IMG/VR virus record: IMGVR_UViG_2799112719_000001
Length of the DNA stretch: 64,000 bases
Direction: 5' to 3' (one strand)
Origin: a virus
Made by a program: the position numbers and the translations under genes. A model generated the notes under the pieces. It was not told where the DNA came from. It saw nothing but the letters and a program-made list of their open reading frames with translations, and made no database searches. How positions within the stretch are numbered: the first letter of the stretch is position 1; each line of letters begins with the position of its first letter. Positions 1-64,000 of this stretch are shown here, piece by piece.

Positions 1-1362
1 AAGAACCTGGACGAACTGGCTAAGTGGGTCAGCAAGAGTGAGCAGCGTATGAATGAGCTGACTCATAGCAACCATACCGGCGGTTACAATTATGTGCTGA
101 TGTGGAAGTATGACGGCATTTCGTGCTCTATCGTTTATCAGGATGGCGAACTGGTGAGTGCATCGACTCGTGGCGATGGTAGGGTAGGGCAGGACATCAC
201 CGAGCATGTGAAGATGATGGGTAGTGTGCCCCAGCAGCTTTCAAAGATTTATTATGGTGAGGGCTTTTCTCTCAAAGGTCGTATCGAAGTGCGTGGCGAG
301 ATCTGTTGCAGTAAGAAGAATCTGCCGTTGCTCTCTCAGAAGTACACCGACTGCCGTACTGCCGCCAGCAGCTTGTGCAACCAGGCCGTGCCCGATGAGT
401 ACGACATGGCTATGCTCGACTTCATTCCCTGGGATGCTATAATTGACGAACAGATCAGCTGCCAGCGTTACCTTTGTCCTACGCCGTTGGGTTATCCTTG
501 GCATAAGCTCTCATTCCTGGAGAACCTGGGTTTCGTGCATCGTGCAGAGACTTTCTCGCCTCATGGCTACGAAGCCTGTGCTGCCTGCATTGCAGAGCGT
601 GAGAAGGAGCGTGACGCTTATCCATGGCCTGTTGACGGTGTGGTTATACGCATTACGCATGATGACTACTTCCAGATGTTCGGTGCCACTGAGCACCATC
701 CTCATGGCTCTATTGCCTATAAGTTTGCACCGGCTAAGACCATTACCCGCTGCACTCGCATTGAGGTGACTGTCGGTAAGACCGGCAAGCGTACTCCCGT
801 CGTACACTTCGAGCCTGTCACCATTATGGGCCGTACCGTCCGTAAGGCCAGCGTGGGCAGTGAGGCCACTCTCCAGCGTCTTGGTGTGGTCATGGGTAGC
901 ACCATTGAGGTAGGACTTGCTAACGATGTCCGTCCGACTGTCTATCGCGTTATAGAGGATGCAGAAAATCAGGCTCCCGAAGTTACGGAAAATGACCCCT
1001 TAGAGGGTATCGACTTCCCTGGTGAAGAGAGTCCTGTATGTAGCAACATTGTTGCTGCCTCTGAAGAGGAACAGCCCGAAGAGCCTTGGTTGGCTCCGTC
1101 GTTTGCAGATCTCTATCCTGAGACGCAGGTACTTCACGAGGCACCTACGCCTCCAGTAGTGGAGCCTGCTGTCGTTCCTGTCAGTGAGGATGATGGCCAG
1201 CAGTCGCCTGGTGGCTCTGTTGCTGCTCCTAACGGTAAGCATAAGATTCTGGCTGCCGTGGCCACTCTCTGCGTGGCTCTGGCCGTTGTGTGTGGTGCTG
1301 CCGTGCTCCTGGGTGCTCTGGCCTTTGCGCTGCCTGTGCTCAATGGAACACTTCGCGCATAA
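1..1362 (+). CDS. ligA: NAD+-dependent DNA ligase-like protein (adenylation + OB domains only), 5' end cut by window edge, C-terminal hydrophobic helix
   Basis: Frame is open from nt 1. KYDG adenylation motif, STRGDGRVGQDIT, EVRGE, VDGVVI and AYKF..GKTGKRTPV match the LigA NTase/OB core. No Zn-finger/HhH/BRCT region. Ends with a Pro/acidic linker plus ILAAVATLCVALAVVCGAAVLLGALAFALPVL. Confidence 0.85.
   Translation, partial: KNLDELAKWVSKSEQRMNELTHSNHTGGYNYVLMWKYDGISCSIVYQDGELVSASTRGDGRVGQDITEHVKMMGSVPQQLSKIYYGEGFSLKGRIEVRGEICCSKKNLPLLSQKYTDCRTAASSLCNQAVPDEYDMAMLDFIPWDAIIDEQISCQRYLCPTPLGYPWHKLSFLENLGFVHRAETFSPHGYEACAACIAEREKERDAYPWPVDGVVIRITHDDYFQMFGATEHHPHGSIAYKFAPAKTITRCTRIEVTVGKTGKRTPVVHFEPVTIMGRTVRKASVGSEATLQRLGVVMGSTIEVGLANDVRPTVYRVIEDAENQAPEVTENDPLEGIDFPGEESPVCSNIVAASEEEQPEEPWLAPSFADLYPETQVLHEAPTPPVVEPAVVPVSEDDGQQSPGGSVAAPNGKHKILAAVATLCVALAVVCGAAVLLGALAFALPVLNGTLRA
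982..1000. repeat. Iteron-like 19-mer inside the ligase ORF
   Basis: GTTACGGAAAATGACCCCT is identical to 3704-3722 in the origin region. Confidence 0.6.
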
Positions 1363-1406
1363 TCATCAATTCATAGATTCATAAATTCATAAAATCATTA
1401 TAGTAT

Positions 1407-2234
1407 ATGTCAGAAATCAGAGAAAATCAAGTAAGACCACTCCCTATATGGGATGGTGAACTATCACAGTACAGTCAGCACTTTATGACTGGTATGCAGT
1501 TTCATGGCCCATTCATCGTGACGGCTTCACAAGCTCGTAATGACCTTGGCCAGTGTATCATCAGCACTCGATCGCCACACCTGGTATGTAAGATTCATGC
1601 TTTCAAAACCAAAATGGGCGAGGGTGGAAATGAGAAAGCTCGCGCACAGGAAAAGCGTGAGGAAATGGCACGGATGGCATGGCTTCAGCAACGTGCAGAC
1701 GCTTTCGACAATGAGCGTGAGGCATTGCGTCAGGGCATAACCATCCGCGACTATATCGAGCAGAAGGGTAGGGTGTATGACGAAGAGTTTGACCAGCCGC
1801 GTATCGTGGTAAAGGTGCCTGGACTCTCGGCCTATCTGGAACTGCTTGGGTGCCTCGATTCGTTGAATGAGGGTGAAATAGATGCTATCGACTGGACGGG
1901 TGAGCATGGTATATTGGCTACGCTTGACAGCATGGCACAGTGGGCACAGAATATCTGGGATCGAAAAGACCGCCGCTACCGTGCTTCATCGACACTCGAC
2001 ATGCAGCCGTTACCTGAATGGCAGGCTGATGCCTACGACCCAGAACTGCGTCCCTGGATGCCTAAGAAGCGTGGCCTCGGTCATACCTATATCGACCCCA
2101 GCCGTCGCCCAGAACTGTTGCACTCGAAGGCTCCGCAAGGCTCTGCCGACTATGGCATGATACGCGACTTGAAACGTGCGACTGCCGACAATGCAGCTGT
2201 TGGCATGGCTCCTGAAAACTATGGTGATGAATAA
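1407..2234 (+). CDS. hypothetical protein
   Basis: 275-aa ORF preceded by the TCATnAA-type AT-rich leader. No recognisable motif. Confidence 0.6.
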   Translation: MSEIRENQVRPLPIWDGELSQYSQHFMTGMQFHGPFIVTASQARNDLGQCIISTRSPHLVCKIHAFKTKMGEGGNEKARAQEKREEMARMAWLQQRADAFDNEREALRQGITIRDYIEQKGRVYDEEFDQPRIVVKVPGLSAYLELLGCLDSLNEGEIDAIDWTGEHGILATLDSMAQWAQNIWDRKDRRYRASSTLDMQPLPEWQADAYDPELRPWMPKKRGLGHTYIDPSRRPELLHSKAPQGSADYGMIRDLKRATADNAAVGMAPENYGDE

Positions 2235-2336
2235 TGGTCCTGTATGTGGTTATGTTATAACGACTCTGAAAAATCACAGTTTTCATAAATTCATTAACTC
2301 ATATTTTCATAAATTCATAAAATAATGACGATTTTA

Positions 2337-2368
2337 TTTTGTCAATTCAAAGTTTTATAGTACATTTG
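2337..2368 (+). promoter_or_regulatory. Bacteroidota-type promoter upstream of parA
   Basis: TTTG (2337-2340) and TAcaTTTG (2361-2368) with 20-nt spacing. Shares ATTTTGTCAATTCAA with 40607-40621. Confidence 0.5.
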
Positions 2369-2392
2369 CACCAAATTAAAATAATATAGGTT

Positions 2393-3256
2393 ATGGAAAG
2401 ACTGAAAGAAGTTTTGGCTTTTGCCAACAACAAGGGTGGGGTAGCGAAGACTACCACCGTGCAGAACGTGGCTGCCGGAATGCTGAGACGTGATCCGTCG
2501 CTGCGCATCCTCTGCATTGACCTGGACCCGCAAGGGAATCTCTCATCGCTCCTGGGATGGAGGGAAAAGATGAAACAGTATCACGAGCAGAAGCACTCGA
2601 CGCTGACGGTGGCCGACGCTCTGAGGGATGGCGATAACAATCACCTGCCAGTGTATCAGAGCCGCGAGGGGCTGTTCTATGTGCCTGCATCGCCCATGCT
2701 GGCCGAGATAGATCCTGACCTGCACCGCCAGATGCAGCCGAAGCTGGTGCTGGCCTCGCTGTTTGGTAACGACATTCACTACATGGATAACCTCTACATG
2801 GAGGCAGAGCGACTGGATGGAGACTACATAGAGGACTGCTTCGACTATGTGCTGATAGACTGTGCTCCTGCGCTGTCAGAACTGACCTACAACGCCCTGG
2901 GTGCCGCTACGGGTGTAATCATACCCGTGCAGCTGGGTTCGCTCAGTGTGGACGGCATAGGGCGCATGATGGAGGCTTACAAGGCGGTTAAGCGGAAACT
3001 AAACAACGACCTGGATATGCGGGGCCTGCTGATAGTGATGGCCGATGAGCGCACTAACCTGGCACGAGAGACCAGCGACTTCCTGCGCGACACCTACGAT
3101 GCCGACATGTTCAAGACGCGCATCCGTCAGTGTGTGAAGGTGGGTGAAAGCCAGTTCCAGCATCAGGACATCTTCGACTATGCGCCTGACTGTACCGCTG
3201 CCCGCGACTACGACGATTTTATCACGGAATTGTTGAACAATGATAATGAGGAATAA
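2393..3256 (+). CDS. parA: ParA/Soj-family partition ATPase
   Basis: Deviant Walker A NNKGGVAKTT at the N-terminus, plus LIDCAP and ParA-like length. Confidence 0.9.
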   Translation: MERLKEVLAFANNKGGVAKTTTVQNVAAGMLRRDPSLRILCIDLDPQGNLSSLLGWREKMKQYHEQKHSTLTVADALRDGDNNHLPVYQSREGLFYVPASPMLAEIDPDLHRQMQPKLVLASLFGNDIHYMDNLYMEAERLDGDYIEDCFDYVLIDCAPALSELTYNALGAATGVIIPVQLGSLSVDGIGRMMEAYKAVKRKLNNDLDMRGLLIVMADERTNLARETSDFLRDTYDADMFKTRIRQCVKVGESQFQHQDIFDYAPDCTAARDYDDFITELLNNDNEE

Positions 3257-3258
3257 CT

Positions 3259-3600
3259 ATGGCTACAAAATCGTATAAGAAAAAGAGTATCGTGGCTGGA
3301 TCACCTGCCATTCAGGAACACGAGGCCATGATGCAGGAGGTGATGAATGAGCAGCCTGTCAACGACACGCCAGCCGTTCCGACGGCCAGTGTGCCAACAG
3401 GTAAGGGCGTGAAGCCTACGGGTGTGTTCTCGCAGTATGCTACTGGCATGACGAAGAATGTGCAGACGCGCATCCCCTTTGACATGTACCAGCGTTTGCT
3501 TGCCCTGAAGATGCAGAGTGAGCAGCGGGATAAGAAACTGAAACTCTCCATCGGCGACCTGGTGCTTCAGGCCATCGACGAATATCTGCAACGGCATTGA
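3259..3600 (+). CDS. Ribbon-helix-helix DNA-binding protein, ParG-like partition partner
   Basis: Starts 3 nt after parA. The C-terminal RIPFDMYQRLLALK...IGDLVLQAIDEYLQRH fits a beta-helix-helix (CopG/ParG) pattern behind a disordered N-terminal tail. Confidence 0.6.
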   Translation: MATKSYKKKSIVAGSPAIQEHEAMMQEVMNEQPVNDTPAVPTASVPTGKGVKPTGVFSQYATGMTKNVQTRIPFDMYQRLLALKMQSEQRDKKLKLSIGDLVLQAIDEYLQRH

Positions 3601-3601
3601 G

Positions 3602-3725
3602 GTTACGTCCTCATACCCCTTACTTAAAGGCTATGCAGGAAATCACCGATTTTGGAGAGTTACCGAATTTGACCCCTAAATTTACGACCCCGCACCCCTG
3701 AAGGTTACGGAAAATGACCCCTAAA
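3602..3725. repeat. Iteron cluster, orientation 1 (GTTACnnnnnnnnACCCCTAA), 3-4 copies
   Basis: Copies at 3602, 3659, 3681 (degenerate) and 3704, about 22 nt apart. Followed by an AT-rich stretch at 3727-3852. Confidence 0.8.
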
Positions 3726-3852
3726 TGAAGCATTTTCTTTATTTATTATATAGTATTGAGAATTTTCTTTTATGGATTTAGAAAAGATATATAATTATAA
3801 CGGTATGAAAATAGCCGGAAAAGCCTTTATACAAAGGGTTTCCGCTCTTTGC

Positions 3853-4036
3853 AGGGTGCAAATGTCCGTAACTTTCGGTGCAAATGTTCGTAACATAAGG
3901 GTAATTATCCGTAACCGTAGGGGATATTCTCTGGAACCCTTTTGTTTAGGGGTAAAACAGCGTAACCTATCGCTGAATATGGTGGAAGATTTAGGGGTAA
4001 AATCCCGTAACCTGTTTAGGGGTAAAACTTCGTAAC
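3853..4036. repeat. Iteron cluster, orientation 2 (TAGGGGTAAAAnnnCGTAAC), about 7 copies
   Basis: Copies start at 3853, 3875, 3897, 3918, 3947, 3992 and 4017. They are the reverse complement of the 3602-3725 set and lie directly upstream of the Rep-like gene. Confidence 0.8.
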
Positions 4037-4070
4037 TTTGAGTCGATACTAAGTTTCAACTTATAAAGAA

Positions 4071-5540
4071 ATGACTATGGCAAAGAAAAACAAAGACGAT
4101 AAGATGCAGGCACTCATCAAGAGCGACAATGCCATTATCCGTGAGCTGCGCGATCAGAAGTGGATTTATAATCCCAAGGTGTTCGCACAGGTGGCTGGTG
4201 ACTTCTCGCTGATGCACCAAAGGGTTCTGTTGGGTGTGCTCGAAAAGCTGCAAGACCGTATAGCCTATTCTGCTTCTGAGCATCAGAAGAATCAGCAGCT
4301 TTGGCTCCCGCTCTTCTCGCCGGACGAAATGAATACGTCGGTGGACTTCGAGATAGACCCAAGAGATATTGGTGTGACTCCTGGCCACTATCCTGAGTTG
4401 GCACAGGCTTTGTCAGATCTGATAGGTCTGAAGATGGGTTGGCCGAAGCGTAAGGGTAATAAGACGGTGTATCAGTTTGTGTCATTCTTCAGTCGCCTGG
4501 AAATGCCGATGACTGAAAGCGGATGGCGCACAGGAAAGATCCGCGTAAAGATGGATAAGGAGAATGTCAACGACTTCTTATCCATGGAGCGTGGCTATAC
4601 TGACCACATCGCTAAGATTGCTCAGTTCTCGAAGAAACAGCGTACTCCCAGACTGTATATCTACCTTTCGACGTTCAAATATAAGAAGCGTGACGAAGTA
4701 GAGTACCCAGAACTGTGCGAGTTCCTTGGCATTGATGATGAAAGTTATGTGGAGTCGCATAAGGCAGAGAATCCTAATGTGAAGCCTACGGATAATCCTT
4801 TTCATAAGTTCTCGAAGGTGAAGAAACTGATTCTGGACCCATCGAAGCAGGAAATGGATAAGTTCTCGGCTGAGAAGAAAATCGACTTCACGTTTACTTA
4901 CGAGCCGATGTATAAGGATGGCCGTAAGAAGGGTAATCCTACGCATATTGAGTTTGTCATCGTTCCAGGACCGCTGGGAATTGAGCGTGAACAGGACCGC
5001 AAACGTCATGGGCAGGTGCAGAGTGTCATCAGTTCGCTTACGAAATGGTGTCCTGACATCAAACCTTACGAGGTGGTGGAACTGGCCAAGGAGGTGCAGG
5101 ATGACTGGCTGGATGACTTCTGTAACTTTGCCTACGACGATGTGCGCCATCAGGTAGAGAAGACTCAGCCAGACCATGTGGCAGAATATGTCATTACGAT
5201 GCTCTCTAACTGGATTAAGGATCGTCAGATGGCCGCAGAGCGTAAGCGTATAGAGGACCAGAGACAGTATGAGCTATTTGAGCGTCAGGAGGCAGAAAGT
5301 AAGTGGCCTGCTTGCTTTGCTGAGATCTCGGCATCTATACCTGTCACTTCCAGTCAGCTTTATTTCTGTGACTATGGGAATGCAGAGATAAAAGGGGTGG
5401 TTAGAAAGACCATCACTTTGTGGATAGTGAATGAGGCATTTATATCGGTGATTGAAAGCAAAGAGAATCTGCCGGCCTATGAGGGTGCTATCCGTAAATA
5501 TTATGGTCAAATAGCCGTTCAATACAAATTGATAAGGTAA
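4071..5540 (+). CDS. Replication initiator, Rep_3/RepB-like
   Basis: N-terminal IKSDNAIIRE...FSLMHQRVLLGVLEKL resembles the Rep_3 signature (xSNxLIea..ltl.EqRlll). Flanked by iterons on both sides. Confidence 0.6.
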   Translation: MTMAKKNKDDKMQALIKSDNAIIRELRDQKWIYNPKVFAQVAGDFSLMHQRVLLGVLEKLQDRIAYSASEHQKNQQLWLPLFSPDEMNTSVDFEIDPRDIGVTPGHYPELAQALSDLIGLKMGWPKRKGNKTVYQFVSFFSRLEMPMTESGWRTGKIRVKMDKENVNDFLSMERGYTDHIAKIAQFSKKQRTPRLYIYLSTFKYKKRDEVEYPELCEFLGIDDESYVESHKAENPNVKPTDNPFHKFSKVKKLILDPSKQEMDKFSAEKKIDFTFTYEPMYKDGRKKGNPTHIEFVIVPGPLGIEREQDRKRHGQVQSVISSLTKWCPDIKPYEVVELAKEVQDDWLDDFCNFAYDDVRHQVEKTQPDHVAEYVITMLSNWIKDRQMAAERKRIEDQRQYELFERQEAESKWPACFAEISASIPVTSSQLYFCDYGNAEIKGVVRKTITLWIVNEAFISVIESKENLPAYEGAIRKYYGQIAVQYKLIR

Positions 5541-5541
5541 G

Positions 5542-5564
5542 GTTACGGAAAATACCCCCTAAAT
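5542..5564. repeat. Isolated iteron copy just after the rep stop codon
   Basis: GTTACGGAAAATACCCCCTAAAT. Confidence 0.65.
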
Positions 5565-5592
5565 TTGTCTCACATTTTTCATTTGATAGAAG

Positions 5593-5627
5593 TACCTTTG
5601 GCGTAGTATTCACCAAAGGTATTTTTA
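5593..5627 (+). terminator. Hairpin plus T-tract terminator after rep
   Basis: TACCTTTGG / CCAAAGGTA 9-bp stem followed by TTTTT. Confidence 0.6.
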
Positions 5628-5631
5628 TTGT

Positions 5632-6234
5632 ATGAGAAAAAAATCACTGCTTTTCTGTTTTTTGTGTTGCTATATCATAGCAGCCTTATCCTCGTGTTCT
5701 GCTACTCAGACTACCATCGACCACTCAGAGAGCCACCATATAGATAGCAGCTTTGTGCAGATGCAGTTGCAGCAGTTGGTCAGTCAGCAGCAGGCCCGTT
5801 ACGACTCTCTGATGCGTGTGGTGCAGCAGCGTGACTCGATTTCCCAGAATATCAACGAGCAGGAGCGTGAGCACATCACCGAAACGGTTACGTCGTGGAT
5901 CGACTCGCTGGGGCGCAAGGTGACTCAGGAGGCCCGTACCATCGACCGCCAGCGTGACCGATCAGAGGAACTGCGTCAGCAGCGTATCATCAATGAGCAG
6001 GAGCAACGCATCCAGTCGTGCCAGGAGCGCATCGACTCGCTCTATAATCTCTTACTCGAAAAGACGGCTCTGGAGGTAAACGACACAACCAATTACCACA
6101 AAGAGGTCATCAAACCGGCACACACGCCATCGTTCCTACAACGTGTGCATGACTTCTTTACTACCTTGGTCAATGTCATCGTCTTTGCTGCTATCTTCGC
6201 CTTTATCATTCGCTGGAAACGCCGTAAGTCGTAA
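5632..6234 (+). CDS. Lipoprotein with coiled-coil region and C-terminal TM helix
   Basis: Signal peptide with lipobox (AALSSC), a Q/E/R-rich coiled coil, and C-terminal VIVFAAIFAFII. Confidence 0.65.
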   Translation: MRKKSLLFCFLCCYIIAALSSCSATQTTIDHSESHHIDSSFVQMQLQQLVSQQQARYDSLMRVVQQRDSISQNINEQEREHITETVTSWIDSLGRKVTQEARTIDRQRDRSEELRQQRIINEQEQRIQSCQERIDSLYNLLLEKTALEVNDTTNYHKEVIKPAHTPSFLQRVHDFFTTLVNVIVFAAIFAFIIRWKRRKS

Positions 6235-7215
6235 GATACTCCCTACACCTGAAGCCTTTTCGTGGCTCAAACTCTTCAAAGGAATGGGCTACGAAATGGG
6301 CTTTTTTGTTGACCCATCCTGCCATGTCCTTTTGCCATTGTGGAATGATATGGTGTGGGTTGTTAGGATCACGGTAGGGCTGGGCATGTGGATAGACATA
6401 GCGGCCCTGATGTGAGGCCCGCGTCTCTTGTGTACGATGCCACCAATAGGTGATGCGCTCGTAGCACTCCCTGAAGTCTGAGGTGAGCATGGTGTATAGG
6501 AAGTATTGCCCTGTGAAGCCGTAGCGGTTGATCATATTCATGGCCCGCTCACATTCTGCTATCTGTCCGTGTGTGTCACAGCCGAAGCGGATGCGGTTGT
6601 TATCGAGCCACTTCACTTTTGCCAGCAGCTGTGCTATCTCATCCGTTACCAGTCGTGCATCGAGGGCCTGATTGAAGTCCACTCGGTAGCCTCTTTCTAT
6701 AATCTTTTGCAGCTGCTGTATGCAGTAGTCGCCAGCAGCCAGAATATTGTTATCCATCAGCACTAACTTACGACGGCCCTCAATGGCTATTTCGTCCACA
6801 TCCATATATGGCCGGATGGCTCCCTCTTTCTTGGGCACCACACACCAACGGCATTTGTTAGGACAGCCGCGAGTGAGGAATCCGTAGGCAGTATCTTTCG
6901 GGATGTTAGGATAGATGGAGTAGTCTGGCTGCAAACGGTCTATTTCGTCGGGCAACTGGCTCAGAGGATCATAGCCGGTGCCTCCTTTGATGATTTTGTC
7001 TGCATCGTAGATATAAGTATCGTCTGGGGAAAAGTTAAACACTTTCGACATATACACAATGTCGTAGTGCTCCATGGGGCTTGCCCATGAGATTTGCCCC
7101 CCCCCCTATTACGCCAGTATCTCGCAATCTTAGCGAGTGCGAGATTGGGGTAAATCGTGGCTCCCCACTTTTTTTTCTTGGCGTGTCCGTCCACGTCCAC
7201 AAGTCCTATCTTCAT
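6206..7215 (-). CDS. Radical SAM protein, split by a G10 tract (7097-7106)
   Basis: TRGCPNKCRWC is a CxxxCxxC cluster. The N-terminal 84-aa ORF (MKIGLVDVDG...IARYWRNRGG) joins MEHYDIV... if the tract is 8 or 11 nt. Confidence 0.75.
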
Positions 7216-7310
7216 ATATTAAGCATGTTTGAACAGTCTTATTTTGCAGAAATCTGTCACATTAAGCAGGTTTGAAACTTCTTAATTTACAGATACCCGT
7301 CAAATTCTAA

Positions 7311-7553
7311 TCAATTCTTACCTTTACTCTGTTGTGCCATGGCCATCAGTTTACGCTCTTCGTCGGTGGTGGTGTCAAGCGTGATTTGTTTGAAGTCTGG
7401 GTATTTCTCCCATATCAGATCAGAGGCTTCAAGAGCCTTTGATACGGTGTCTTTTATCAAGTCCTGAAATCCGTCCAGGTTCTTAATCTCGTTGGTCTCA
7501 GGTTCAATGCGGAAAGTTCTGTCATTGATGCCCTGTGCTAATATAATTTTCAT
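7311..7553 (-). CDS. hypothetical protein
   Basis: 80-aa ORF with the TCATnAA leader directly upstream. Confidence 0.55.
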   Translation of the reverse strand: MKIILAQGINDRTFRIEPETNEIKNLDGFQDLIKDTVSKALEASDLIWEKYPDFKQITLDTTTDEERKLMAMAQQSKGKN

Positions 7554-7581
7554 AATTTAATGAATTGATGAATTACTTAAA

Positions 7582-7722
7582 TCATTTATTTTTCTTGTGA
7601 AGAATGACCCTGTTATACGTTTCCTCAATAGCTTTATATTCCTGTATTGTCATTGGTATAGGTGGGGTCATAGGACGTAACATTGGACGTTTTTTAGGCA
7701 ATGAGTATTTTTTGTTTGACAT
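7582..7722 (-). CDS. small hypothetical protein (46 aa)
   Basis: Hand-translated as MSNKKYSLPKKRPMLRPMTPPIPMTIQEYKAIEETYNRVILHKKNK. Fills the gap between neighbouring genes. Confidence 0.3.
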   Translation of the reverse strand: MSNKKYSLPKKRPMLRPMTPPIPMTIQEYKAIEETYNRVILHKKNK

Positions 7723-7737
7723 AATCGTAATCTTTCT

Positions 7738-8551
7738 TCATATCTCGAAATCTAATGTTAGCTGTCTGCTTGCTTCTCTGATGCGTTTTTTAGCAACCTT
7801 GAAATACTTTGGGTCTTTCTCGATGCCGATATACTGCCTTTTCTCCATGATGGCCGCTACACAGGTGGTGCCGCTTCCCATCGTATTGTCTAAAATTACC
7901 CCCCCCCATTTGGCTATAAGTCCTTATCAGGTAGCGTAGCAGATCCACGGGCTTTTGTGTCGGATGGAACACAGTGGTCTCATGCTCTTTCTGAATATGG
8001 ATGATGCTCTGAGGAAATTTCTCGTTGGGTCGGGTAGGGGCCACCTTGCGTATTTGCTTATCGTAGTCATACGTTCTGCCGGTCTTGAACTGTCCGTAAC
8101 AGTTGTTAGTCCTGGGGTGCTCCAACTTCCCCTGGGAATGGTTTGGCTCTCCGATGCCCATCTGAGGGTTATAGACAGGCAGCTGCTTATAGAACACACA
8201 AATATCCTCATGGCAACGCATGGGCATACGGTTGGCATTCAGAAAGCCGGTGCCGCGTCCTTTATCCCATATCAGATTGTATCTCCAGAGCTTCCTATTG
8301 CTTTGCATGAGGTCGCTGGTAAACATTCCCTGGGCAAAGAGTATAATTGCACCATTGGGCTTAATAATGCGCTCATATTGCGCCCAAAGTGGCTGGAACG
8401 GAATTATTCGGTCCCATTGCGCATTAGGGTTGTCTTTGTGAAGCACCTGGTATGGCAGATCGCAGATGATGGCATCAATGCTTTCGTCTGCTATCCCTGT
8501 CATCAGGTCCAGGCAGTCGCCTAAGTATATGTTGTTTGGCTCTACGTTCAT
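7738..8551 (-). CDS. N6/N4 DNA methyltransferase (beta class), frameshifted at a G9 tract (7899-7907)
   Basis: DLPY (motif IV) and HPTQKPVDLLRYLI. After the tract the -1 frame reads VILDNTMGSGTTCVAAIMEKRQYIGIEKD (motif I). In frame if the tract is 8 nt. Confidence 0.85.
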
Positions 8552-9168
8552 TTCGTTTCTATTGAGTTTCCATCGTTTGTGACCTTCAGGCGAAACATCT
8601 TCAGGCGGTCATCACCATCTGAGAGGTTGGCATTGAGCCAGGCCATGATGTTCTCGCCCACGAACTCCATGATATCCTTTGTGTCGTAGGTGTCGCAGGA
8701 TGGATAGGTCATTTCCACTTCGATCGTCAGCTTCTTATAGGGCTTCGGATAATTGAGCATCTGGTGTTTCCATTTCTCCATGTCCTCGAAAGATGGTTTG
8801 AATTGGGGAAAGATGATCTTATCAGGGATAGAGCCTAATGTGCTCTTTGGAGCAGGCACACTCTTTACCTCTTCCAACGCCTGAAAGAAAGCCTCGAAGG
8901 GTAGTCTGTGAAAGCCTAACTCATCCTGTGGATGCAATTCGGCATATTGCTTATCGAAGAGAGACACGATGCTTGGTACTGGTCTGCCGCTAATGATACA
9001 TATCATTCTTGCTGAGTATTTGATATGGCGGTGCTTGGTGCCTCGTGCCAGTTTTACGCCTGGTATTGGCGTATCGTCGTAGATGATAGTCGTATCGAAG
9101 TCGTACACCTGTCCTACTTCAAACTTCGCTCCTTCGATTTCCAGTCCTATAATACACTTCGCTTTCAT
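8548..9168 (-). CDS. hypothetical protein
   Basis: 206-aa ORF. Its start overlaps the upstream gene's stop codon by 4 nt. Confidence 0.6.
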   Translation of the reverse strand: MKAKCIIGLEIEGAKFEVGQVYDFDTTIIYDDTPIPGVKLARGTKHRHIKYSARMICIISGRPVPSIVSLFDKQYAELHPQDELGFHRLPFEAFFQALEEVKSVPAPKSTLGSIPDKIIFPQFKPSFEDMEKWKHQMLNYPKPYKKLTIEVEMTYPSCDTYDTKDIMEFVGENIMAWLNANLSDGDDRLKMFRLKVTNDGNSIETK

Positions 9169-9187
9169 AATTTAATGAATTTATGAA

Positions 9188-9673
9188 TCAAAACTTTTTC
9201 CATTCATCTTCGCATGGTAGCAGTTCTGGGTTGTCGATGACATTGCCGATGACTGTCAGCGAACTGTCTTTCAGATCTTCGCTCGGTATGCTGCTGGGAG
9301 CAAGTTTCCAGGGTGCCAATGGTCCATACTTTCCACATCTACTGATGAAGAAACCATCAATGCCCCATTTTATCAGTCCATGAGTGGTGTGGCTTCCGGC
9401 ACTCCAGGCATCCACAATGTCGCCCTCATAGACTCGCTTCCCTGTCTTATCCTTGGTGCCGACATATTGCCCGACGGTGTTAGGATCTACGGTGTGCCAG
9501 TAGCCACCTTTGCTACGTTCTCCTGGCTCATCGTTGAAAATGCTGGGTATCTCTTTGAAGCCAGTCACTTCGTCGTGGTTATCAGTCATAGCGATATGGA
9601 GTGGGGCATAGAATCCTTTTATCCATTCGCCGGTCTTGATGTCTTTACCTCTAAATCGAATTTCTCTTCTCAT
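9188..9673 (-). CDS. YopX-family protein
   Basis: MRREIRFRGK...GQYVGTKDKTGKRVYEGDIV is a typical YopX motif. Start moved to M16 so it does not overlap the upstream Zn-ribbon ORF. Confidence 0.7.
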   Translation of the reverse strand: MRREIRFRGKDIKTGEWIKGFYAPLHIAMTDNHDEVTGFKEIPSIFNDEPGERSKGGYWHTVDPNTVGQYVGTKDKTGKRVYEGDIVDAWSAGSHTTHGLIKWGIDGFFISRCGKYGPLAPWKLAPSSIPSEDLKDSSLTVIGNVIDNPELLPCEDEWKKF

Positions 9674-9678
9674 AGTTA

Positions 9679-9846
9679 TTACTTTTTGATTAGTTCGTGC
9701 GCGTCGTAGCCGCACCATGTGCAGATGCCGAGAGCGACGTTAGGCGCATAGTTTTCTTTGCCACATTTGGGGCAGCGGATGAGCAGTAGGGTGTCTGTGT
9801 CCTCGTAGTGCTCAACACCAGGTGCTAAAATCTTTGGCTTACTCAT
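9679..9846 (-). CDS. small Zn-ribbon protein (55 aa)
   Basis: Hand-translated as MSKPKILAPGVEHYEDTDTLLLIRCPKCGKENYAPNVALGICTWCGYDAHELIKK, with two CxxC pairs. Confidence 0.5.
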   Translation of the reverse strand: MSKPKILAPGVEHYEDTDTLLLIRCPKCGKENYAPNVALGICTWCGYDAHELIKK

Positions 9847-9858
9847 AATTTGATGAAT

Positions 9859-10113
9859 TTATAAAAACCAGTGATGAAGTTGACTCTCCATGATAACGTC
9901 TCGCAGTCCGTCGATATATACATAGACACCAGCAGCTGTAACTTTGCGGATGGTGGCCGTCATGCCATTGTCTGAATGAATGACATCGCCAGGCTTCAGA
10001 TCATCGACTGTGAGCGGTGTATGTTCCACCTCTGCAATATTTATCATCGGTGGCTCACTGTTTGTCTTTATCGGCTCTTGGTAGAGCTGGGTGATAATCA
10101 ACTTCTTTGTCAT
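9859..10113 (-). CDS. hypothetical protein
   Basis: 84-aa ORF with the TCATnAA leader. Confidence 0.55.
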   Translation of the reverse strand: MTKKLIITQLYQEPIKTNSEPPMINIAEVEHTPLTVDDLKPGDVIHSDNGMTATIRKVTAAGVYVYIDGLRDVIMESQLHHWFL

Positions 10114-10124
10114 AAATTGATGAA

Positions 10125-10634
10125 TTATTGAATTGATGGAATACCTGCGCTTCTGAGTGCGCTGGCGGTCATGCGCCGGTAGTCATTTTCTAAGAGTCGT
10201 TTAACGACGCGATACGCCTTCCAGAACCATTTAGTACGAGGATAGCCGCCGTGGGTTGTTATCTTATAGATGAAGTCTATCTGATAGTTTACCATACGTT
10301 TCTCTTTGTCCTCATCGAAATGCGTCTCAGGATCGTAGTTGATGACCTCGATGTGCTTAAACACTTTCTTGATCTTACGAGGGTAGCGTGTCTTTGGAAA
10401 CATTTTCTTGCGTATCTTTTTGAACTGTTGTTTTGTTACCTCCTGAGTAAAAGAGGCTGTCATGTGGAATCCGTTGTTAGGCTGCCACTCTCCTGGCTGT
10501 GAGTAGTCGTGTTCGTCTGCACTTACAAGATGAATGTGGTCGGGAATTTTGTCCGGCACCAAAATCATTCGTTTTGTCTCGGCAATCTTCACTACCTGCT
10601 CCCTGGGTATTATGTAAACCTTATGTTCGCTCAT
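10125..10634 (-). CDS. hypothetical protein
   Basis: 169-aa ORF, tightly packed in the operon. Confidence 0.6.
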   Translation of the reverse strand: MSEHKVYIIPREQVVKIAETKRMILVPDKIPDHIHLVSADEHDYSQPGEWQPNNGFHMTASFTQEVTKQQFKKIRKKMFPKTRYPRKIKKVFKHIEVINYDPETHFDEDKEKRMVNYQIDFIYKITTHGGYPRTKWFWKAYRVVKRLLENDYRRMTASALRSAGIPSIQ

Positions 10635-10858
10635 AATTTATTTTTTTTGTATTCAATACCGGCATTGATGCCAGTGGATAAGAGCCTTTTCACGAAGGCT
10701 TTGAACTCTGTTTCTTCCATGAGGCAAACAGTATGGAAACCTTTGTGTTGGTTTCCTCTCTTGGTGCCGATGGCCTCTATCATATTCCACTCGCTGTTTG
10801 TGACATGTTCAACGTCCTCTTCCAGTTCCTTTGGTATGATGATTTCTTCCTTTGCCAT
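10631..10858 (-). CDS. hypothetical protein
   Basis: 75-aa ORF with a 4-nt overlap to the next gene. Its start codon lies inside the 111-bp repeat. Confidence 0.5.
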   Translation of the reverse strand: MAKEEIIIPKELEEDVEHVTNSEWNMIEAIGTKRGNQHKGFHTVCLMEETEFKAFVKRLLSTGINAGIEYKKNKL

Positions 10859-10961
10859 ATCGTTTCACTTTATACTTGGTTTTACCTTTTAGATGTCGGT
10901 AGTACCTGTAATCAGCAGGTATTTCAAATTCCTTTGAGCGGAAGTAGTCTATTGCAATCAT
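10809..10961 (-). CDS. small basic ORF, copy 1 (50 aa)
   Basis: MIAIDYFRSKEFEIPADYRYYRHLKGKTKYKVKRYGK... has an ATGA overlap with the upstream stop. Its first 37 codons are duplicated at 12842-12952. Confidence 0.35.
   Translation of the reverse strand: MIAIDYFRSKEFEIPADYRYYRHLKGKTKYKVKRYGKGRNHHTKGTGRGR
10851..10961. repeat. 111-bp direct repeat, copy 1
   Basis: 103/111 identical to 12842-12952. Confidence 0.85.
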
Positions 10962-11452
10962 GGGCAAATCATTCTTTTTAGATGGTCTAATGCTGCATTG
11001 ATTTCGTGGATGTTGTCATTATTGCTTTCCCCATACATACGCAGCAGCTCTTTCACACGCTGTTTGAAGGCTCTGTTTGGATGGTGAATCACTTTCATTT
11101 CGCTTCCGTCGGTTCCTTTCTCTACGACGATGTGCAGGCCGGAAATGATCTCTGCCAGTTCCTCTTTCGACACTTCACGCACAAAGATGCCGGCAATCTC
11201 GGTATAGCGGTATGTGTTGCCGTTTTCAATGACTGTCACGTTCCACTCAGGGCAGCAGCCTGGCTTTGATGGTGGGTACTTGAAAATCTGTTTGATGGTA
11301 ACAACATTGCTGAAGATGTCAACAACCTTTTGGCCTACCTCAAAGAGAAACGGTTTTACGCTTGTAATGGCGTAGTCCTCTTCTTTATTCCATTTGTCCC
11401 TGGCAATTACTGCACTGCCATCTTCTCGGACGTTTATTGAGTATTCTAACAT
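10958..11452 (-). CDS. hypothetical protein
   Basis: 164-aa ORF. Confidence 0.6.
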   Translation of the reverse strand: MLEYSINVREDGSAVIARDKWNKEEDYAITSVKPFLFEVGQKVVDIFSNVVTIKQIFKYPPSKPGCCPEWNVTVIENGNTYRYTEIAGIFVREVSKEELAEIISGLHIVVEKGTDGSEMKVIHHPNRAFKQRVKELLRMYGESNNDNIHEINAALDHLKRMICP

Positions 11453-11463
11453 GAATTTATGAG

Positions 11464-11892
11464 TTAATGATTCTTTTTTACATCGCGGGTCTGATAACTA
11501 CGGATGCCTGTGTAGATGGTTCCGAGTTGGTCTTTCCCTATTTTATTGCGGAGATATTCTTTTGATAGTTGTACGATATAGCAGCCGCAATGGTTTTCGT
11601 TGGCTTTTATTTCTGTAATGCTGAATCCCCATCGACGCAATAAGCGTAAGGCGATATTGAGATTCTTCTGACTATTGAATCGTATTCCGCAAGTTGGATC
11701 AAGTACGATTTTTCCTGCATAGTCTGGATTGAGAATGATGTTTTGTATAAACACTATTCCATGTTTGGAAAAATCCTCTACGAGCATTTGCCTAAACTCA
11801 GAGACAGGAAACAGCTCTCTTTTTTGTTGCATCCTTGCCCTGAAGCATTCATCCATTAAATAGGTGTTCATAATTACTATTCTTTTAACCAT
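11464..11892 (-). CDS. hypothetical protein
   Basis: 142-aa ORF. An alternative start at 11871 would avoid overlapping the GNAT gene. Confidence 0.55.
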   Translation of the reverse strand: MVKRIVIMNTYLMDECFRARMQQKRELFPVSEFRQMLVEDFSKHGIVFIQNIILNPDYAGKIVLDPTCGIRFNSQKNLNIALRLLRRWGFSITEIKANENHCGCYIVQLSKEYLRNKIGKDQLGTIYTGIRSYQTRDVKKNH

Positions 11893-12233
11893 TTACACAT
11901 AGCTACACATTTGCCTTTGGTGTGTTCGCAGTTATCGTTGTAGATGTTGAAACCGAGTCTGCGATACCAGTCAATAAGGAATGTCCCTTTGCGGGCATCG
12001 AGATAGATGCTACCCAAGTCCAACTTGCGGGCAAAGGCTTCCACCTCTTTCATCAGAGCGGTACCAATGCCCTGTTGTCTGTCGGTCTCGAATACCATGA
12101 GCGAATTGATATATCCGGCGCGAGGGGTTTCGTCATCGAGTGACAACTTGACCATCGCCCTGCCGTCCGATGTGATGAAGGTATAGCTCTTTCCCCACCA
12201 CCAAAGATTTTCGTGTAGTATTATTTCCTTCAT
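11877..12233 (-). CDS. GNAT-family N-acetyltransferase
   Basis: RQQGIGTALMKEVEAFARKL matches the acetyl-CoA binding motif Q/RxxGxG/A. Confidence 0.7.
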   Translation of the reverse strand: MKEIILHENLWWWGKSYTFITSDGRAMVKLSLDDETPRAGYINSLMVFETDRQQGIGTALMKEVEAFARKLDLGSIYLDARKGTFLIDWYRRLGFNIYNDNCEHTKGKCVAMCKWLKE

Positions 12234-12640
12234 TCTTCTTCCTTATTTACTTTGGACCTAAAATCTAATGGGTTTAGTTTACGAGGTTTTTTTAGAGCCA
12301 GAATGAGATCATCGGCGTATGAGACTGCATCCTGTGCTATACACTGCCCCATGGTCTTGAATCCCTCTCGATATGCTCTTTGGTGCATTTGTTCCAGGAG
12401 TTGTGTATTGATGCAGCAGGCATTCAGGATGGCTTGCATGGCTTTTCCAGCAAATTGAGGGCGATACTGATCATAGTCTATATTGTCTATCAATTCCACT
12501 TCGTCAGGGGATAATGGCTCTCCCATGCCTTCCAGCAGCACACGTCCATCTTCCAGAATTTTCTTCACAGGCATGGTAATGCCGGAGCTGATGATGCGCC
12601 CCTTCAGTGGTTCGTCGTAAAAGTTTAACGTATTAGTCAT
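12230..12640 (-). CDS. hypothetical protein
   Basis: 136-aa ORF with 4-nt overlaps at both ends. Confidence 0.6.
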   Translation of the reverse strand: MTNTLNFYDEPLKGRIISSGITMPVKKILEDGRVLLEGMGEPLSPDEVELIDNIDYDQYRPQFAGKAMQAILNACCINTQLLEQMHQRAYREGFKTMGQCIAQDAVSYADDLILALKKPRKLNPLDFRSKVNKEEE

Positions 12641-12849
12641 AATCCTATAGTTATTTGTTCATGTTTCTTTTTCAGTTCATCTTCTTTTCTTAGTCTTCGA
12701 GGCAGGTCCACGTTGTAAATGGTGGTTGCAACTTCTGATAATGGCAGCATCAGGTTTCGGGCTGTTTGTTCAATATCTCTGCATCGACGATACTCTGAGC
12801 ATATCTTGCCTATCCATCTTTCAGCGGACGTTCTTTTTCGCTTTGCCAT
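12637..12849 (-). CDS. hypothetical protein
   Basis: 70-aa basic ORF. Its start codon lies inside copy 2 of the 111-bp repeat. Confidence 0.5.
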   Translation of the reverse strand: MAKRKRTSAERWIGKICSEYRRCRDIEQTARNLMLPLSEVATTIYNVDLPRRLRKEDELKKKHEQITIGL

Positions 12850-12952
12850 ATCGTTTTACTTTATACTTGGTTTTACCATTCAGATGTTTGTAGTACCTGT
12901 AATCAGCAGGCTTTTCAAATTCCTTTGAGCGGAAATAGTCTATTGCAATCAT
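12821..12952 (-). CDS. small basic ORF, copy 2 (43 aa)
   Basis: MIAIDYFRSKEFEKPADYRYYKHLNGKTKYKVKRYGKAKKNVR, with an ATGA overlap to the upstream stop. Confidence 0.35.
   Translation of the reverse strand: MIAIDYFRSKEFEKPADYRYYKHLNGKTKYKVKRYGKAKKNVR
12842..12952. repeat. 111-bp direct repeat, copy 2
   Basis: 103/111 identical to 10851-10961. Confidence 0.85.
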
Positions 12953-13362
12953 TCCTGTTCGTTTTCGCAGTTAATCTGTCTGATACGCTCTTCGCAGATA
13001 TGGATGATCTTCTCGTAGTCGAGCAGACGGCTTTCACCCTGTTTGGTACGGAGCACGCGCTTTACGATGTCTGCATCCCAGGGGTTCAGGTTCCAGTCAA
13101 TCCATATCGACCAGGGCTGAATGACATGCTGGCTGTAGTCGCTATTGCCACGATTGTAGGCCCGTACACTGGTATTCAGTATGCCGACACGCGCCAGTTT
13201 CTTATATTCCTCCCAACTGATAATCTTGTGTTCGGGATGACTATCGAGCAGTTCAGCAGCTATCTCCAGAGCAATCTTTATGTCCTGGTCGCTACATTTA
13301 CTCTTTCCGTCTTCATACAGGACAGATGTCCTGATAATCTGTGCAGCTTCTTTGTTTGTCAT
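12949..13362 (-). CDS. DUF3310-like protein
   Basis: VIQPWSIWIDWNLNPWDADIVKRVLRTK resembles the DUF3310 signature (IxP.d.i....l.f..gnviKYv.R). Confidence 0.5.
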   Translation of the reverse strand: MTNKEAAQIIRTSVLYEDGKSKCSDQDIKIALEIAAELLDSHPEHKIISWEEYKKLARVGILNTSVRAYNRGNSDYSQHVIQPWSIWIDWNLNPWDADIVKRVLRTKQGESRLLDYEKIIHICEERIRQINCENEQE

Positions 13363-13365
13363 AAT

Positions 13366-13704
13366 CTATTTTGCTTCAATGATGATACGTTTTACATTTC
13401 CTTTTTTGTCCTTTTCGCAATGATAGGTAAGTTCGCATTCTTCATACAGCCATCGGCGCATGTTCTCTTTACTCTCCAGCAGGAAACGAATCATGGCATA
13501 GCCTGCCAACTTGCGATATTGCGCTTCCAAGGGGAAATAGTCGTAGTGCTCCTGGCCGTCATCAAGTGCCGGATTCTTTGGCTTGCATCCACGTTTAACG
13601 GCAGGGGTAATGGAAAAAGCCCAATCGTGTTGCAGCTTTTCCAATACCTTCCTGGCACCGTTAATCTCGAATGATTCTATCAGTAGTTGGTTCATTCTTT
13701 CCAT
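13366..13704 (-). CDS. hypothetical protein
   Basis: 112-aa ORF. Confidence 0.6.
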   Translation of the reverse strand: MERMNQLLIESFEINGARKVLEKLQHDWAFSITPAVKRGCKPKNPALDDGQEHYDYFPLEAQYRKLAGYAMIRFLLESKENMRRWLYEECELTYHCEKDKKGNVKRIIIEAK

Positions 13705-14417
13705 TCTTTAATATGAAACCCGTCTGCTATCAGGTTACGCTCGAATATCTCAGCTCGCTCGGTATCTTTGTCATAATAGATGTTATACCGTTCACCACCT
13801 TGCTCTGAGCAGTCTGTCATCAGAATATATCCGCGACGCAGGGCATTGTAGCGGTGGGATGTCTGACTCTTAGTGTACTTACACATGACGATGTGTAGTT
13901 TGGTCTTACGGTCCAGTCCGTAGGTCACTCTCAGTATCTCCTTACGATGAGCCTCTTTTCTGGACTGACTTTTTCGCTGCATCCATTGGCGGTATTTCTT
14001 GGGATTCTCCCGTGCCATAATCCGTGCAGGATGCTCACGCTTGCCTTCGCGTATCTCTTGCCACATTTGGGCGGTAGCTCTCTTGCAGGCATCGCTTGGC
14101 TGTTTGCCCTTCAGTGAGGCGTAGTAGCCGTTACGTTTGCATACTTTCTTTACCTGTGCTGCCTGTCGCCTCTTGATGCCCTGGAGTCCTTTCTCGCTCT
14201 TTTGCAGTCCCATTTCACGGGCAAAGCGGTGGAGCGTCGAATGGCTTAGTCCGCTGGCCTGCATGATGCAGGAGTTTTCTATCTCAGGAAACCATTTGCG
14301 TAGCCATGCCGTTTGTGCTTCATTCAGCACAATCTTTTTGGTGATACCGGCCATGTTGCGCCCCGATGGGACGGTCTGCATGGTGATGGTGCCTGGGAAT
14401 GGTTCTATCTTTTTCAT
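13692..14417 (-). CDS. putative HTH DNA-binding protein
   Basis: 241 aa, very basic, with the HTH-like segment ASGLSHSTLHRFAREMGL. Confidence 0.5.
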   Translation of the reverse strand: MKKIEPFPGTITMQTVPSGRNMAGITKKIVLNEAQTAWLRKWFPEIENSCIMQASGLSHSTLHRFAREMGLQKSEKGLQGIKRRQAAQVKKVCKRNGYYASLKGKQPSDACKRATAQMWQEIREGKREHPARIMARENPKKYRQWMQRKSQSRKEAHRKEILRVTYGLDRKTKLHIVMCKYTKSQTSHRYNALRRGYILMTDCSEQGGERYNIYYDKDTERAEIFERNLIADGFHIKEWKE

Positions 14418-14476
14418 TGTCGGTTATCAAAATGGGGTAGGTCAGCAGCGCGTGACAGAGGTACTGATGAGTTGTT

Positions 14477-14899
14477 TTAATACTCTGGCAAATTCCCAAT
14501 GATAACATCCATTTCTTCTGAGATAAGGCGTTTTTCCTCTTCGTCACCTGTGCAGATGGCCTTAGTCATGTTACATTGAACTTCCGTAAGGTGCAGGATG
14601 GCTGTCTTTATCTCTTCAATAGGATCTTCTTCGTATGGATTTGGAAAGTCCCATCTGACAACAATCGTGTCTTTGATGTTTTCATTCACTTTGAATCCCT
14701 GTTTACTCAGGAAGAAAACGAGGCGCATGTAGTTCTCATCAATGTTCTCAGCAGGGGTGCCGATGAGATTGATTTCACATTCTGTTTCACCTTTGGCAGC
14801 AGCATCTTTTATCTGCTGGATGATGTTCTTTACCCAATCCTGTTTGCTAATGGCAATGCAGGTCATTTCTTGAATCTCTTGTAAATTGAAAGTTTCCAT
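14477..14899 (-). CDS. hypothetical acidic protein
   Basis: 140-aa ORF with the TCATnAA leader. Confidence 0.6.
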   Translation of the reverse strand: METFNLQEIQEMTCIAISKQDWVKNIIQQIKDAAAKGETECEINLIGTPAENIDENYMRLVFFLSKQGFKVNENIKDTIVVRWDFPNPYEEDPIEEIKTAILHLTEVQCNMTKAICTGDEEEKRLISEEMDVIIGNLPEY

Positions 14900-14918
14900 A
14901 ATTTTATGAATTTATGAG

Positions 14919-15155
14919 TTAATGAGTTTTCTTACAGGGGCAATTAGCATAGTGCTCATAAGTCCAGTTGCTATATAGCCCTGGGCGTGAAGCCATATAG
15001 AGGTGCCCATTCTTTTTTGCTATGCAGTAGGTGTTGTATTCCTCTACAATCTCGAAGCCGTCATGTTCGAGGTCGTATTCTTCGCAGTGTTGTAAAACTA
15101 CTGCCAGAATAACCAGGAAGGCGATAACCATAATGACTTTGACAATCTTATCCAT
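14919..15155 (-). CDS. small membrane protein
   Basis: N-terminal TM helix VIMVIAFLVILAVVL. Confidence 0.5.
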   Translation of the reverse strand: MDKIVKVIMVIAFLVILAVVLQHCEEYDLEHDGFEIVEEYNTYCIAKKNGHLYMASRPGLYSNWTYEHYANCPCKKTH

Positions 15156-15167
15156 GCTGATGTATAT

Positions 15168-15626
15168 TTATGGTATAACACACAAATCTATGCCCATTGG
15201 GTCATGTTCATCGCAATATGCTTTGCATTCTTCGAGAGTGCCGCTGAATGGATATTCGTGTTCGTGGTGATTCCAGACAGCGTGAGTCTTTGCCTTGGCC
15301 AGTTTATCCTTAAAATCCTGACTGTTTACGTCCATGTAAGCACGAAGTTTTAGTGCATCGTGAGGATTAAAGTGTAATGATGGCGTTTTGTCGATGATTT
15401 CTTTCATCACGGCCCAATAGGTGTTTTGTTCCCATTTGTTAGCAGGACGTGCGCGACCATCTGCACGGGTTACAGCCTTGCGCTCTACGATGTCAATGCC
15501 ATTAAAGGAAAAGATCTGCTTATTGTTTCTTGGATTCAGTCCGAGAGACATAAATACACAGTTGCTTCCCTGTATTCTCATCAGAGTGCCAGGGCGATAT
15601 ATTCGCTTGTAATTTCTATTCTTCAT
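15168..15626 (-). CDS. hypothetical protein
   Basis: Start moved to MKNRNYKRIY, which follows the TCATnAA leader and the upstream stop. Confidence 0.55.
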   Translation of the reverse strand: MKNRNYKRIYRPGTLMRIQGSNCVFMSLGLNPRNNKQIFSFNGIDIVERKAVTRADGRARPANKWEQNTYWAVMKEIIDKTPSLHFNPHDALKLRAYMDVNSQDFKDKLAKAKTHAVWNHHEHEYPFSGTLEECKAYCDEHDPMGIDLCVIP

Positions 15627-15630
15627 AAAT

Positions 15631-16194
15631 TTATGAATTGATGATTTCCTCAATAGGTTTGTCACTCTTTACACCGACGATGATCTCAGCGGTCACGGTG
15701 TCCTGGTGAACATCCTCGAAGTCGTGGTGAATCTCTACCAGTTCGGTGTCTCTGATGCTTTCCATGAGTTCCTGTTTGGCCACCGTTTCCATGTAGTGAA
15801 GGCGACGGTTACGCTCCATTTCGTCGAATCCCGTCAGGAATGACTTTTCTCTCTTCATCGTACTTCTGAGGATTTCCATACGGACGTGTTGACCGTTAAT
15901 CTGAATCATGGGATTGTTACGGAATGGATCTTGCATTTCAGTGAGTTCCCTGGTTAGCTTCGCATTCTGCTCTACCAGCACTTTGCCACCCTCGTAAAGT
16001 GATTCATTCTCCTGCTTCAGCCGTCTGTTCCAAACTCTGAAAGCAAAGTTTGACAGGATAATCAGGAAATAGAGTAGGTCGAGAATGGTGTGATAGGTGT
16101 CGCCCTTGATATAGGCTGCCACCGATATAGCCAACAGTCCTACGATAAGCAGGATGTTGAACGTCCAGAAGCAAATAGTCTTTACTCTCTTCAT
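15631..16194 (-). CDS. membrane protein with coiled-coil domain
   Basis: Start moved to MKRVKTICFW, after the upstream stop at 16200. Two TM helices followed by a coiled coil. Confidence 0.55.
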   Translation of the reverse strand: MKRVKTICFWTFNILLIVGLLAISVAAYIKGDTYHTILDLLYFLIILSNFAFRVWNRRLKQENESLYEGGKVLVEQNAKLTRELTEMQDPFRNNPMIQINGQHVRMEILRSTMKREKSFLTGFDEMERNRRLHYMETVAKQELMESIRDTELVEIHHDFEDVHQDTVTAEIIVGVKSDKPIEEIINS

Positions 16195-16199
16195 AATGA

Positions 16200-16676
16200 T
16201 TACTTGATGATAGGTTTCTCTACTGTGCGCCACCATACTTTTTCAAACTCCGGCTCACAGATAATTTCTTCTGCACCTTCATAGTCCCAGACATGGAAGA
16301 ATGGGGCCTTGATGCCTTTGCTCTTGATATGGTCGTTACTGACAAACTTTCCGTAACGGATGGTGTCATCCTCTTCTGTATAGACAGCAACGCGATCACC
16401 TACCGTCGGTGGTAGCTCTGATGCTTTCATCCATGGCCAGTGGTGGATAGGTCGCTTGATCTGAATGTCGGTGCCGGCTGTCGGGCCTCCGTCGGCATCA
16501 CAGGTGTAACGCTGGCTCTTATCGCCCTCGCTAACTATCATGTGGACTTTTGAGCGGTGCCAGTGCTCGATGCAGCTCTTTGCCCAATCCTCTACGAAAG
16601 CCTGCTGTTGCTGTGCATCGGCGGCTTCCTCATTGTCTTCATACCAGGTGGTAGTTCTTAATTCGTACTTTGCCAT
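16200..16676 (-). CDS. hypothetical protein
   Basis: 158-aa ORF. Confidence 0.6.
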   Translation of the reverse strand: MAKYELRTTTWYEDNEEAADAQQQQAFVEDWAKSCIEHWHRSKVHMIVSEGDKSQRYTCDADGGPTAGTDIQIKRPIHHWPWMKASELPPTVGDRVAVYTEEDDTIRYGKFVSNDHIKSKGIKAPFFHVWDYEGAEEIICEPEFEKVWWRTVEKPIIK

Positions 16677-16678
16677 AA

Positions 16679-16870
16679 TTATAGGTGTCTTTTGGTCATC
16701 TGTTTCTCCAGACGTTCTTTCATGGCTTTGGCCGTTACAACAGCCCTGTCATGTTCTTTGGGGTCACGAAGCAGCTTGCAGATGCGGTTTACCTGTTGGG
16801 GTGTCACCACCATTTCCGTAGCGGTGTTGATGGTAACACTCCCGCCAGTGATAGGATATTCTTTTTGCAT
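16679..16870 (-). CDS. hypothetical protein
   Basis: 63-aa ORF with the TCATnAA leader. Confidence 0.5.
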   Translation of the reverse strand: MQKEYPITGGSVTINTATEMVVTPQQVNRICKLLRDPKEHDRAVVTAKAMKERLEKQMTKRHL

Positions 16871-16897
16871 TTAATGAATTGATGAATCTATGAATGA

Positions 16898-18565
16898 TTA
16901 CCCGAAGTCGAGCATGGAATTTTTCTGCTTCTGCTGATATTCCTCGTGGTACATCTGCCAGATGTCACGGTAATGGTTGATGTCATCCATCAGTTTGCCA
17001 CGCATCTGCTTGGTGACATTCTTCTGCTCGTTGATGGCAGCCTGTCGGTTGTCGGCACTGAGCATCTGACGCAGGCAGTGGCCTACGATGGTACGAGTGC
17101 CCCAGCCACCGAAGCTGAGGTTACTCTCAGGACAGATAATCGTATCTCCACAATAGGAGTACCAGATGTTATCCTCGATGGTGTAGAAGTTGACGGCATC
17201 CTCACCAATAACCATCAGTACGTCGGGCGCATCCTTATAGATGGCGGCACAGAGGGCAACACCTTTCCAGGTCTCTAACTTCACAAACAGCATGTCATCC
17301 AATAGCTGCTGGTCGCGCAACAGGTCAATGAGCTGCTCATTGCTGGAGTCAGCACATCCGCGCTCATCGAAATGGAGTTTCAACTGATCGCCGTTATTGC
17401 CACCGTAGAGCCATGTAAGGTAGGCATGGAGAATCTTATCATTCCAGGATGGGAGCATCTGGCGCACCTCTTCCTGGTCTGCTTTGTCGAATACCAGTTT
17501 GGTAAGGTCAAACTCAATGCAGTTGGCCCAATCTCTGAGGTAGGGTTCAGGTGACAGGCGCACACAGTTGCTTTCCAGTCCTAACAGCTCGTGTGTCTGT
17601 GTGCCAAACTCCTTTTGGAACTCATCGAATACCTTGTTGGTGATGTTGGCAAAGACAGGACCTAATAGGTCAAAACGAGCCTCGAAGGTGTCGATGCGCT
17701 CTGCCAGTGTTGGCTCTTTCACTTCTGCCAGTTCCACCGTCATGTCACCATCGGCATCCCTCTGCTCCTGAGTCTTCAGGAAGGTGTCGAGCATCTGCTG
17801 GCGACGCTTCAAATCATCTTCGGCCATCATCAAACGGATTTTGTCTGAGGTGGCTCTGTCGGGCTTCTGGCCAGGCTTCAGCTCGTTTAGTTTACTTTGG
17901 TAGAATTGTTCCAGTGTGATGGCCTTTACCTGATACTGCTTGGCCAAAGCAGAAAAGTTTTTCAGCGAATTATTCTGCTGATAAAACTCCACCACGGCAC
18001 AAAGGTACTCGTGGAATTTCTTTAATCTCTGTTCGTTCATATATAAATTGATTTTAGGGGTTATAGTGTCCTGTGCCTTTTCCGTAGGCAGTGGCTTTGC
18101 AGCTGCTTCTTTCTTCTCGGCCTTCTGGCGTTTCTTCTGCTCTGCTTCCTCTTGTAAGGCTTGCTGACGCTCTGCCTCACGTCGTTTCTGCTCGGCGATC
18201 TTCTCTTCACGAAGCTGCTGGGCGCGTTCCTTTTCCTCGGCCTCGCGCTGGCGGTTCTCTTCGTCGATCTTTTCCTGGGCCACTTTCAGCTGCTCTTTCC
18301 ATGCCTCCAGTTTTTCCTCGGCGGCCTTTGCTTTGGCATCTGCTTTCTCGGCCCGTTCACTCCATCCAAAGGGAGCACCCACCAAACGATTCTCTTTCAC
18401 CATTCGACGGGCTACGCAGGGATTTATACTGCTGCTCGATGCTGGGATAGTCCTGCCGTCAGGATGTTTCCAGATCTGATGCTTGGTGGTACGGTCGAGT
18501 ACAAAGCCATTCTTTTTCAATAGCCGCTCCCAATCTTTCTTGCTGATGTTATGTAAACCTCCCAT
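16898..18565 (-). CDS. HicA-like N-terminal domain fused to a long coiled-coil protein
   Basis: From MGGLHNISKKDWERLLKKNGFVLDRTTKHQIWKHPDGRTIPASSSS (HicA/YcfA-like), then a KE-rich coiled coil and a roughly 300-aa C-terminal domain. Confidence 0.5.
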   Translation of the reverse strand: MGGLHNISKKDWERLLKKNGFVLDRTTKHQIWKHPDGRTIPASSSSINPCVARRMVKENRLVGAPFGWSERAEKADAKAKAAEEKLEAWKEQLKVAQEKIDEENRQREAEEKERAQQLREEKIAEQKRREAERQQALQEEAEQKKRQKAEKKEAAAKPLPTEKAQDTITPKINLYMNEQRLKKFHEYLCAVVEFYQQNNSLKNFSALAKQYQVKAITLEQFYQSKLNELKPGQKPDRATSDKIRLMMAEDDLKRRQQMLDTFLKTQEQRDADGDMTVELAEVKEPTLAERIDTFEARFDLLGPVFANITNKVFDEFQKEFGTQTHELLGLESNCVRLSPEPYLRDWANCIEFDLTKLVFDKADQEEVRQMLPSWNDKILHAYLTWLYGGNNGDQLKLHFDERGCADSSNEQLIDLLRDQQLLDDMLFVKLETWKGVALCAAIYKDAPDVLMVIGEDAVNFYTIEDNIWYSYCGDTIICPESNLSFGGWGTRTIVGHCLRQMLSADNRQAAINEQKNVTKQMRGKLMDDINHYRDIWQMYHEEYQQKQKNSMLDFG

Positions 18566-18567
18566 AA

Positions 18568-18701
18568 TTATTCTGCATGAATAAAACAGTCTCTCGTTTC
18601 TTCGTCGCAATGCTCAATAGTCTGGATGTCTCTGCTGGGGCAGAAGGCACCGTATTGGTCGAATCGCTCACAGATGCTTGCTAAACCGCAGTTTACGCCG
18701 T
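18568..18701 (-). CDS. small Cys-rich protein (44 aa)
   Basis: Hand-translated as MKCHGVNCGLASICERFDQYGAFCPSRDIQTIEHCDEETRDCFIHAE. Confidence 0.35.
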
Positions 18702-18728
18702 GACATTTCATAGTTATTTGTTGTTTGC

Positions 18729-19745
18729 TCATAGGTTAATAGTAATAGTTACAATGCCTTCTTTCACTTTGATTTCGCCCGTCCATCCTCTGCGCTGCAA
18801 TTCCAGTGCAAGCTCTTTGTCGGTAAAACCGTCAAGTGTAATCTTTTGTTCCAGGGTAGGTGATGTTTTGCCCTGGGTGCTTGTGATATGGCCTCTATCC
18901 ATCAGCAAAGGTAACTCCTGCTCTGCTGGTGTGGCCTCTGGTTCCTTTTCGGCCTCCGTTTTTGGAGCGTCGGCTTTGGGATTCTTTACTTTCTCCGCTT
19001 TTTCCTTTGGTTTCTCCTTCTTTCTCGCTGGCAATGGTCTTGCTGTCGCGTTTGCTTTCGCCCCGCGCCCCCGCATATCATCCGCAGGATTAAAGGTGTC
19101 AATGTCTTGCTCATCGCACCAATAGAAGCCACCGGCGGGACGGCCTTTCAGGATGGCACGGTCAATGTTCCAAATCCCAAGCTCTTTCTCAGCAGCACCT
19201 TTCTTGGGCCAAATCTTAATCACCTCCAGTGTGCTCATGTCGATCTGAGCAACTGGTCTCGGCGCACGGTTCCGGCTGCGCCCCAGTCTGTCAACATCCT
19301 GTTTCATATCGTTATTGATTTTTGGAATTTTTTGGTCTGTTTTTGGCAATTCTTGTGTCGTTTCTGGAAATTTTTGTTCCAAAATAGGCTCTTTCCGTTC
19401 CATTTTTAACAATTTCCGTTCTGAAAAGTTCCTTTTTTGTTCCGAATGTCCCGTATGCTGTGATATCGTCACATCCTTATCTCTTGTCAGGTCGCTATAC
19501 TCAAATCCTGGTTTCACGCCTGCGAACTTCAACACATGCACTACCACACTGGCACCTTTTACCTTATCGCTGAATCCAAGCATAGCCTTGCTGATGGCCT
19601 CCCTCAGTATATCCTTGGTCAGCTTTTCGCATGGCTCATCGTAGAGCGTCTTGAAAAGGCGATCGAATATCCAGCGCGTCTTAGTGGCAAAAGCCTTGAT
19701 GTTTTCCTGCTGGCTCCAACTTGTATGTGCTTCCTTCAGTGTCAT
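18729..19745 (-). CDS. hypothetical protein with putative HTH (NUMOD1-like) segment
   Basis: 338 aa. KGAAEKELGIWNIDRAILKGRPAGGFYW resembles NUMOD1-type HTH. A K/E/P-rich linker follows. Confidence 0.45.
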   Translation of the reverse strand: MTLKEAHTSWSQQENIKAFATKTRWIFDRLFKTLYDEPCEKLTKDILREAISKAMLGFSDKVKGASVVVHVLKFAGVKPGFEYSDLTRDKDVTISQHTGHSEQKRNFSERKLLKMERKEPILEQKFPETTQELPKTDQKIPKINNDMKQDVDRLGRSRNRAPRPVAQIDMSTLEVIKIWPKKGAAEKELGIWNIDRAILKGRPAGGFYWCDEQDIDTFNPADDMRGRGAKANATARPLPARKKEKPKEKAEKVKNPKADAPKTEAEKEPEATPAEQELPLLMDRGHITSTQGKTSPTLEQKITLDGFTDKELALELQRRGWTGEIKVKEGIVTITINL

Positions 19746-20179
19746 GCCTGATTTCTCCTATATCCTAATGCCCGCATCAATGCCTGTGTCTCTTTGATGC
19801 CAGGAATGTGGGCGTACTCGGTGCTCACGTCTAAGATCTCCACCTGTCGCAGACTGTAACGGGTGGTGCAGTATTCTGTGCGCCACATGCCGGCCACATC
19901 GTCGGCATTTGTTGGCAGTCCATCGGGTAAGTCTTTCTCAGGATCACGATACCAGGCCCGTGTCTTCCTGAAGGCTCCATCCTGCACTTCCATCTTTACG
20001 CAAACATCCGTGTCGATGTTGCCACTGAGCCAGTGGATAGCCTGTGCCGGTTCATCGGGTGTAAAGCAGAAGCCACGGCTCTCTGTGCGAAAGCCTTTAT
20101 GTTTGCTCTCGTTGATGAGCGTCTGCCCTGCTTTCAGTCGCCGCAGTTCCTCGCGGCTCATAAATCGGTAAAGTATCAT
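19742..20179 (-). CDS. hypothetical protein (first gene of the leftward operon)
   Basis: 145-aa ORF downstream of the minus-strand promoter. Confidence 0.6.
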   Translation of the reverse strand: MILYRFMSREELRRLKAGQTLINESKHKGFRTESRGFCFTPDEPAQAIHWLSGNIDTDVCVKMEVQDGAFRKTRAWYRDPEKDLPDGLPTNADDVAGMWRTEYCTTRYSLRQVEILDVSTEYAHIPGIKETQALMRALGYRRNQA

Positions 20180-20226
20180 TTCGTGTTCAGCAGATTAAAA
20201 CCTTCTTATACTACAAATCTCGCTTG

Positions 20227-20258
20227 CAAAGATACGAATAAAACCCCGATTTGACAAA
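20227..20258 (-). promoter_or_regulatory. Bacteroidota-type promoter for the leftward operon
   Basis: The minus strand reads TTTGTCAAAT-N-TAtcTTTG with 20-nt spacing. Confidence 0.5.
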
Positions 20259-20382
20259 TTAAAACAGAGTTAATTTAGTAAAAAGAAACAATTTTTGCAT
20301 TTTTACCAAGATTTTTAATCAGATTTCCCCTAAAATTCATTATCTTTGCAACCGAAATCCGATTTTTAATCTGTTCCCAAAA

Positions 20383-21195
20383 ATGGCAAAGCAATATTAT
20401 TACTACAAATGTGATGAGTATAGCAAGGTAGGCCGTGCCCTTGGTAAGTTCTGGCGCAAGGTCGTTCAGGCTGCCTATCGTGCCGATGCCTATGCTAAGA
20501 AGTATGGTGCCTGTAACTATGAGCAGCCCGTCCAGTTCTTTGAGGGCGGTGTTGACTATCTGATTTTTGAGACTACACCTGATGAGCGTGTTTGGCGTAA
20601 GAAACTGGTGGCAAAGGATGGTACGGCTCTCTATGAGCCTAACTGTATGTACCGTGCAGACATCCTGGTGATTCCTGATGACCGTTTCCATCCGTCGAAT
20701 ACCTGGAATAAGATCTACTCAAAGAAGCACCTGACATGGGAACAGGCAAAGCCACAGAAGACGTTAGACCAGTGGGCGGCCATCGCTAAGATGAAGCGTA
20801 CCGATGACCGCGAGAAGGATGCAAAGGCTCTCGATGAGCGTATGTCCCGTTACTCCTTTGTGTCGTATCTGGAGTTTTATGGTGATGAGTCTGTGCCTCG
20901 CAATATGAGCAAGGCCGACTGTCCGGCATGGCTTCGTCGTGCCATCCGTGCAGAACAGGACCGCCAGGCATTGCCGGTGGTAGAAGTTTATCCGCTTTTT
21001 GCTTTGCTGGATATGAAGCCAGAAGGTGAAGGCGTAGTAAACATGTCGGTAACACCTAATTTCTTCCTGTATGGTGACAGTTACTATATCTGTGCTGAAT
21101 ACCCCTGCTTTGCAGAGGGCTTGCATACCATTATGGAGGGGCTATATACCTATAAGCAGAATATGGCTCTTCGTCAGGAGAAAGCAGAGTCTTAA
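20383..21195 (+). CDS. hypothetical protein
   Basis: 270-aa ORF. TAtcTTTG box at 20341-20348. Confidence 0.6.
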   Translation: MAKQYYYYKCDEYSKVGRALGKFWRKVVQAAYRADAYAKKYGACNYEQPVQFFEGGVDYLIFETTPDERVWRKKLVAKDGTALYEPNCMYRADILVIPDDRFHPSNTWNKIYSKKHLTWEQAKPQKTLDQWAAIAKMKRTDDREKDAKALDERMSRYSFVSYLEFYGDESVPRNMSKADCPAWLRRAIRAEQDRQALPVVEVYPLFALLDMKPEGEGVVNMSVTPNFFLYGDSYYICAEYPCFAEGLHTIMEGLYTYKQNMALRQEKAES

Positions 21196-21217
21196 CCTCT
21201 ATATATAATAATAATGT

Positions 21218-21547
21218 ATGGGTAAAAAGAAGAAAAAGGACGTTTACGAGGAAGCAGAGCGAGAGGGCACCACCATTGAGGATTATATCATTCCTCAGAA
21301 GGTGCAGGCGTTCATAGATGCCTACGAGCCTGTAGAGCAACAGAAGTTTGCTACGACCATTTTTGATGAAACCAAGCTCCGTGCTTTCTTCAAGGCGTAC
21401 ATTACGACGCTGGGCGATCCGCTCGTGGTCTATCTGACCCGTCTTGAAAATGCAGGCTTTAAGATGCAGGTATCTACTCAGAATGAGCCTGCTATCTTCG
21501 TTACAGAGAAAGCCGTCGGTGGCTTCTCTATGCTGGAAGAGTTGTAA
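21218..21547 (+). CDS. hypothetical protein
   Basis: 109-aa ORF. Confidence 0.55.
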   Translation: MGKKKKKDVYEEAEREGTTIEDYIIPQKVQAFIDAYEPVEQQKFATTIFDETKLRAFFKAYITTLGDPLVVYLTRLENAGFKMQVSTQNEPAIFVTEKAVGGFSMLEEL

Positions 21548-21705
21548 CTGATGAATTGTTTTTCATACGAGATTTGTTTTAGTAGATTAGTTATTAAGTA
21601 GTTTGTTTGGTACAGCGGTATCTCAGAAAATCAAAGGTAATTCATGGTATTAGATTTAAGGTTGGCCACCCGTCCCGTCGTGATGACGTGACAGGTGGTT
21701 TTTGG

Positions 21706-22464
21706 TTACTTATGGTCAGGTTCATCGGCTGCTATCCACATGGCCTCTTTTTGTTCGCGTCCCTGCTGGTAGAACTTTGACAGCTCCGCATTCTGCCGCT
21801 CGATGATATCCATCAGCCGATTGCGCTCTGCGTCGAAGCTGGCCTGGCAGTCACGCCTTATCCTGTCCTCACGCTCATGGTGTTCTCGCTCCGTAGCCCG
21901 CATTTCGTTGGCGTGTTCCAACTGCATCCGAAGGATGGTCTCTACCAAGTTCTGCTGTCCTGCCGTGTTGTCTGCTGCTTTCTCGCTGGTCTCTTCCGCT
22001 TCTGGCAGTGGCCTGCCCGCGTCTGTCCGTTGCTCCAGCTGCATCAGTGCTTCGTCGCGCCGGTGCTGTTGCTCACTCTGCCTGGCAAGTCCCTCGGCAA
22101 CGACGGTGGCCTGTGCCTGTGAACTGATCTGCCGCTCAGTAATCCGCGTTTCCACGATGCCCCTGCCGCGTCCCTCCTTGATGCCGTAGCCGTCAACGGG
22201 TAGCGTCTGACTGTTGCTGTCGGGTAGGGTAGGGCGTATCTCTGCTGGCATACCGTCACCGTCAAAGAAGAATCCGTCTAACGGAATGTTGTAGTAGTTG
22301 CAGAAACGCAACATTGCAGTCACATGGACGGGAACCTTCCCATCCAGCCATTTGTTTAGTGACACATAGTCACCACACCCCAGGGCTTCCAGCAAGTCCT
22401 TTTTGGCGAGTTTGTGGCTATCCATGAATTGCTGGAGATAGCCGTAGTTGTACGAGTAATCCAT
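21706..22464 (-). CDS. XRE-family HTH repressor-like protein with C-terminal coiled coil
   Basis: LAKKDLLEALGCGDYVSLNKWLDGKVPVHVTAMLRFCNYYNI is an HTH_3-like segment. Divergent from the rightward operon. Confidence 0.7.
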   Translation of the reverse strand: MDYSYNYGYLQQFMDSHKLAKKDLLEALGCGDYVSLNKWLDGKVPVHVTAMLRFCNYYNIPLDGFFFDGDGMPAEIRPTLPDSNSQTLPVDGYGIKEGRGRGIVETRITERQISSQAQATVVAEGLARQSEQQHRRDEALMQLEQRTDAGRPLPEAEETSEKAADNTAGQQNLVETILRMQLEHANEMRATEREHHEREDRIRRDCQASFDAERNRLMDIIERQNAELSKFYQQGREQKEAMWIAADEPDHK

Positions 22465-22642
22465 ACTGTTTGCAATTATATTTATTTAACACTAAAATGA
22501 TACTCAACTGCGATTAAAGCCTTTATATTAAAACCTTTCCGAACTTATTAAAAACATACCCTTAAAACATTAAAACTTGGTTAAAATGTTAAATCTCGAA
22601 AGAAAAACCGATTAAAACCTTGTTTTTACAAAAATAATTCCT

Positions 22643-22650
22643 TACCTTTG
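22643..22650 (+). promoter_or_regulatory. -7 box (TAccTTTG) of the rightward early promoter
   Basis: Lies 34 nt upstream of the ATG at 22684, within an AT-rich region carrying TTAAAAC repeats. Confidence 0.45.
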
Positions 22651-22683
22651 CGCAAAAATACAAAAAATCATCCGAATATCAAC

Positions 22684-23172
22684 ATGATTATCGAGAAATT
22701 AACACAACCAGGAGCGCATTTGAACTGCGACGATTTGACTCCTAATCAGAAGAAACTCCTTTGGGAGATAATGAAACGGCATGGTGCATCACAGGGATTC
22801 GCCTACGACCGCTTCTTTAAGGAGGGCTTTGCCCTTTGGGAGCTGAAAGGTATCGACACTATAAAACGTCAGTTCCTTTCTGACCGCTTTTCTGAACTCT
22901 TCCCAGACCAGACCACCATGCCTGAAGCATTGGCTTTGGGTGCCATTCTTGATACCGTAGTGGCCACGAATGGTGAGTTTTATCGTACCCTCGGACGTAC
23001 CTTTGGTATGAAAAAGGTGTTTACCGATCTTATGGGGACGCTGGGCATGGGTAGTAACTCGGTCCTCAATAAGTTTTCCACTGACGATTGGAAAGACTAT
23101 GAGCGTATCGGTGTGCAGGCTGTGATGCAGGAATTTGAAACGGAAGTAGCGACACTGGATAATGGCGACTAA
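22684..23172 (+). CDS. hypothetical protein
   Basis: Start moved to the ATG (MIIEKLTQ), because the TTG at 22648 lies inside the -7 box. Confidence 0.55.
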   Translation: MIIEKLTQPGAHLNCDDLTPNQKKLLWEIMKRHGASQGFAYDRFFKEGFALWELKGIDTIKRQFLSDRFSELFPDQTTMPEALALGAILDTVVATNGEFYRTLGRTFGMKKVFTDLMGTLGMGSNSVLNKFSTDDWKDYERIGVQAVMQEFETEVATLDNGD

Positions 23173-23567
23173 TGCAGCAGCGACACTTCGAGAAACGGAA
23201 ACGTGGACGGCCATTGAAAGACCGTCGAAAGCACCTTCAGATAGCAGCGACTATTGACTATCGGGGTACTGACGATGACGTGCTGACCTTTGTTTTTCGT
23301 GGTGCCGGCCAGCAGCTGATTACTAAAGTTTTCCAATATCTCGTAGGCCATTCTCACGGCATTGCCCGTGAAGCTGTCGTTACTGAGGAACATGACATTA
23401 TCCGTCGCAACGGAAAAGGCTACTGGCGCATAGCAGCAGAGATACACGATCCTAACTATCACTTTGCATCGTTAGACGATATGCAGCTGCTCATTGAAGC
23501 CACCCTGCACCGCCTCCATCCCTGCACCGTCCACTGGATGCCCATCGAGAAGTTCTTGAATGTTTAG
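23172..23567 (+). CDS. hypothetical protein
   Basis: 131-aa ORF with an ATGA-type overlap to the upstream stop. Confidence 0.5.
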   Translation: MQQRHFEKRKRGRPLKDRRKHLQIAATIDYRGTDDDVLTFVFRGAGQQLITKVFQYLVGHSHGIAREAVVTEEHDIIRRNGKGYWRIAAEIHDPNYHFASLDDMQLLIEATLHRLHPCTVHWMPIEKFLNV

Positions 23568-23605
23568 CATGTGGCTATGGTATAGCCACTAAAAGAAAAG
23601 AAGAT

Positions 23606-24244
23606 ATGAAGATAATTGATGTTACTATCGACCTTGAAACTTGCTCACTCGCTGCGAATGCTGCCGTGATGCAAGTGTCTGCCGTGGCGTGGAATAGACA
23701 TGCCACCGCTGCCGACGAACTGTTTGTAAAGAATATCCCCGCCTTTGATGCCCGTGTCGATCTGCGCTCGTGCGTCATGGATGGTTTCGACTTCGACCGC
23801 GAGACGATCAAGTGGTGGAGCAATAAGCCCCAGGAACTCAAAGATGAGATTACCAATGGCGACTGCTACCCCATCAAGGAGGTGTTTGAACAGTTTGCTC
23901 AATGGATGACTGAGGCCAAGGAATACAGCCAGGCTGATGTAGTATGCCTCTGGGCACAGGGTGCCGACTTCGACATTGCCATCCTGCGCCATGTGCTCAA
24001 TAAGTATGGTATCAAGTTGCCTATCGGCTACCGTGACTTCCGCGATGCCCGCACCTTTATTGCAGAGGTGGGTAGTCGCATGTTACTGGAGGATCATGTC
24101 GATGGCATTGCCGACCATGGTAAGGTATATGCAATGTTACCCGATTTTCCAGAAAAGGCAGATGTGCATAATGCGCTCTTCGATGCCAAACGCACCACAT
24201 GGTCACTCTGGCATGTAATCTCTTCTATCCCCGACCGTCAATGA
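23606..24244 (+). CDS. DEDD-family 3'-5' exonuclease
   Basis: IDVTIDLETCS (ExoI), WAQGADFDIAIL (ExoII), HNALFDA (ExoIII, DEDDh). Confidence 0.75.
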   Translation: MKIIDVTIDLETCSLAANAAVMQVSAVAWNRHATAADELFVKNIPAFDARVDLRSCVMDGFDFDRETIKWWSNKPQELKDEITNGDCYPIKEVFEQFAQWMTEAKEYSQADVVCLWAQGADFDIAILRHVLNKYGIKLPIGYRDFRDARTFIAEVGSRMLLEDHVDGIADHGKVYAMLPDFPEKADVHNALFDAKRTTWSLWHVISSIPDRQ

Positions 24245-24251
24245 TGCGCGT

Positions 24252-27200
24252 ATGATTTACGACCCATTGATAGATGAATTGGCTGCGCTGCCGCTAAACC
24301 TTCTCGTGACTCCTGCCGACCAGCAGACAGAGGAAGGCCAGACGGCGTGTTGGTGCCCGTTCTGTAAGGGTAATGCCGGCTCCACTCCACACTTCATTAT
24401 CTACAACCGTAAGCGTGGTGGACTGTACGGCAAACCCGTAGAACACTGGTTCTGCACCAAGACAAAGCGAGGTGGCTATGGTGCCATCGAACTCTATGCC
24501 GCAATGAAGGGGCTGGGGTACTGGTGGCGCAAGGATAGTCACTCAGCACAGACATTCATCTGTGTGGGTGAAGATCTGCGTCAGGCTTGCTTGCAGCTGG
24601 CTATGCTGGCCGGTCACACCAAGGAAGAGGTGGGCGAGAAATGGCCACAACTGCTGAAACGTGACTACCGAGAGACGGCTATCCGTCCCCAGGAGCGTGT
24701 TACCTTTGAACCGAAGACTGGTTTTACACCGCAGGACCTTGCAGCACTCGGCTGTACTACCTGGCTTGACTACGACGGTGTGGAGCATTACGGTTTTGAG
24801 ACGGGTAATAAGGATGCTGGTTGGCATTTCGACCCTGCCGACATCCAGCGCGACTTTAAGATCTCAGCTGTCGGTAAGGTGACGCTGCCCGCCGTCAGTC
24901 GTAAGGGCGAGCCGGTATCAGAGGTATTGGTGAGCACACCATGGAATCCTATCTTTGTGGCTCTCGTGGATGATGAGACTGAGGATAGCGGCTCTATTTT
25001 CTTCCCTGCCCTGGGCATACCGCCTATGGTGTTCTGCAATACTGATGAGCACACATCGGCCAAGGTGAGCAGATGGTTGGCAGGCGATAAGGTGTTTGTT
25101 CGTGCATTAGAACTGAAGACCTCAGAGAATACGGGTGTCCGTAAGGCCATCCAGGAACTCGACCCAGAAGAGCGTGTCACCGAGGTTAAGCAGGAGTGGC
25201 AGGAGTCTTCAGATAAGAATGGTAACGTGAAGATGGAGTTGGTGGATGTGCCGCTTCGTGATAAAGACATCAAGGCAAAGGCGATTATCTATTGTCCGTC
25301 GGCTCCTGATGCCGTGGCCACCTATTATCACATGAAGGCTTTGCGCCATACCTACCCCAAGCAGTTTGGTTCTCGTTGGTATCATGTGTGTTTCCCCTAT
25401 GGTGCCGTGCCGTTCTCTCCCGTGCATTATAATAAGATGCACCGTTTTGCGGATAATATCTACACCCTTTTCCCGTCGGCTACCAAGCAGACATTGAAAG
25501 CGCGTGACATCAGCTGCCGCTATCGTGACGTGCTCCGTGCCGAACTGCCTGAGACCATCGGCGACCGTGCGCACCTCTATTTCCCGCGTCTCTATTGCCA
25601 TCCTGTGCAGACGGTCAGTGAGTTTTTCCTGGCCTATCAGATGTTACCCCGCGAGGCATACCAGAATGACGAAGACATCAACCGCCTCTTTTCATCATGT
25701 ATTACGTCGGCTCTCAGCAGCGACCCCTTTGAGCGCAAAGAGAAAAGGGATAAGAATGGCATGGTGAAAGAGGTGTATTACACCATCAATCCTGCTACCC
25801 TTTGGGAGTTTATGGCCAGTGCTGGCTATGCCCGTGATGTGCGACCCGATGAGCCGGATAAGATAGGCCGCTATGTGCATATCGACGGCCCATTTGCCGA
25901 TGAACTGGAACCGTCATCAATGGTGCAGGCCACCATTGAGCAACTGAAGGCGTATGCCCGACAACTCAATGATTCACGCCCTGGTATGCCGGATGAGTAC
26001 GAGCTGATGGTGCAGGCCGTGCTTCGTGCCAATAAGGAGATCAACGAGAAGACCATTGCCTCGTTGCCCAGCGTGAAACTCAACTATGCCGATGGCTATG
26101 GCCGTCATGTTGAGCATTTCTTCTATGACAATGGGGCCTTGCGCATTACGGAGAATGAGATTTCTATGCAGCCCTACGACCGCATCGACTTCAATGTTGA
26201 ACGTGCCGAACTGCTGCATTGGAATATGACACCGATTAAGAACCTGCCTTTTGAGATCTCCGAGAATCCTGAGTACCGCACCCGTCTGGAGGCTATCAAG
26301 AATAAGCGTGAGCAGAAAGATGACAACGGCAAACCGCTCTATACTTTACAGCAGCTGGCACAGGATGACAACGACCTGGCACTTTGGGCACAGAGCCACC
26401 GATGGATAGTGGACTGGAAAGGCAAGAATGAAAATGAAATGTGGCCTGCTCTGCGTGTCATTCGTGGCTTCGCTAATGAGGAATGGGAACAGGAGCAACG
26501 ACTGTTGCACGATGGTAAGCAATTCTCAGTAGAGGAACAGATGGAACTCGACTGTCGCTTTGCTAACCTGATATTCTGCCTTGGTCGTATGCTTTGGCGT
26601 TACCGTGACAGTAAGAGTAACTGCATCAGTTATCTTATCGAAAACGTGGTGTCTGCTGCCAACCGTGCTGAAGGTGGCTCTGGTAAGTCAACATTCGTGC
26701 GCGTGTTTGCTGGCTGTGCCGCCCACATCCTGAATATCAATGGTCGTGACCTGGTGAGTAACAAGGAGTTTTCGGCTAACCTCGCAGAATATCAGCACCA
26801 CAAACACCGTGTAGTGCATTGGGAGGATGTCGATGCCAGTCTTGACTTCGGAAAGCTCTACAACCTGACAACAGGTGATTTCTCCGTGCGTTATATGTAT
26901 AAGGATAGAATCACCATCCCATTGTCTGAGGGTCCTGGACATGTGGTGACTTCCAACTATCCCTTGCATGATCTTGATGACTCTACCATGCGCCGTGTGT
27001 GTCTGGGTGGTTTCTCACACCGTTTCTGTGGCCAGAACATTATGAAGAATAAGGCAGCGCGTTATATCTCTGACATTATGCCGGACTTTAACGCTGTGTC
27101 GCCTGAAAAACTCTCTGCATCGTCACGCAACCAGATAGCCATGATCTGTGCGCTGGCGGTGCAGTTTGTTATGCGCTACGATGAAAAGGTTGATGCCCAG

Positions 27201-27893
27201 AAGAAATACATGGAAGAGCGTACCCTTACGCAGACGCTTACGCCTCAGTTCCTACGCTTTGCCCGTGTGTTCTTTGCCCAGGAGCATGTCTATGGTGTGC
27301 CTATCGACCTCGATTCCATGCTGGAGGAATACAAGGCCGACTTTGCAGAAGCCAGCAAGAGCCGTGATGATTCCTTCTCGCCAAAACGCTTTAAGGAGCG
27401 TGTGCTGTCCTACTGTGAGACGGCTGGCATTCAGATGAACCCGCCGCAACTCTTCAAGAAAGCAGATGGTAAGGTGCTGAAGAAAGCAGAACAGACCAAC
27501 TACTTTGCTCATCAGGCATGGCGTACCCGTCGCTACTTTGATGGGCGAGAGTGGGAGGATGACCAGACTATCCAGCCGAAACAGATACGCGAACTGACCC
27601 GTACAGAACATGCGGTATATTTCTATCGTATTGGTAAGGACCAGATACCGGCCAATAACGACGAATTGATGAAACAGTATGCCGTCTTTATCACTCAGCC
27701 CGACCCAGCACCGATTACTGACGATAACGGTAATATCGTGACACTGACAGAAGAGGAACAGGCCCGCTGGCGTTCTTATCTGGATTCCCGTCAGCGTAAG
27801 CGTGTGGCTGGTGGCTCTGCCGTACCTACGGCTGCCACCGCAACCGATGGCTCTCCGTCGGCTCCACCCCAGGAAGAGGATCTGCCCTTCTAA
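24252..27893 (+). CDS. Primase-helicase (Zn-finger N-terminus, P-loop SF3/D5-like C-terminal half)
   Basis: CWCPFCKGNAGSTPHFIIY resembles the CHC2 primase zinc finger. Walker A is EGGSGKST and Walker B is VVHWEDVD. The C-terminus ends EEDLPF. Confidence 0.8.
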   Translation: MIYDPLIDELAALPLNLLVTPADQQTEEGQTACWCPFCKGNAGSTPHFIIYNRKRGGLYGKPVEHWFCTKTKRGGYGAIELYAAMKGLGYWWRKDSHSAQTFICVGEDLRQACLQLAMLAGHTKEEVGEKWPQLLKRDYRETAIRPQERVTFEPKTGFTPQDLAALGCTTWLDYDGVEHYGFETGNKDAGWHFDPADIQRDFKISAVGKVTLPAVSRKGEPVSEVLVSTPWNPIFVALVDDETEDSGSIFFPALGIPPMVFCNTDEHTSAKVSRWLAGDKVFVRALELKTSENTGVRKAIQELDPEERVTEVKQEWQESSDKNGNVKMELVDVPLRDKDIKAKAIIYCPSAPDAVATYYHMKALRHTYPKQFGSRWYHVCFPYGAVPFSPVHYNKMHRFADNIYTLFPSATKQTLKARDISCRYRDVLRAELPETIGDRAHLYFPRLYCHPVQTVSEFFLAYQMLPREAYQNDEDINRLFSSCITSALSSDPFERKEKRDKNGMVKEVYYTINPATLWEFMASAGYARDVRPDEPDKIGRYVHIDGPFADELEPSSMVQATIEQLKAYARQLNDSRPGMPDEYELMVQAVLRANKEINEKTIASLPSVKLNYADGYGRHVEHFFYDNGALRITENEISMQPYDRIDFNVERAELLHWNMTPIKNLPFEISENPEYRTRLEAIKNKREQKDDNGKPLYTLQQLAQDDNDLALWAQSHRWIVDWKGKNENEMWPALRVIRGFANEEWEQEQRLLHDGKQFSVEEQMELDCRFANLIFCLGRMLWRYRDSKSNCISYLIENVVSAANRAEGGSGKSTFVRVFAGCAAHILNINGRDLVSNKEFSANLAEYQHHKHRVVHWEDVDASLDFGKLYNLTTGDFSVRYMYKDRITIPLSEGPGHVVTSNYPLHDLDDSTMRRVCLGGFSHRFCGQNIMKNKAARYISDIMPDFNAVSPEKLSASSRNQIAMICALAVQFVMRYDEKVDAQKKYMEERTLTQTLTPQFLRFARVFFAQEHVYGVPIDLDSMLEEYKADFAEASKSRDDSFSPKRFKERVLSYCETAGIQMNPPQLFKKADGKVLKKAEQTNYFAHQAWRTRRYFDGREWEDDQTIQPKQIRELTRTEHAVYFYRIGKDQIPANNDELMKQYAVFITQPDPAPITDDNGNIVTLTEEEQARWRSYLDSRQRKRVAGGSAVPTAATATDGSPSAPPQEEDLPF

Positions 27894-27941
27894 ACTCGAA
27901 ATAACGTAATAACGTAATAACAACAAAAAACAAAAAAGATT

Positions 27942-28544
27942 ATGGCTCGTTACAGATTTTCTATCGACGCAGGCACCTTCATTGGTGCAAGGTTTTTGAA
28001 CTTAACACTTACCGAGGGTGGCAAACCCATCCCTGGCATTTTCATTCCTGCCGGCATCAATGGTATTGAGGTGCAGACTGACAACCGCGATGAGGGTAAG
28101 CGTAATCCATCAGGCATCCGTGCCTTCCTGAACTTCCAGCAGCGTATTTGTAACAACAAGTACATCGAGGCTGTGAAGCAGTCACTCATGCGTAAGGGTG
28201 AGGAAATTACCCTCTACAATGTGCCCGCCTATCAGGTGGCTTACACACTGCCGGAAGAGAAGCGTAAGCCTATCCGTGAGGCATTGAAGAAACGCATCCT
28301 GGCCGAACATCCTGAGTGGAAGGATCAGACTGACACACAGGGCACAGACCTCTCTCGTGCTATCTCTACGCTGATGCCCTATCAGGTGGGCGACTCTTAT
28401 CTCATGGAAGAGCAAAACGCACAGCAGCAGCCGCGTAATGCTTCTGCACCTGTCTCGCAGGCTGTCACCGGCTACTCCGCTCCTACCTCTAACGACTATG
28501 ACCCCTTCGGTGGTGAACAGGCTCCAGATGATCTCCCATTCTAA
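27942..28544 (+). CDS. putative ssDNA-binding protein (SSB-type acidic tip)
   Basis: Sits between the helicase and the clamp. Has a Q/P/G-rich disordered tail ending in DDLPF, like bacterial SSB C-termini. The N-terminal domain was not recognised. Confidence 0.45.
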   Translation: MARYRFSIDAGTFIGARFLNLTLTEGGKPIPGIFIPAGINGIEVQTDNRDEGKRNPSGIRAFLNFQQRICNNKYIEAVKQSLMRKGEEITLYNVPAYQVAYTLPEEKRKPIREALKKRILAEHPEWKDQTDTQGTDLSRAISTLMPYQVGDSYLMEEQNAQQQPRNASAPVSQAVTGYSAPTSNDYDPFGGEQAPDDLPF

Positions 28545-28563
28545 ACCATAAATTCGTAAAGAT

Positions 28564-29715
28564 ATGAAATTTAGTGTTTCCTCCCGTGAGCTGCTGCGCA
28601 TCCTGAAGGCTACTGGTGCAGTCATCCTCCGTAAGAACAGCCTTCCCATTCTGGCCGACCACCTCTTTACCCGTGATGGCGATAAATTCTTCATCACTGG
28701 CTCTTCACAGGAAAATTCGTTGACGATGCCTATTGGTATTACGCTCGACAATGGTAGCGACTTCCAGCCGTTCTGTTTGTTGGCCGTTGACATTATCCCG
28801 CTGCTGGGTGCTCTTCCTGAACAGCCGATAACGGTAGAAGTGGATATGAGCAACCATATTGCTAAGATCATCTACCAGAGTGGTCAGGTGTCGGTGCCTG
28901 TTGAAGACAGTGCCGAATATCCGCGTGTGTCCGATGTAAAGGAGCCAAAGACTTCTTTCGACATCGAGGCCAATATTTTCTTCCCTGCTGTGAAAGCGGC
29001 CAACGGCTGTACGGCTATTGACAGTACGCTGCGCCCTCAGATGTCTGCCGTTGCTCTTGACGTACAGGATGAGGGTGTGGTATTTGTTGGCTCTGATGGC
29101 CACTCGCTCTATAAGTATTCCTATCAGCATGGCGCACCGTTCCTGACTGGCAGTAAGGTGGTTATCCTTATTCCCAACACCATTGCAGGACAGCTTCAGG
29201 CTCCCTTTGCCGGTGTTGAGACGCTGACCATCCAGCATGACGGTAAGCATGTGTGCCTGAAGGCTGGTGATATCACCTTTACCATCCGCGACATTGAACA
29301 GAAGTACCCCAACTACAACTCTGTCATTCCAAAGAACAGCCCCTATCATGCCACCCTGCCTGTGGCTGCTCTCGCTGGTGCAGTGAAGCGTGTGCAACTG
29401 ATGGCCAGTGATGCGTCAAACATGGTGAAACTCTCCAAGGAAGGTATGTTCCTGAACCTGTCGGCTGAAGACTACGATTTCTCGAAGACGGCATCAGAGA
29501 ACCTGGTGCTGGCAGAGGTGGATAATCCGCTGACCATCCCAGATGGCTTTGCTATCGGCTTCAAGGCTTCGTCGTTGCTGATGCTTCTGGGTAATATCTC
29601 TACCGACAATGTGACGTTGCAGCTGTCTGAACCCTCTCGCGCTATTCTGGTCCTGGAGGATGCTCCTAACAGTGCTCTCGTGGAATTGTTGATGCCTATG
29701 CAGCTGAATGCCTAA
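28564..29715 (+). CDS. dnaN: DNA polymerase III beta sliding clamp
   Basis: 383 aa. MKFSVSSRELLRILKATGAVI...LPIL is a typical DnaN N-terminus, and the length fits three domains. Confidence 0.85.
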   Translation: MKFSVSSRELLRILKATGAVILRKNSLPILADHLFTRDGDKFFITGSSQENSLTMPIGITLDNGSDFQPFCLLAVDIIPLLGALPEQPITVEVDMSNHIAKIIYQSGQVSVPVEDSAEYPRVSDVKEPKTSFDIEANIFFPAVKAANGCTAIDSTLRPQMSAVALDVQDEGVVFVGSDGHSLYKYSYQHGAPFLTGSKVVILIPNTIAGQLQAPFAGVETLTIQHDGKHVCLKAGDITFTIRDIEQKYPNYNSVIPKNSPYHATLPVAALAGAVKRVQLMASDASNMVKLSKEGMFLNLSAEDYDFSKTASENLVLAEVDNPLTIPDGFAIGFKASSLLMLLGNISTDNVTLQLSEPSRAILVLEDAPNSALVELLMPMQLNA

Positions 29716-29716
29716 T

Positions 29717-29743
29717 ACTGTGCCCAGCGGTTTTCCGCTGGGT
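29717..29743 (+). terminator. Conserved hairpin, family copy 1
   Basis: ACTGTGCCCAGCGG-TTTT-CCGCTGGGT. Confidence 0.6.
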
Positions 29744-29759
29744 CTAATCTCTCTCATCT

Positions 29760-30080
29760 ATGAAATCTATCTGTCAATGTTTCTATCAGACGGTAGGCCA
29801 CACCTTCTACTACATCTTCAATGATGGCACCGTGCGCTCTACGCGCAATGTCCTGTCAGATCCTAAGACGTGGAAGGTGATAGCCTCTTACAATGGTAAG
29901 GGCTACCGTCGCATCCGCATAGATGGTAAGACGTTCAAGGTGCATCGTCTTGTGGCTACGGCCTTTGTGCCTAACCCAGATAATCTGCCTTACGTTCTTC
30001 ATATTGATGGCGACCGCGAGAATAACCACTACACCAACTTGAAATGGTCAGCAACGCAGAGCAACCATGAAGTTAAGTAG
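29760..30080 (+). CDS. HNH homing-endonuclease-like protein
   Basis: KVHRLVATAFVPNPDNLPYVLHIDGDRENNHYTNLKW matches the HNH_3 pattern. Confidence 0.75.
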   Translation: MKSICQCFYQTVGHTFYYIFNDGTVRSTRNVLSDPKTWKVIASYNGKGYRRIRIDGKTFKVHRLVATAFVPNPDNLPYVLHIDGDRENNHYTNLKWSATQSNHEVK

Positions 30081-30383
30081 AGTTTTGTATCATCACAATC
30101 GGCATGGTGGCTTGTGCCACAACTCACCTCGCCTGCATCGTGTCATCCGTAATGTCTGTATCACTGCTGGTGATTGTGGTGGGTGGTATCATCCCATCCA
30201 CCCCTCAGACATAGGGCTGAATATCCTGCGCATCCTCTCCGTGGATCCTTTCGACCTTTATACGTCACTCCCCGCACCCCAAGGTAAGGATAGCAATTCA
30301 TACATTCGTGGTGACATCCGCTTTCGCCTCTCCCTGCTCCAGCAGCTACTAATGTTAATTCTAATCGTGTTATTATCTGTCTT

Positions 30384-30827
30384 ATGAAAAAGTTAAAAGT
30401 AAAAGTAATCAATAAGTCTCACCATCCGCTGCCAGCCTATGCTACCGCACTTTCTGCTGGCATGGATCTCCGTGCTAATCTCGATGAGCCTATTACGTTG
30501 GAACCTTTGTGTCGCAAACTGGTGCCAACAGGTTTATTTATCGCTCTGCCTCCTGGCTATGAGGCACAGGTACGCCCTCGCTCCGGCCTTGCTCTGAAGC
30601 ATGGTATCACTTGCATCAATACGCATGGTACTGTCGATGCCGACTACAGAGGCGAAGTTGGCGTGTTGCTCGTGAACCTCGGCAATACTCCGTTTGTCAT
30701 CAATGATGGTGAACGTATTGCTCAGATGGTCGTTGCCCGTCACGAACAGGTGGCTTTCGAGTCAGTCGATGTCCTGGATGAAACAGAACGTGGTGATGGT
30801 GGCTATGGTCATTCAGGCGTAAAGTAA
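30384..30827 (+). CDS. dut: dUTP diphosphatase
   Basis: All five dUTPase motifs are present: [35 protein letters not shown]. Confidence 0.95.
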
Positions 30828-30828
30828 G

Positions 30829-30982
30829 ATGGTAGCACAGTCCCCTATTGTCCTCGGTCAATATTCTCCGTCTCAGAATGGCATAGTGGTGTCGCCTTTT
30901 GGCCCATCACTATGTGTTTCTGGGGGGGGGCAATGGCCATGATACAGACAAACCCAAAATACTTATAGAGTATGACCTGTAG
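30829..30982 (+). CDS. C5-MTase TRD-like mini-ORF A (out of frame at G9, 30922-30930)
   Basis: MVAQSPIVLGQYSPSQNGIVVSPFGPSLCVSGGG/NGHDTDKPKILIEYDL. Contiguous only if the tract is 8 nt. Confidence 0.6.
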
Positions 30983-31134
30983 GCATTCTGTTACGACAAC
31001 TCTCATTAACCCTGACAGGGGGGGGGCAAATCGCTCGTACCATCAAGTATCAGTATTATAAAACCAGCCTGGCTAACTTTCTGCTGAAAACACAGCGTGG
31101 AGCAACCGGCGTATTGATAGAGTATGATTTTTAG
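30972..31134 (+). CDS. TRD-like mini-ORF B (out of frame at G9, 31018-31026)
   Basis: The ATG is nested in the TATGAC (Y-D) codons of ORF A. MTCRHSVTTTLINPDRGG/QIARTIKYQYYKTSLANFLLKTQRGATGVLIEYDF. In frame at G8. Confidence 0.55.
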
Positions 31135-31311
31135 AGTAACCAATGTGGGGAAACCCAAGCAGATTAGGGGGGGCAAATCCGACCTATCAATGTTACGCAA
31201 GATCTTTGCGCTGCCACTCTCACTACCCGCTACGATGCTGTTGGGCCTACTAATATTATCACATTGGCCCATTACCCGATGACAGTTGTATTGATAGAAC
31301 ATGATCTATAA
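31124..31311 (+). CDS. TRD-like mini-ORF C (out of frame at G7, 31167-31173)
   Basis: The ATG is nested in the Y-D codons of B. MIFRVTNVGKPKQIRGG/QIRPINVTQDLCAATLTTRYDAVGPTNIITLAHYPMTVVLIEHDL. In frame at G8. Confidence 0.55.
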
Positions 31312-31479
31312 GGCAATAGGTTGGACTCGCTCTGCTTCTGGACGTGGTGACGTTACTCGTTACCATTTGAAGAATGTTTGCAATACCATCACCTCATTTT
31401 CAGGGGGGGCATTGGCAAAGATTCCACAACAGGAATGTATAACACCACTCCTTATATCTTAGTTGAGCACGAACTGTAA
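31301..31479 (+). CDS. TRD-like mini-ORF D (out of frame at G7, 31403-31409)
   Basis: The ATG is nested in the H-D codons of C. MIYKAIGWTRSASGRGDVTRYHLKNVCNTITSFSGG/GIGKDSTTGMYNTTPYILVEHEL. In frame at G8. Confidence 0.55.
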
Positions 31480-31490
31480 TAAGAAAAAAT

Positions 31491-32944
31491 ATGATTGCAA
31501 AGATTTATCCAGACAACCACCCTGAACTTCAGGGCAAAAAGGATCCGAAGCACCCTGTGAGGTACTTCGATATCCGAAAACTCACCCCCCCGAATGCTAT
31601 ACGCTCATGGGCGTTCCAAGCCCATACATCGACGTGCTGATGAGTACCGAACAGCGACCTTATACGGCTTTTGTCGGTGTTGATAATCAGCTGGCAGTAT
31701 TCGGACTTGAACCGACGGCAACGATGAAAGAAGTAGAGGAAGCCTACCGTGAGGCCCTGGAAAGCCTTGAAGCTCCTATTCCCGATGATGAAGAGAATGA
31801 TGATGAAGTCCCCGTTTCCGAAGATGAAGACGATGCCGAAGAGATTTCCCTTATGCGCCAGAACTACGAACTGGCCTACAACACTATTCTGAAAGCACCG
31901 ACTGAAGAAAAGTTTGGCCCTGTGCAGATCATCAGTAATAGCAACCACTATAAACTCGCTGGCAACTCCATCGTCTGTGATGTTTTGATGTATATCTATG
32001 AGGAAATTTTCTATCCTACTGGCCGTCGTTTGCCTGCCGAACAGCAGGATATGTTTGCACTGCCTCAGTTCCAGCTTTCCCGTAACTGGAAAAAGCAACC
32101 TCTAAAACTCGTTACTTTGTGTTCTGGCTATGATTCGCAAGCGATTGCATTCGATATGTTGAAAGAGCGTTATCCTGATTTCGATTATAGATTGATGGCT
32201 TGGGCAGAGTTTGACCCTGAAAGTAAACGTGCCCTTGATGAGCAGCCTGCCGTTGTTGCTCATAATCTTCTTTTTCCAGATGCAAAAGACCTCAATCGTG
32301 GCGACATGACAAAGGCTGACTGGAGCGACCTTGCAGATGAAGGAATCGACTTCCTGACTTATTCTACTCCATGTCAGAGTATTTCACAGGCTGGCAAACG
32401 AGAGGGCATCAAAAAAGGCTCTGGCACCCGTTCTGCCGTACTGTGGCATACTGAGGATGCCGTAAAGGTGATGCACCCAAAGATCCTTCTGCAAGAGAAT
32501 GTCCGTGCGCTGATTAACAGCGTCAATATGCCCGACTTCCGCGAGTGGTGTCAACTGTTGGAAAAGTATGGATATGTCAACTTCCTGGCACCGTCATTCC
32601 CGACACCATGGGGAGAAACGAAACGTGATAAGAAGACTATACCAGGCATTCTGAATAGTAAGCATTATGGTGTGCCGCAAAATCGTGAGCGTGTCTATAT
32701 GATTTCTGTCCGTAAGGATGTGCTTGACGATACGCAATATGAGTTTCCGCGTCCATTCCCATTGGAAAAGTGCATTGCAGATATCCTGGAAGATAATGTC
32801 GATGAGCGTTTCTTCCTGAAGCCCGATTCAGTAATCAAATTCCTTACAGTGAATGAGAGTGACCAGCAGGCTCAGATATTCTATATTGTCACAGATCATA
32901 AACTCTCTGATGAAGAGATAGCAAAGGCTCGTGCCGGTCAATAG
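31491..32944 (+). CDS. DNA (cytosine-5) methyltransferase core, circularly permuted (motifs IX-X-I-IV-VI-VIII), frameshifted at C7 (31585-31591)
   Basis: VRYFDIRKLTP(P)ECYTLMGVP is motif IX and KLAGNSIVCDV is motif X. LVTLCSGYDSQ is motif I, TYSTPCQSISQAG motif IV, QENV motif VI and GVPQNRERVYMIS motif VIII. The protein stops inside the variable region. In frame at C8. Confidence 0.85.
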
Positions 32945-32946
32945 AT

Positions 32947-33159
32947 ATGATGTACTTGCGTGATAGAGACCCAGCCAGTTCTAATGACTCTGTGAGAGTA
33001 TGCTCCAGTGTAAACCGTGACCTCGATTGCATCAGTTTTCGTGGTGCCCATGCTGACAGAAACTTTCATCAGGTCATAGAACTTGGCTCTTCTCGCGTCA
33101 CGAATACAATAACGTCCGTTCAAAAAGATAACCTCGTATGGATAGAGAGAATGATATAA
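32947..33159 (+). CDS. TRD-like mini-ORF E (no homopolymer)
   Basis: 70 aa, ending ...LGSSRVTNTITSVQKDNLVWIERMI. Starts 3 nt after the core stop codon. Confidence 0.5.
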   Translation: MMYLRDRDPASSNDSVRVCSSVNRDLDCISFRGAHADRNFHQVIELGSSRVTNTITSVQKDNLVWIERMI

Positions 33160-33344
33160 AAACCACTCCCGCCACCGTGCCCGATGAGTCAGCAGCGGGT
33201 GCCCCTGTCGGAAAGCCGTTGGGTATTATCCGTTACCCTCACGGCAAGTTTCGTGGTGGCATACGTCCGGCTGATATTCTCCCTCCATTAACCAATTCCG
33301 ATTTTCAAAACAACAACTTTGTCATTATCGAATATGACCTCTAA
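33138..33344 (+). CDS. TRD-like mini-ORF F (Gly-Gly encoded GGT GGC, no homopolymer)
   Basis: 68 aa: ...KFRGGIRPADILPPLTNSDFQNNNFVIIEYDL. Confidence 0.55.
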   Translation: MDRENDIKTTPATVPDESAAGAPVGKPLGIIRYPHGKFRGGIRPADILPPLTNSDFQNNNFVIIEYDL

Positions 33345-33596
33345 ATCCGCTGTAAGGCATTATATCCCCAGCCGTCCATTCCTCTCGACCGCTACGAGGG
33401 GGGGCAATTCGTGTTGCAAGTCAGACAGGCAACCGAACTGGGCTATATCGAGTGTGTCAGCGGTGGGTGTTTCGATATGGCTTACCCATCCTCTCAGCTT
33501 CGACGCTCCCGTGTCAAAGAGGATGGGCGTGTTGCTTCCGTCCTGATGTCTGGTGAAACGTCTCAATGTGTGTTTATAGAATATGACTTTGATTAA
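33334..33596 (+). CDS. TRD-like mini-ORF G (out of frame at G7, 33398-33404)
   Basis: The ATG is nested in the Y-D codons of F. MTSKSAVRHYIPSRPFLSTATRGG/QFVLQVRQ...RVASVLMSGETSQCVFIEYDFD. In frame at G8. Confidence 0.55.
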
Positions 33597-33783
33597 GCTG
33601 TCGCATACAACCTCCGCACCTCCAAAACCCTTACAGGGGGGGGTACTTCTTCCCATTAACACAGCATCCGGCGGTATCTGTTGCACCCTTAACACCCGTT
33701 ACGACGGTATGCAACTCCCCGAAGACATCCTCAGTCTCGCACATTATCCCAAGACGGTCATCCTTATTGAGCACTATCTATGA
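33583..33783 (+). CDS. TRD-like mini-ORF H (G8 tract 33636-33643, intact)
   Basis: The ATG is nested in the Y-D codons of G. MTLIKLSHTTSAPPKPLQGGVLLPINTASGGICCTLNTRYDGMQLPEDILSLAHYPKTVILIEHYL. Confidence 0.6.
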   Translation: MTLIKLSHTTSAPPKPLQGGVLLPINTASGGICCTLNTRYDGMQLPEDILSLAHYPKTVILIEHYL

Positions 33784-33898
33784 GGGTAGAATCAATGTTT
33801 CGCAGGATGGTTTAATTATTTCTCCTTTTGGCATTTCTCCTACTCATACCGCTGGCCACGGTAATTGTCCCAAAATCCTAATAGAGTACGATTTGTAG
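33780..33898 (+). CDS. TRD-like mini-ORF I (start unclear; nested ATG is out of frame at a GGG run)
   Basis: Reading frame GRINVSQDGLIISPFGISPTHTAGHGNCPKILIEYDL. The ATG at 33780 joins this frame only with one extra G at 33784-33786. A TTG at 33767 is in frame. Confidence 0.4.
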
Positions 33899-33930
33899 CC
33901 ACTGTGCCCGCTGGTTATCCAGCGGGTTTT
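33899..33930 (+). terminator. Conserved hairpin, family copy 2
   Basis: CCACTGTGCCCGCTGG-TTAT-CCAGCGGGTTTT (stem arms swapped relative to the other copies). Confidence 0.6.
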
Positions 33931-33933
33931 CTC

Positions 33934-33970
33934 TTTGTCCCTACCTCCCGCTATTTCTGCACTATCTTTG
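33934..33970 (+). promoter_or_regulatory. Late-type promoter upstream of the tape measure gene
   Basis: TTTGTCCCTACCTCC...CTATCTTTGC, near-identical in architecture to 60587-60623. Confidence 0.45.
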
Positions 33971-33992
33971 CCTAAAATAAACGTGATTTTAT

Positions 33993-36900
33993 ATGGCAGA
34001 TACAAAGAAATCCGAGGTAGTCATTACCTGTAACGCCCAACAGCCAAAGGCCGCTGTCCGTGCTATGGAAACGGAGCTGAAACGTCTTCAGGCTGCATAC
34101 AAGCAACTCTCCGACGCTGGTAAGGCCGGCACAGAGAGGGCAAAACAGATGGCTCACGAAATCAAGGAACTCTCCATCGCCGTGAAGGAGGGTAAGGCCA
34201 ACATGGATAAGATTGTTACCGTGACAAACAATCTTTCCAACTCTTCCCTGTCACAGCTGCAACGTGCTTTGCGCCAGGTGAAGAAAGAAATGGGCCGTGT
34301 CAGTACCGATTCGCCTAAACTCGATGACCTGCGCCAGAAATACAAGGCCATCACCGACCAAATCAAAATCCTTCAGGGTGAAATGGTCAACATCCAGAAG
34401 CACATGGGCAATTTCTCCCAGACTTCTGACGCATGGCTCTCTCGTGCCATCAATCAGCAGAAGCAACTCGTGGCTCAGACTGACAAAACGAATAGTGGCT
34501 ATCAGCGTCAGGTGGATATTCTGCATCAGCTTCAGGCCGAACAGCAGAATAGGGCAATGGCTACCGTATTGAATGGTGGTGCTACTGCTGATGATCTCCG
34601 TGCCGCTCGTGCCTCTATCACGTCTTACCGTGACCAGTTAGGTAAAGGTGGTATTATGCCTGTTGGTGGTGACGTGGCACGGGAAATTGAAGCCTGTAAT
34701 GTCGCTCTGAAGAAATGTGATGAGCAGTTGGATGTTATTGCCGGTAAGGAGAAACAGATTGAGCCGACCGTGCAGGAGATAGAGCAGGATATCACGAAAT
34801 TGGTTGGTAGTCTGGCTAACGCCTCTCCTGAACAGCTCCGTAAGGGTTTGGAGCAATGCCGTAACCAACTGGATAAGATGGCTGCAAACGACCCCAACCG
34901 TCAGAAGTGGGTTACTTGGGCAAAGCAGCTGAAAACGGCTCTCGAAGGTGTGGACCGTGAAGCCGTTGACATCGACAAAGTGATGCGTAACCTCAAAAAA
35001 GAGCCATTGGAGAATCTTCGTAAGGCTGCAAAGCAGTTGGAAGAGGAAATGGTGAAACTGAATCGTGAGGATGCAAAATATAAGGATCGCCAGAAACAAC
35101 TACAAAAGATTCGTGGTGAGATAGACAGTGTTACGCGCTCTATCAATAATCAGGCTTCTGCATGGAGTACGACGTTTAGAAATATCTCCATGTACTTTGG
35201 TGTGTTCCAGCTCTTCTCGATGGCACAGCAGAAGCTCCAAGAAATGCTCCGTAGTAACCTGGCTTACTCCGACCAGTTGGCAGACATCCGTAAGGTGACT
35301 GGACTGGCCACTAAGGATGTGAACGAATTGGCTGAAAGCATAGCAAAACTTGATACGCGCACAAGCATTCAGGAGTTGTCAGATTTGGCGTACCAAGGCG
35401 GTAAGATGGGATTTGGAAAATACGGTGTGGAAGGCATGGTCGAATTTGTCCGTGCTGCCGATCAAGTTAAGGTTGCTCTTTCCGATGACCTCGGCGAAGA
35501 CAGCCTCTTGCAGATTTCAAAGCTCATTGATACGATGGGCCTCATTCCGAAACTCGGTGTCGAAAAATCCATGCTGTCTGTAGGATCTGCCATTAACCAG
35601 CTTGCGGCCACTTCTACTGCCAGTGGTACGCATATCGTGGACTTCTCGAAACGCCTTACAGGTTTGTCGCGTATTACAGGAATTACTACGCCGGAGCTTT
35701 TGGCATTGGGAAGTGCAGCGGATGCTTTAGGGCAGGCTCCTGAAGTTGCAGCCACGGCCTTTGGTAAACTCTTCACGTCTTTGCAGACCAATCACAATCT
35801 GATTGAACAGCAGCTAAACATGGAGAAAGGTACTATCAATAACCTTTTCTCACAGGGTAAGGCTATGGAGGCCATTCTGCAAATCATGGAAAAGATGCGT
35901 GATAAGGGTAACATGAATGCGCTGGGTAACATCTGGAAAGATCTTGGTTCTGAGGGTCAACGCTTGATAGGTGTGATGGCCACCATGTCGAAGAATGTAG
36001 ATACTGTACGCGCACATGTAGAGGAAGCTAACGAGGCTTTTGAAGAGGCAACATCGCTGACCACGGAGTATGCCATGAAGCAGGAAACGGCTAATGCCAT
36101 TCTTGAACGTGCCAACCAACTTTGGGTAAGAACATTCGTGAACCCAGAGGGTGTTGACACCGTGAAGGAGCTGTCGCAGGCTTGGTATGACATGAGCCAA
36201 AAGCTGACCTCTTCGGCTCTCTACATGGGTCAAATAAGACTCGTGCTGACAATGATTATTGCTGCCGTGAAGCTGCTGGTGGTTCTGTTGCCTACGCTTA
36301 TCCAGTTCCTGTTGTTCAAGGGTGCTTATATGGGCGTGATGGCTCTCTATCGTGGCTTCGTGGCAATGAAGACTGCCATTATCGGTGCTATGGTGGCACA
36401 GCAGGGCCTTAACACGGCTATGAAGGCTAACATCTTCGGACTGATAATCTCCCTGATAGCTTCTGCCGTCGTTTGGCTAACAAACTATGGCAATGCTGCC
36501 GATGATGCTGCCAACAAGCAGAAGACGATGAACGAGTACATCAAGGAGGCTGCTGCTGAGATCGACAAAGAGACTCGTAAACTGGAATCCTATAAGCGTG
36601 TCCTGGAAGACGCGAACACGTCACAGGCACAGCGTGAGCGCATCCTGAGACAGTTTAACCGTACTTACGGCACCTATCTGAATAAACTCGGCATCGAGGT
36701 TAATTCGGTGGATGACCTGCGTAAGCATTACGCGCTCTTGAATGATGAACTGCGCAAAAAAATATATTACCAGACGAAGCAACGCGCTTACGATCAGGAG
36801 TTGGGCGATAAGGCTGGAGAGTTGGGCAAAAAGGCTCGTGCTTTCTCTGACCTGACGGTAAATAATTCGCGTGATGGCTCTTTTGCTGCCTACGATACCA

Positions 36901-39632
36901 AATGGCTTGAAGATCAGATAAACCAGAATCAGAACACTTATGGTAGTGTAAACTGGGTTTCCATCTATTCTGACATGGTGCAGAGCCGTTTCGGTAGGCG
37001 TACTGATGGTAGAAGTGGCTTTAATAACGACTATTCGGTATTTACCGATATGGCTGGTACTGAGCATAATGTAGCAGCTTATGGCAAGGCTATTCGTGAA
37101 TATGTGGATGCCTGGCAGGAGTATAACAAGACGAAAAAGAGTATTGATGCAGCTCTTGACCCGCTCATCGGCGACTACGATCCGTTTGCTGAGACTCCAG
37201 GCGAACTGACGAATGATGCTGTTGACAAAGAAGCTGAGAAGCGTCGCCGTGCAGAGGAAGCAGCCCGTCGCAAGGCTCTTCGTGCTGAAATGCGCGAGGA
37301 ACAGGATAAGGCCAAGGCTATCATCGACAATGTAAAGAACTACTACGAGCGTCAGATTGCTGCCATTACGGAAATGGCTACCCGTACCGGCATGGATTCA
37401 GAGCTTCAGAAGAAACTCGTGGATGGTATGACGGTACGCATGAATAGCGCATTGGCCAATGTTCGCCAGGCTATTGCCGGCACAGAAAACGAATGGGCTG
37501 ATTTCCGTCAGTCGATGATGGATGATCTCTACGAGCCGCTTTCTGCCGATGGCACCAACCAGTCAACGAAGTTGCTCGACAATATCATTCACAATGACAT
37601 CGACCAGCTGAAAAAGATGATTGAAACGCTCTCTAAGGAGCTGGGGCAGAATGGTTCCGTATTGCTCGATCAGATATGGCGTAAGGCTACTGAGAATGAG
37701 TTGGCCAATGCAAAACAGGCAAATACGGCATACCAGGCCCGCCAAAAGGTGTTGTTGGAAAAGAACTATACCGGCAAAGTAAACCGTGACTATGAGGGTC
37801 AGATGGAGCAGTTGGGCGTGGCCGAGCTGACTTCCAACCAGTCGAAACAACTGATGCAATGGTCTCAGGAAGGTAAGTCTGAGGACATTCAAAACTTCGT
37901 TAATAGTCGCTCTCAGTTGTGGCAACAGGCATTCTTGAAAGCTCGTGAGCATATTGTGGATGTCTTTGCTGCTGATGTCTCTACTGAAGATGGCCAGAAG
38001 GCTATGCTTACGTTGCTCTTTGGCGAGGACTACAATGGTACGTTATCCGGCTCTGCCTTGGAGTCTATGCTGAATATGGACTTGCAGCAGTGGCAGGTGT
38101 TCTATCAGAAGCTCATCGAAATGTCCGACGCTTACACCGATGCCCAGAAGAAAGCCTATGACGAAGCAAAGCGCCGTGCTGACTTCGTGTTTAACAACCG
38201 TCCTGACATCCAGGGCATCGACAAAGCCACACAGGATCTTTCGACTATCAATAGCGACCAGCAGCGTTTCGGCTCTGATAAGAACTTCACACAGCAGCTT
38301 GGAATGTCCTGGGATATGGATTCTGACCCAGAGATACTGCGCTATCGCCTGCTGTCGGAAAAGGCCCGTCTCTACTATCAGGAAATGAAGTCGCTCCGTG
38401 AGCAGGATAAGATCAGCGAACAGCAGTTGACCGATGCTAAACGTCAGATGATGGAGGCACAGACGGCCATGGCCGATAAGGTGGCCGCTAAGTTCAATGA
38501 GCGTGTTCAACTGTTGCAGTCATTCAGCGAACCGATGGCGACCTTTGCCGAAGGGGTAGGGGAGTACCTGGAAAGCCTCTCTGATGATGCGGAGGATTCT
38601 AACGAGAAGATGAAGAACATGGCTAAGACCATGCTCAAAGCCTACGCCAAGATGACGCTTCAGCTGATGGCCGAAGACCTGACTCGCCGCGTCACCAAGC
38701 AGCTATACCATCGTCAGGAGGAAGCCGACGAAACGCTGCATCAGCAGACATTGCTCCAGATACAACAGATGTACCAGGCACTCATGCTGACAGCACAGCA
38801 GACGGGCGACGCTGCACGTCTCACACAGCATTCGACATCTAACGCTGCCGAACTGTCTGAGGAAGCAACGGCCACAACGGGTAAGGTGGGACTTGGTATT
38901 GCCGGTGGTGCTGCTAAGATCATTGGCACCTTGGGCTTCTGGGGTATTCCGCTCATCGCTGTTATCACAGCCTTGCTGATGGGCTTGCTCTCATGGGCTA
39001 TCTCTGCTGCCTTTGGCGGTAGTGACAGTGGCGGTGCTGATTCTGGTCCTAACGTAAAGCTGGCCACGGGTATGCTGACATACGACGGTGGTAACGTGCA
39101 GTCTGTTGGTGGCGGTTCCACTCCATCCGGCGACACTACAAGCCCTGTCCTCGGTACAGATGGCAAGGTGTATAACGCTAAACAGGTAGGTAAACTTCAG
39201 ACGGGCATTGTTACACAGCCTATCGCTACCATGGTCAACGGCCAGCCGTCTCTCGTGGGCGAGAAAGGCCCTGAAATGGTAATTGGTAGGGAAACAACAG
39301 CAGCTATGCAAATGGCGCGTCCTGACCTTATCAATGAGATTGTGAAGTTCGATAAAAACTTCTCAGGGCGTGGATTCCGCACTTATGACGATGGCAACCT
39401 GTCCGACTTCACGGTGCCCGATGCGTCAGCAGCGGGTGAAAACATGCTCACCTCTGATGACATCCAGGGATTCCGTGATACGATGGCAGAGTTTACGGCC
39501 ATGATGTTGTTACTCCAGAAGAATGGCCTGCACGTCAACAAATTCGGACGTGGAAGCGTCACTCAGGAGTCTGCCGACGGTGCCGCATTCATGCGTCGTA
39601 ACTCCGGCGATCGTCTGTGGCGTAAGGGCTAA
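33993..39632 (+). CDS. Tail tape measure protein
   Basis: 1879 aa. Extended coiled coils, a central hydrophobic block (LVLTMIIAAVKLLVVLLPTLIQFLLF...) and a second TM cluster near residue 1640. Confidence 0.85.
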   Translation: MADTKKSEVVITCNAQQPKAAVRAMETELKRLQAAYKQLSDAGKAGTERAKQMAHEIKELSIAVKEGKANMDKIVTVTNNLSNSSLSQLQRALRQVKKEMGRVSTDSPKLDDLRQKYKAITDQIKILQGEMVNIQKHMGNFSQTSDAWLSRAINQQKQLVAQTDKTNSGYQRQVDILHQLQAEQQNRAMATVLNGGATADDLRAARASITSYRDQLGKGGIMPVGGDVAREIEACNVALKKCDEQLDVIAGKEKQIEPTVQEIEQDITKLVGSLANASPEQLRKGLEQCRNQLDKMAANDPNRQKWVTWAKQLKTALEGVDREAVDIDKVMRNLKKEPLENLRKAAKQLEEEMVKLNREDAKYKDRQKQLQKIRGEIDSVTRSINNQASAWSTTFRNISMYFGVFQLFSMAQQKLQEMLRSNLAYSDQLADIRKVTGLATKDVNELAESIAKLDTRTSIQELSDLAYQGGKMGFGKYGVEGMVEFVRAADQVKVALSDDLGEDSLLQISKLIDTMGLIPKLGVEKSMLSVGSAINQLAATSTASGTHIVDFSKRLTGLSRITGITTPELLALGSAADALGQAPEVAATAFGKLFTSLQTNHNLIEQQLNMEKGTINNLFSQGKAMEAILQIMEKMRDKGNMNALGNIWKDLGSEGQRLIGVMATMSKNVDTVRAHVEEANEAFEEATSLTTEYAMKQETANAILERANQLWVRTFVNPEGVDTVKELSQAWYDMSQKLTSSALYMGQIRLVLTMIIAAVKLLVVLLPTLIQFLLFKGAYMGVMALYRGFVAMKTAIIGAMVAQQGLNTAMKANIFGLIISLIASAVVWLTNYGNAADDAANKQKTMNEYIKEAAAEIDKETRKLESYKRVLEDANTSQAQRERILRQFNRTYGTYLNKLGIEVNSVDDLRKHYALLNDELRKKIYYQTKQRAYDQELGDKAGELGKKARAFSDLTVNNSRDGSFAAYDTKWLEDQINQNQNTYGSVNWVSIYSDMVQSRFGRRTDGRSGFNNDYSVFTDMAGTEHNVAAYGKAIREYVDAWQEYNKTKKSIDAALDPLIGDYDPFAETPGELTNDAVDKEAEKRRRAEEAARRKALRAEMREEQDKAKAIIDNVKNYYERQIAAITEMATRTGMDSELQKKLVDGMTVRMNSALANVRQAIAGTENEWADFRQSMMDDLYEPLSADGTNQSTKLLDNIIHNDIDQLKKMIETLSKELGQNGSVLLDQIWRKATENELANAKQANTAYQARQKVLLEKNYTGKVNRDYEGQMEQLGVAELTSNQSKQLMQWSQEGKSEDIQNFVNSRSQLWQQAFLKAREHIVDVFAADVSTEDGQKAMLTLLFGEDYNGTLSGSALESMLNMDLQQWQVFYQKLIEMSDAYTDAQKKAYDEAKRRADFVFNNRPDIQGIDKATQDLSTINSDQQRFGSDKNFTQQLGMSWDMDSDPEILRYRLLSEKARLYYQEMKSLREQDKISEQQLTDAKRQMMEAQTAMADKVAAKFNERVQLLQSFSEPMATFAEGVGEYLESLSDDAEDSNEKMKNMAKTMLKAYAKMTLQLMAEDLTRRVTKQLYHRQEEADETLHQQTLLQIQQMYQALMLTAQQTGDAARLTQHSTSNAAELSEEATATTGKVGLGIAGGAAKIIGTLGFWGIPLIAVITALLMGLLSWAISAAFGGSDSGGADSGPNVKLATGMLTYDGGNVQSVGGGSTPSGDTTSPVLGTDGKVYNAKQVGKLQTGIVTQPIATMVNGQPSLVGEKGPEMVIGRETTAAMQMARPDLINEIVKFDKNFSGRGFRTYDDGNLSDFTVPDASAAGENMLTSDDIQGFRDTMAEFTAMMLLLQKNGLHVNKFGRGSVTQESADGAAFMRRNSGDRLWRKG

Positions 39633-39660
39633 CCACTGTACCCAGCCGTTCTCGGCTGGT
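39633..39660 (+). terminator. Conserved hairpin, family copy 3
   Basis: CCACTGTACCCAGCCG-TTCT-CGGCTGGT. Confidence 0.6.
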
Positions 39661-39707
39661 AACTATTGACATTGATTCTTGTACTACATACTGTTTATGT
39701 AATTTTT

Positions 39708-39737
39708 CGGTGGTCACGCTGTGAAGCGTGGCCACCG
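39708..39737. other. Strong 12-bp hairpin in the non-coding region
   Basis: CGGTGGTCACGC-TGTGAA-GCGTGGCCACCG, with one G-U pair. Confidence 0.5.
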
Positions 39738-39805
39738 CCTGTGTAATTAAAGGCGTGGGCTATTCTCGCGCTGAAGGTAATCAGAATATCGCGCTGGCTC
39801 CGCTC

Positions 39806-39859
39806 TTGGGGTAATATCACAGCCTTTATATATGTGATTTTAAGCACATATTACCCCAA
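39806..39859. other. Perfect 12-bp inverted repeat separated by 30 nt
   Basis: TTGGGGTAATAT ... ATATTACCCCAA. Confidence 0.6.
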
Positions 39860-39950
39860 TTTAATTACGCTGCAAATTTACGAATTTTCCGCGACATGGC
39901 CAAATGTTTTGGCGATTATTTTCTAATTATTTTCGCGCTCCTGTCGGTAT

Positions 39951-39976
39951 TGTTCCCAGCGGTTTATCCGCTGGGT
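39951..39976 (+). terminator. Conserved hairpin, family copy 4 (not after a gene)
   Basis: TGTTCCCAGCGG-TTTAT-CCGCTGGGT. Confidence 0.45.
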
Positions 39977-40609
39977 CTTCCTGGCTATCCCCGCACCCCT
40001 CAGTGGCGGTCAAAGGATGAGCAAGTGTTGGCACTATCATTCCCTGAAACGCCCTTAGATACTACTTTCTGGCCGCTTTTTAGGCTCCAAAAAGTTGAAA
40101 AAGTCATTTTCTGGCGTACCCTTACTATTATTTTGCGAAAATTCTTTCTCGATAATTCTCAAATTTCCGCACCTTAAAATGTAATGAGCAATAATGCGAA
40201 AGCTCTGCTTTCTCTTTTGATAATCAATGAGTTGTGGAGGAACGGGGGAGGGCAGTTAAGCGGAGAAAACGGGATTTTTTCGTTCTAATTCCATATTTCT
40301 GTTTTTCTCCTGTATGCGTAATAGTTTGTGAAAAAGAGGTAAAAATAACTTTTTACCTTAGTATTAGGTATGAGAATCAACAAGTTAGCACTAAGTGTTT
40401 TCATCCTTTTTCAAACTTTTCTCATCCTTAAAAAACTTTTTTCCCCGAAAATGACATTAGGCTTCGTGGTAGATGTGGCTGCAAAAAGTTATTTTAGGGT
40501 TTGAGGGTGGTTTTGTCACTGAGAGGGGGAGAAATCGGGCGAAAACAGAATAAAACCCTCATAAAAGTGTTAAATTTTGGGGGAAATAAGAATAAAACCC
40601 GAATTATAT

Positions 40610-40640
40610 TTTGTCAATTCAAGAAAGTTTCTTATTTTTG
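40610..40640 (+). promoter_or_regulatory. Bacteroidota-type promoter for the 40.7-49 kb operon
   Basis: TTTG (40610-40613) and TAttTTTG (40633-40640) with 19-nt spacing. Shares ATTTTGTCAATTCAA with the parA promoter. Confidence 0.5.
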
Positions 40641-40690
40641 CATCGAAAATCAGACTAAGAACTGATTAAAACCATAATAATATATAAGGT

Positions 40691-41074
40691 ATGAAAGTAT
40701 ATCTCGTCATCCTGAATTGGGTCCTTGCAAGCGCACTGGTGAGTTGTGCGCTGTGGCTGGCTCCCCTCGTTGGGGGCTGGCCACTACCTGTTGGTATGTT
40801 CATCGGTTGCATGATGACTGCCGGCATGGTGTCGTGGCAGTATTACAAAGACCAGTCGCCGGAAAAGGAATGGAAGTGGCGTAAAAACTACTTCAAAAAG
40901 GACTATCGTATCGAGATCATGGCGCAAGTGGCCATCACCGCCATATTGTACGGTCTCTCGTGTCTGTTTTGGCAGGGATTCTTCCTGCTGTTGGCCGGAT
41001 TCTTTGCTGCATGGATCCTGAACATCCTCGTGGAATGGCTCTGGGCGGCCATACATCCACACTACCGTCGCTAA
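40691..41074 (+). CDS. integral membrane protein (about 4 TM helices)
   Basis: 127 aa, hydrophobic throughout. Confidence 0.6.
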   Translation: MKVYLVILNWVLASALVSCALWLAPLVGGWPLPVGMFIGCMMTAGMVSWQYYKDQSPEKEWKWRKNYFKKDYRIEIMAQVAITAILYGLSCLFWQGFFLLLAGFFAAWILNILVEWLWAAIHPHYRR

Positions 41075-41084
41075 AAAGAAAAGT

Positions 41085-42095
41085 ATGTTTGACCAACTCT
41101 GTTCTGTATATAGCGACTCCCACGATAACTGTGGCCGTTTCGTTGACCGCGAGACGGGCGAGATTATCCAGCAGATGACCATCCGCGAGTTCTGTCTGAC
41201 CGACCGCTGGAAGCCAGTGGTTGATCAGCTTCGCGCTATGGTGGCAGAGTATGGCGAGAAAGCGGCCAAGGCGCGTGATGACTACCGCGAAATGAAGACG
41301 CTGCTGCCTGGTGCTACTCTGTCGGGCCTCTTTGAGCTGCGTGAGGTTGACGTGGAGAAAACCAATCATCGTACAGGTGAGAAGTTCATCGTCAGGGAAA
41401 TGGTGTCACGCCGTCAGGCACACCTCTTGCAGCATACAGGTTTCCTGTGTATCGACATCGACCGCCAGGATAACCAGTCGCTCCAGGATATGAAGGTCAT
41501 CCTGCGCACATTGCGCCATCGGCCAGAGGTGGCACTGTGCATGAAGTCGTGTTCTGGCACAGGTTACTTCGTGCTTATTCCGTTGGCTTATCCTCAGTAT
41601 CATCGTCAGCAGTTTGCGGCCTTGCTCCGCGAGTATGCAGCCCTGGGCATCGTCATCGACCGTAAGTGTGCCGATGTGACGCGCATCCGTTTCGCGTCCT
41701 ACGATGATAAGCCGTTTATCAATAACAACGCTATTCCCTATTCAGGGGTGGACCTCGGCGAGCAGATGCTGGCACCCAAGGCTGCTGTCTATACACAGCG
41801 TAGTGAGACATCCGACGAACTGGTGCAAAAGGTGGAGATCCTGGTGCAGAAGCTCGAAACGACGCATACCGATATTACCAATGACTATGACGTATGGATC
41901 CGCATAGGCATGTCGCTGGCATGTCTGCCGGAGCCTTGGGGCAGTCAGTTCTTTCATCGAGTGTCTTCTATCAGCAATAAGTACAATGCTTCTGACTGTC
42001 AAAAGAAGTTTGAGTACAACAGTAATCCAACGACTATATCAATAAATTACTTCTTTGCCCGTTGCAAGGAAGCAGGAATCACATTAAGGTATTAA
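41085..42095 (+). CDS. Primase-like protein (VirE/BT4734-like N-domain plus PriCT-like C-domain)
   Basis: FLCIDIDRQDN, GYFVLIPLAYP and DVTRIRFASYDDKPFIN, then DYDVWIRIGMSLA...SDCQKKFE. Confidence 0.55.
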   Translation: MFDQLCSVYSDSHDNCGRFVDRETGEIIQQMTIREFCLTDRWKPVVDQLRAMVAEYGEKAAKARDDYREMKTLLPGATLSGLFELREVDVEKTNHRTGEKFIVREMVSRRQAHLLQHTGFLCIDIDRQDNQSLQDMKVILRTLRHRPEVALCMKSCSGTGYFVLIPLAYPQYHRQQFAALLREYAALGIVIDRKCADVTRIRFASYDDKPFINNNAIPYSGVDLGEQMLAPKAAVYTQRSETSDELVQKVEILVQKLETTHTDITNDYDVWIRIGMSLACLPEPWGSQFFHRVSSISNKYNASDCQKKFEYNSNPTTISINYFFARCKEAGITLRY

Positions 42096-42099
42096 CAAT

Positions 42100-43002
42100 A
42101 TGTATCTCATCAAACCATCAGTAGAATTATGGCCTGCGCCAGAGCAGTGGCAGGAACAGGTGGCTCGTGCTGCCCGTCTGTGCTATGCCTCTGAAGGTGG
42201 GCAGAAGAGTGCCGAGGACTTCTGCGAAATGCTGAAGAAACGTAATCACCTCTCGATGTTCCGGCATGGATCACGCTATTTCGTGGTGCCTAACGTGCAG
42301 CACTCTGAGGAAGCCGATAAAGAACATTTCCCGTTGTGGATGTTTACGGCTCTGAATAACTCGCCCTATGTGGGCATCGTCTATCACAAGGATAAGAAGG
42401 CTAAGACGCGCAACTACTTTGTCTCTACCAACCTTCAGTATCTCATGGATAACCCTCGCATTGAGTCACAGCTGGTGCCTTACGAGGTGACACTCCAGCA
42501 GTTTGTGGGAAAGGCCAATGAACTGAACTTTGTCACGGCATTGGCTCTGGTTCGTTATACGGTATGTGTGACAACGCAGATCAGTACCAGCCGCGAACTG
42601 AACCGCACTTCGCCTAACAACATTGCGGAGCAGAGCACCCGCTATGTCAACTTCGGCAAAAAGGGTGGCATCACCATCTGTTTGCCTCACTGGTATAACT
42701 GTGCTCACTGGACGAAGAAACTGATGGCCCGCACGTTCTGGAAGTGTAGCGAGTGGGCATATAAGCTGGGGCTTCGCCTCGGACTGCCTGCACAGGATGC
42801 GCGTGGTTTCCTGGCTCTTGATACGGCTACCCGTGTGGCCTATACCTACAATGTCTTCGAGTGGAAAGCCATTATGCGCTTGCGTCTCACTGGTGAAACA
42901 GGCAAGCCACATCCCAATGCACAGATCGCTGCACAGCAGATTCACGATGCCATTCTGCCTCAGATGCGTGTCTATGGTGGCGAAAGCGCGACTTTAGTGT
43001 AA
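42100..43002 (+). CDS. ThyX-like (flavin-dependent thymidylate synthase fold) protein with divergent signature motif
   Basis: NHLSMFRHGSRYF and SRELNRTSPNNIAEQSTRYV align with the ThyX blocks, but the RHR..S signature reads RTS..N. Confidence 0.5.
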   Translation: MYLIKPSVELWPAPEQWQEQVARAARLCYASEGGQKSAEDFCEMLKKRNHLSMFRHGSRYFVVPNVQHSEEADKEHFPLWMFTALNNSPYVGIVYHKDKKAKTRNYFVSTNLQYLMDNPRIESQLVPYEVTLQQFVGKANELNFVTALALVRYTVCVTTQISTSRELNRTSPNNIAEQSTRYVNFGKKGGITICLPHWYNCAHWTKKLMARTFWKCSEWAYKLGLRLGLPAQDARGFLALDTATRVAYTYNVFEWKAIMRLRLTGETGKPHPNAQIAAQQIHDAILPQMRVYGGESATLV

Positions 43003-43037
43003 TAACTCATATTTTTTTAACTTAAAAGTAAATTTTC

Positions 43038-43481
43038 ATGGAAAAAACTTTGAATTACCCCCCCCTGGAAGAGCTGAAGACGCTCACGGAGGAAGAGGTC
43101 AGAGCATGGTTTGGAAAAGTCCGTATCTGGCGTGATGAGCACATCGACGAACTGCGTCATCAACAAGAGACGGCCATCTTTAACATCAGGACTGAGCAAA
43201 AGGTGGAACGTAACCGTATTATCTGCCTGATTGAACTGAAACGCTCTCAACTGCCGACTGGTGGCAATACAGATGAGCGTGAGCGAACACTGACACTGCG
43301 TAACGAGATTCATAATCTCGATTACGAAATGCAGACGAATGACATCAACAGCCGTAAAAAAATTGCGGATATCAAGTATGAGTCTAAACGGGCCATCAAT
43401 GACATTCAGCGTCAATGGGAAACCGCTACGGGAACCTTGAAACAAGCCCTCGCTTTCGTCTGCAATAAGACTGAGGACTAA
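43038..43481 (+). CDS. coiled-coil protein
   Basis: 147-aa ORF containing an in-frame C8 tract (43058-43065). Confidence 0.55.
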   Translation: MEKTLNYPPLEELKTLTEEEVRAWFGKVRIWRDEHIDELRHQQETAIFNIRTEQKVERNRIICLIELKRSQLPTGGNTDERERTLTLRNEIHNLDYEMQTNDINSRKKIADIKYESKRAINDIQRQWETATGTLKQALAFVCNKTED

Positions 43482-43513
43482 GTTACTATAATTATAATTA
43501 TGATAAATAAACA

Positions 43514-44296
43514 ATGAAACGACCACTCGCCCACACTGCGATATACAAGCCTGAAGGCCCTGCACAGGAGTATGCTGTCTGGGGATGCAATCTCTATAAG
43601 GGATGCGTCCATCAGTGTACCTATTGCTATCTCCGTCGTGGCCCGATGGCAAAGCAGCTCGGCGGTGCTGTGCCTGAGATAGAGAAAAAAGTGGGTGGTA
43701 CGGAAGAGAAGGCTTACCGACGCTTCTGTATGGAAGTGGATGCTTACCATGAGTTGTTTAGGGCTGATGGTGGCATTTTCTTCTCTTTCAGTACCGACCC
43801 AATGCTTCGTGAGACGTATGCACTGACCATAAAGTGTGCTATCTATGCCATGGAGCACCATGTGCCGGTGTATATTCTCACGAAAGCGACATGGTGGGTA
43901 CAGAATACTGAGATTATCCAGCAGCTCTTTCCGTACCGCTATTATCTGCATATCGGCTTCACACTGACAGGCTTTGACTATATGGAGCCAAACGCTCCAA
44001 AGAACAGTAACCGCCAGGTGGCAATGATCATGCTGGAGAGCATGAATTTCAAGTGCTGGGCTTCGATGGAGCCAGTCATTGACTTTGCTATGTCGTTGGC
44101 TATCATTGAGACCGTAAAGGATGTGTGCCGTGAGTTCCGCATCGGCCTCCTGTCGCCCTACTCTGCCAAACGGTATGATTGGAATGAGTGTGACCGATTC
44201 ATGCAGCATGTCGAAAAACTATCAAACGAGTATGAGTTTAAGGTCGTTTGGAAGGAATCTATCAAGAAATTTTACCGAGAAGAAAAACCTGAATAA
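43514..44296 (+). CDS. Radical SAM protein (SplB/photolyase-like class)
   Basis: NLYKGCVHQCTYCY is a CxxxCxxC cluster near the N-terminus. Confidence 0.7.
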   Translation: MKRPLAHTAIYKPEGPAQEYAVWGCNLYKGCVHQCTYCYLRRGPMAKQLGGAVPEIEKKVGGTEEKAYRRFCMEVDAYHELFRADGGIFFSFSTDPMLRETYALTIKCAIYAMEHHVPVYILTKATWWVQNTEIIQQLFPYRYYLHIGFTLTGFDYMEPNAPKNSNRQVAMIMLESMNFKCWASMEPVIDFAMSLAIIETVKDVCREFRIGLLSPYSAKRYDWNECDRFMQHVEKLSNEYEFKVVWKESIKKFYREEKPE

Positions 44297-44787
44297 TGGC
44301 AAACAGAACACAGCAGAATCCAGTAGTCAGCTCCGATGAGTGGTACACCCCTCGTTGGGTTGTGGACGAACTCGGCCCGTTTGACCTTGATCCATGTGCG
44401 CCTATGCAACCTCCATACGAGATTGCGCCGTTGTCGTTCAATAAGGAGCAGGATGGATTGAGTCAGACGTGGCCGGACGCTGCTGTTGTGTTTATGAATC
44501 CACCTTATAGCCGTCCGCTGCTGCGTCCGTTTGTTGAGAAGCTGGCAGAGCATGGCAATGGTATCGCATTGCTGAAGAATCAGGTGGATAATCTGCTGTT
44601 CCAGGAAGTCGTTTTTGCTCGTGCCACCTCGATGCTCTTCATGCGTCATCGCATCAAGTTCATTACACCTGATGGCACCACCGGCTCCCCGTTCTTTGGC
44701 TCGGTGCTTGTGGCTTTTGGCCATGAATGTGACCGCCGCTTGCGCCGATCTTCCATCCCAGGAAAGTATGTTGTATTAAATATGTAA
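44296..44787 (+). CDS. Phage Dam-like DNA N6-adenine methyltransferase
   Basis: DEWYTP, FDLDPCA and the FMNPPYS catalytic motif. Confidence 0.8.
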   Translation: MANRTQQNPVVSSDEWYTPRWVVDELGPFDLDPCAPMQPPYEIAPLSFNKEQDGLSQTWPDAAVVFMNPPYSRPLLRPFVEKLAEHGNGIALLKNQVDNLLFQEVVFARATSMLFMRHRIKFITPDGTTGSPFFGSVLVAFGHECDRRLRRSSIPGKYVVLNM

Positions 44788-44812
44788 TTGTATTAACAAA
44801 ATTGTTTTAATT

Positions 44813-45211
44813 ATGGAAGCATTTGATTTTATCAAAAAAGAGTTGCCAGACGTATTACTGGCTAAATTGGATTTTGACGTAGTTCTTTCAAAGCGTCAAG
44901 TGGTCGAGAAAATCTCGGCATTGGAGCCTACTTTTGGAGGCATGGCCGTCCATTACGAAAACCATGGGCGTAGAGTAGAAATTATTTGGAGCAAGGCACT
45001 CCAGGAGAAATGGGCCGACCGTCTGAATGCCGGTCAAAAGGTGCGCTACATTCAAAAGAATAGCAAAGGACAGGTTATGAAACCCCAATGCCGTGATGGT
45101 GTTCTTTCTGAGTCTGGTGTCTTCTGGGTTGGCACAGATCGTTGTGTGTATGCTGATTTTGGCGAAGGCTCTGAAGCCTACGACATTACTCATATAGAAC
45201 CAGCTGAATAG
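44813..45211 (+). CDS. hypothetical protein
   Basis: 132-aa ORF. Confidence 0.55.
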   Translation: MEAFDFIKKELPDVLLAKLDFDVVLSKRQVVEKISALEPTFGGMAVHYENHGRRVEIIWSKALQEKWADRLNAGQKVRYIQKNSKGQVMKPQCRDGVLSESGVFWVGTDRCVYADFGEGSEAYDITHIEPAE

Positions 45212-45213
45212 TT

Positions 45214-45537
45214 ATGCCCTACGGAGTCTGTAAAGTTTGTGGATGCACAGACAATGATCCGTGTCACAATCCGTCGCACGGTAATTGCTGGTGGGTGGAT
45301 GATTCCCATGAGCTGTGTAGCCATTGTGCTGATAAGACGATTGCGGATGATCCTGCAACTCAGCATTGCATCAACAGCAAGGGCTTTGACCCCTACCCTG
45401 GTATTGATCGTAAAGACCTTGCATCCCTCGGCTGTCCTTTTCCTGATGATACTGGAGATATGTGTAGTGAATGCTCTCACATGAGTTTTTCCAGCGTGTT
45501 TACAGGAGAATGTGATTTAGGTATAAAAATTAGATAA
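45214..45537 (+). CDS. Cys-rich (probable Zn-binding) protein
   Basis: CKVCGCTDNDPCHNPSHGNCWW...LCSHC, plus a second CSEC pair. Confidence 0.55.
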   Translation: MPYGVCKVCGCTDNDPCHNPSHGNCWWVDDSHELCSHCADKTIADDPATQHCINSKGFDPYPGIDRKDLASLGCPFPDDTGDMCSECSHMSFSSVFTGECDLGIKIR

Positions 45538-45554
45538 TTAAAGAATATCAGGTA

Positions 45555-46370
45555 ATGAATAGATATATTTGTCGTGCAAAGGCCGTTGAAGATGGCCGTT
45601 GGGTGGTAGGTGAGCCGCATATCATGTCCTTACAACCGCACATCCATATTTCACCTTTGGAGTCTGTCAGGATAGATCCTAATACGCTTGGAAGGTTTAC
45701 AGAATGGCGTGATAAGAACGGTAAGCCTATCTTTGAGGGTGATATCCTGTCACTAATACTTCCTGATGGTAGTGGCCGTTTGTTTATCGTAGAATGGCAA
45801 CGTCAGATTAGACATTTGGAGTCTTTGAAAGACTTTGAGCCAGACGGTAATCCCGTAGAGATTAGCGGATGGTGTTTCACCTGGGGTAAGCATCGACTAT
45901 TGCCATCGTATATCGGCGAGGTGCCCGACTATAAGCGTATGGAGATCGTCGGCAATATCCATGATAACAGTGACATGCTGACTGATGAAAACGAGGCTAA
46001 GATTACTGGTCAGCGTGAACTCATCGGTAATACTTGCTGTCTCTCAAACAAACCTGGTGTGCAGGTCTTCATGTATGACCTGAAGGATGACAATGGCAGT
46101 TGGTTGGCCCGTTGTTTCCTCACTTCTGATGGTGTCTATATGTCCTACTCTGAATGGGGTAATTTCTTCCACTACTTTATGGCTCCTGGTAAGGATGGTA
46201 TTCGTAAGTTTATGCTTGGTATTAGCGACGGCTACTTTGCCAACAAGCTCTGTGAAGTGGAATGGAATACGGCACCGACAAAGGTAGCTGCTGCTGCCAA
46301 GCGTCATGCAAAGTATGTCCTGCCGGTACTCCAGCAGGCTATTCGTGAACAGTTGGAACAGGAAGGGTGA
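45555..46370 (+). CDS. YopX-domain protein with C-terminal extension
   Basis: LGRFTEWRDKNGKPIFEGDILS...IVGNIHDN. Confidence 0.65.
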   Translation: MNRYICRAKAVEDGRWVVGEPHIMSLQPHIHISPLESVRIDPNTLGRFTEWRDKNGKPIFEGDILSLILPDGSGRLFIVEWQRQIRHLESLKDFEPDGNPVEISGWCFTWGKHRLLPSYIGEVPDYKRMEIVGNIHDNSDMLTDENEAKITGQRELIGNTCCLSNKPGVQVFMYDLKDDNGSWLARCFLTSDGVYMSYSEWGNFFHYFMAPGKDGIRKFMLGISDGYFANKLCEVEWNTAPTKVAAAAKRHAKYVLPVLQQAIREQLEQEG

Positions 46371-46374
46371 CTAT

Positions 46375-46650
46375 ATGGTAGAAGAATCTCTTTGGGGTGT
46401 GTCGCTCTCAATGGCAGCAAAAGAGTTGCCGATGACTGAGAGTGTTCTGGCACAGACGATACAGAGTATGCGGATCTGTCAGCAGAAGTATAAGGAGGAT
46501 GAGCCTGAGTTCGACCGTCTGAATCATTTGATAACAATGGTTGGTGGTATCTCCTATATGATGCAGGGAGTTGAAGCAGCTTTGAATGCTATGGTGATTG
46601 ATATGCTGAAAGAGTATAAACAGATGAAAGAGAAAGTATCTCACGAATGA
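46375..46650 (+). CDS. hypothetical protein
   Basis: Start placed at the ATG (MVEESLWG), 5 nt after the upstream stop. Confidence 0.5.
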   Translation: MVEESLWGVSLSMAAKELPMTESVLAQTIQSMRICQQKYKEDEPEFDRLNHLITMVGGISYMMQGVEAALNAMVIDMLKEYKQMKEKVSHE

Positions 46651-46907
46651 TGGATCAACTGGTTTATATAGTAGTAGTTTACGGCTATCTGTTGCCGACA
46701 ATCATTTTGTTTGTCGATTTCCTTTGGCATGTCTGCTGTAAGGTGAAAAAGGGCGAGAGATTTTATAGTGGTTATATGAAGAAACAGATGATGATGTTTG
46801 TTCCCTGTTTCAACTACTTCTGGGCGTTATTTACTCTCCTTGATTGGCTTGATGCCATTGGTCGTTTCTTACAAAAATATCTTCCAGGACTAAAAAATAT
46901 AAACTGA
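46647..46907 (+). CDS. small membrane protein
   Basis: Two hydrophobic helices and a 4-nt overlap with the upstream gene. Confidence 0.5.
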   Translation: MMDQLVYIVVVYGYLLPTIILFVDFLWHVCCKVKKGERFYSGYMKKQMMMFVPCFNYFWALFTLLDWLDAIGRFLQKYLPGLKNIN

Positions 46908-46916
46908 ATTTTAATT

Positions 46917-47474
46917 ATGTCTGAGACTAAAAAACATTATCGTGTCTATATGGCCCTGGACCTCGTGACAGAGGATGAGGGCAGGACATTGGCCATGGTG
47001 AATGTTATGCGTATGTCGAATGAACCGGCACCATTGCCTATGATGACACAGTTCATGGGTGGCATGTCAAACCTGGCTCCAAAGGTGATGGTGGTGCAGC
47101 AGCCTACGCATGGCAAAACAAACCAGCGTACAGGTGTTGATCCTGACCTTGATTGTGATGACTTTGAACGTGGAGAGCCTGAAGGCTATTGTGATGGTAT
47201 GGGACATTACCATTGTGATGAATGTAAGTGGCGTAGTCAGGAGTCGATTAACCAAAAGCACGAGGACTTCATGCGTCATCAGAACCATAAAAAGGAATGG
47301 CCGAAGATTAAAGCCATTGTTATTGATTCTGGCGAAGAGGTAATGGTCGATGACCATGCTATTGATTTCTTTGGAACCAGTTATTATAACATGTGGCATA
47401 ATACAGCAAATGGTATGACATACCATGACGATGACCTGGAATTTATCGACGAAAGACTGCAAAAAACAACATGA
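46917..47474 (+). CDS. hypothetical protein (Cys/His-rich centre)
   Basis: 185 aa. CDDFERGEPEGYCDGMGHYHCDECKW. Confidence 0.55.
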   Translation: MSETKKHYRVYMALDLVTEDEGRTLAMVNVMRMSNEPAPLPMMTQFMGGMSNLAPKVMVVQQPTHGKTNQRTGVDPDLDCDDFERGEPEGYCDGMGHYHCDECKWRSQESINQKHEDFMRHQNHKKEWPKIKAIVIDSGEEVMVDDHAIDFFGTSYYNMWHNTANGMTYHDDDLEFIDERLQKTT

Positions 47475-47709
47475 CTATGAATCAGTATAATGTATCGGGG
47501 GGGTAAAATCGCCCTTCAGAGGGAATGGACTAAGCCGTACTGCTATGCTCTTTAAGATAGCAACATTGGCAGGTCATAAGTTGACTGTTCCCGAAATGAA
47601 TAAGTTTAAGAATGTCAATCCTCGGAGTCTTGAACGTGTGTATAACGAAGTGATCCGCATGGGTGATTCTGGTAATGCCATGTTTGCCCTACGATTGATA
47701 CTGAAATAA
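47471..47709 (+). CDS. small hypothetical protein, out of frame at G7 (47497-47503)
   Basis: MTMNQYNVSGG/VKSPFRGNGLSRTAMLFKIATLAGHKLTVPEMNKFKNVNPRSLERVYNEVIRMGDSGNAMFALRLILK. In frame at G8. ATGA overlap with the upstream stop. Confidence 0.45.
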
Positions 47710-47717
47710 AAAATGAA

Positions 47718-48344
47718 ATGAAACGTAAACGTATATATATTTCTGGTCCTATCACTGGCACAACGGATTATAAAGAGCGTTTTGCTGCCGCTGCTGACTT
47801 TCTCCGTAAAGGTGGTTATAAACCCGTGAATCCTACGACGATGTTCGGATGGTTCCAGTTTATCTTTGAGAAGTGTCCCTATCGGCTTCAGGTGCTCATT
47901 GACTGTCTCGTGCTTTCTACTTGTAAGGGAATTTACTTGATGAATAATTGGCGGTCATCGGCTGGGGCAACGCTTGAAAAAGCTGTGGCAGATTTTTTAA
48001 TGCTGGAATTGAATACACAGACTTCTGTAAGATACCCAGGTTTACAATCTCCAGTTTCCGTTTCTCCTTCTGAGGTTTTTAAGGGTGAGACTCTTCATGT
48101 TTTTATTGATGACTTCAGAATTTGGATGGGGATGGATGACGCATGGCATTTGCGCATAAATATGTGTGCGCATGAGGTGCGAGAAAACAATCCTGTTACT
48201 TTCGTTGTCCGTTGTGATGATTATCCTTATATTACTGATATGTTGAAGCAAATAGCAAAGAAGCATGAGGGTGAAGGTTTCCTTCCATTTCGTGCAGAGA
48301 TACGATACACTGGCTCTGATTATTACTTCTATACTGAAATATGA
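47718..48344 (+). CDS. DUF4406 / nucleoside 2-deoxyribosyltransferase-like N-domain protein
   Basis: RIYISGPITGTTDYKERFAAAADFLRKGGYKPVNP matches the DUF4406 pattern. Confidence 0.5.
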   Translation: MKRKRIYISGPITGTTDYKERFAAAADFLRKGGYKPVNPTTMFGWFQFIFEKCPYRLQVLIDCLVLSTCKGIYLMNNWRSSAGATLEKAVADFLMLELNTQTSVRYPGLQSPVSVSPSEVFKGETLHVFIDDFRIWMGMDDAWHLRINMCAHEVRENNPVTFVVRCDDYPYITDMLKQIAKKHEGEGFLPFRAEIRYTGSDYYFYTEI

Positions 48345-48529
48345 CAAAATATAGTAGCAAAGATATTCTTCGGCTTCATAAGAAGTCTGTTGACAAAGCC
48401 ATCCGTGATATCTATAACATACGGCCTACTGGTGATCCTAACAAGGATTTCGACGGCTTTCATACTATCATTGAAAAAGATATAGCAGAAAATGAAAATC
48501 TCTATCCTGCATCTGGTCCTGAAGTGTAA
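48341..48529 (+). CDS. hypothetical protein
   Basis: 62-aa ORF with a 4-nt overlap. Confidence 0.45.
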   Translation: MTKYSSKDILRLHKKSVDKAIRDIYNIRPTGDPNKDFDGFHTIIEKDIAENENLYPASGPEV

Positions 48530-48788
48530 GTGGTACGACATGATAGCTGCTGGCATCAAGACAGAAGAGTATCGTGCCATGACTCCATATTGGAAGAAAC
48601 GCCTCGCAAAACATTATACGCACGTTTGTTTCCATCGGGCCTATACATCTACGACTATATATGTAGAACTGAATGGTATCACTGAGGGTTATGGTAAACC
48701 TGAATGGGGTGCAAAGAATGAGGTTACACACATTTTGCACCTCGGTAAGCAGGAATCTTGTATCTGGAAATATATCAATCATCAATAA
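48492..48788 (+). CDS. ASCH-domain-like protein
   Basis: LVLKCKWYDMIAAGIKTEEYR resembles the ASCH N-terminal strand-helix motif. Confidence 0.45.
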   Translation: MKISILHLVLKCKWYDMIAAGIKTEEYRAMTPYWKKRLAKHYTHVCFHRAYTSTTIYVELNGITEGYGKPEWGAKNEVTHILHLGKQESCIWKYINHQ

Positions 48789-48801
48789 AAAGAAAAAAAC
48801 T

Positions 48802-49701
48802 ATGGCAAAATTTCAAGATGTAATCGAATGTCTGAAAAAGGGTGGTTCTGCCCGTCGTATTTCGTGGACTGATAACTGCGAAATCATCCGTCAAATTCCG
48901 CAGTGTATCTCAAAGGACATCGTGCCTAAGATGACCTCATTGCCTGCAAGTATCAAACCAAAAATCAGCACTGTTGGCTCTGGTGAAATCTCATACCATG
49001 ACCAGGTAATCGTCATTACATTTGTCGATGATGAAAAGACTCCTGCCAGTGCCACATACTTCATCCCCACATGGGAAGATATCTTTGCTGAAGACTGGTC
49101 CTGTCTGACACCTGCCGATGAGCCTGAAACGGAAGAAAAAACCCCTGTGCTTGAAGCGTCAGCTTCGAGTGAAGACCAGCAGCCGGTCATCGACACCTCT
49201 ATTCCCGTCACTATGCGCATCAAGACTTACGAGGATGCCTTTAATGAGGTAAACATCCGTGCCATGCAGGGTGATAAGGTGGCCGAAAAACTCATTAAGG
49301 ATTTGCAGTTCAATTCGCCTTACACAGACGATCTGCTGGCATACATCAAGCTCCGCATTATCACCTATGCCATCAATGAGGGCTGGGAACCTCAGTTCGT
49401 TGTTGATGAGTATCGCTACTGGCCTTGGTTCTGGCTCTATACACAGCAGGAGATAGACGCTATGAACGAAGCGGAGCGTTCTAAGCTGCTGCTCGTCGGG
49501 GGTGCCGCGGATAGCGGTGCGCTTTGCGGTCTCGCTTTTGCGATCTCGAATCGCGCTTTCTCGGGCTCGCACACGTTCATCGGTGCTCGCCTGGCCTTCA
49601 AGTCTCGTGAACTTGCAGAGTATGCTGGTCGCCAGTTTATTGAGCTTTGGGCGGCTTTCTCATTCAAACCTGTTGTGAATGGCCATGGCAAAGGAAAATA
49701 A
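48802..49701 (+). CDS. DUF2829/Tad2-like N-domain fused to a C-terminal lectin-like domain carrying a DGR-type variable cassette
   Basis: Start at MAKFQDVIECLKKGGSARRISW...ISYHDQVIVI...IPTWEDIFAEDW (DUF2829 pattern). The C-terminus LLLVGGAADSGALCGLAFAISNRAFSGSHTFIGARLAF is paralogous to 63801-63916. Confidence 0.6.
   Translation: MAKFQDVIECLKKGGSARRISWTDNCEIIRQIPQCISKDIVPKMTSLPASIKPKISTVGSGEISYHDQVIVITFVDDEKTPASATYFIPTWEDIFAEDWSCLTPADEPETEEKTPVLEASASSEDQQPVIDTSIPVTMRIKTYEDAFNEVNIRAMQGDKVAEKLIKDLQFNSPYTDDLLAYIKLRIITYAINEGWEPQFVVDEYRYWPWFWLYTQQEIDAMNEAERSKLLLVGGAADSGALCGLAFAISNRAFSGSHTFIGARLAFKSRELAEYAGRQFIELWAAFSFKPVVNGHGKGK
49484..49599 (+). repeat. 116-nt variable-region-like cassette, copy 1
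   Basis: 100/116 identical to 63801-63916, with no similarity in the flanks. Rich in GCG/TCG/CTC codons. Confidence 0.8.
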
Positions 49702-49945
49702 ACCGTCGCTTGATCCCAAGGGGATGTTGCTCTTGCAAATCACTCAGCTGTTTCAGAAAAACAATATCGACCCGAATTTATCGGTGGAGGTGATGGCTGA
49801 AATGCTGATGCAGTTGTTTGTCGGAATGCAGGTGCTCACAACGGAAGACATTAACCCGCAGGTCCAGGCTTTCTTTGACAGAATGAAAGCAAAGGCCGCT
49901 GAAGTGTTACCTAAAATAGTTGCTGAGAGAAACAAAGCATCGTAA
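49679..49945 (+). CDS. hypothetical protein
   Basis: 88-aa ORF. Confidence 0.5.
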   Translation: MAMAKENKPSLDPKGMLLLQITQLFQKNNIDPNLSVEVMAEMLMQLFVGMQVLTTEDINPQVQAFFDRMKAKAAEVLPKIVAERNKAS

Positions 49946-49959
49946 TAAAATTATCTGTT

Positions 49960-50796
49960 ATGTTGAGAAAAGACTATATCAAAAAGAAGGTGGCCCCAAA
50001 GGAGGGCATCGGCATGTTCCTGGCAGAGCGTGTACTGAAGACCTGGCATGAGGACTTCGTGGATCAGGACACCCAGGAAATAGTGAGCATAGAACGTAAC
50101 GAAGTGCTCTATGACCGTGACAAGAAAGTGGACTCTAAGATGGCAAAGGACATTGAAGAGTATGGCATCACTGAGATCTGCGTCACCAACACCCCTGGCC
50201 GTGCAGAGGAACTAAGAACTTTCTGCCGTCTCGGTCATGTAAAGGTGACGATGAAGGGTATCACAAAGACGGGTGTGGTCATCTGTCGTGCAGAGTCCAT
50301 TCGTCAGGCTATGGACCTTGCAGCCGATTATACAGAGGGAGCCACCGAGGAAGTGTTTGGCGAGCATTGCAGTAATTTCCATATTACCGATGTGGAGATT
50401 CTTAATGACATTACCTTTATCGGACGCACAGCAGCCGACATCAAGGCAGAACAGGAAGCCTTGGAAAAGGATAAGGATGCACCCGTAAAGATGCCGTTTA
50501 AGGTGCTGGCTACCTATGCCCGTGCTGAAGAGTGGATTGAGAATACCAGCAACAAGGATGCCTGGGTCAAGAAACGTAAGTTTGTGGCATGGGCACATGA
50601 TATTAAGGATGCGCGTAACATTGTTACGGCATGGATTAAGAAGGATGTTGAAACAGAGGTAGGCGAAAACAATCGTGAGACGCTGGTCATCGTGGCCGCT
50701 ACACCATTCACCGTGCATACCTATCTGCCGGCATCTGTTTGTAATGAGTATATCGAACATCCAGAGCTTCGTCTATCTACCGAGGCTGAAGAGTAG
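49960..50796 (+). CDS. hypothetical protein
   Basis: 278-aa ORF. Confidence 0.6.
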   Translation: MLRKDYIKKKVAPKEGIGMFLAERVLKTWHEDFVDQDTQEIVSIERNEVLYDRDKKVDSKMAKDIEEYGITEICVTNTPGRAEELRTFCRLGHVKVTMKGITKTGVVICRAESIRQAMDLAADYTEGATEEVFGEHCSNFHITDVEILNDITFIGRTAADIKAEQEALEKDKDAPVKMPFKVLATYARAEEWIENTSNKDAWVKKRKFVAWAHDIKDARNIVTAWIKKDVETEVGENNRETLVIVAATPFTVHTYLPASVCNEYIEHPELRLSTEAEE

Positions 50797-50808
50797 TATC
50801 TTTGCACT

Positions 50809-51546
50809 ATGGCTAACATCTATTTACGCACGTCACGTTATGTCGCCGCATTTATGCGGGCTACTGGTGATGGAAACTCGTTACCAATGACAACACCCAT
50901 TGAGTTTTCACCATATACTCCTGAGTATGTGGTGTTGACCAATGGGCTGCGTATCATACCTGAGAAACAACAGCATCGTGCATCGTGCTACTCACAGTCA
51001 GCATGGCAGAACATGCTCCGTGGCCGTCTGCCGAATGGTGGTAAACCGATCATTGTCCGTGACCCATCGGAGTATCTGACCTATGCCGAGGTGTGTACGC
51101 TGGAGGCTTTGACCAACAAAACGAAGACAGATGCCTACGAGTTCCTATGTATTGCTACTCCGCGAGAGATCTGCATCGACGGCCATGTGCAGCGCGTCTA
51201 TAAGTCGCATACGCTCGATACCAGGGCCGCACAGCAGCTTCGGGAACTGTTGCGAAATACATTCATTCGTACTTTCCTCGATTTCTCTACCCGCAACAAA
51301 GTGTTTGCACAGTCTAACGGTATTCACCGTTCAAACATTGAGGTGCTGGAGCGTTTTCTCATGGCATACGATATTCCCGTGTCGCATGATAAGAATGAGC
51401 GTAGTACCCTGCGCCGACTCATACAACGATGGAAAAAGGAGGCTGAATATATGGCAAAGTCACCGGCCATTATCAATGATGAGCTGGTGACGCGCATCGA
51501 CAAACACGAAATATACGGTGGACTACCCAAATATGATGATGATTAA
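50809..51546 (+). CDS. hypothetical protein
   Basis: 245-aa ORF. Confidence 0.6.
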   Translation: MANIYLRTSRYVAAFMRATGDGNSLPMTTPIEFSPYTPEYVVLTNGLRIIPEKQQHRASCYSQSAWQNMLRGRLPNGGKPIIVRDPSEYLTYAEVCTLEALTNKTKTDAYEFLCIATPREICIDGHVQRVYKSHTLDTRAAQQLRELLRNTFIRTFLDFSTRNKVFAQSNGIHRSNIEVLERFLMAYDIPVSHDKNERSTLRRLIQRWKKEAEYMAKSPAIINDELVTRIDKHEIYGGLPKYDDD

Positions 51547-51734
51547 CGATGATAATTAACAATGAAAGGAAAGTATATAAAAAGTAGAAATCACTTGTTA
51601 AAATATGATAAATAATGAGGTATTTTCGCGTTTTTTATGGTCACAGCGTGTCCGCGTCTATTTCGTCACTTTCGCCAGTCCAGTGTGCTGTCATTATATG
51701 ACAGCCCCTATAAATCAATAAAACCCAAAGAGAT

Positions 51735-52226
51735 ATGAATAATCAAGAATGCAAAGAATTGATGCTCGATGCCATTGTCCGCGTCGATGTCTATCTGGCG
51801 AGTCAGTGTAACATCACACTGCCGCCATCTGTTTCGTTGGCCAGTTTGAACATGACGGTTTCTACTTTCGGTACAGCTGCTTTTTCTGCTGCACTGTCTG
51901 ACAGTGCGGTTGTGATGTTGAAAGAAGAGCCGTCGTTAAAGGTGAAAAATGGCCGTCAGGCCGCTGGAAACGTCTATACACATGAGCTGCAAGTGCCTGT
52001 GTTAGTGGAGCGTGATAGAGCAGAAGCCCTGGTGCAGACGCTTTTAGGTCAGGACTTCCATGTGGTCTATACTCGTGCTGATGGCTCAAAGGATTTTTCT
52101 TTCTCCCTCCCTGGTGCTGCCACCTGCGACATAGAGGAAAGCCATTCTACTGCGACTTCGACAACGCTAAAATTCAAAATCCTGTCTTCGAGCCAAACTA
52201 TCAAGCTCATTCCTCCTTCTGCTTAA
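51735..52226 (+). CDS. hypothetical structural-module protein
   Basis: 163-aa ORF followed by a hairpin terminator. Confidence 0.55.
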   Translation: MNNQECKELMLDAIVRVDVYLASQCNITLPPSVSLASLNMTVSTFGTAAFSAALSDSAVVMLKEEPSLKVKNGRQAAGNVYTHELQVPVLVERDRAEALVQTLLGQDFHVVYTRADGSKDFSFSLPGAATCDIEESHSTATSTTLKFKILSSSQTIKLIPPSA

Positions 52227-52256
52227 TATATATAATAAGGTATAGCCCTATCTCTT

Positions 52257-52286
52257 ATGCCCGCTGGTTTCCCCAGCGGGTTTTTT
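52257..52286 (+). terminator. Conserved hairpin, family copy 5, with T-tract
   Basis: ATGCCCGCTGG-TTTCC-CCAGCGGGTTTTTT. Confidence 0.65.
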
Positions 52287-52348
52287 GTTTCCCCGAAATC
52301 GCGTTTTACAGCGAGAAATAGCGTCCATTCCCTATCCTCTGTGTTATC

Positions 52349-52356
52349 TACCTTTG
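52349..52356 (+). promoter_or_regulatory. -7 box TAccTTTG upstream of the protease gene
   Basis: Lies 27 nt upstream of the ATG at 52383. Confidence 0.4.
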
Positions 52357-52382
52357 CGAGTAGAATAAAATTCGCAAAAGAT

Positions 52383-54020
52383 ATGAATGGACTTCTCGAA
52401 CTTCTGACAACAAAGCTGTGGATGATTATGCCTGAATACGTCCACGGCTCTCGTGCTATTTGGGAGCAAAACCTGAATGGCCGCATAGCACTCGATCTTC
52501 AGCAGAAGAAAAAGCCCTATGCCATGCAGATACAGGATGGCCAGGCTGTCGGTGTCATCAATGAGTACCAGGTGACAGAAAACGGTAAGACTACCTCCCG
52601 TTGGTGGATGGACGAAATGGATGCTCCTTTTGTCAATGTCATGCCGGTGGATGGTCCTATCACTCGTGAAGGTGGTGCTTGCTCCTATGGCTCGATGGAT
52701 TTGCGCGACTGGATGATGGAGGCTGCAAATAATGAGTTCTGTCAGGCACACATCTTTGTTATTAACTCTCCTGGTGGTTCTGCATGGGCTATCAATGATT
52801 TCAAGCAGGCTATCGACTATGCCCATGAGCATGGTCAGAAGGTATATGCTTTCGTGGATGGCCTCTGTGCCTCTGCTGCTATGTACCTGGCCAGCGTATG
52901 TGATGAAGTGTACTACATGCACCCCAAGGATATGTTTGGATCCATCGGTGTGATGGCCGCTTTCTATACTGAAAAGAATGGCACCACCAATCAGTACACC
53001 AATGAGACTTACCATGAGCTGTACGATCCTGAGTCTTACGACAAAAACAAGTGGTATCGTGACATTGCTGAGAATAGCAAGAATGATAAGAAGCTGATGG
53101 ATGACCTGAAAAAGACGGGCGTAGAGTTCCGCGCTGACATCCAAAAGTCTTTCCCTGCTGCTACTGAGAAGCATATCCATGGTGCGCTCTTCGAGGCACA
53201 GGAGGTCACAGGCATTCTCTGTGATGGCCAGATGACTCTCGGAGAGGTCGTTGCCCGTGCCTTTGAGGTAGCCAACGGTTCTGCTACTCCCATTGAGCGC
53301 GTCGCTCCTGTTAAGCCGGAGGATGACGTGCCAGAGGATGATCCAGCTCCCGCCGCTTCTGCAAAAGCAACCACTACTGAAGCATCCGCTTCGGGTGAAA
53401 AGAATAACCCCTTAAACAAAGAGAATATGAAACAGTACGAAAAGATTGCCACCGCTTGCGGTGTAGAAGAGCTTATCGTCAACGAAGAAGGTGCCCACTT
53501 CGTGCCCTCTATGTTGGATGCGCTCAATCAGACGCTCGAACAGCAGGCTTCCGATAAGGCTGCCGCTGATGAGCAGGTACAGACTCTTCAGACCCAGCTC
53601 TCTGAGGCAGAGAATGCCAAGACTGAGGCCGTCAACGCCAAGGAGCAGGAACTGAATGACTCTCACGAGAAGGCTATGGGCGAGTTGAAGACCGCTCACG
53701 AGCAGGAGATTAACAACATGAAGCAGCAGCACGAAGAGCAGCTGAATGCCGAGAAGGAAGCCAAGGGTAAGGTCGAGCAGGAGCTGGCAGAGGTGAAGGA
53801 AAGCCTGGCCACTGCCGAGCAGCAGTTGAAAGACCGCGAAGCTCAGATTGAGACCTTGAAGGGCAAGCCTGGTGATCAGCAGGAGGGTTCGCCTGCCAAC
53901 AATGGCACTGGTGCTGAGTCTCACGAAGCTACCTGTGGTATGCCGGACTACGACCACAACAAGACCCCGCTGGAGAATGCCCGCATCCGCAAGGAGTACA
54001 TGGAATCTCTGCAAAAGTAA
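52383..54020 (+). CDS. Prohead serine protease (S49/ClpP-like) fused to a coiled-coil scaffold domain
   Basis: VINSPGGSAWAINDF...VDGLCASAAMYLASVCDEVYY matches the S49 pattern. The C-terminal 200 aa are an E/Q/K-rich coiled coil. Start moved out of the terminator hairpin. Confidence 0.75.
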   Translation: MNGLLELLTTKLWMIMPEYVHGSRAIWEQNLNGRIALDLQQKKKPYAMQIQDGQAVGVINEYQVTENGKTTSRWWMDEMDAPFVNVMPVDGPITREGGACSYGSMDLRDWMMEAANNEFCQAHIFVINSPGGSAWAINDFKQAIDYAHEHGQKVYAFVDGLCASAAMYLASVCDEVYYMHPKDMFGSIGVMAAFYTEKNGTTNQYTNETYHELYDPESYDKNKWYRDIAENSKNDKKLMDDLKKTGVEFRADIQKSFPAATEKHIHGALFEAQEVTGILCDGQMTLGEVVARAFEVANGSATPIERVAPVKPEDDVPEDDPAPAASAKATTTEASASGEKNNPLNKENMKQYEKIATACGVEELIVNEEGAHFVPSMLDALNQTLEQQASDKAAADEQVQTLQTQLSEAENAKTEAVNAKEQELNDSHEKAMGELKTAHEQEINNMKQQHEEQLNAEKEAKGKVEQELAEVKESLATAEQQLKDREAQIETLKGKPGDQQEGSPANNGTGAESHEATCGMPDYDHNKTPLENARIRKEYMESLQK

Positions 54021-54062
54021 TCAAGTTCACTTAGTAATAACCCCTTAAAAACAAAAAGAATT

Positions 54063-55343
54063 ATGGCTGAAAACAAAGCACCAGAGTTCATCGGTCGTGA
54101 GGCTCTTACTCATGTGGCCGAGCAGGTAGGTAAGCAGATCGTGATGGGTCCTGCCTACGAAGATCCCGAATTGCTCGATCGTCTGGGCATTCAGGTTATT
54201 AGTGGTGTGCAGTTCAAGAAGACTGACCATCTGCTTGTTCGTAAGGGTGGCACTACCCGTCGTAAGAAGGTTGGTACACCTGTCGAGAACAAGATTGGTT
54301 TCCTGAAGGAGCGCACCTTGGTTGCCAAGCTCACCTGGAACCGCTACAAAGACAACATCGACAACTATGTTGAGACTGTCTTCGGTACCGACGGTAAGGC
54401 TGGTGGCGACTATCCTCTCTCTACTGTTGCTGTCGAAGCTATCCTGAAGTCTTATGCCGAGGATTTGAAGAGCAATCTGTTCTTCGGCAAGATGGCCTAC
54501 GAGGACAGCGAGGACGAAGCAAAGCAGAAGCTCTCTCTCTACGACGGTTTCCATACCGACATTGAGCAGGACATCGAAGATGGTATTATCTCTGCCGAGA
54601 ATGGCAACCTGATTGCCTGTGATGCTATCTCTGTGCCTTCTGATGCACATGACAGCACTCCGTTTGACACGGTGCTGGAGTGGTACACCAAGTGGGATGC
54701 CCGTCTGCGCCAGCAGAAGGTGATCAAGCTCCACTGTGACGTGCTCCGTGGTCTCTACATCGCACAGGGCTATGCCAACAAGTATCATGGCAATACCAAG
54801 GTGAACTACCTGCCCAACGGCAACTTCACCGTGCCCGAAATGCCTCGCGTAGAGTTCTGTCCCTCTGATGCCTGGGGTGTTGGTACACGCCTGATGGCCA
54901 CTATCCCCAACAACCTCCAGTATGGAGTTGACTCTGAGAACAATCAGACCTTCGTTAAGACACAGTTTGGCACCGATGAGGATGCACAGGATGTGGTATT
55001 CCAGATCCAGTCTATCCAGGGCACCCGTGTCTTCAATCCGTTGGCTTCTGCATTCGTTATCAGTGACGGCTCGATTGCTGAGAATGTCATCAATGGTGAC
55101 TACGAGAACTCGAAGCTGGTCATCACACTGGATGGCGGTGGCTCCGGCGCAAAGGTAACTGTCAACGGCGAGGACTACGATGAGGTTCAGGAGTTTGCTC
55201 CTAACACCATCCTCACGCTGGTGGCTGTGCCTGGTACTGGTAAGGCTTTCGATCGTTGGTCTAACGGTAAGACCACCGCAACGATCAATGTGACCGCTAC
55301 GGGTATGCCGATGGCTCTGACCGCATTCTTCAAGAATGCCTAA
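54063..55343 (+). CDS. Major capsid protein (putative), with C-terminal Ig-like repeat
   Basis: Sits directly after the protease/scaffold gene and is 426 aa. The C-terminal VTVNGEDYDEVQEFAPNTILTLVAVPGTGKAFDRWSNG resembles the Listeria-Bacteroides (Flg_new) repeat. Confidence 0.6.
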   Translation: MAENKAPEFIGREALTHVAEQVGKQIVMGPAYEDPELLDRLGIQVISGVQFKKTDHLLVRKGGTTRRKKVGTPVENKIGFLKERTLVAKLTWNRYKDNIDNYVETVFGTDGKAGGDYPLSTVAVEAILKSYAEDLKSNLFFGKMAYEDSEDEAKQKLSLYDGFHTDIEQDIEDGIISAENGNLIACDAISVPSDAHDSTPFDTVLEWYTKWDARLRQQKVIKLHCDVLRGLYIAQGYANKYHGNTKVNYLPNGNFTVPEMPRVEFCPSDAWGVGTRLMATIPNNLQYGVDSENNQTFVKTQFGTDEDAQDVVFQIQSIQGTRVFNPLASAFVISDGSIAENVINGDYENSKLVITLDGGGSGAKVTVNGEDYDEVQEFAPNTILTLVAVPGTGKAFDRWSNGKTTATINVTATGMPMALTAFFKNA

Positions 55344-55351
55344 ACCTAATT

Positions 55352-55382
55352 CCGCACAGGGCGGTTCGCCGCCCTGATGCGG
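55352..55382 (+). terminator. GC-rich hairpin after the capsid gene
   Basis: CCGCACAGGGCGG-TTCG-CCGCCCTGATGCGG. Confidence 0.6.
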
Positions 55383-55443
55383 TAACGGTTTCCCTGAGAA
55401 CAGTTCTGCAAAAAAGTAACAACCCTAAAAATTAGAAAAGAAT

Positions 55444-56001
55444 ATGGCTGATACAGTATCTTGTCCCGCTCTCGATCATTTCCTGAACGCTGACAACTGC
55501 TTTGAAAACATTGGTGGCACATCGGCTGTGGCTTACTACTTCGTCAAAGATGACCTGTCGGCTCCCCTGGAATTGACTGGCAATGTGTACTCTACACCTG
55601 CCTTTAAGACTGGTAAGGGCCTCTATCGCATCGACCTGAAGGATGAAACCCAGCAGATTAAGGGTGACGGCCAGGGCAACAACAAGGGCTATAATCTGAC
55701 TTACAACGCCGTCATCGACGCTGTGAATAAGAAGGTGAGCCTCTTGTCTCGTGCTCTCCAGAACCTTGACATCGGTATCATCGTTCCTGATGGCCAGACG
55801 GGTGACACTCAAATTATGTACGACCCCTACAAGCGTGTTAAGGTTGAGCAGGGTGGTATTTCGTCTGATACGGGTGCCGCTTCTGGTGATGATCGTCAGA
55901 CCTCACTGGAGTTCCACCTCAATGGTGTGCTCTACGACAACCTCTACGTCACACCTCCCCAGACTGGTGGTTGGGATGGCCTGATGGTTGCAAGTTCTTA
56001 A
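55444..56001 (+). CDS. hypothetical head-associated protein
   Basis: 185-aa ORF between two terminator hairpins. Confidence 0.55.
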   Translation: MADTVSCPALDHFLNADNCFENIGGTSAVAYYFVKDDLSAPLELTGNVYSTPAFKTGKGLYRIDLKDETQQIKGDGQGNNKGYNLTYNAVIDAVNKKVSLLSRALQNLDIGIIVPDGQTGDTQIMYDPYKRVKVEQGGISSDTGAASGDDRQTSLEFHLNGVLYDNLYVTPPQTGGWDGLMVASS

Positions 56002-56023
56002 CCGACTATTCCCCTATCATTGC

Positions 56024-56059
56024 GCCCGCATCGCTGTTATCCCGATGCGGGCCTTTTTT
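56024..56059 (+). terminator. Hairpin plus T-tract terminator
   Basis: GCCCGCATCG...CGATGCGGGC followed by TTTTTT. Confidence 0.65.
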
Positions 56060-56066
56060 ATCCCCT

Positions 56067-56107
56067 GTTTTCTGTCCCACCCTTTTACCCTGTTTCCCCT
56101 AAATTTG
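56067..56107 (+). promoter_or_regulatory. Late-type promoter
   Basis: TTTTCTGTCCCACCC...CCCCTAAATTTGC, related to 33934-33970 and 60587-60623. Confidence 0.4.
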
Positions 56108-56168
56108 CTCCTGTCAATAATTGTTCCGTTTGCTGCAATACCGTTGCAGCCCTAAAAATTTAAGTACA

Positions 56169-57347
56169 ATGGATAAAAAACTTTTCACTGAAATGTCGCT
56201 TGATGAGCGCAAGGAATGGTTGGCAGAGTTCCAGCCGTGGTACGCTGAGAAGTTGCCTGTCATTGAATCGGGCAAATTCTCCCATAAGGATTTTGAACAG
56301 GGTCTTTCCCTGATTGCTGTGTTCCCCTTTACCCGCTCTTTTGTCCGTGAGGCTTTGCGCTTCCGTGATTATGCGTCCCGTAAGCGTTTGCTCCGCAACT
56401 ATTCTGACAAAGCACTTTCTGATGCAAAGGCTGCACTGGCCATTGCTGTTGACCTGACCGATCCTGCCTTGCTGGTGCCGCATGTTGGCCGTCCCACTAA
56501 GGATGAAGCTGCTGCCCGTGCGCTGAAGGCTGAGAATGACCGCAAGGAGGCAGAGGCAAAAGAAGAAACGCTTTTCGGTCCTAAGTCCGAGATTCCTACC
56601 ATCGACGCTGCCGCTCCTGGCACAGTGTCCGGCTCACTGAATGGTGGCACACTGTTGCACCTGGACCAGTTGAAGTGGCTCTTCTCTCCTGAATTGCAAG
56701 AGGCTGTAGAGACTGTCCGCGATTTGCGCTCTCGTGCAGAGGAAGCAGCAACGACGGCCAAGGTGCTTGCAGAAGCCGGTAAGCCTGAATCAGAAGTAGA
56801 GCCTTATAGCCAGGAGGCCGTCAAATGCACAGAGGCTTACGAGGCTATCTACGTCCGTGTAGATAACGAGCTGGCTGTGGTATATGTGCGCCTGAAGGAA
56901 GATACTGCTTTCCGTGCCAGTATCGAAGCTCAGAAGGTGGATCCCCAGCAGCTGCGCACTACCCTGCGCCCCTATTGGGATAAGGTAGAGGATAAGGATG
57001 CTTTCAAGGCCAAGGTCATTGAGGACATCAAGGCCAACGACCCAGAGCAGAAGGCTCTCCGTGAGGCAGAGGAAAAGAAGAAAGAGCAGGTAGATGCTAT
57101 CGTCAAGTACCTCATGCGTAAGGATAAGCCTAATACGCCAAAGCGTATTGAGACCATGACACAACGCTACCAGGCTTTGGTGGAACTGATTGGCGAGGAA
57201 GAGGCAAAGCCTTACCTGGCCGTGCTGAATGCCGCCAAAGAGGATTGCGAGAAGAATGTGGTCCCCGCTGCTGAAGCTCTGAAAGCCGAGAAAGCCGCCG
57301 CCAAGAAAGCAGCCAAGGCCGAAAAGAAATCTGCTAAAAAGAAATAA
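56169..57347 (+). CDS. hypothetical protein with Lys/Ala-rich basic tail
   Basis: Start at the ATG (MDKKLFTEM). The C-terminus reads AEKAAAKKAAKAEKKSAKKK. Confidence 0.55.
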   Translation: MDKKLFTEMSLDERKEWLAEFQPWYAEKLPVIESGKFSHKDFEQGLSLIAVFPFTRSFVREALRFRDYASRKRLLRNYSDKALSDAKAALAIAVDLTDPALLVPHVGRPTKDEAAARALKAENDRKEAEAKEETLFGPKSEIPTIDAAAPGTVSGSLNGGTLLHLDQLKWLFSPELQEAVETVRDLRSRAEEAATTAKVLAEAGKPESEVEPYSQEAVKCTEAYEAIYVRVDNELAVVYVRLKEDTAFRASIEAQKVDPQQLRTTLRPYWDKVEDKDAFKAKVIEDIKANDPEQKALREAEEKKKEQVDAIVKYLMRKDKPNTPKRIETMTQRYQALVELIGEEEAKPYLAVLNAAKEDCEKNVVPAAEALKAEKAAAKKAAKAEKKSAKKK

Positions 57348-57376
57348 CCACTGTGCCCAGCGGTTTTCCGCTGGGT
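57348..57376 (+). terminator. Conserved hairpin, family copy 6
   Basis: CCACTGTGCCCAGCGG-TTTT-CCGCTGGGT. Confidence 0.6.
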
Positions 57377-57424
57377 CCGTCTTCGTGTCTTCATAAAATC
57401 ATTAACTCATAAATTCATAAATAA

Positions 57425-57787
57425 ATGAAAAAGAAAATCCTAACAGCATTGGCAGCTGGTGCAGCTGCTATCGCAGGTGGACTGGTTTCGAGTCCGTCAG
57501 GTCAGCAACTCATGGAACAGGCTGCATCACAGGCGCAAGGCCAGCAGGTGACAGCACAGGCTCCCCAGCGTTACAACAATAATAGCCAGCAGCAGGCTCA
57601 GAACCGTTTGCCTGGCCAGACCGTCCAGCAGTACCTCAGTAATCCCTATGCGCCGATGGGTGGTGGTCGTTACTATGGTAATGGCTATGGAATGTCGCCC
57701 AAGGAGTATGGCGAATATTTGATGCGTACTGGTAAGGATAAGTACAACAAACGTAAGCGCAAGCATATTGCAAAAGGTTTCGCGTAG
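57425..57787 (+). CDS. small secreted or membrane-anchored Q-rich protein
   Basis: N-terminal MKKKILTALAAGAAAIAGGLV, Q-rich middle and basic C-terminus. Confidence 0.5.
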   Translation: MKKKILTALAAGAAAIAGGLVSSPSGQQLMEQAASQAQGQQVTAQAPQRYNNNSQQQAQNRLPGQTVQQYLSNPYAPMGGGRYYGNGYGMSPKEYGEYLMRTGKDKYNKRKRKHIAKGFA

Positions 57788-57832
57788 GCCGGTGGTTTCC
57801 CATCGGCTTATGCCCTCTTAACTCTTCACTCA

Positions 57833-58552
57833 ATGTCAAAACCTTCAGAAAAATACTTCGACAAAGTAGAACGCTGGTTATTGGGTGGCATCACCATCGA
57901 AAAAATGGTGCTGTCGCCTGATCAGCGTTTCCGTGCGCTGCTGGCTTACGAGGCATACCAGATTTGGATTCAGGACAAACAGATACGGCCATCTGACGTG
58001 ATGCGTCGCATTGCTGCCCGTGAATATCCAGTGCTCTTACAGAGAGCCAGCGAGGGCGACACAAAGGCTATGGAGTATGTAGCCGCTATGAATGTGCGTC
58101 CTGGTGTTCCGCGTACACCTACCGAGATATCTAACGACGTGGCTCTCTTCAATCATATCATAGGACGTTTCGATACGCCCATTGACAACATCGAGAAGGC
58201 AAAGGTGCAGGATGCGTCCGACTGGCTTATTCGTGAGGGGATGAAGATGGGCGACCCGCGTAGTGTGAAGTCTGGTGCCGACCTGAAGATGCAGCTCAAT
58301 AACAACTTCCAGGAGAAAGAGGATGTGGCAGGACAGATGCCGTCTTCTGAGATCACCATCACTACTGATGTGTCGGTAGTGAAGCGTGACCGCGTGAATT
58401 ATACCGACGAAGAGCGTAAGAAGATGGCTAAACGCTACGGATTGACCGACAAACAGGTAGTCGATATGATACAAAACTCTGATGGTACATGGCAGATGCC
58501 TGATGAACAGCCGGAGCCAGAACCAGAGAAAGATGTATTTTCAGAAGAGTAG
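57833..58552 (+). CDS. putative terminase small subunit
   Basis: Assigned by position only: immediately upstream of the large terminase with a 4-nt gap, 239 aa. Confidence 0.35.
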   Translation: MSKPSEKYFDKVERWLLGGITIEKMVLSPDQRFRALLAYEAYQIWIQDKQIRPSDVMRRIAAREYPVLLQRASEGDTKAMEYVAAMNVRPGVPRTPTEISNDVALFNHIIGRFDTPIDNIEKAKVQDASDWLIREGMKMGDPRSVKSGADLKMQLNNNFQEKEDVAGQMPSSEITITTDVSVVKRDRVNYTDEERKKMAKRYGLTDKQVVDMIQNSDGTWQMPDEQPEPEPEKDVFSEE

Positions 58553-58555
58553 CCT

Positions 58556-60547
58556 ATGGCAGAGAGAAGAGACGTTTACATGAACCACAAGCAGTACCTG
58601 ATGTACCTGATGAATGTACGAGACGGTCGCTTGCTTGGTAGCCGACGATTTGGTAAGACTGACGGCTCTATCGGGCCTCGCATCTATCGTGTCAGTCAGT
58701 CTATGCCTCGTGCTACGAATATATGGTTGGGAAACTCCAGAAAACAGCTCTATACCCGTACCGTTCCTGGCACCATTGCCGCCATTGAGCGTTTCTTTGG
58801 CATCCGTGAGTCAGTACATTTCGGCTGGGGTAAACCGCCACGATGGGTGCCGAGTCCTATCATCAAACCGAAGACCTGGGATAACTGCATCTGGTTTGCT
58901 AATGGCACCATTTGGCAACTCATTTCAATGGCAGTCACGGGATCGGCCAATTCGCTGACGGTAAACTCCATCGTGGCCGATGAGTGCAAGTTTATGTCGA
59001 AGTCCAAACTGGATGGTGAAGTCATGCCGGCATTGTCAGGTATCGTGCATCCGTTGGGCGACCCGTCTTTCTCTGATGCAAACCCACTTTTCAAATCCAC
59101 TTTCTTTGCCTCTGATGCGAGTCTGACATCAAAGAATAACTGGCTGGAGAATGAGGAAAGCAAACTCGACATGCACCCTGATACGGGGCCATTGACTAAC
59201 AAGACCTATCGGGAGATACAGGCTGAGTTGGAAGACTATGCAGAGCGTGTCATCTTCTACAATGAACTGCTGCGTAATGCCAAGCGTGACGGCTGTGTGC
59301 CTATCCTTTGCCGTCAGGATGAGATAGATGCCATCCGTATCAAGGCACAGGCCATGATGAACCACGAAGGCCCGTTCAAGATCCTGCCGAACTATGGCCA
59401 ACGTATCAATAAGGCCATGCTCGATATGGCTATCAACTATAAACTGATTGATGCAGAGGAAGCGGAATTACTCTATTGCCATAAGTATCTGATTACACCT
59501 GACCAGGACTTTGACATGCAGATGATTCTTAACTCGAAGTCCTACCAGAAGAAAATCCGTACCTTACAGTGTAACGCCTTTGCATTTTGGCGTGTCAGCA
59601 CCTTAGACAATGTAGATATCGTCGGAGAGTCGTACATAGCGAGAATGGCGCGTGACCTTCCTCCTGTCGTGTTTGCCATATCTATTCTTAATAAAAAGGT
59701 GGCAAAGACTAACGACGGTTTCTATTCCAATCTCGATATTGAGAATGTGCATGGCTATATTCCTGATGACTGTCCGGCCATTGACAGCAGCTTCACGAAA
59801 AAGAAAGCTATGACTGTGCTCGGTGGCTCTGCTACTGAAGAAGAGTACGAGACTCCCGACTTTGGCGAGTTACAGCAGATCAAAGACTGCACTCTGGATG
59901 GTGACGTAGTGGACGCGCTGCCTTTGTATATCAGCATGGACTATAACGCTAACATTAACTGGGTGGTGACTGGGCAACTCTATCGCAGGGATAACCAGGA
60001 ATGTCTCAATGTGCTCTCCAGTATGTATGTCAAGAATGAGCGTAAGCTGCGTGAGCTGATGGGCGACTGGCATCACTACTATAAGCCTAAGATGCAGAAA
60101 TGCCGTGAGGTCATCTATTTCTATGATGCAACAGCCAAGTTCAAAGGCTATGCCATCGAGGGTATGGAAGACTTCAAGGATGTGGTCATTAACGAGCTGA
60201 CGAAATACGGTTGGTCTGTACGGCCTGTTGACATGGGATCACCGATGGCCCACGAAATGAAGTATAAGGATATCAACGAGTCGCTGGCTGGTGTGGCCTA
60301 CCCTGCTATCCGCATCAATCGTGAGAATAACGAGGCTCTGATTATTGCCATGCAGAATGCGGAGGTGTCTATCGGCTATAAAGGGTTTAGGAAGAATAAA
60401 GCAGGTGAAAAGCTCTCTGAAGACGCAGACGATGCAGTACGCCTGGAGTACAGAACGGACGGCACCGATGCGTTTGACTCGCTCTATATTGGCTGCCGCT
60501 ATCATCTTACAAACATGTCGGGCATGTGCCTTCCATTAGGTGATTAG
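58556..60547 (+). CDS. terL: Terminase large subunit
   Basis: Walker A-like GSRRFGKT, Walker B-like SIVADE, 663 aa. Confidence 0.65.
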   Translation: MAERRDVYMNHKQYLMYLMNVRDGRLLGSRRFGKTDGSIGPRIYRVSQSMPRATNIWLGNSRKQLYTRTVPGTIAAIERFFGIRESVHFGWGKPPRWVPSPIIKPKTWDNCIWFANGTIWQLISMAVTGSANSLTVNSIVADECKFMSKSKLDGEVMPALSGIVHPLGDPSFSDANPLFKSTFFASDASLTSKNNWLENEESKLDMHPDTGPLTNKTYREIQAELEDYAERVIFYNELLRNAKRDGCVPILCRQDEIDAIRIKAQAMMNHEGPFKILPNYGQRINKAMLDMAINYKLIDAEEAELLYCHKYLITPDQDFDMQMILNSKSYQKKIRTLQCNAFAFWRVSTLDNVDIVGESYIARMARDLPPVVFAISILNKKVAKTNDGFYSNLDIENVHGYIPDDCPAIDSSFTKKKAMTVLGGSATEEEYETPDFGELQQIKDCTLDGDVVDALPLYISMDYNANINWVVTGQLYRRDNQECLNVLSSMYVKNERKLRELMGDWHHYYKPKMQKCREVIYFYDATAKFKGYAIEGMEDFKDVVINELTKYGWSVRPVDMGSPMAHEMKYKDINESLAGVAYPAIRINRENNEALIIAMQNAEVSIGYKGFRKNKAGEKLSEDADDAVRLEYRTDGTDAFDSLYIGCRYHLTNMSGMCLPLGD

Positions 60548-60556
60548 TGTGCTATT

Positions 60557-60585
60557 CCACTGTGCCCAGCGTTTTCCTGCTGGGA
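60557..60585 (+). terminator. Conserved hairpin, family copy 7
   Basis: CCACTGTGCCCAGCG-TTTTCCT-GCTGGGA. Confidence 0.55.
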
Positions 60586-60586
60586 G

Positions 60587-60623
60587 TTTGTCCCTAACTC
60601 CTGCGTCTTTCCCCCTATCTTTG
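60587..60623 (+). promoter_or_regulatory. Late-type promoter
   Basis: TTTGTCCCTAACTCC...CCCCTATCTTTGC. Confidence 0.45.
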
Positions 60624-60658
60624 CTCAAAAATAAATAAAATTCTAAACCCTATTTAGT

Positions 60659-61459
60659 ATGTCACAGTTATCTATCTCCTACCAGCACCCGAAGTATGTC
60701 TCAGACATCTTCGCTGGGAGTGTTATCATTGATTGCACATTCCCGACTGAGGGATTCCACCTCGTAACGGTAGAGTCCAGTAAGGACCAGGAAAACTGGT
60801 CAGTGTTCCAAAGCCAGGTCGTTGACCTTAATCTCTCATTCAAGGTGCTGTCACCGTCTAAGTCGCTTTTCTTCCGTCTTACCATGAGTAAGCAGCCGAC
60901 GGCCATCAATATCGACACGATTATTGATGGCACCACCACTAAGGAGGATATTGAGAATGTCATCGAAGAGAAGTGTGCTGACGTGGCACTCTCTGGCGAG
61001 GCAAAGGATGTGACGCTGACGGCTATCACCGGCCTCGTGGCTACGCAGGTGCAGGCTGCCATTGCAGAGCTGCTGGCAAAGATCATTTCTCTGGGTGCCG
61101 CTATCTCCTATGAGGGACAGGTGGCCGACTATGCTCATCTGCCGTCTTCTGACTTGAAGAAAGGCTACATGTATAACGTGGTAGCGGCTAATGATAAGAT
61201 TCCTGCCGGTACCAACTATGTTTGGAATGGTGAATCATGGGATCCGATGGTAGGTCAGATCGACCTTACGCCGTTCCTCACTTCTACCGATGCTGCAAAC
61301 ACCTACGTTGCCCTTAATGCCAGTGCTACGAATGCCGGTTCTGACATTGTGCGCCTGCTGGGTGTCAACAGCCAGGGTAAGGCTATCTCTATCACGCCGA
61401 AAGCCATTGTCGAATACGTCATCAAGACGCTAATGGATGATGACCTGCTCGCTGTATAG
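60659..61459 (+). CDS. tail-fibre-like protein
   Basis: The segment TGLVATQVQAAIAELLAKI resembles motifs common in phage fibre proteins. Confidence 0.4.
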   Translation: MSQLSISYQHPKYVSDIFAGSVIIDCTFPTEGFHLVTVESSKDQENWSVFQSQVVDLNLSFKVLSPSKSLFFRLTMSKQPTAINIDTIIDGTTTKEDIENVIEEKCADVALSGEAKDVTLTAITGLVATQVQAAIAELLAKIISLGAAISYEGQVADYAHLPSSDLKKGYMYNVVAANDKIPAGTNYVWNGESWDPMVGQIDLTPFLTSTDAANTYVALNASATNAGSDIVRLLGVNSQGKAISITPKAIVEYVIKTLMDDDLLAV

Positions 61460-61470
61460 CATTGTTTAGT

Positions 61471-61498
61471 CACTGTGCCCAGCGGATTTCCGCTGGGA
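61471..61498 (+). terminator. Conserved hairpin, family copy 8
   Basis: CACTGTGCCCAGCGG-ATTT-CCGCTGGGA. Confidence 0.6.
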
Positions 61499-61511
61499 TA
61501 AAGAGTAAAGT

Positions 61512-62696
61512 ATGAAAAGACTGAATAACTCTCAACCGCTGGCAGTCACTACGACCTACAGACCGCTCAACACCGCAATGCACATTGAGGTGCTGGGTGG
61601 CCTGTCAACTGTGCAGTTCTATCGTCAGACGGTGCAGCAGTGGATTCCTGACCATTCTGTTGTGCCTGTTATCGACCAGCACGGCACACAGACAGATGGC
61701 GCATTGCGACTGAAAGCGGTTTATAGTATCATCGACCCCGACAACAACCTGAATACTGATACTCTCGTGCCTCAGATATTCTGGTATGTCAATGGGGTGC
61801 AGGTGACTTCCACCGATTCAACTCAGGACTATTACATTGCCGGTAATATCCTGTATGTCCGAAAGAACTTCACACACCAGCTGGGAGCGAACATCTATTG
61901 TGAGTGCCGCTTTACTGACACCCGCACATCGTCGCCCTTCGTGCTGTCTGATACGCTGCCGCTGTCGGCCATCCTACAGGCTGATGAGCAGTGGAGCATC
62001 AATATCCTGTGTGATCGTACCCGTAAGCACTTCCCGCTTCATGCCGCTACGACTATCTACACATTCGAGGCAGAAGCACGTCAGGGTAGTGCTGACAAAA
62101 CGGATGCGGTAGCATGGTTCTGGGACTATTCTGTTGATAATGGTGTGCATTGGCTGACCATCAATAATGATTGCCTCTGGTATGTCAGCGGAAAGAACAC
62201 GGCTACGCTGTCTATCGACGCAGACTTCATAGACAATCTGATGGTGCGCTGTCGTATCGGTATTGCCGATGGTACGTCAACAGCGGCTCCAGACCTGCCT
62301 AATGAGGCAACGGCCTGCATCGCGTGGCGTTATCCGAAGGTAATACCTACGGTATTCTCTTATGGAGGCGACCGAGTGTTTGCTGAGAACTCCTTTATGA
62401 CCTTTGGCCTGATAGTGCATGTGGCCAAGCATGATGACATGACGCTCGAACAGAAACGTCATTGGCTGATGTGCGATTGGGCGGTACGTCGCCAGGGTAG
62501 TAATGATGATCCTGTGCCGCTGGGTGCCTATGGCCTGGAGGTCGTGGTACCAAGACAGTACATCTACGACAATGCCGGCACTAAGTTCATTGTGGATCCT
62601 CGTTGCTCCATTCGTGGACCCTACGACATCCTGGCTGACCCGTCAGGCGAGGTGTTCCAGTCTGCATCTGGCCATGAACTCGCTGTAAGAACATAG
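61512..62696 (+). CDS. hypothetical structural protein
   Basis: 394-aa ORF between two fibre-like genes. Confidence 0.55.
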   Translation: MKRLNNSQPLAVTTTYRPLNTAMHIEVLGGLSTVQFYRQTVQQWIPDHSVVPVIDQHGTQTDGALRLKAVYSIIDPDNNLNTDTLVPQIFWYVNGVQVTSTDSTQDYYIAGNILYVRKNFTHQLGANIYCECRFTDTRTSSPFVLSDTLPLSAILQADEQWSINILCDRTRKHFPLHAATTIYTFEAEARQGSADKTDAVAWFWDYSVDNGVHWLTINNDCLWYVSGKNTATLSIDADFIDNLMVRCRIGIADGTSTAAPDLPNEATACIAWRYPKVIPTVFSYGGDRVFAENSFMTFGLIVHVAKHDDMTLEQKRHWLMCDWAVRRQGSNDDPVPLGAYGLEVVVPRQYIYDNAGTKFIVDPRCSIRGPYDILADPSGEVFQSASGHELAVRT

Positions 62697-62722
62697 TAAT
62701 AACCCTTTAATATTCACGAAAG

Positions 62723-63970
62723 ATGAAAAAAGCAAAAACTTCTCTTGCGTCTGGTGAAAACATAGCCAAGGTGTTGTGTATGACCAGTCAGGACAATCTC
62801 TACGAGGCTACGCCCGAAGAGGTGAACAACAGTGCCATTCCATCTACTGTTGTTGGTGCGCTTGCTTCCAGCTTCACACTGGAGCAAAACTCTAATCCGG
62901 CCTTTGTGGTCAATAATCGTGGTGCTGCTGAACTCTATCAGTCTCAGATGGGTGGCTATGCCTTCTTTATCAAAGATGGTAAGGTGTATGCTGCAAAGCT
63001 GAATGGTGCTGATTGGACGAAGTTTGCCGATGGCACGGCGTTTACTACTGCACTTGAACAGGTGTGCGAGACGATGGTACATGTACCTGATTGCCACTTC
63101 AAGGGTGAGGGTAAGACGCTGCATTTCGGTGGTACTGTGCCTATCGACGGTGGCAAGGTCTTCGATTCACCTCATTGGGTAGGTGCCTACAAGATCAGCT
63201 ACGATGCCAACAACAAGGCACACAGCCGTCCTGACAAGGCTCCGAAGCACTCACAGACAATGAGCCAGTTCTGGGCTGCCGCTCAGTTGCTCGGTTCTGA
63301 GTGGGGATTGGCTAACTACGGCTTCCATTGCCTGATTAACGCGCTGTTCCAGGCCCGCTATGGCAACCTAAACTCACAGAGCGTCATCGGTGCCGGCTTC
63401 CAGACATCTTCATGGGAGGCTGCGCGTGACGTACCTATGGGCTTGCTGAAGCATTTGGGCGACGGTAGCGGTAATGTGTACTACACTGATACCACTATTG
63501 GCGACCAGTACCCCGTGAAGCTCTTTGGCTTCGAGGATCTTTGGGGAAAGCTCTGGGAGTTCCGTCCTGGCATCCGCTTCTACATGGATGATGATGTCCG
63601 TAAGGCTGTGGTCTATTCTGGCAACCAGGTGAGCAATACGGCTACTGGCCGTGAGTTCGTTTGTTCCGTACAGTCTGCATCAGGTGCTTATGTCAAGAGC
63701 ATGGAGTGCGGAGAGTTCTGGGATATGATTGCTCAGAATGTCACGGGTGGCGGTAGCACTACATACTATTGTGATGGGTACTATGCCGCTACGACTGGTC
63801 AGCTGCTGGTCGTCGGGGGTGGCGCGAATAGCGGTGCGCTATGCGGTCTCGTTTATGCGCGCTCGAATTACGCTTTCTCGAGCTCGATCACGAGCATCGG
63901 CGCTCGCCTGGCCTTCTACGGGGAGCCGGAAATCGTGAGCGGAGCACAGTTGGTGGCCCTGACCGCGTAA
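62723..63970 (+). CDS. Receptor-binding/fibre-like protein with C-terminal DGR-type variable cassette
   Basis: The C-terminus QLLVVGGGANSGALCGLVYARSNYAFSSSITSIGARLAF fits the lectin-fold variable-region pattern and lies 18 codons before the stop. Confidence 0.6.
   Translation: MKKAKTSLASGENIAKVLCMTSQDNLYEATPEEVNNSAIPSTVVGALASSFTLEQNSNPAFVVNNRGAAELYQSQMGGYAFFIKDGKVYAAKLNGADWTKFADGTAFTTALEQVCETMVHVPDCHFKGEGKTLHFGGTVPIDGGKVFDSPHWVGAYKISYDANNKAHSRPDKAPKHSQTMSQFWAAAQLLGSEWGLANYGFHCLINALFQARYGNLNSQSVIGAGFQTSSWEAARDVPMGLLKHLGDGSGNVYYTDTTIGDQYPVKLFGFEDLWGKLWEFRPGIRFYMDDDVRKAVVYSGNQVSNTATGREFVCSVQSASGAYVKSMECGEFWDMIAQNVTGGGSTTYYCDGYYAATTGQLLVVGGGANSGALCGLVYARSNYAFSSSITSIGARLAFYGEPEIVSGAQLVALTA
63801..63916 (+). 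repeat. 116-nt variable-region-like cassette, copy 2
   Basis: 100/116 identical to 49484-49599. Confidence 0.8.
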
Positions 63971-63978
63971 GCGGGTCA

Positions 63979-64000
63979 TGGCCAGCCAGCTTGTGCAGCC
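63979..64000 (+). CDS. start of an ORF cut by the window edge
   Basis: ATG GCC AGC CAG CTT GTG CAG, 8 nt after the upstream stop. Function unknown. Confidence 0.3.

Follow-up and report, generated by a model that had tools for sequence, protein, structure and literature searches.

How does a tailed phage in which no integrase can be detected persist in its host? The question is raised by a 64,000-nucleotide stretch of viral DNA (IMG/VR record IMGVR_UViG_2799112719_000001; hereafter the window), in which terminase and tail genes share the map with an initiator gene, its iterons and a ParA gene. Since integrase is undetectable while a plasmid-type origin and partition genes are present, the phage most likely persists as a low-copy plasmid. 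The window is best explained as part of a tailed phage genome of about 104 kb; the phage would be temperate and non-integrating, and probably kept as a low-copy circular plasmid in rumen Prevotellaceae.

The phage genome and its relatives

The window makes up 61% of a genome whose map is circular and measures ~104,046 bp. It is matched at 100% identity by two ENA contigs (104,187 and 104,285 bp) that are cut at different sites; locus coordinates imply a circle of 104,046 bp, the k=141 assembly having left a terminal overlap of 141 nt. A check of assembly circularity had been proposed when the sequence was first read, and the map indeed closes to a circle of ~104 kb that independent assemblies opened at different points.

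Judged by sequence comparison, phage identity is confirmed by the terminase large subunit (TerL), portal, protease, tail proteins and lysis genes. The product of the terminase gene (58556-60547, plus strand) shares 30% identity with annotated Microcystis phage TerL along 87% of its length (E 3e-32) and more weakly matches Porphyromonas phage TerL. An S49-type head-maturation protease, probably with a scaffold part, lies at 52257-54020 (plus strand; phrog_53, 7e-23), and a 1879-aa tape-measure-like protein at 33993-39632 (plus strand; phrog_25337, 1.6e-37); the Peptidase_S49 and PhageMin_Tail matches among the window ORFs are attributed to these two genes. Two tail proteins occupy 61512-63970 (plus strand), the second with the variable region of a diversity-generating retroelement (DGR) at 63801-63919, and the portal and lysis genes (holin, amidase) are located outside the window. 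The sequence-only reading had named tape measure, capsid, protease and terminase; all are recovered except the capsid, for which the 426-aa ORF after the protease has no match in profile searches, NCBIfam included. Genes for replication and nucleotide metabolism comprise a clamp, two primases, a ligase, ThyX, dUTPase and dCTP deaminase, together with a separate 1213-aa DUF5906 primase-helicase; no DNA polymerase family is among the Pfam matches listed.

No DNA-level similarity to GenBank phages was found. GTDB matches comprise MAG contigs from Prevotellaceae (90-106 kb) and a contig of the cultured isolate Prevotella sp. MGM1, where a relative occupies its own 90,283-bp contig (NZ_BEWV01000204.1). 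Over the 21 kb of this contig that were read, synteny extends through ligase, a 275-aa ORF, ParA, its partner, Rep, a radical-SAM gene and a methylase, with protein identities to the window of 83% for ParA, 45% for the partner and 39% for Rep.

The iteron origin and its initiator

The plasmid-type module spans 2235-5620 and runs in the order repeat array, promoter, parA, 113-aa partner gene, four iterons, an 18.6%-GC segment, six or seven inverted iterons, rep, one more iteron and a terminator-like hairpin (5595-5619, plus strand; CCTTTGG-N11-CCAAAGG, then a T run). Each element listed in the sequence-only reading was found at or near the place it had been given. The iteron pattern GGTTACG-N8-CCCCTAAA, allowing up to 3 mismatches, has 11 matches against 0.69 expected, a number reached in 0 of 100 shuffles. 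Four copies form the left cluster (3601-3725, plus strand; starts 3601, 3658, 3680 and 3703), and five clear plus one or two degenerate copies form the right cluster (3873-4037, minus strand; 3873, 3894, 3945, 3990 and 4015, with a degenerate copy at 3918), which ends 34 nt before the rep ATG. The two opposed clusters are as first described, but the 22-nt spacing ascribed to them is only approximate, since adjacent copies lie 21-27 nt apart with two wider gaps of 45 and 57 nt. The extra iteron reported after rep is present at 5541-5563 (plus strand), one base past the stop codon; one copy is kept there in relative L121 and two inverted copies in L049. The eleventh copy, AGTTACGGAAAATGACCCCTTAG, lies inside the NAD-ligase gene (981-1003, plus strand) and had escaped the sequence-only reading. 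A 23-mer with a 1-nt difference is kept within the ligase gene of relative L011, where ligase identity at the protein level is down to 60%.

These mirror-image clusters of 23-bp two-part iterons flank the most AT-rich segment of the region (3727-3812; 18.6% GC against 48.3% for the window), also anticipated in the sequence-only reading and presumed to be the DNA-unwinding element. The 80-nt stretch from 3721 has 16.3% GC, the window minimum, tied with the stretch from 2280. An AT-rich stretch stands at the same place in all relatives read, and no DnaA box is present at the origin. Bacteroidota promoters have the consensus TTTG at -33 and TAnnTTTG at -7; the end of the last iteron forms a perfect -7 box, TAACTTTG (4033-4040, plus strand), of the presumed rep promoter. 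Another element, the imperfect palindrome GAAAAATCAC-N3-TTTTC (2268-2284, plus strand), has a second copy within the left iteron cluster (3638-3655) and is conserved in relatives with different iterons; it is a candidate site for a regulator or host factor.

What kind of protein would read these iterons? The rep gene (4071-5540, plus strand) encodes a 489-aa initiator with a Rep_3-like WH1-WH2 region (residues ~10-300), a helical middle and a DnaA-domain-I-like module (~410-489). Its label as a 489-aa Rep_3-like gene is right in length and holds at the level of the family; the window protein alone matches only Rep3_C, at E 0.0027, under the Pfam cut-off, and has no sequence-level match in PDB. 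Among 28 family members, Rep3_N is matched by 10, Rep3_C by 14 and DnaA_N by 4, so that relatives of the window Rep match the WH1 and WH2 Pfam domains of the Rep_3 plasmid initiators (F RepE, R6K pi, pPS10 RepA). The AlphaFold model (pLDDT 79) has a Rep WH1 domain, 6h24, as its best structural match (probability 1.00, E 0.016), and DnaA domain I (4tps_D) is also among its matches. The first 300 residues resemble plasmid initiators of Segatella, Prevotella and Bacteroides (tblastn, 26% identity, E 1e-18) that are annotated as "replication initiation protein" or "RepB family plasmid replication initiator". Rep is a member of a winged-helix initiator family found on Prevotellaceae plasmids. The circular plasmid NZ_CP137558.1 of S. 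copri HDE06 and the plasmid-like locus L125 likewise carry iterons of ~22 bp in both orientations beside a homologous rep. The differences are that the S. copri Rep has 411 aa, the additional length of the window protein being the helical middle and DnaA-domain-I-like end, and that the window rep sits in a phage genome.

Across relatives, comparison of these loci indicates that iteron sequence varies with Rep and not with the ParA partner. Relatives with Rep of at least 59% identity keep CGTTACG-N8-ACCCCTAAA; those with Rep of ~40% identity have GTTACCAyGTTTTACCAAAA (L124, L044) or AGTTATA-N2-TTTTTACCCCTT (L123), and ParA partners of 44-49% identity are found with both iteron types.

The partition genes and the TCAT arrays

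Upstream of the origin, parA (2393-3256, plus strand) encodes a small ParA/Soj-type ATPase of 287 aa. The deviant Walker A motif claimed for it is present (KGGVAKTT, residues 14-21), an N-terminal HTH extension is absent, and profile matches are to AAA_31 (4e-34), CbiA (2e-15) and the PHROG ParA family (2e-50). Starting 3 nt past parA, a co-transcribed gene (3259-3600, plus strand) encodes the 113-aa partner, a putative centromere-binding protein. Its N-terminal peptide, KKKSIVAGSPAIQEHEAMM, is conserved, the linker is variable, and the C-terminus consists of an extended segment and two helices (putative ribbon-helix-helix, RHH). The partner has no match among Pfam, PHROG or NCBIfam models, and hhalign gives probabilities of 16% and 9% against ParG and omega sequences. 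The gene described as a small RHH protein is thus small as stated, while its RHH label is compatible with predicted secondary structure only; the type Ib assignment fits the small ParA and is putative as regards the partner fold, and no centromere had been pointed out in the sequence-only reading. A Bacteroidota-type promoter, as read from the sequence, precedes the operon (2338-2368, plus strand; TTTG, 19 nt, TACATTTG); the same arrangement is seen in L011 and L119, and the -7 box in L115.

The likeness to type Ib systems such as TP228 ParF-ParG and pSM19035 delta-omega extends to a very small partner directly downstream of a small deviant-Walker-A ParA, to its flexible N-terminus and C-terminal strand-helix-helix pattern, and to short tandem boxes upstream of parA. 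ParG recognises ACTC tetramers set apart by 4-bp spacers, and arrays of heptads at several promoters are bound by omega. Here the boxes are TCAT repeated every 8 bp, and before parA five of them keep this period exactly (2283-2318, plus strand). Such an array precedes parA in every relative with a homologue of the partner. On the plus strand there are also arrays of five boxes at 1363-1398, ending 9 nt ahead of the ATG of the 275-aa gene, and of four at 57391-57418, ahead of gene 57425-57787. Minus-strand arrays of three boxes are found at 11451-11470, abutting the start codon of gene 10958-11452, at 14906-14925, ahead of gene 14477-14899, and at 16874-16893, ahead of gene 16679-16870. Altogether the arrays are scattered across at least 10 intergenic sites, untypical of a centromere, and are always in the same sense as the downstream gene, mostly <10 nt ahead of its start codon. 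In this sense and closeness they suit a promoter or leader element at least as well as a centromere. They are candidate centromere or operator sites. Like the ligase-gene iteron and the DnaA-domain-I-like Rep tail, they are new to this follow-up.

Probable persistence as a plasmid and its alternatives

How would such a plasmid prophage be maintained? Bound to the iterons, Rep monomers would melt the AT-rich core and bring in the host helicase, possibly through the DnaA-domain-I-like C-terminus, as no DnaA box is present. Theta replication by host Pol III would follow, with clamp, primases and ligase supplied by the phage. The rep promoter would lie within the rep-proximal iterons; with the -7 box inside the last iteron, Rep binding would repress it and Rep would thus control its own synthesis. 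Copy-number control may fall to the two single iterons, one following rep and one within the ligase gene, through pairing in the manner of P1 incA. In the par operon, the C-terminus of the partner may bind the TCAT arrays and its lysine-rich N-terminal peptide may stimulate ParA, giving a type Ib-like system in which the operon promoter would also be self-repressed. For lytic growth the phage would use the 1213-aa primase-helicase and associated replication genes.

The closest parallel is P1, a tailed phage of ~100 kb whose prophage is a low-copy plasmid with RepA, incC and incA iterons and ParA-ParB-parS. P1 has iterons at the origin before its initiator gene and further ones after it, a par operon adjoining the replicon and a separate lytic replication function; all of these are matched here. 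P1, however, has a large type Ia ParA with an HTH and a large HTH ParB, and its oriR uses DnaA boxes, whereas the window has two mirror-image iteron clusters around an AT-rich core. The hosts belong to different phyla.

Could the phage instead be essentially virulent, or capable of only an unstable carrier state? Rep and the iterons would then be an ordinary, possibly the only, origin, like lambda O at ori-lambda, and ParA with its partner would act during infection, placing or segregating replicating genomes, and would not stabilise a prophage. No clear repressor/Cro switch was found, the candidates being a 252-aa ORF with a weak HTH match (21706-22464, E 1e-4) and an XRE-like ORF seen by eye in a near-identical relative. 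The many genes for replication and nucleotide metabolism are of a type usual in lytic growth, virulent phages likewise give closed genome-size contigs without integrase, and the TCAT arrays resemble gene-expression signals. However, Rep with inverted 22-bp iterons is common to true plasmids of the same bacterial family, iterons outside the origin are typical of plasmid copy-number control, and the 1213-aa protein is a second initiator-type product available for lytic replication. An antirepressor (Bro-N/ANT) is encoded by a near relative, Prevotellaceae MAG bins include relatives, and the MGM1 relative comes from the assembly of a strain purified in culture. A virulent lifestyle is, on this evidence, unlikely.

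Far less probable still is an ordinary integrating prophage whose integrase is too divergent to recognise or lies in the remaining few kb, with par and rep as cargo or remnants. The claim that the 64 kb hold no integrase is borne out: a Pfam and/or PHROG scan of ~70 window ORFs found no integrase, recombinase or transposase family. Outside the window, where ~35 of the remaining 40 kb were covered from near-identical contigs, none was found in 31 ORFs scanned, nor by eye in a further 4 kb. That coverage leaves a few kb, and profile searches miss many of the phage's proteins, among them TerL and portal, which Pfam, PHROGs and NCBIfam all failed to pick up. Yet the window spans the point at which an independently assembled contig begins and ends, neither tRNA genes nor att-like features are present, and the par/rep module, intact and syntenic, is kept in relatives with Rep identity as low as 39%. 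Contigs with homologues of Rep, the partner or the tail gene reach ~105-112 kb at most and show no visible host flanks; among more than 100 related protein clusters, none lies on a contig above ~112 kb except one partial match, a 140,756-bp contig (P0177) in which only 13% of the tail-gene query is matched. An assembly chimera of plasmid and phage, suggested only by the general risk of metagenome assemblies, is effectively refuted by identical (100%) junctions in contigs from different samples and assemblers and by a ligase-parA-partner-rep order kept in dozens of diverged relatives.

The proposal that the prophage is probably an extrachromosomal low-copy plasmid is therefore supported by plasmid-homologous Rep and iterons, the circular map, the lack of integrase and contigs of no more than ~112 kb. 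The literature searched (PMC10983915; PMC8008677) is in line with the view that few phage-plasmids have been characterised in Bacteroidota. Episomal persistence without integrase has been proposed for two gut Bacteroidota phage groups, crAssphage (PMC10983915), in a preprint that does not mention iterons, and the DGR-bearing RepA-like branch of the "Quimbyviridae", which has only a RepA-like winged-helix protein beside a DnaB helicase (PMC8008677). Compared with these by their descriptions, the present locus has a complete plasmid module of ParA, partner, iterons and plasmid-homologous Rep. It would probably represent, in this phylum, a phage-plasmid lifestyle that is well known elsewhere and barely documented here.

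Iterons, initiator and a plasmid-type origin

The module (2235-5620) contains two oppositely oriented iteron clusters flanking an AT-rich segment, with a further iteron after rep, as the sequence-only reading had described. The left cluster (3601-3725, + strand) holds four copies, and the right cluster (3873-4037, − strand) five copies plus a degenerate sixth at 3918. The AT-rich core between them (3727-3812) has 18.6% GC against 48.3% window-wide, and the lowest GC in the window falls, in a tie, on the 80-nt stretch that starts at 3721. The single iteron at 5541-5563 (+) directly follows the rep stop codon, and an outlying copy that the sequence-only reading overlooked lies at 981-1003, inside the NAD-ligase gene. 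A search with GGTTACG-N8-CCCCTAAA, allowing up to 3 mismatches, finds 11 matches in the 64 kb where 0.69 are expected, and 0 of 100 shuffles reach 11; this excess, together with the other parts of the module, makes the earlier observation real and far from chance. The same layout, with a + left cluster, an AT-rich core and a − right cluster reaching the rep start, recurs in all phage relatives read. The post-rep iteron is retained in one of these loci (L121) and present as two copies in another (L049), and L011 differs by a single base in its copy of the ligase-gene iteron despite only 60% identity of the ligase proteins. Off-origin sites of this kind are used by P1, F and R6K for copy-number control through pairing.

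Which protein reads the iterons? Relatives whose Rep is at least 59% identical retain CGTTACG-N8-ACCCCTAAA iterons; those at about 40% (L124, L044) carry GTTACCAyGTTTTACCAAAA, and a further locus (L123) carries AGTTATA-N2-TTTTTACCCCTT. Homologues of the partner, the 113-aa product encoded downstream of parA, occur at 44-49% identity with both iteron types. Since the iterons co-vary with Rep and the partner is found with either type, the comparison points to Rep rather than the partner as the predicted iteron-binding protein. A partner-bound centromere in the left cluster was considered and rejected, as both clusters share one consensus, which follows the divergence of Rep and not that of the partner. 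By analogy with RepE, pi and RepA, the two-part 23-bp site would suit a monomer carrying a pair of winged helices. At the end of the last iteron, GTAAC and the TTTG that follows it together make a perfect Bacteroidota -7 box, TAACTTTG, at 4033-4040, 31 nt before the ATG; Rep bound there should repress rep. An 87-aa ORF called by some annotators at 3772-4035 is probably an artefact of iteron translation, with LGVKxRN peptide repeats.

A bona fide circular plasmid of Segatella copri HDE06 (NZ_CP137558.1), the source of the best plasmid match to Rep, has 22-bp-spaced iterons in both orientations adjoining its rep, and so does a plasmid-like metagenome locus (L125). Judged by this shared arrangement, the phage origin is of the plasmid type. 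The 93-kb S. copri plasmid that gives the best Rep match was also looked at and set aside: its annotation is that of an ordinary plasmid, and the 15 kb viewed hold no phage gene. GC skew across the window tracks the direction of transcription and gives no origin signal.

The initiator gene rep (4071-5540, +) encodes 489 aa, and a hairpin followed by a T run (5595-5619) closes the module. The label Rep_3-like, given to this protein by the sequence-only reading, stands at family level, but the window protein alone matches only Rep3_C in Pfam, at E 0.0027 and 18.4 bits, below the cut-off of 21.1. By tblastn against PLSDB, residues ~10-303 align to 37 plasmids (identity up to 26%, E 1e-18), with matches in Segatella, Prevotella, Bacteroides, Phocaeicola and Butyricimonas; the genes hit carry the annotation ‘replication initiation protein’ or ‘RepB family plasmid replication initiator protein’. 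Among 28 aligned metagenome relatives of Rep, 10 match Rep3_N (WH1) and 14 match Rep3_C (WH2). An AlphaFold model built from this alignment reaches a pLDDT of 79, and its top Foldseek hit in the PDB is the Rep WH1 domain 6h24 (probability 1.00, E 0.016); whole-chain matching is weak because the protein contains several domains. A Rep-family profile searched against PDB sequences returned noise only. Plasmid homology, the relatives' Pfam matches and the model together leave a Rep_3-like core well supported at family level.

Could the initiator also carry a DnaA-like domain? The C-terminal 80 residues run helix-strand-strand-helix-strand, the order of DnaA domain I, and Foldseek returns DnaA domain I (4tps_D) at probability 0.84 and E 0.83. 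Four of the 28 relatives, all distant members of the family, match DnaA_N, the best at 1.7e-9, and one relative (P0029) matches Bacillus subtilis DnaA domain I directly at E 0.04. With hhalign, the subfamily of the window Rep aligns colinearly with the N-termini of Escherichia coli and B. subtilis DnaA from a shared W..C motif, at a probability of 14-25%. A DnaA-domain-I-like tail on the window protein is plausible but unproven. The DnaA box TTATCCACA has no match with up to 1 mismatch within the origin at 3550-4100; such boxes are common, though not universal, in Rep_3/iteron origins.

Partition genes and TCAT arrays

Upstream of the origin, parA (2393-3256, +) encodes a 287-aa ATPase. It has the deviant Walker A motif attributed to it from sequence (KGGVAKTT, residues 14-21), has no N-terminal DNA-binding extension, and matches AAA_31 (4e-34), CbiA and the PHROG ParA family (2e-50), with NCBIfam partition ATPases falling below their cut-offs. 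These properties place it among type Ib small ParA proteins, which have about 200-300 aa, a deviant Walker A and no N-terminal DNA-binding domain. The partner ORF (3259-3600, +; 113 aa) starts three bases past parA, and its product has no match in the Pfam, PHROG or NCBIfam libraries. An alignment of 47 homologues shows three parts: a conserved N-terminal peptide in which K8, V12, S15, P16, A17, E20, H21, E22 and M25 are invariant, a variable proline-rich linker, and a conserved C-terminus (NVQTRIP...Y...SIGD...AI..Y). Within the strand motif NVQTR the V, T and R are invariant, and the N and Q are present in at least 90% of sequences. An AF2 model is extended at 66-73 and helical at 74-90 and 98-112, with a pLDDT of 84-90 over that C-terminal part. 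This strand-helix-helix is the pattern of a ribbon-helix-helix (RHH) monomer, and on the model we advance an RHH fold as a hypothesis. The small RHH protein of the sequence-only reading thus exists as an ORF and has the pattern in its model, but Foldseek and a PDB profile search found no RHH match, and hhalign comparisons with ParG and omega were unconvincing.

The parA-partner operon has a Bacteroidota-type promoter (TTTG-19 nt-TACATTTG, 2338-2368, +) downstream of an array of five TCAT boxes with an exact 8-bp period (2283-2318, +). The sequence-only reading had named no centromere. Similar arrays lie at 1363-1398, 11451-11470 (−), 14906-14925 (−), 16874-16893 (−) and 57391-57418; the pattern of at least three boxes matches 11 times in the window, where 0.03 matches are expected, and these matches form six arrays. 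With those outside the window, at positions 150, 3585, 3920 and 5624 of locus L004, there are about 10 in all, nine of them within ~27 kb around par/rep. Among the 175 loci fetched, TCAT arrays are confined to this phage lineage. Every locus with a partner homologue has at least one and partner-less loci have none, same-lineage fragments excepted; this co-occurrence is confounded by shared ancestry. TCAT arrays are absent from L123, whose small protein is a different one (strand GVQAYIP). The arrays resemble the tetramer boxes that form ParG operators and the heptad arrays that form omega sites, and they are possible, rather than established, candidates for the centromere/operator of the partner. 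A promoter or leader signal is equally suggested, as the arrays always run in the same sense as the downstream gene and, save the parA array in this genome, end <10 nt before its start codon.

Two other observations concern this region. The imperfect palindrome GAAAAATCAC-N3-TTTTC lies on either side of the parA-partner operon, at 2268-2284 and 3638-3655, and is kept in relatives with differing iterons; a third GAAAAATCAC copy, at 5638, is accounted for by the codons of the next gene's MRKKS lipoprotein signal peptide. The module is also mosaic. ParA and the partner of L049 are 99% and 98% identical to those of the window and its Rep only 60%, so that rep has been exchanged independently of par.

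A bolder proposal joins two linked ideas, the partner as an omega-like global regulator of the dispersed TCAT arrays and Rep as a DnaA-bypassing fusion. The partner would bind the ~10 arrays, which would serve as multiple centromeres and as operators of a plasmid-state prophage expression programme. Rep would replace dependence on host DnaA through a DnaA-domain-I-like, helicase-recruiting module fused to its Rep_3 core, and the helicase would load symmetrically from the mirror-image iteron arrays. On the DnaA-bypass idea, this layout would be closer to archaeal ORB/Orc1 origins than to classical iteron plasmids. Taken jointly, the two ideas seem to us doubtful.

Genome and phage genes

Two ENA rumen contigs, k141_584085 (104,187 bp) and k127_164232 (104,285 bp), contain stretches with 100% identity to the window. 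On k141_584085, record coordinates equal window coordinates + 97,020 at locus L006 and − 7,026 at locus L013; these offsets give a genome of 104,046 bp and a 141-nt terminal overlap on that contig. The overlap, deduced from the coordinates, is what a circular genome leaves in a k=141 assembly, and the window spans the joined ends. The sequence-only reading had suggested checking whether the assembly is circular, and the map does close, at 104,046 bp. The window, whose first base falls within the ligase gene, thus makes up 61% of the genome. The remaining 40 kb, except for a few kb, was rebuilt from five loci (L013, L018, L171, L004 and L221) that are 96-100% identical to this genome in their overlaps. 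Pfam recognises reverse transcriptase, holin, amidase, a beta-ketoacyl synthase, DUF4942 and ligase among 31 ORFs outside the window; a further 4 kb there holds, by eye, only small and lipoprotein-like ORFs. Searches of the window for tRNA genes and Rfam families found none.

TerL (58556-60547) and the portal protein, whose gene lies outside the window, went unrecognised by Pfam, PHROGs and NCBIfam and were rescued by tblastn against annotated phages. An S49 protease, a tape-measure-like protein and tail proteins are encoded in the window, and the lysis genes for holin and amidase outside it. A diversity-generating retroelement (DGR) has its variable region at 63801-63919 in the tail gene 62723-63970, and its template repeat and reverse transcriptase just beyond the window end (L013 11591-11709 and 11975-13321). 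The 119-nt repeat pair differs at 18 positions, 16 of them template adenines, and the reverse transcriptase matches phrog_1423 at 3e-68; the retroelement targets the tail protein. TerL, portal, protease, tail proteins, lysis genes and DGR make the phage identity secure. Of the structural genes that the sequence-only reading placed in the window, tape measure, protease and terminase are upheld by homology, but the putative capsid protein has no match in the profile libraries or among phages. Genes for replication and nucleotide metabolism encode a 1213-aa DUF5906 primase-helicase, a second primase, a clamp, the ligase, ThyX and a dUTPase; no polymerase family is among the most frequent Pfam families returned by batch scans.

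Several accessory features vary or stand apart. An N6/N4 DNA methyltransferase gene (7738-8551, −) is split by a homopolymer, C7 at 7899-7905. The tract reads G7 on the coding strand in the window and G6 in L005, where the ORF is an intact 270 aa; versions of 270, 253 and 217 aa in independent assemblies suggest phase variation rather than a single assembly error. A variable cargo slot right of rep (6206-7553) holds a radical-SAM gene in this genome and, in other relatives (position in L005, L249-L256), a PAPS-reductase-family gene with a 335-aa gene. The N-terminus of a 570-aa protein (16898-18610, −) matches the HicA toxin family at E 4e-6 and a PHROG ‘toxin’ at 8.5e-7, and the protein could have an addiction or defence function. 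The pooled Pfam hits from batch scans of small window ORFs include a Tad2-like domain (Thoeris anti-defence), two YopX proteins, an HNH endonuclease and a GNAT acetyltransferase.

Proposed prophage state, relatives and hosts

The phage combines virion, packaging and lysis genes with plasmid-type replication and partition genes, and in the regions read it has no integration machinery and is never found integrated. Among contigs with homologues of Rep, the partner or the 2034-aa tail protein, none exceeds ~105-112 kb save one of 140,756 bp (P0177), which matches only 13% of the tail-gene query; many fall at 101-105 kb. It is probably a temperate phage that does not integrate and that a Rep/iteron theta replicon and small-ParA partition maintain as a low-copy plasmid. 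Indirect support for an extrachromosomal state comes from the circular map and from the 90-kb contig that stands by itself in the isolate Prevotella sp. MGM1. On the main rival reading, the phage would be mostly lytic, or live in a carrier state, with the module as its ordinary replication origin. We think this unlikely, although no clear repressor switch was found, which speaks for it. Candidate regulators are a 252-aa ORF at a divergent junction (21706-22464, −), with a weak match to the HTH-regulator family phrog_2967 (1e-4), and, outside the window in a near-identical relative, a 126-aa ORF (L221 906-1286) that is XRE-like by eye; a near relative carries a Bro-N/ANT antirepressor. An integrating prophage whose integrase escaped detection is very improbable. 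The sequence-only reading saw no integrase in the 64 kb, and Pfam and/or PHROGs likewise find no integrase, recombinase or transposase in ~70 window ORFs, nor does Pfam in the 31 ORFs outside; with the 4 kb judged by eye, about 35 kb of the other 40 kb were covered. A chimeric assembly is barely conceivable; the two rumen contigs that match the window are cut at different points.

A plasmid-state prophage of this kind is functionally like P1, but its parts differ. P1 has a type Ia ParAB, and the window phage a small ParA with a tiny partner; unlike P1, it also has a Rep of the Prevotellaceae-plasmid kind and iteron clusters in mirror image, and it lacks a DnaA box. The module DNA has no match among GenBank phages. 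Phage-plasmids are common in Enterobacteria and Firmicutes. That few have been characterised in Bacteroidota, as the sequence-only reading held, agrees with a literature search that yielded only a crAssphage preprint in which iterons are unmentioned (PMC10983915) and a mention of a RepA-like protein for Quimby-like phages that lack an integrase (PMC8008677).

Bacteroidota-type promoters and the assignments of metagenome-assembled genomes (MAGs) point to a Prevotellaceae host. In GTDB, the closest Rep relatives lie on 90-106-kb contigs of rumen Prevotellaceae MAGs, and one lies on a contig of the cultured isolate Prevotella sp. MGM1 (NZ_BEWV01000204.1, 90,283 bp). In the 21 kb viewed, this contig has the order ligase, 275-aa ORF, ParA, partner, Rep, 200-aa ORF, radical-SAM and methylase, with 83% identity to the window in ParA, 45% in the partner and 39% in Rep. 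A more distant relative occurs twice, 92.4 kb apart, on the 184,950-bp contig ERZ808270 NODE-1 (L216/L217), which is a concatemeric, head-to-tail dimer assembly of a ~92-kb circular genome.

Abundant Bacteroidota phages often lack an integrase, and their mode of persistence is under debate; what has been claimed for crAssphage is recent and indirect. Here a plasmid maintenance module is complete and easily read, giving a clear, testable Prevotellaceae case in a widespread lineage, seen on dozens of 90-106-kb contigs from rumen and gut. Because a relative resides in the culturable strain MGM1, a candidate lysogen, the plasmid-prophage state is directly testable. The 3.4-kb module is also a candidate low-copy replicon and stabiliser for Prevotella/Segatella, which are poor in genetic tools. 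Such elements are binned into MAGs, where they may count as plasmids or as phages.

Follow-up and report, generated by a model that had tools for sequence, protein, structure and literature searches.

We consider it likely, with a probability of about 0.72, that eleven long G/C homopolymers in this DNA are genuine contingency tracts that switch accessory DNA-modification genes, and that seven of them gate a multi-module split C5 methylase. The window, that is the whole 64,000-nt stretch analysed, probably derives from a rumen phage or phage-plasmid whose host is probably Prevotella. A count of homopolymers gave exactly 11 G/C runs that reach 7 nt or more (10, 9, 9, 9, 7, 7, 7, 7, 8, 8 and 7 nt in window order), reproducing all of the coordinates and lengths of the original prediction. 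Geometric extrapolation from runs of 1–5 nt gives an expectation of about 0.4 such runs in the window, and the word G7 occurs 22 times, whereas dinucleotide-preserving shuffles average 3.7 and none of 100 reached 22. The spectrum of G/C runs is bimodal, with nine runs of 5 nt, none of 6 nt and 11 of at least 7 nt; it is bimodal again in 738 kb of related loci (27, 77, 79 and 43 runs of 6, 7, 8 and 9 nt), where A/T runs decay monotonically with length. Every coding A/T run of 7–8 nt is in frame, and the structural and replication genes have no G/C tracts.

Translation of length-adjusted tracts confirmed that, as observed, only the two 8-mers are in frame (ON), that the other nine tracts break their genes (OFF), and that a length of 8 is in frame for 11 of the 11. 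The downstream motifs that had been expected to return to frame at length 8 all did so: GSGTT in an N6 methyltransferase, ECYTLMG in the C5 core and the IEYDL-type ends of a set of mini-ORFs. The tracts had also rightly been described as concentrated in DNA-modification genes, and in relatives a PAPS-reductase-like gene and a further NPPY methyltransferase bear such tracts as well.

The first two tracts lie in genes on the minus strand. A radical SAM gene (6206–7215), present in the window as fragments of 84 and 289 aa, yields a 335-aa protein at tract length 8; this repaired protein matches phrog_9298 over its full length (E = 2e–97) and PF04055 weakly. Its tract (7097–7106, G10 on the coding strand, codons 37–40, N-R-G-G-Q) is OFF and would be ON at 8 or 11, as had been predicted. 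Lengths in relatives are 7, 7, 7, 7, 8, 8, 8, 9 and 9, so that, with the window, 7 of the 10 genomes that bear the tract have the gene OFF; four further relatives (L028, L029, L030 and L050) have substitution-interrupted, 8-nt in-frame versions (GGGGTGAG, GGGGTGGG, GGGGAGGG), and in distant relatives the gene has no tract. The dN/dS of this gene against relatives is 0.009–0.047. At tract length 9 the region has a long stop-to-stop frame with a non-homologous N-terminus. The second gene (7738–8551), 270 aa at tract length 8, encodes a beta-class N6/N4 DNA methyltransferase that, once repaired, matches PF01555 over the full profile (E = 1.7e–29), with dN/dS of 0.025–0.035. Its tract (7899–7907, G9 on the coding strand) lies directly upstream of motif I (GSGTT) and is OFF; relatives have 8, 7, 9 and 9. 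Length 9 does not truncate this protein early, and motif I is lost to a 35-aa out-of-frame tail. Relatives have genes between this methyltransferase and the radical SAM gene that are absent from the window.

Two small plus-strand ORFs of unassigned function also bear tracts. The 147-aa ORF (43038–43481), between thyX and a second radical SAM gene, has a C8 tract at codons 7–9 (43058–43065) that is ON, with 8, 7, 8, 7, 10 and 10 in relatives and dN/dS of 0.05. The 79-aa ORF (47471–47709) has a G7 tract at codons 9–11 (47497–47503) that is OFF and would be ON at 8; relatives have 8 and 9, and an alternative ATG ('MYRGG...') would be usable at tract length 6 or 9.

The remaining seven tracts fall within 30829–33898 on the plus strand, six in modules of an array of nine overlapping mini-ORFs (43–87 aa) and one in the C5-cytosine DNA methyltransferase core that they flank. 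The core (31491–32944; 484 aa at length 8, RKLTPPECYTLMG) matches PF00145 (E = 1.2e–37) and is circularly permuted, its motifs running IX, X, I, IV, VI, VIII; alignments to M.MpeI and M.HhaI show that the recognition-loop part of the target-recognition domain (TRD) is missing. Its C7 tract on the coding strand (31585–31591), within motif IX (L-T-P-P-E-C), is OFF, a state that would shut down the whole methylase system. Relatives have 8, 8, 8, 8, 8, 9, 10 and 7, dN/dS is 0.065–0.13, and database gene calls of 434–439 aa for this core represent its OFF state.

Upstream of the core, mini-ORF A (30829–30982, 50 aa at length 8; G9 at 30922–30930, OFF) is a TRD-like module, and at length 8 it aligns across its tract with its tract-less paralogue, module I. 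The ATG of mini-ORF B (30972–31134, 53 aa at length 8, 'RTIKYQYYK' type; G9 at 31018–31026, OFF) lies inside the end of A, and the homologous module in the related loci L015 and L019 reads 'GGVVRTLKANYYK'. Mini-ORF C (31124–31311, 62 aa at length 8, 'TLTTRYD' type; G7 at 31167–31173, OFF) is homologous across its tract to the intact module H, and the family of C/H-type modules includes 356 stand-alone proteins of 55–79 aa in metagenomes. Mini-ORF D (31301–31479, 59 aa at length 8, 'TITSFSGGGIGK' type; G7 at 31403–31409, OFF) is of a type that L015 and L019 carry as an in-frame fusion to the core N-terminus, as P0004 does a tract-bearing module ('MIRGGQ...'); D also has a weak colinear match to recognition-loop residues 237–261 of M.HhaI, which is not significant on its own. 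Downstream of the core lie E (32947–33159, 70 aa), intact and free of homopolymers; F (33138–33344, 68 aa), intact, with 'FRGGIRP' encoded without a homopolymer; G (33334–33596, 87 aa at length 8; G7 at 33398–33404, OFF); H (33583–33783, 66 aa, 'TLNTRYD' type; G8 at 33636–33643, ON); and I (33767–33898, 43 aa from TTG), which has no ATG of its own and is also reachable from the start codon of H at H-tract lengths of 7 or 10. Each module start overlaps the end of the preceding module, and the C-termini are conserved as [LI][IV]E[YH][DE][LF]. All modules are in direct orientation, and the array has neither a recombinase next to it nor a significant inverted repeat.

Because of their position, the fusions and the motif-level resemblance, we read the mini-ORFs as probably being detachable target-recognition modules of the C5 core, a point that the original prediction had missed. 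A different account, in which only the core-adjacent or fused module matters and the rest are small unrelated proteins or left over from cassette exchange, could draw on the single-chain fusions in relatives, on the pLDDT below 50 in the module region of the AlphaFold model of a fused relative, and on the absence of any PDB match for a profile of the C/H modules. We regard it as unlikely, since all nine modules retain intact frames and docking-like conserved C-termini, those modules tested have low dN/dS, homologous stand-alone ORFs number in the hundreds in metagenomes, and the core of the window has no recognition loops of its own. Moreover, C5 methyltransferases split at this point, both natural and engineered, complement each other (PMC5944983).

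The original prediction had proposed comparing tract lengths in related genomes, and we did so for A, B, D, the core, G, H, the radical SAM gene, the N6 methyltransferase and the 147- and 79-aa ORFs; the flanks of tract C gave no match. Orthologous tracts vary in length across more than ten independent metagenome contigs of 95–99% identical phages: A has 7 and 9; B, 7 and 7; D, 8, 9, 7 and 6; G, 8, 7 and 6; and H, 9, 9 and 8, while outside the array the ranges are 7–10 (radical SAM), 7–9 (N6 methyltransferase), 7–10 (147-aa ORF) and 7–9 (79-aa ORF). Across 3.2 kb of the array, 179 substitutions separate the window from relative L002 and 90 from L001, and all indels are on tracts; of the 21 indels in seven close pairwise comparisons, 18 were on tracts. 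Two contigs, L077 and L076, show no substitution in 7,244 nt, their sole difference being one G9/G8 tract. Across the family 22 of 59 classifiable module tracts are ON (63% out of frame), at 1–4 per genome, and the ON set differs in each of four to five related genomes, with ON and OFF states interleaved among close relatives. Length 8 is the ON length for 49 of the 59, a majority but not a universal rule, and eight tracts are ON at 9. One relative, L010, has exactly G6, a length that would break the frame, at each of eight module tracts; this may reflect a technical effect.

In the length-8 frame the frameshifted genes have dN/dS of 0.009–0.13, even between two OFF genomes; the OFF genes are not pseudogenes but evolve under strong purifying selection. 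Such selection on genes that are mostly OFF, like the radical SAM gene, would also fit their continued expression through rescue at the RNA or ribosome level, with the tracts serving as transcriptional slippage or programmed frameshift sites and the DNA lengths drifting under tolerance without any switch; the second frame at the H tract, which opens module I, could be taken the same way. We think this quite improbable. Rapid reversible switching of the DNA accounts for the purifying selection equally well, every tract would need rescue of both its +1 and its –1 states, and neither a stimulatory structure nor a slippery heptamer is evident. Furthermore, efficient slippage of bacterial RNA polymerase is documented mainly on A/T runs of at least 9, not on G8.

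The original prediction had itself offered an alternative to phase variation, namely that every tract is truly an in-frame G8 or C8 and that lengths of 7, 9 and 10 are homopolymer miscalls overlying only ordinary mutation. All 11 window tracts are in frame at exactly 8, which is the simplest pattern if 8 is the true length, and the suspiciously uniform G6 tracts of L010 point the same way. Yet no coding A/T run of 7–8 nt breaks its frame, for some homologous modules the in-frame length is 9 instead of 8, and the independent assemblies differ at the same tracts. With 63% of tracts out of frame and G7 as common as G8, the consensus error rate would have to exceed 50%. Contigs that encode an identical core protein (L075, L076 and L077) reproduce tract lengths at 9 of 10 and, for L075 and L076, 14 of 15 tracts, and therefore the length calls are not noisy; since near-identical contigs from related samples share most lengths, switching also seems too slow to randomise the consensus. 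We thus judge miscalling very unlikely, and the comparison of assemblies supports tract-length variation that is real and heritable. Least credible of all is ordinary decay, in which inactivating mutations accumulate without adaptive switching at mutation-prone runs in dispensable genes: most tracts are indeed OFF in most genomes, and the genes missing beside the N6 methyltransferase show turnover of the gene set, but the low dN/dS, the absence of a second disabling mutation in any of the nine OFF genes, the interleaved states and the retention rather than purging of tracts at orthologous positions across clades with cores 61–98% identical all speak against it.

Slipped-strand phase variation, with the assembly having captured mostly OFF states, is thus supported, as originally proposed, by the length polymorphism, the clustering of indels on tracts and the low dN/dS. 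We infer that switching occurs within the population and is reversible, with slipped-strand mispairing at replication toggling genes between in-frame (usually 8-nt) and out-of-frame lengths. The core would be a BssHII-type circularly permuted C5-cytosine methyltransferase that has kept its catalytic motifs, together with IX and X, and lacks recognition loops; each mini-ORF would supply an alternative target-recognition module of distinct specificity, assembling in trans by docking on the core via its conserved C-terminal strand. With separate tracts in six modules and the core, phages in one population might methylate different combinations of motifs, or none. The benefit would likely be bet-hedging: a given methylation guards against enzymes that cut unmethylated sites and yet, in other host strains, leaves the phage open to sensing or to methylation-dependent restriction.

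A poly-G-gated multi-module split methylase appears to be undescribed, and we know of no earlier account of poly-G phase variation in Prevotella or its phages. Bacterial phasevarions, the SSR-controlled Type III mod and Type I hsdS/hsdM genes of Haemophilus, Neisseria, Helicobacter and Moraxella, likewise toggle methylation through a simple-sequence repeat, which lies in either a methyltransferase gene or a specificity gene, with allelic TRDs giving different motifs. Those systems are cellular, modify adenine at N6, have a single switch for each enzyme and regulate gene expression, whereas here an orphan C5 methyltransferase is phage-borne, with many separately switched specificity modules and no implied regulation of a regulon. 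The multispecific C5 methyltransferases of Bacillus phages (M.SPRI, M.Phi3TI, M.Rho11sI and M.H2I) also join one phage core to several TRDs with different targets and so evade several host restriction systems, but their TRDs lie in tandem in one constitutively active polypeptide, between motifs VIII and IX, and not in separate, mostly individually switchable mini-ORFs around a permuted core.

Contingency loci have been described in phages before: Campylobacter phages have poly-G tracts in receptor-binding genes (Sorensen et al. 2021, cited in PMC12823448), and T2 and T4 have SSRs that include agt (Gomez, Barrick and Waters, bioRxiv 10.1101/2025.10.21.683753), a single-gene contingency locus of A runs in T2 that trades off two Type IV restriction systems. 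As here, homopolymers lie in phage ORFs, and in agt the switch is in a DNA-modification gene; the reversible frameshifting and population heterogeneity described there would apply here. Our case differs in its G/C runs, in its uncultured Bacteroidota-associated phage, in the restriction of tracts to DNA-modification and accessory genes, and in the seven tracts that would combinatorially gate one multi-component enzyme. Circularly permuted C5 methyltransferases of the M.BssHII type and the naturally split M.AquI are also known (PMC5944983). M.BssHII-type enzymes share the placing of motifs IX and X before I–VIII and the new N-terminus in the variable region. Both types have a single TRD or a single subunit pair and belong to restriction-modification systems. 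To our knowledge, neither homopolymer gating nor an array of alternative recognition subunits has been described for them. Type I hsdS shufflons and epigenetic invertons such as SpnD39III (PMC4948785, PMC7672463) similarly hold several alternative specificity modules at one locus, giving mixed methylation specificities in a clonal population; they act by recombinase-driven site-specific inversion between inverted repeats, in contrast to frameshifting among modules in direct orientation. If our reading is true, many methylation patterns could be held in reserve within the phage population.

The original prediction listed eleven G/C homopolymers of at least 7 nt, and its count proved exact for the 64-kb window, as did its coordinates and lengths. 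The spectrum of G/C runs in the window (48% G+C) is discontinuous, with 145 runs of 4 nt, nine of 5 nt, none of 6 nt and then 11 of 7–10 nt; A/T runs fall off smoothly with length. Extrapolating from runs of 1–5 nt, about 0.4 G/C runs of at least 7 nt would be expected, and the 22 G7 words observed (3.7 in dinucleotide-preserving shuffles) were reached in none of 100 shuffles. Given this run-length gap and the excess over chance, we treat the tracts as a distinct feature class. Every one falls within an ORF, in most cases no further in than codon 40.

Every tract was rebuilt at lengths 6–12 and translated across; as had been anticipated, length 8 (or 11) put all the genes back in frame, and the two tracts observed as 8-mers, in mini-ORF H and in a 147-aa ORF (43038–43481, + strand), leave their genes intact. 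At length 8 the radical SAM gene encodes 335 aa matching phrog_9298 end to end (E = 2e–97), the beta-class N6/N4 methyltransferase encodes 270 aa covering the full PF01555 profile with its motif I (GSGTT) in frame, as predicted, the C5-cytosine methyltransferase core (31491–32944, + strand) reaches 484 aa (PF00145, E = 1.2e–37), and a 79-aa ORF (47471–47709, + strand) is restored, for which a second usable ATG appears at length 6 or 9. The same length joins the conserved N-terminal piece of mini-ORFs A, B, C, D and G to a body with an IEYDL, IEHDL or VEHEL end, the outcome foreseen for them. The length-8 frame is independently supported by homology across the tract, A aligning with its tract-less paralogue I and C with the intact H, and by the radical SAM gene of several relatives, where interrupted 8-nt strings (GGGGTGAG, GGGGTGGG or GGGGAGGG) replace the homopolymer. 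Length 8 is the in-frame state of 49 of the 59 module tracts that could be classified across the wider family; for 8 of them it is length 9.

A comparison of tract lengths in related genomes, suggested beforehand as a check on switching, showed that orthologous tracts differ in length among phages that are 95–99% identical. For this we collected 74 related loci from IMG/VR, with the C5 core, the radical SAM protein and a neighbour of the 147-aa ORF as queries, and further relatives from NCBI, Logan and other metagenome records. Within the methyltransferase array, the tracts of A, B, C, D, the core, G and H measure 9, 9, 7, 7, 7, 7 and 8 nt in the window and 7, 7, 8, 8, 8, 7 and 9 nt in locus L002; L161, whose contig covers A to D and the core, has 9, 7, 7, 6 and 7 nt, and two contigs that cover D, the core, G and H have 9, 8, 8 and 9 nt (L001) and 7, 8, 6 and 8 nt (L078). 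The values for C in L002 and L161 were assigned by array position, as the flank search recovered no C orthologue; the body of the C module in L002 differs from that of the window. Elsewhere, the radical SAM tract (10 nt in the window) has 9, 8, 7, 7, 9, 7, 7, 8 and 8 nt in relatives, the N6/N4 methyltransferase tract (9 nt) 8, 7, 9 and 9 nt, that of the 147-aa ORF (8 nt) 8, 7, 8, 7, 10 and 10 nt, and that of the 79-aa ORF (7 nt) 8 and 9 nt. Orthologues of differing length were found for 10 of the 11 window tracts, C being the one unmatched by its flanks. In a 3.2-kb alignment of the window with L002 (179 substitutions) and with L001 (90 substitutions) all indels fell on tracts, as did 18 of 21 indels over seven close pairwise comparisons.

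Each genome has a different set of modules in frame (ON), one to four of them being ON, and the core itself is out of frame (OFF) in the window and in L006, L007 and L161. Of the 59 module tracts classified in 12 loci, 37 (63%) were out of frame, and G7 was as frequent as G8 in the related loci. The tracts are probably SSR contingency loci: they are longer than chance, polymorphic in length with the indels on the tract, and toggle the reading frame of selected genes.

Compared with relatives in the length-8 frame, dN/dS was 0.009–0.047 for the radical SAM gene, 0.025–0.035 for the N6/N4 methyltransferase, 0.065–0.13 for the C5 core and 0.05 for the 147-aa ORF; the value of 0.009 comes from the window and L032, both out of frame, with one non-synonymous and 27 synonymous changes. 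A second disabling mutation was found in none of nine OFF genes. Low dN/dS in OFF genes is the signature of intermittent use, which fits reversible switching. Rescue of OFF lengths at the RNA level would leave the same dN/dS pattern, and on G8 runs we consider it less likely than reversible switching.

That the lengths other than 8 are homopolymer miscalls is very improbable. Tract-length calls are reproducible: L075, L076 and L077 have identical core proteins, L075 and L076 agree in tract length at 14 of 15 tracts, and L077 differs from L076 by a single G9/G8 tract with no substitutions over 7,244 nt. The L077/L076 pair is also the one indirect hint of frequent, reversible switching in a clonal population. 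Consensus error could not plausibly put 63% of tracts out of frame with G7 as frequent as G8. No coding A/T run of 7–8 nt in the window is out of frame, and on this ground we reject a general homopolymer error; an A8 run on the coding strand (7169–7176, encoding KKKK), 70 nt upstream of the radical SAM poly-G and in frame, serves as an internal control for such error. In one more distant relative (L010, 4938–8560) eight module tracts are all exactly G6 and would be out of frame, which may mean that the whole lineage has collapsed to a stable OFF state or that G runs in particular were affected by a technical fault; A/T runs on that contig reach 7–8 nt, so there is no general homopolymer compression on it. 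Pseudogene decay is rejected on the dN/dS values.

The further expectation that the tracts concentrate in DNA-modification genes held for all 11, each lying in an accessory gene linked to DNA modification, and there is none in the structural or replication genes of the window. The tract-bearing genes are the radical SAM gene, the N6/N4 methyltransferase and the C5 methyltransferase array, together with the 147-aa ORF, flanked by thyX on one side and on the other by a second radical SAM gene with a Dam-type methyltransferase after it, and the 79-aa ORF, just upstream of a DUF4406/deoxyribosyltransferase-like gene. Close relatives have extra tracts: a PAPS-reductase-family gene between their N6/N4 methyltransferase and radical SAM genes bears two to three poly-G tracts, and L032 has in addition an NPPY methyltransferase bearing a G11 (these genes lie at L028, 2785–3930; L032, 2031–2552 and 2788–3930; L075, 493–1491). 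Neither gene is present in the window. A further cluster of nucleotide and DNA-modification genes occupies 42100–44787 and 47718–48344 of the window and encodes ThyX (PF02511), the second radical SAM protein (with CxxxCxxC), the Dam-type N6-adenine methyltransferase (PF05869, without a tract) and the DUF4406/nucleoside 2-deoxyribosyltransferase-like protein. The phage may carry DNA modifications beyond methylation.

The core is a C5-cytosine DNA methyltransferase by its conserved motifs I, IV, VI, VIII, IX and X and its PF00145 match. Its motif order, taken directly from the sequence and its alignment with M.MpeI and M.HhaI, is IX (RKLTPPECYTLMG), X (GNSIVCDV), I (LCSGYDS), IV (PCQ), VI (ENV) and VIII (QNRERV), a circular permutation of the M.BssHII type (defined in PMC5944983). 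Only about 80 aa follow motif VIII, aligned with the conserved start of the variable region in M.HhaI and M.MpeI, and 28 aa precede motif IX. The core polypeptide does not hold a complete target-recognition domain (TRD), the recognition-loop segment being missing; recognition-loop-like segments are confined to the mini-ORFs beside it. A strongly acidic insertion of about 100 aa (DDEENDDEVPVSEDEDDAEE...; 31640–31940, core residues ~50–150) separates motifs IX and X; the rumen clade has it, whereas the human-associated relatives, with 373 aa, do not. When metagenome contigs were scanned for the core tract with a variable-gap pattern, most matches were due to chance and only two were true relatives.

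Around the core, at 30829–33898, lie nine mini-ORFs of 43–87 aa and clearly different sequence types, A–D ahead of it and E–I after it, all ending in a near-invariant [LI][IV]E[YH][DE][LF] before the stop. Most modules begin before the one ahead has ended, their start codon being embedded in its final codons (ATG within GAG-TAT-GAC; TTG for I; 30959–33897), an overlap that would imply translational coupling, and the junction repeat ATAGAGTATGAC, present in five direct copies in the array, offers homology for cassette exchange. Between the same junctions L002 has a different C allele. In rumen-clade relatives the core is surrounded by 5–9 recognisable modules with as many as 13 tracts; in the human-associated clade the modules are mostly tract-less, with one tract. 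An invertible shufflon was rejected, as the array has no significant inverted repeats and no recombinase: Type I hsdS invertons use inverted repeats and a site-specific recombinase, whereas here there are only direct repeats, one weak 14-nt inverted pair, and modules all on the same strand. The frame of module I is open back through all of H (33583–33898), and this alternative frame is open in L001 and L002 too, so that an H tract of 7 or 10 nt would fuse the first 17 residues of H to I, making a three-state switch (H, I or off) possible; I may also start from a plausible TTG of its own (33767), by which it could be reached without the start of H.

The strongest evidence for reading the mini-ORFs as recognition modules is natural fusion to the core. 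A D-type module is fused in frame to the N-terminus of the core in two human-associated loci (L015 and L019), and another module, with an 'MIRGGQ' tract in frame, is fused likewise in the relative P0004; the resulting order (TRD, IX, X, I–VIII) is that expected for a permuted enzyme. Motifs typical of C5 TRDs occur in C (TLTTRYD), H (TLNTRYD), B (RTIKYQYYK) and D (TITSFSGGGIGK), the last colinear with M.HhaI 237–261 (...IAITLSAYGGGIFAK), which spans the two recognition loops, in an alignment that is not significant on its own. The C/H type has 356 stand-alone unannotated homologues of 55–79 aa in public metagenomes. Profile searches did not link the modules to solved TRDs: a C/H profile had no PDB match at E up to 10, and its top 120 matches in a protein database were stand-alone small proteins only, with no canonical methyltransferases. 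An AlphaFold2 model of the fused relative P0004 (58-sequence alignment) had a mean pLDDT of 64.6, falling below 50 in the module region, too unreliable there to bear on a recognition-domain fold; a search of a representative library with P0004 found many C5 methyltransferases, canonical-order relatives aligning over motifs I–VIII only and not over the module region.

In the mechanism we propose, replication slippage would change tract lengths at high frequency, and a module brought in frame would complete the small domain by folding together with the core's C-terminal tail and N-terminal strand, the conserved C-terminal strand of the modules probably acting as a common docking element. Different modules would direct methylation to different motifs, and mixed methylation may balance the risk of restriction at unmethylated sites against that of being restricted or sensed through methylation. 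The system would then be a combinatorial epigenetic diversifier, in which a permuted C5 core takes its specificity in trans from a set of interchangeable mini-protein recognition subunits, up to about a dozen in number, each switched independently through its own poly-G and the core through poly-C, and one lineage continuously makes up to 2^6 methylation patterns (more in relatives) as a bet-hedge against methylation-sensitive and methylation-dependent defences. We put the probability of this reading at roughly 0.45. Multispecific methyltransferases of Bacillus phages carry several TRDs on one core. In the SPR/phi3T type these TRDs stand in tandem in one polypeptide between motifs VIII and IX, whereas here they would be separate ORFs, with their own stops and starts, beside a permuted core. 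The Bacillus phage enzymes and the T2 agt precedent make the mechanism plausible. At the T2 agt contingency locus, TgvAB is traded off against McrBC (bioRxiv 10.1101/2025.10.21.683753). M.AquI is a split C5 methyltransferase of two polypeptides divided in the variable region (PMC5944983), and the array, as read from its genes, has a compatible architecture.

The window belongs to a tailed phage, with tail proteins including a 1879-aa tape-measure protein (PF10145) and a head protease/capsid-like protein (52257–54020). A set of genes at 2393–3256, 4071–5540 and 28564–29715, encoding a ParA-like partition protein (phrog_164, E = 2e–50), a weakly matching Rep3-type initiator and a DnaN-like clamp, suggests a phage-plasmid (episomal) lifestyle. 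The host and habitat are likely rumen Prevotella, since 93–100-kb contigs (L079–L081) that encode relatives of the head protease/capsid-region protein at 64% identity are binned as rumen Prevotella/Prevotellaceae MAGs from water buffalo and cattle; the structural regions of these contigs have no G/C tracts. Window genes were read as having no Shine-Dalgarno-like leaders, which fits a Bacteroidota host. A 570-aa ORF at 16898–18610 has a HicA-toxin-like N-terminal domain (PF07927, E = 4e–6). Rfam and tRNA scans of the window gave no match, nor did a megablast search of its 24–44 kb region against GenBank phages. A tblastn search of GenBank phages with the core gave no hit that reached 80% query coverage, and the core architecture is therefore present in no cultured phage; a contig scan of GTDB representative genomes with the core alignment found no core relatives.

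Phage contingency loci (in Campylobacter phages and T2/T4) are already known, as are phase-variable, permuted, split and multispecific phage methyltransferases. Three features were not found in full-text literature searches, in GenBank phages or in the annotations of more than 2,500 homologues: an array of separate recognition mini-subunits around a permuted C5 core, individual poly-G gating of most such subunits, and tracts restricted, genome-wide, to the DNA-modification toolkit. Automatic annotation splits or truncates the tract genes, leaving 434–439-aa 'core' proteins and unannotated 60-aa ORFs, and the system is therefore invisible in current databases. There is a substantial chance, slightly below even, that it generates methylation diversity in a genuinely new way.

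The array suggests a modular, trans-acting C5 specificity built from recognition subunits of about 50–90 aa with a common docking strand, and such modules could serve as natural portable parts for engineered targeted cytosine methylation. This modularity could also explain how phages withstand the varied restriction and Type IV systems of different host strains. If true, the finding would amount to a new way to build and regulate DNA-methyltransferase specificity, would show that contingency loci can concentrate on the DNA-modification toolkit, and would add to the phage contingency loci so far shown in Campylobacter and T-even phages a group of Bacteroidota-associated phages that are abundant in gut and rumen and uncultured.

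Follow-up and report, generated by a model that had tools for sequence, protein, structure and literature searches.

A DGR of a gut phage diversifies a soluble accessory protein with a Tad2-like N-terminal domain

In Bordetella phage BPP-1, the DGR target Mtd is a trimeric tail-fiber tip protein encoded beside the DGR cassette, and multimer avidity is one of its known features. That abundant gut phages possess non-structural DGR targets has been known since 2021 (PMC8008677). Among them, the remote target of the Quimbyvirus/LoVEphage DGR (the ORF80/84 target of Benler et al. 2021; QVQ57199.1 in MW660583) was reported as a hypervariable gene embedded in a set of defense and counter-defense genes (Benler 2021; Dahlman 2025; PMC8008677; PMC12629997). 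In these earlier non-structural targets, the variable head was the sole recognizable domain, and a role was argued from the gene neighborhood alone. Of the 2,930 phage DGR targets covered by a survey from 2026, none was reported to lie in a known anti-defense protein. Tad2 proteins, on the other side of the comparison made here, are tetrameric sponges, of which HgmTad2 from a Bacteroides phage binds both gcADPR and cGG (PMC10680739), and the family as a whole covers several signals (PMC12393519). The known Tad2 sponges (SPO1 Tad2; HgmTad2, also called ‘AcrIIA7’; SptTad2) are stand-alone proteins of ~90–105 aa.

Within a 64,000-nt stretch of viral DNA (IMG/VR record IMGVR_UViG_2799112719_000001; hereafter, the window), we examined a gene whose features are collected in Table 1. 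We are nearly certain that its product is soluble and non-structural, and that it joins a Tad2/DUF2829-family domain through a flexible acidic linker to a ~165-aa PHROG 11581 module, with codons 228–264 forming one of the two variable regions (VRs) of a single DGR. The 299-aa protein was also predicted by a gene caller on a 104-kb contig (ena:ERZ27279871:k141_584085), and its homologues share its start methionine (MAKF or MNFP). Decay of the Tad2 domain in 247-aa ‘N-truncated’ homologues was considered and rejected, as the 28 codons upstream are intact and in frame in these sequences and the length difference thus reflects the start-codon call. The acidic linker, already pointed out in an earlier sequence-only reading of this DNA, is borne out by its composition (pI 4.05; nine D+E versus one K+R; five prolines); it is disordered in the structure model (pLDDT <50 at about residues 105–125), and its length differs between homologues, being shorter in the 272-aa forms. 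Neither a signal peptide nor a transmembrane segment was found in the 299-aa protein by sequence prediction, which makes an intracellular role plausible. Megablast comparison of the locus with known phages returned zero matches, and an NCBIfam scan assigned no family to the target protein or to most of its neighbors.

Table 1. Features of the DGR targets, the template repeat (TR), the reverse transcriptase (RT) and the ASCH-like neighbor, in window coordinates unless stated otherwise
Feature	Coordinates	Strand	Basis
ASCH-like neighbor gene, 98 aa	48492..48788	+	phrog_625
Remote DGR target gene (target 1), 299-aa fusion protein	48802..49701	+	ORF list, gene call, homologue starts
Tad2/DUF2829-like N-terminal domain, residues 1–103	48802..49110	+	Pfam, Foldseek, profile alignment
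Acidic proline-rich linker, residues 104–135	49111..49206	+	Composition, pLDDT
C-terminal module, residues ~133–290, PHROG 11581 member	49198..49671	+	phrog_11581 E 7e-46
VR1, codons 228–264, 14 randomizable codons	49485..49593	+	TR comparison
VR1 3′ end plus 6-nt flank GCCTTC, candidate IMH-type recognition element	49580..49599	+	TR/VR1/VR2 alignment
Second DGR target, 415-aa tail-fiber-like protein	62723..63970	+	phrog_5302 tail protein E 1.8e-40
VR2, in fiber-like gene	63802..63910	+	TR comparison
TR, beyond window end	L003 11592-11700 = window-equivalent 64314-64422		Three-way alignment
448-aa RT, beyond window end	L003 11975..13321 = window-equivalent 64697-66043		YCDD motif

One DGR of this gut phage almost surely rewrites both a tail-fiber gene and the soluble accessory protein. 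The window itself contains neither a TR nor an RT, but only two copies of the repeat, both of them VRs. The TR starts on the same contig of the phage, ~300 nt past the end of the window, with the fiber-like gene directly upstream of TR and RT, and both elements lie ~14.8 kb downstream of the accessory gene. Besides its YCDD motif, the RT gave weak RVT_1 and group-II RT matches. All 17 differences between VR1 and the TR fall at TR adenines (25 in the TR) and none elsewhere, which establishes the variable-region-like cassette noticed in the sequence-only reading as a genuine DGR VR; VR2 differs from the TR at 12 adenines and two other positions. We also tried the copy at 63802 as the template, but only seven of the 16 differences coincide with adenines of that copy, and codon positions 1 and 2 account for 14 of the 16; it was therefore rejected. 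The hexamer GCCTTC follows the repeat in both VR1 and VR2, the TR having AAATTA there. No significant hairpin was found downstream of VR1 (z 0.20), and a moderate one follows VR2 (z -1.93). Calculated from the genetic code, the 14 randomized codons (ten AAC/AAT plus CAA, TAT, ACG and ATC) allow ~1.8e14 possible protein variants. Mechanistically, the RT makes adenine-specific errors in copying the template RNA, and the resulting cDNA overwrites VR1 and, independently, VR2 of the tail fiber.

VR1 is actively diversified in nature. Across six related genomes, each of the 25 TR-A sites varies, compared with five of the 84 other VR1 sites and, in the remainder of the gene, 49 of 791 (Fisher p 8e-29 for the TR-A excess; L008, with a 3-nt insertion, was left out of the site-wise count). 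Near-identical target proteins differ almost exclusively at the randomizable codons of VR1, and the residues seen at the four partly-A codons stay within the sets reachable through changes at A only (L/Q/R, F/S/C/Y, T/A/S and I/L/F/V). The exact target protein occurs on four contigs and the exact fiber on three, as against 58–424 contigs for neighboring proteins; two IMG/VR contigs terminate within VR1. These per-sequence contig counts and the site-wise variation were used in place of cluster size, as the 413-member cluster, into which ASCH-like 98-aa sequences had been lumped, was discounted as a gauge of hypervariability. Outside the VR, third codon positions account for 36 of the 49 variable sites, and purifying selection, as judged from sequence, acts on this part of the gene. 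In divergent fused forms, the N-terminal domain is 78% identical versus 65% for the C-terminal scaffold.

The most likely role of the protein, as we infer it, is that of a cytoplasmic counter-defense factor. The hypervariable module would bind a host factor that is itself variable, or one from a competing element, and the Tad2-like part would sequester a nucleotide immune signal; alternatively or additionally, tetramerization of the Tad2 type would give four variable heads avidity. We put somewhat less than even confidence in this functional part, namely that the protein works inside the infected cell in phage–host conflict, with a variable module for such factors and a Tad2-like part that sponges an immune nucleotide, tetramerizes, or both. 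The overall explanation, anatomy plus function, we favor by a little.

Profile and structure comparisons agree with the sequence-only reading in assigning the N-terminus to Tad2/DUF2829. PF11195 (Tad2-like) matches residues 3–100 above the Pfam cutoff of 25, scoring 29.6 bits with the full 299-aa sequence and 32.6 bits when the domain is searched separately, and the region models as a Tad2 fold. Of all PDB chains, SPO1 Tad2 is the most similar in fold and provides the best three Foldseek matches (8smf, 8wje; probability 1.0; TM on target 0.54–0.64; E 2e-3 to 5e-3; rmsd 5.6–7.4 Å); an insertion within the domain (residues 33–67) is modeled poorly. The domain is of the long-insertion type, sharing its length and a long β2–β5 insertion with HgmTad2 and SptTad2, and its profile and HgmTad2/AcrIIA7 (8kbi) align over their full lengths, with an hhalign probability of only 56%. 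In HgmTad2, this insertion builds the cyclic-dinucleotide pocket (PMC10680739). We compared the pocket sites in HgmTad2 numbering (gcADPR: W21, N22, G23, T82, W87, L88, S90, T92 and D93; cGG: R31, S47, F70 and N85). W21, T82, D93 and S47 are retained, W87F/Y, L88I and S90T are conservative substitutions, and N22T, T92E, R31Q and N85T/S are further substitutions; F70 is retained by the hhalign alignment and lost by the HMMER alignment. The domain differs from the known sponges both in being fused and in several ligand-contacting residues; the partial retention of the HgmTad2 pocket, like the limited hhalign probability and the Foldseek E-value and rmsd, counts against the functional reading. 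It is 70–76% identical to stand-alone gut-phage proteins that combine Tad2-like and crAss001_48 (PF21825) domains (~173 aa; for example, P0066 and P0094), which have the same insertion, and 44 of its positions, including the entire β2–β5 insertion, are invariant in fused and unfused forms. The PF21825-type proteins have a helical PF21825 domain of 60 aa at the C-terminus, whereas here an acidic linker and a DGR-diversified module stand in its place, an arrangement consistent with a recent domain swap.

The C-terminal module (residues 133–290) matches profile positions 40–194 of 200 of phrog_11581 at E 7.2e-46. At least 230 clusters (50% identity) match this family at E≤1e-30, and its proteins are mostly ~190 aa, single-domain and without a Tad2 domain. 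The Tad2-like fusion is restricted to one phage lineage of about 105 kb, and further long forms have unrelated, unannotated N-termini (P0054 type, L022 type), for which the Pfam and PHROGs scans returned nothing. The predominance of members without a Tad2 domain and these unrelated N-termini place the conserved function in the variable module and likewise count against the functional reading. The Quimbyvirus/LoVEphage target shows homology throughout the C-terminal module (46–47% identity, tblastn), and the 194-aa LoVEphage protein, itself a DGR target, matches PHROG 11581 along its full length (E 4e-47). In both phages, the gene holds the second, distal VR of a DGR that has a tail-fiber gene adjoining the RT as its first target, and it sits among accessory and counter-defense genes with an ASCH-like neighbor. 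Unlike the protein described here, the LoVEphage one lacks a Tad2-like domain and has only a ~40-aa leader at its N-terminus; its backbone is that of a 71-kb temperate phage, unrelated to the ~104-kb backbone here. Mtd, too, resembles the present target in having a VR near the 3′ end of its gene, an Asn-codon-rich template, adenine-specific mutagenesis and one RT serving the target, but our target is distal to the cassette, soluble and fused to an anti-defense-family domain, and two helices come after its VR, unlike in Mtd.

For the Quimbyvirus homologue, Benler et al. report C-type-lectin domains by HHpred (PMC8008677). In two AlphaFold models of our protein, the variable region has pLDDT <50, and the ‘lectin-like’ fold named in the sequence-only reading is not confirmed by them. 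Foldseek searches of the PDB gave non-significant C-type-lectin matches for the full-length model (E 5–9) and a single non-significant, non-lectin match for the C-terminal model (4k1o, E 9.3), the latter recovering only uncharacterized gut-phage proteins from BFVD. Neither the C-terminal profile nor the fiber protein found meaningful matches in sequence searches of the PDB.

In an alternative that we regard as unlikely, though better placed than the others, the Tad2-like domain is a mere scaffold for oligomerization or solubility, its sponge activity lost, and the activity belongs to the PHROG 11581 module, with other N-termini doing an equal job elsewhere. The mostly single-domain makeup of the family, the several unrelated N-termini found on one module, the substitution of the key HgmTad2 ligand residues N22, T92 and R31, and the precedent of multimer avidity in Mtd all fit this alternative. 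However, the N-terminal domain has stayed 70–76% identical to stand-alone Tad2-like proteins, and 44 invariant positions that include the β2–β5 insertion exceed what oligomerization alone needs.

The genomic setting fits a non-structural role in phage–host conflict. With the tape-measure gene (33993..39632) on one side and the head protease gene (52257..) on the other, the gene occupies a place in a primase/ThyX/Dam/YopX/DUF4406 block apart from the fiber genes at 60.6–64 kb; its placement outside the tail module, among accessory genes, in the sequence-only reading was therefore accurate. The two neighbors named there also hold: the DUF4406 protein has a Pfam match, and the 98-aa ASCH-like protein, though without a Pfam match, belongs to phrog_625 and is 39% identical (E 4e-21) to an ASCH-annotated protein of phage BI-TP1. 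The pairing of an ASCH-like gene with the target family recurs in the relative L017 and in LoVEphage/BI-TP1. In the relative L027, the target gene is followed by an N6/N4 methyltransferase; in L017, 2.5 kb separates the C-only form from a stand-alone Tad2 of the AcrIIA7-like kind; and the LoVEphage homologue is situated among methyltransferases and RtcB. ParA and a ligase are present in the window, with no lysogeny module in it and no integrase among the ORFs scanned.

Given the head protease only 2.5 kb downstream, the protein may have a late or virion-associated role. We nonetheless consider it quite improbable that it is virion-associated, or released by lysis and extracellular (a decoration or adhesin, or a soluble anti-receptor for surface glycans), with a fiber-type variable head. 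Such a protein would suit the TR shared with the fiber-like target, the 51% identity of the two targets over about 71 aa around the VR, the location of the gene, which precedes the head module and has the same orientation, and the standing of receptor-binding proteins as the canonical phage DGR targets. Against this, the protein lacks a signal peptide or transmembrane segment, and outside the VR it matched no structural-protein family in Pfam or PHROGs. Furthermore, the LoVEphage/Quimbyvirus homologue is encoded at a distance from the structural module and on the strand opposite to it, and was classed as non-structural (PMC8008677). Tad2-family domains are not linked to virions in PHROGs, Pfam or the literature found, and the related crAss001 gp48 is absent from the five cargo/RNAP-associated proteins given as virion-MS-detected in the crAss001 atlas text. 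Least probable by far is a superinfection-exclusion or inter-phage weapon whose variable head recognizes proteins of rival phages or mobile elements instead of host defense proteins: hypervariability fits the recognition of fast-evolving rivals, and Benler et al. assign the homologue to a ‘defence- and counterdefence-related’ island with the direction left unresolved (PMC8008677), but the fusion partner comes from an anti-defense (pro-phage) rather than a defense family, the protein has no effector domain, and neither a lysogeny module in the window nor an integrase among the scanned ORFs was found.

The statement in the sequence-only reading that such a protein had not been seen described holds in part. 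We found no description of a Tad2-like domain fused to a DGR target in the literature, Tad2 papers included, whereas the C-terminal module belongs to the published Quimbyvirus/LoVEphage DGR target family (PMC8008677; PMC12629997); what is new here thus appears to be the fusion alone. This fusion offers the first recognizable functional clue to a class of non-structural hypervariable phage proteins, providing a ‘Rosetta-stone’ link between the PHROG 11581 family and an experimentally characterized anti-defense family and rendering the question testable. If the Tad2-like domain is a functional anti-defense module, the target would be a counter-example to the 2026 survey.

Returning to the counter-defense role that we prefer, we extend it only tentatively to the view that the DGR hyper-evolves an intracellular counter-defense protein besides fibers, that a tetrameric sponge with four programmable heads could be redirected within infection cycles toward variable immune proteins of the host, and that the whole PHROG 11581 family might consist of diversifiable anti-defense binders. 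If this is true, targeted hypermutation would serve intracellular immune evasion as well as the recognition of host surfaces, and the family would represent a natural scaffold for evolvable intracellular binders.

The target 1 gene encodes a soluble protein of fused architecture, set in an accessory-gene context. Residues 3–100 match PF11195 (Tad2-like, formerly DUF2829) in Pfam at 29.6 bits (gathering cutoff 25), or at 32.6 bits when the N-domain is searched in isolation, and residues 133–290 match PHROG 11581, a family of 'unknown function', with an E-value of 7e-46. Between them lies an acidic, proline-rich linker (residues 104–135, pI 4.05), predicted to be disordered in the AlphaFold model. 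A search of the protein for a signal peptide and a transmembrane segment recovered neither. An in-frame ATG at 48673, upstream of the start, overlaps the preceding gene and is used by neither gene callers nor homologs, all of which begin MAKF or MNFP.

Coordinates of target 1, the diversity-generating components and associated genes (L003, phage contig carrying the window end, TR and RT; L001, L017 and L027, related loci or genomes)
Feature	Sequence	Coordinates	Strand	Description
Target 1 ORF	window	48802..49701	+	299 aa
VR2-bearing ORF	window	62723..63970		415 aa; tail-fibre-like; phrog_5302; holds 63802-63910
TR	L003	11592-11700 (window-equivalent 64314-64422)		343 nt past fibre-like gene
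RT	L003	11975..13321		448 aa; YCDD motif; 275 nt beyond TR
ASCH-like gene	window	48492..48788		phrog_625
ASCH-like gene	L001	6691..7107		phrog_625
ASCH-like gene	L017	9155..9559		phrog_625
Genes of note	L027	3450..4951 and 10800..11513		

The diversity-generating retroelement (DGR) comprises one reverse transcriptase (RT) and one template repeat (TR), which serve two variable regions. Within the window, VR1 of target 1 (49485–49593) has a single related copy, VR2, in the tail-fibre-like gene. Of their 16 mismatches, 14 sit at first or second codon positions and only 7 coincide with an adenine in one copy or the other; both were thus recognized as variable regions, and their interpretation as a variable region and its template was rejected. 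A 104-kb contig (ena:ERZ27279871:k141_584085) also encodes the target 1 protein. It extends past the window end and carries an exact copy of the window's final 100 nt, together with identical genes for the 415-aa and 299-aa proteins. Both the TR and the RT are beyond the 64-kb window; their sequences come from a public contig that matches it exactly over the stretches compared. All 17 mismatches between VR1 and the TR fall at TR adenines (of 25), while VR2 differs from the TR at 12 adenines and two other positions; the latter (C>T and T>C, at window 63852 and 63901) have no equivalent in VR1. Translated in the target's frame, the TR reads LLNVGGNANNGAQCGLAYANSNNAFSNSNTNIGARL; its adenine-containing codons are ten AAC/AAT plus CAA, TAT, ACG and ATC, from which the genetic code yields a calculated ~1.8e14 possible proteins. 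Directly 3' of the repeat, both variable regions carry GCCTTC where the TR has AAATTA, a flank that may, by analogy, resemble the VR-specific IMH element of characterized DGRs; a hairpin search downstream of VR1 returned nothing significant. The 726-nt spacer between the fibre-like target and the RT (L003 11249..11975, window-equivalent 63971..64697) lacks an Avd-like ORF, and contains the TR and otherwise just structured GC-rich sequence. The RT itself scores under the cutoff for Pfam RVT_1 and has a C-terminal extension of ~130 aa.

Adenine-specific diversification of VR1 is evident in natural populations. Across the window and five IMG/VR genomes, all 25 TR-adenine sites vary at the DNA level, against 5/84 other VR sites and 49/791 sites elsewhere in the gene (Fisher p 8e-29); 36 of those 49 are third codon positions, and the rest of the gene, Tad2-like domain included, is under purifying selection. 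At the protein level, 12 full-length targets from the same 90% cluster are nearly identical outside residues 231, 235, 237, 238, 241, 246, 248, 250, 251, 255 and 257–260. At the four codons that contain one A or are CAA, every residue observed can be reached by changing adenines alone: L/Q/R at residue 241 (of five reachable), F/S/C/Y at 246, T/A/S at 258 (of four) and I/L/F/V at 260. With variation at both levels, the cassette that the sequence-only reading had proposed as variable is clearly not invariant. Exact copies of the target 1 protein were recovered from 4 contigs, and of the fibre-like protein from 3, while neighbouring gene products are unchanged on 58–424. Two IMG/VR contigs break off within VR1 (L014 at its end, at residue 239, and L024 at its start, at residue 256), as would be anticipated if sequence heterogeneity within a sample interrupts assembly. 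One 90%-identity cluster of 413 members contains both the ASCH-like protein (98 aa) and the target (299 aa), so its size overstates the number of target variants; some assemblies may have a read-through or a fused gene call.

Structural searches gave different outcomes for the two halves, which had been read as a DUF2829 fold and a lectin-like domain. Although the full-length AlphaFold model is of modest confidence (mean pLDDT 66), its best Foldseek matches among 350,542 PDB chains are three SPO1 Tad2 entries (8smf_B, 8smf_G and 8wje_A), with probability 1.0 and TM on target 0.54–0.64, but E-values of only 2e-3 to 5e-3 and rmsd of 5.6–7.4 Å. The N-domain profile likewise matches SptTad2 (8wjd; E 4e-4) and aligns end to end with HgmTad2 ('AcrIIA7', 8kbi), long beta2–beta5 insertion included (hhalign E 1e-4, probability only 56%). 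Individual E-values are moderate, and the Tad2 assignment, in keeping with the DUF2829 reading, is based on the agreement of Pfam, PDB-profile and fold results. The C-module found no PDB match. Modelled alone (pLDDT 74, pTM 0.73), it is predicted to have three helices, modelled with confidence, in its N-terminal part and two more at the C-terminus, with the variable region below pLDDT 50; in BFVD, only uncharacterized gut-phage proteins, some from crAss-like viruses, were recovered. C-type-lectin matches of the full-length model (mincle and EMS16) are non-significant (E 5–9), and homology between the two targets is confined to ~71 aa around the variable region. The 'lectin-like' label is therefore not confirmed, resting on the shared template and an HHpred statement by Benler.

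HgmTad2 is a tetramer from Bacteroides phages; its gcADPR site is formed by W21/N22/G23/T82/W87/L88/S90/T92/D93 and its cGG site, in the insertion, by R31/S47/F70/N85, and it does not inhibit Cas9 (Li et al., PMC10680739); the wider Tad2 family covers several signals, among them cUMP and N7-cADPR (PMC12393519). In target 1, W21, T82, D93 and S47 are kept, W87 (F/Y), L88 (I) and S90 (T) are conservatively swapped, and N22 (T), T92 (E), R31 (Q) and N85 (T/S) are altered, with F70 kept in one of two alignments only. Given this mixed conservation, ligand specificity is not readable from the sequence. The N-domain is 70–76% identical to those of abundant stand-alone gut-phage proteins of ~173 aa, which carry a C-terminal PF21825 'crAss001_48' helical domain in place of the C-module; 44 positions, including nearly the whole insertion, are invariant across fused and unfused forms. 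These sequence comparisons fit a domain swap of recent origin, after which the Tad2-like module would have kept its function; a main alternative is that it serves as a scaffold only. The 64-kb window holds no second Tad2-like gene.

The closest tblastn relatives of the C-module (45–47% identity) come from LoVEphage and from two temperate phages in culture, BI-TP1 and PV4-TP1. In these phages the module stands alone, as a 194-aa 'hypothetical protein' whose gene lies in a neighbourhood of methyltransferases, a radical-SAM enzyme, PAPS reductase, an ASCH protein and RtcB. A DGR targets the LoVEphage protein too: its 3' region matches a variable region in a tail-collar-fibre gene and a TR adjoining the RT. 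This is the arrangement of Quimbyvirus, with one variable region in a fibre-adjacent gene and another in a distal, opposite-strand, presumably non-structural gene (Benler et al. 2021). Dahlman et al. 2025 (PMC12629997), citing both the Benler and LoVEphage papers for this phage, described a second, distal variable region close to counter-defence genes in four prophage species. An exhaustive profile search recovered 230 clusters at 50% identity (E<=1e-30), mostly of 180–200 aa, with longer N-termini in a minority. Just one of 35 long representatives, presumably that of the present lineage, has a Tad2-like match; the others lack Pfam domains. Alternative, unannotated N-terminal modules are ~130 aa (the P0031/P0054 type) or ~215 aa (L022) long. 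All Tad2-fused forms found (P0001–P0026, 58–94% identical) belong to related ~100–106 kb phages; 247-aa versions were rejected as truncations, being start-codon miscalls. In L017, a related 106-kb phage, the syntenic slot holds a C-only 168-aa form, and 2.5 kb downstream (12997..13446) lies a distinct gene for an AcrIIA7/HgmTad2-like protein of 149 aa, extended at its N-terminus.

An ASCH-like gene adjoins the PHROG 11581 target in three phage backbones (the window phage, LoVEphage/BI-TP1 and L017), and may form a conserved functional pairing with it; two such proteins compared share 39% identity (E 4e-21). In L027, a 105.7-kb relative, the gene after the fused target encodes an N6/N4 DNA methyltransferase, and an acyl-carrier protein (PP-binding) and ketoacyl synthase, unusual in a phage, directly follow the tape-measure gene. 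At the start of the window are genes for an NAD-dependent DNA ligase (49..1362; 437 aa, adenylation and OB domains only) and a ParA-like ATPase (2393..3256), the ORFs scanned yielded no integrase and tRNA genes are absent from the window; the phage may be kept as a plasmid-like replicon. The 245-aa product of 50809..51546 is exceptionally invariant, identical on 424 contigs, and has no Pfam, PHROG or NCBIfam match. Near-identical copies of this protein and of those encoded at 49679..49945 and 58556..60547 carry the name 'MAG: Elusimicrobiaceae bacterium' in NCBI nr (e.g. MCR5504264, MCR5505087). That label, from one NCBI MAG, is either a host hint or a binning artefact; all other affinities, and the relatives of the phage, are Bacteroidota phages.

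We propose that the target 1 protein would work in the cytoplasm during infection, its variable head binding a variable partner and its Tad2-like part adding signal sequestration, tetramer-based avidity, or both. Besides the scaffold reading, the main alternatives are extracellular or virion action and a role in inter-phage exclusion. On virion association, crAss001 gp48 is absent from the mass-spectrometry detections named in the text of the crAss001 structural atlas. In the literature searched, no paper joins DGRs with DUF2829, and the UHGV atlas, which reports frequent shuffling of DGR-targeted lectin domains, leaves a Tad2-like fusion unmentioned. As remote, non-structural phage DGR targets are already known, the novelty is limited to the domain fusion, whose value lies in providing a clue to function and an experimental handle.
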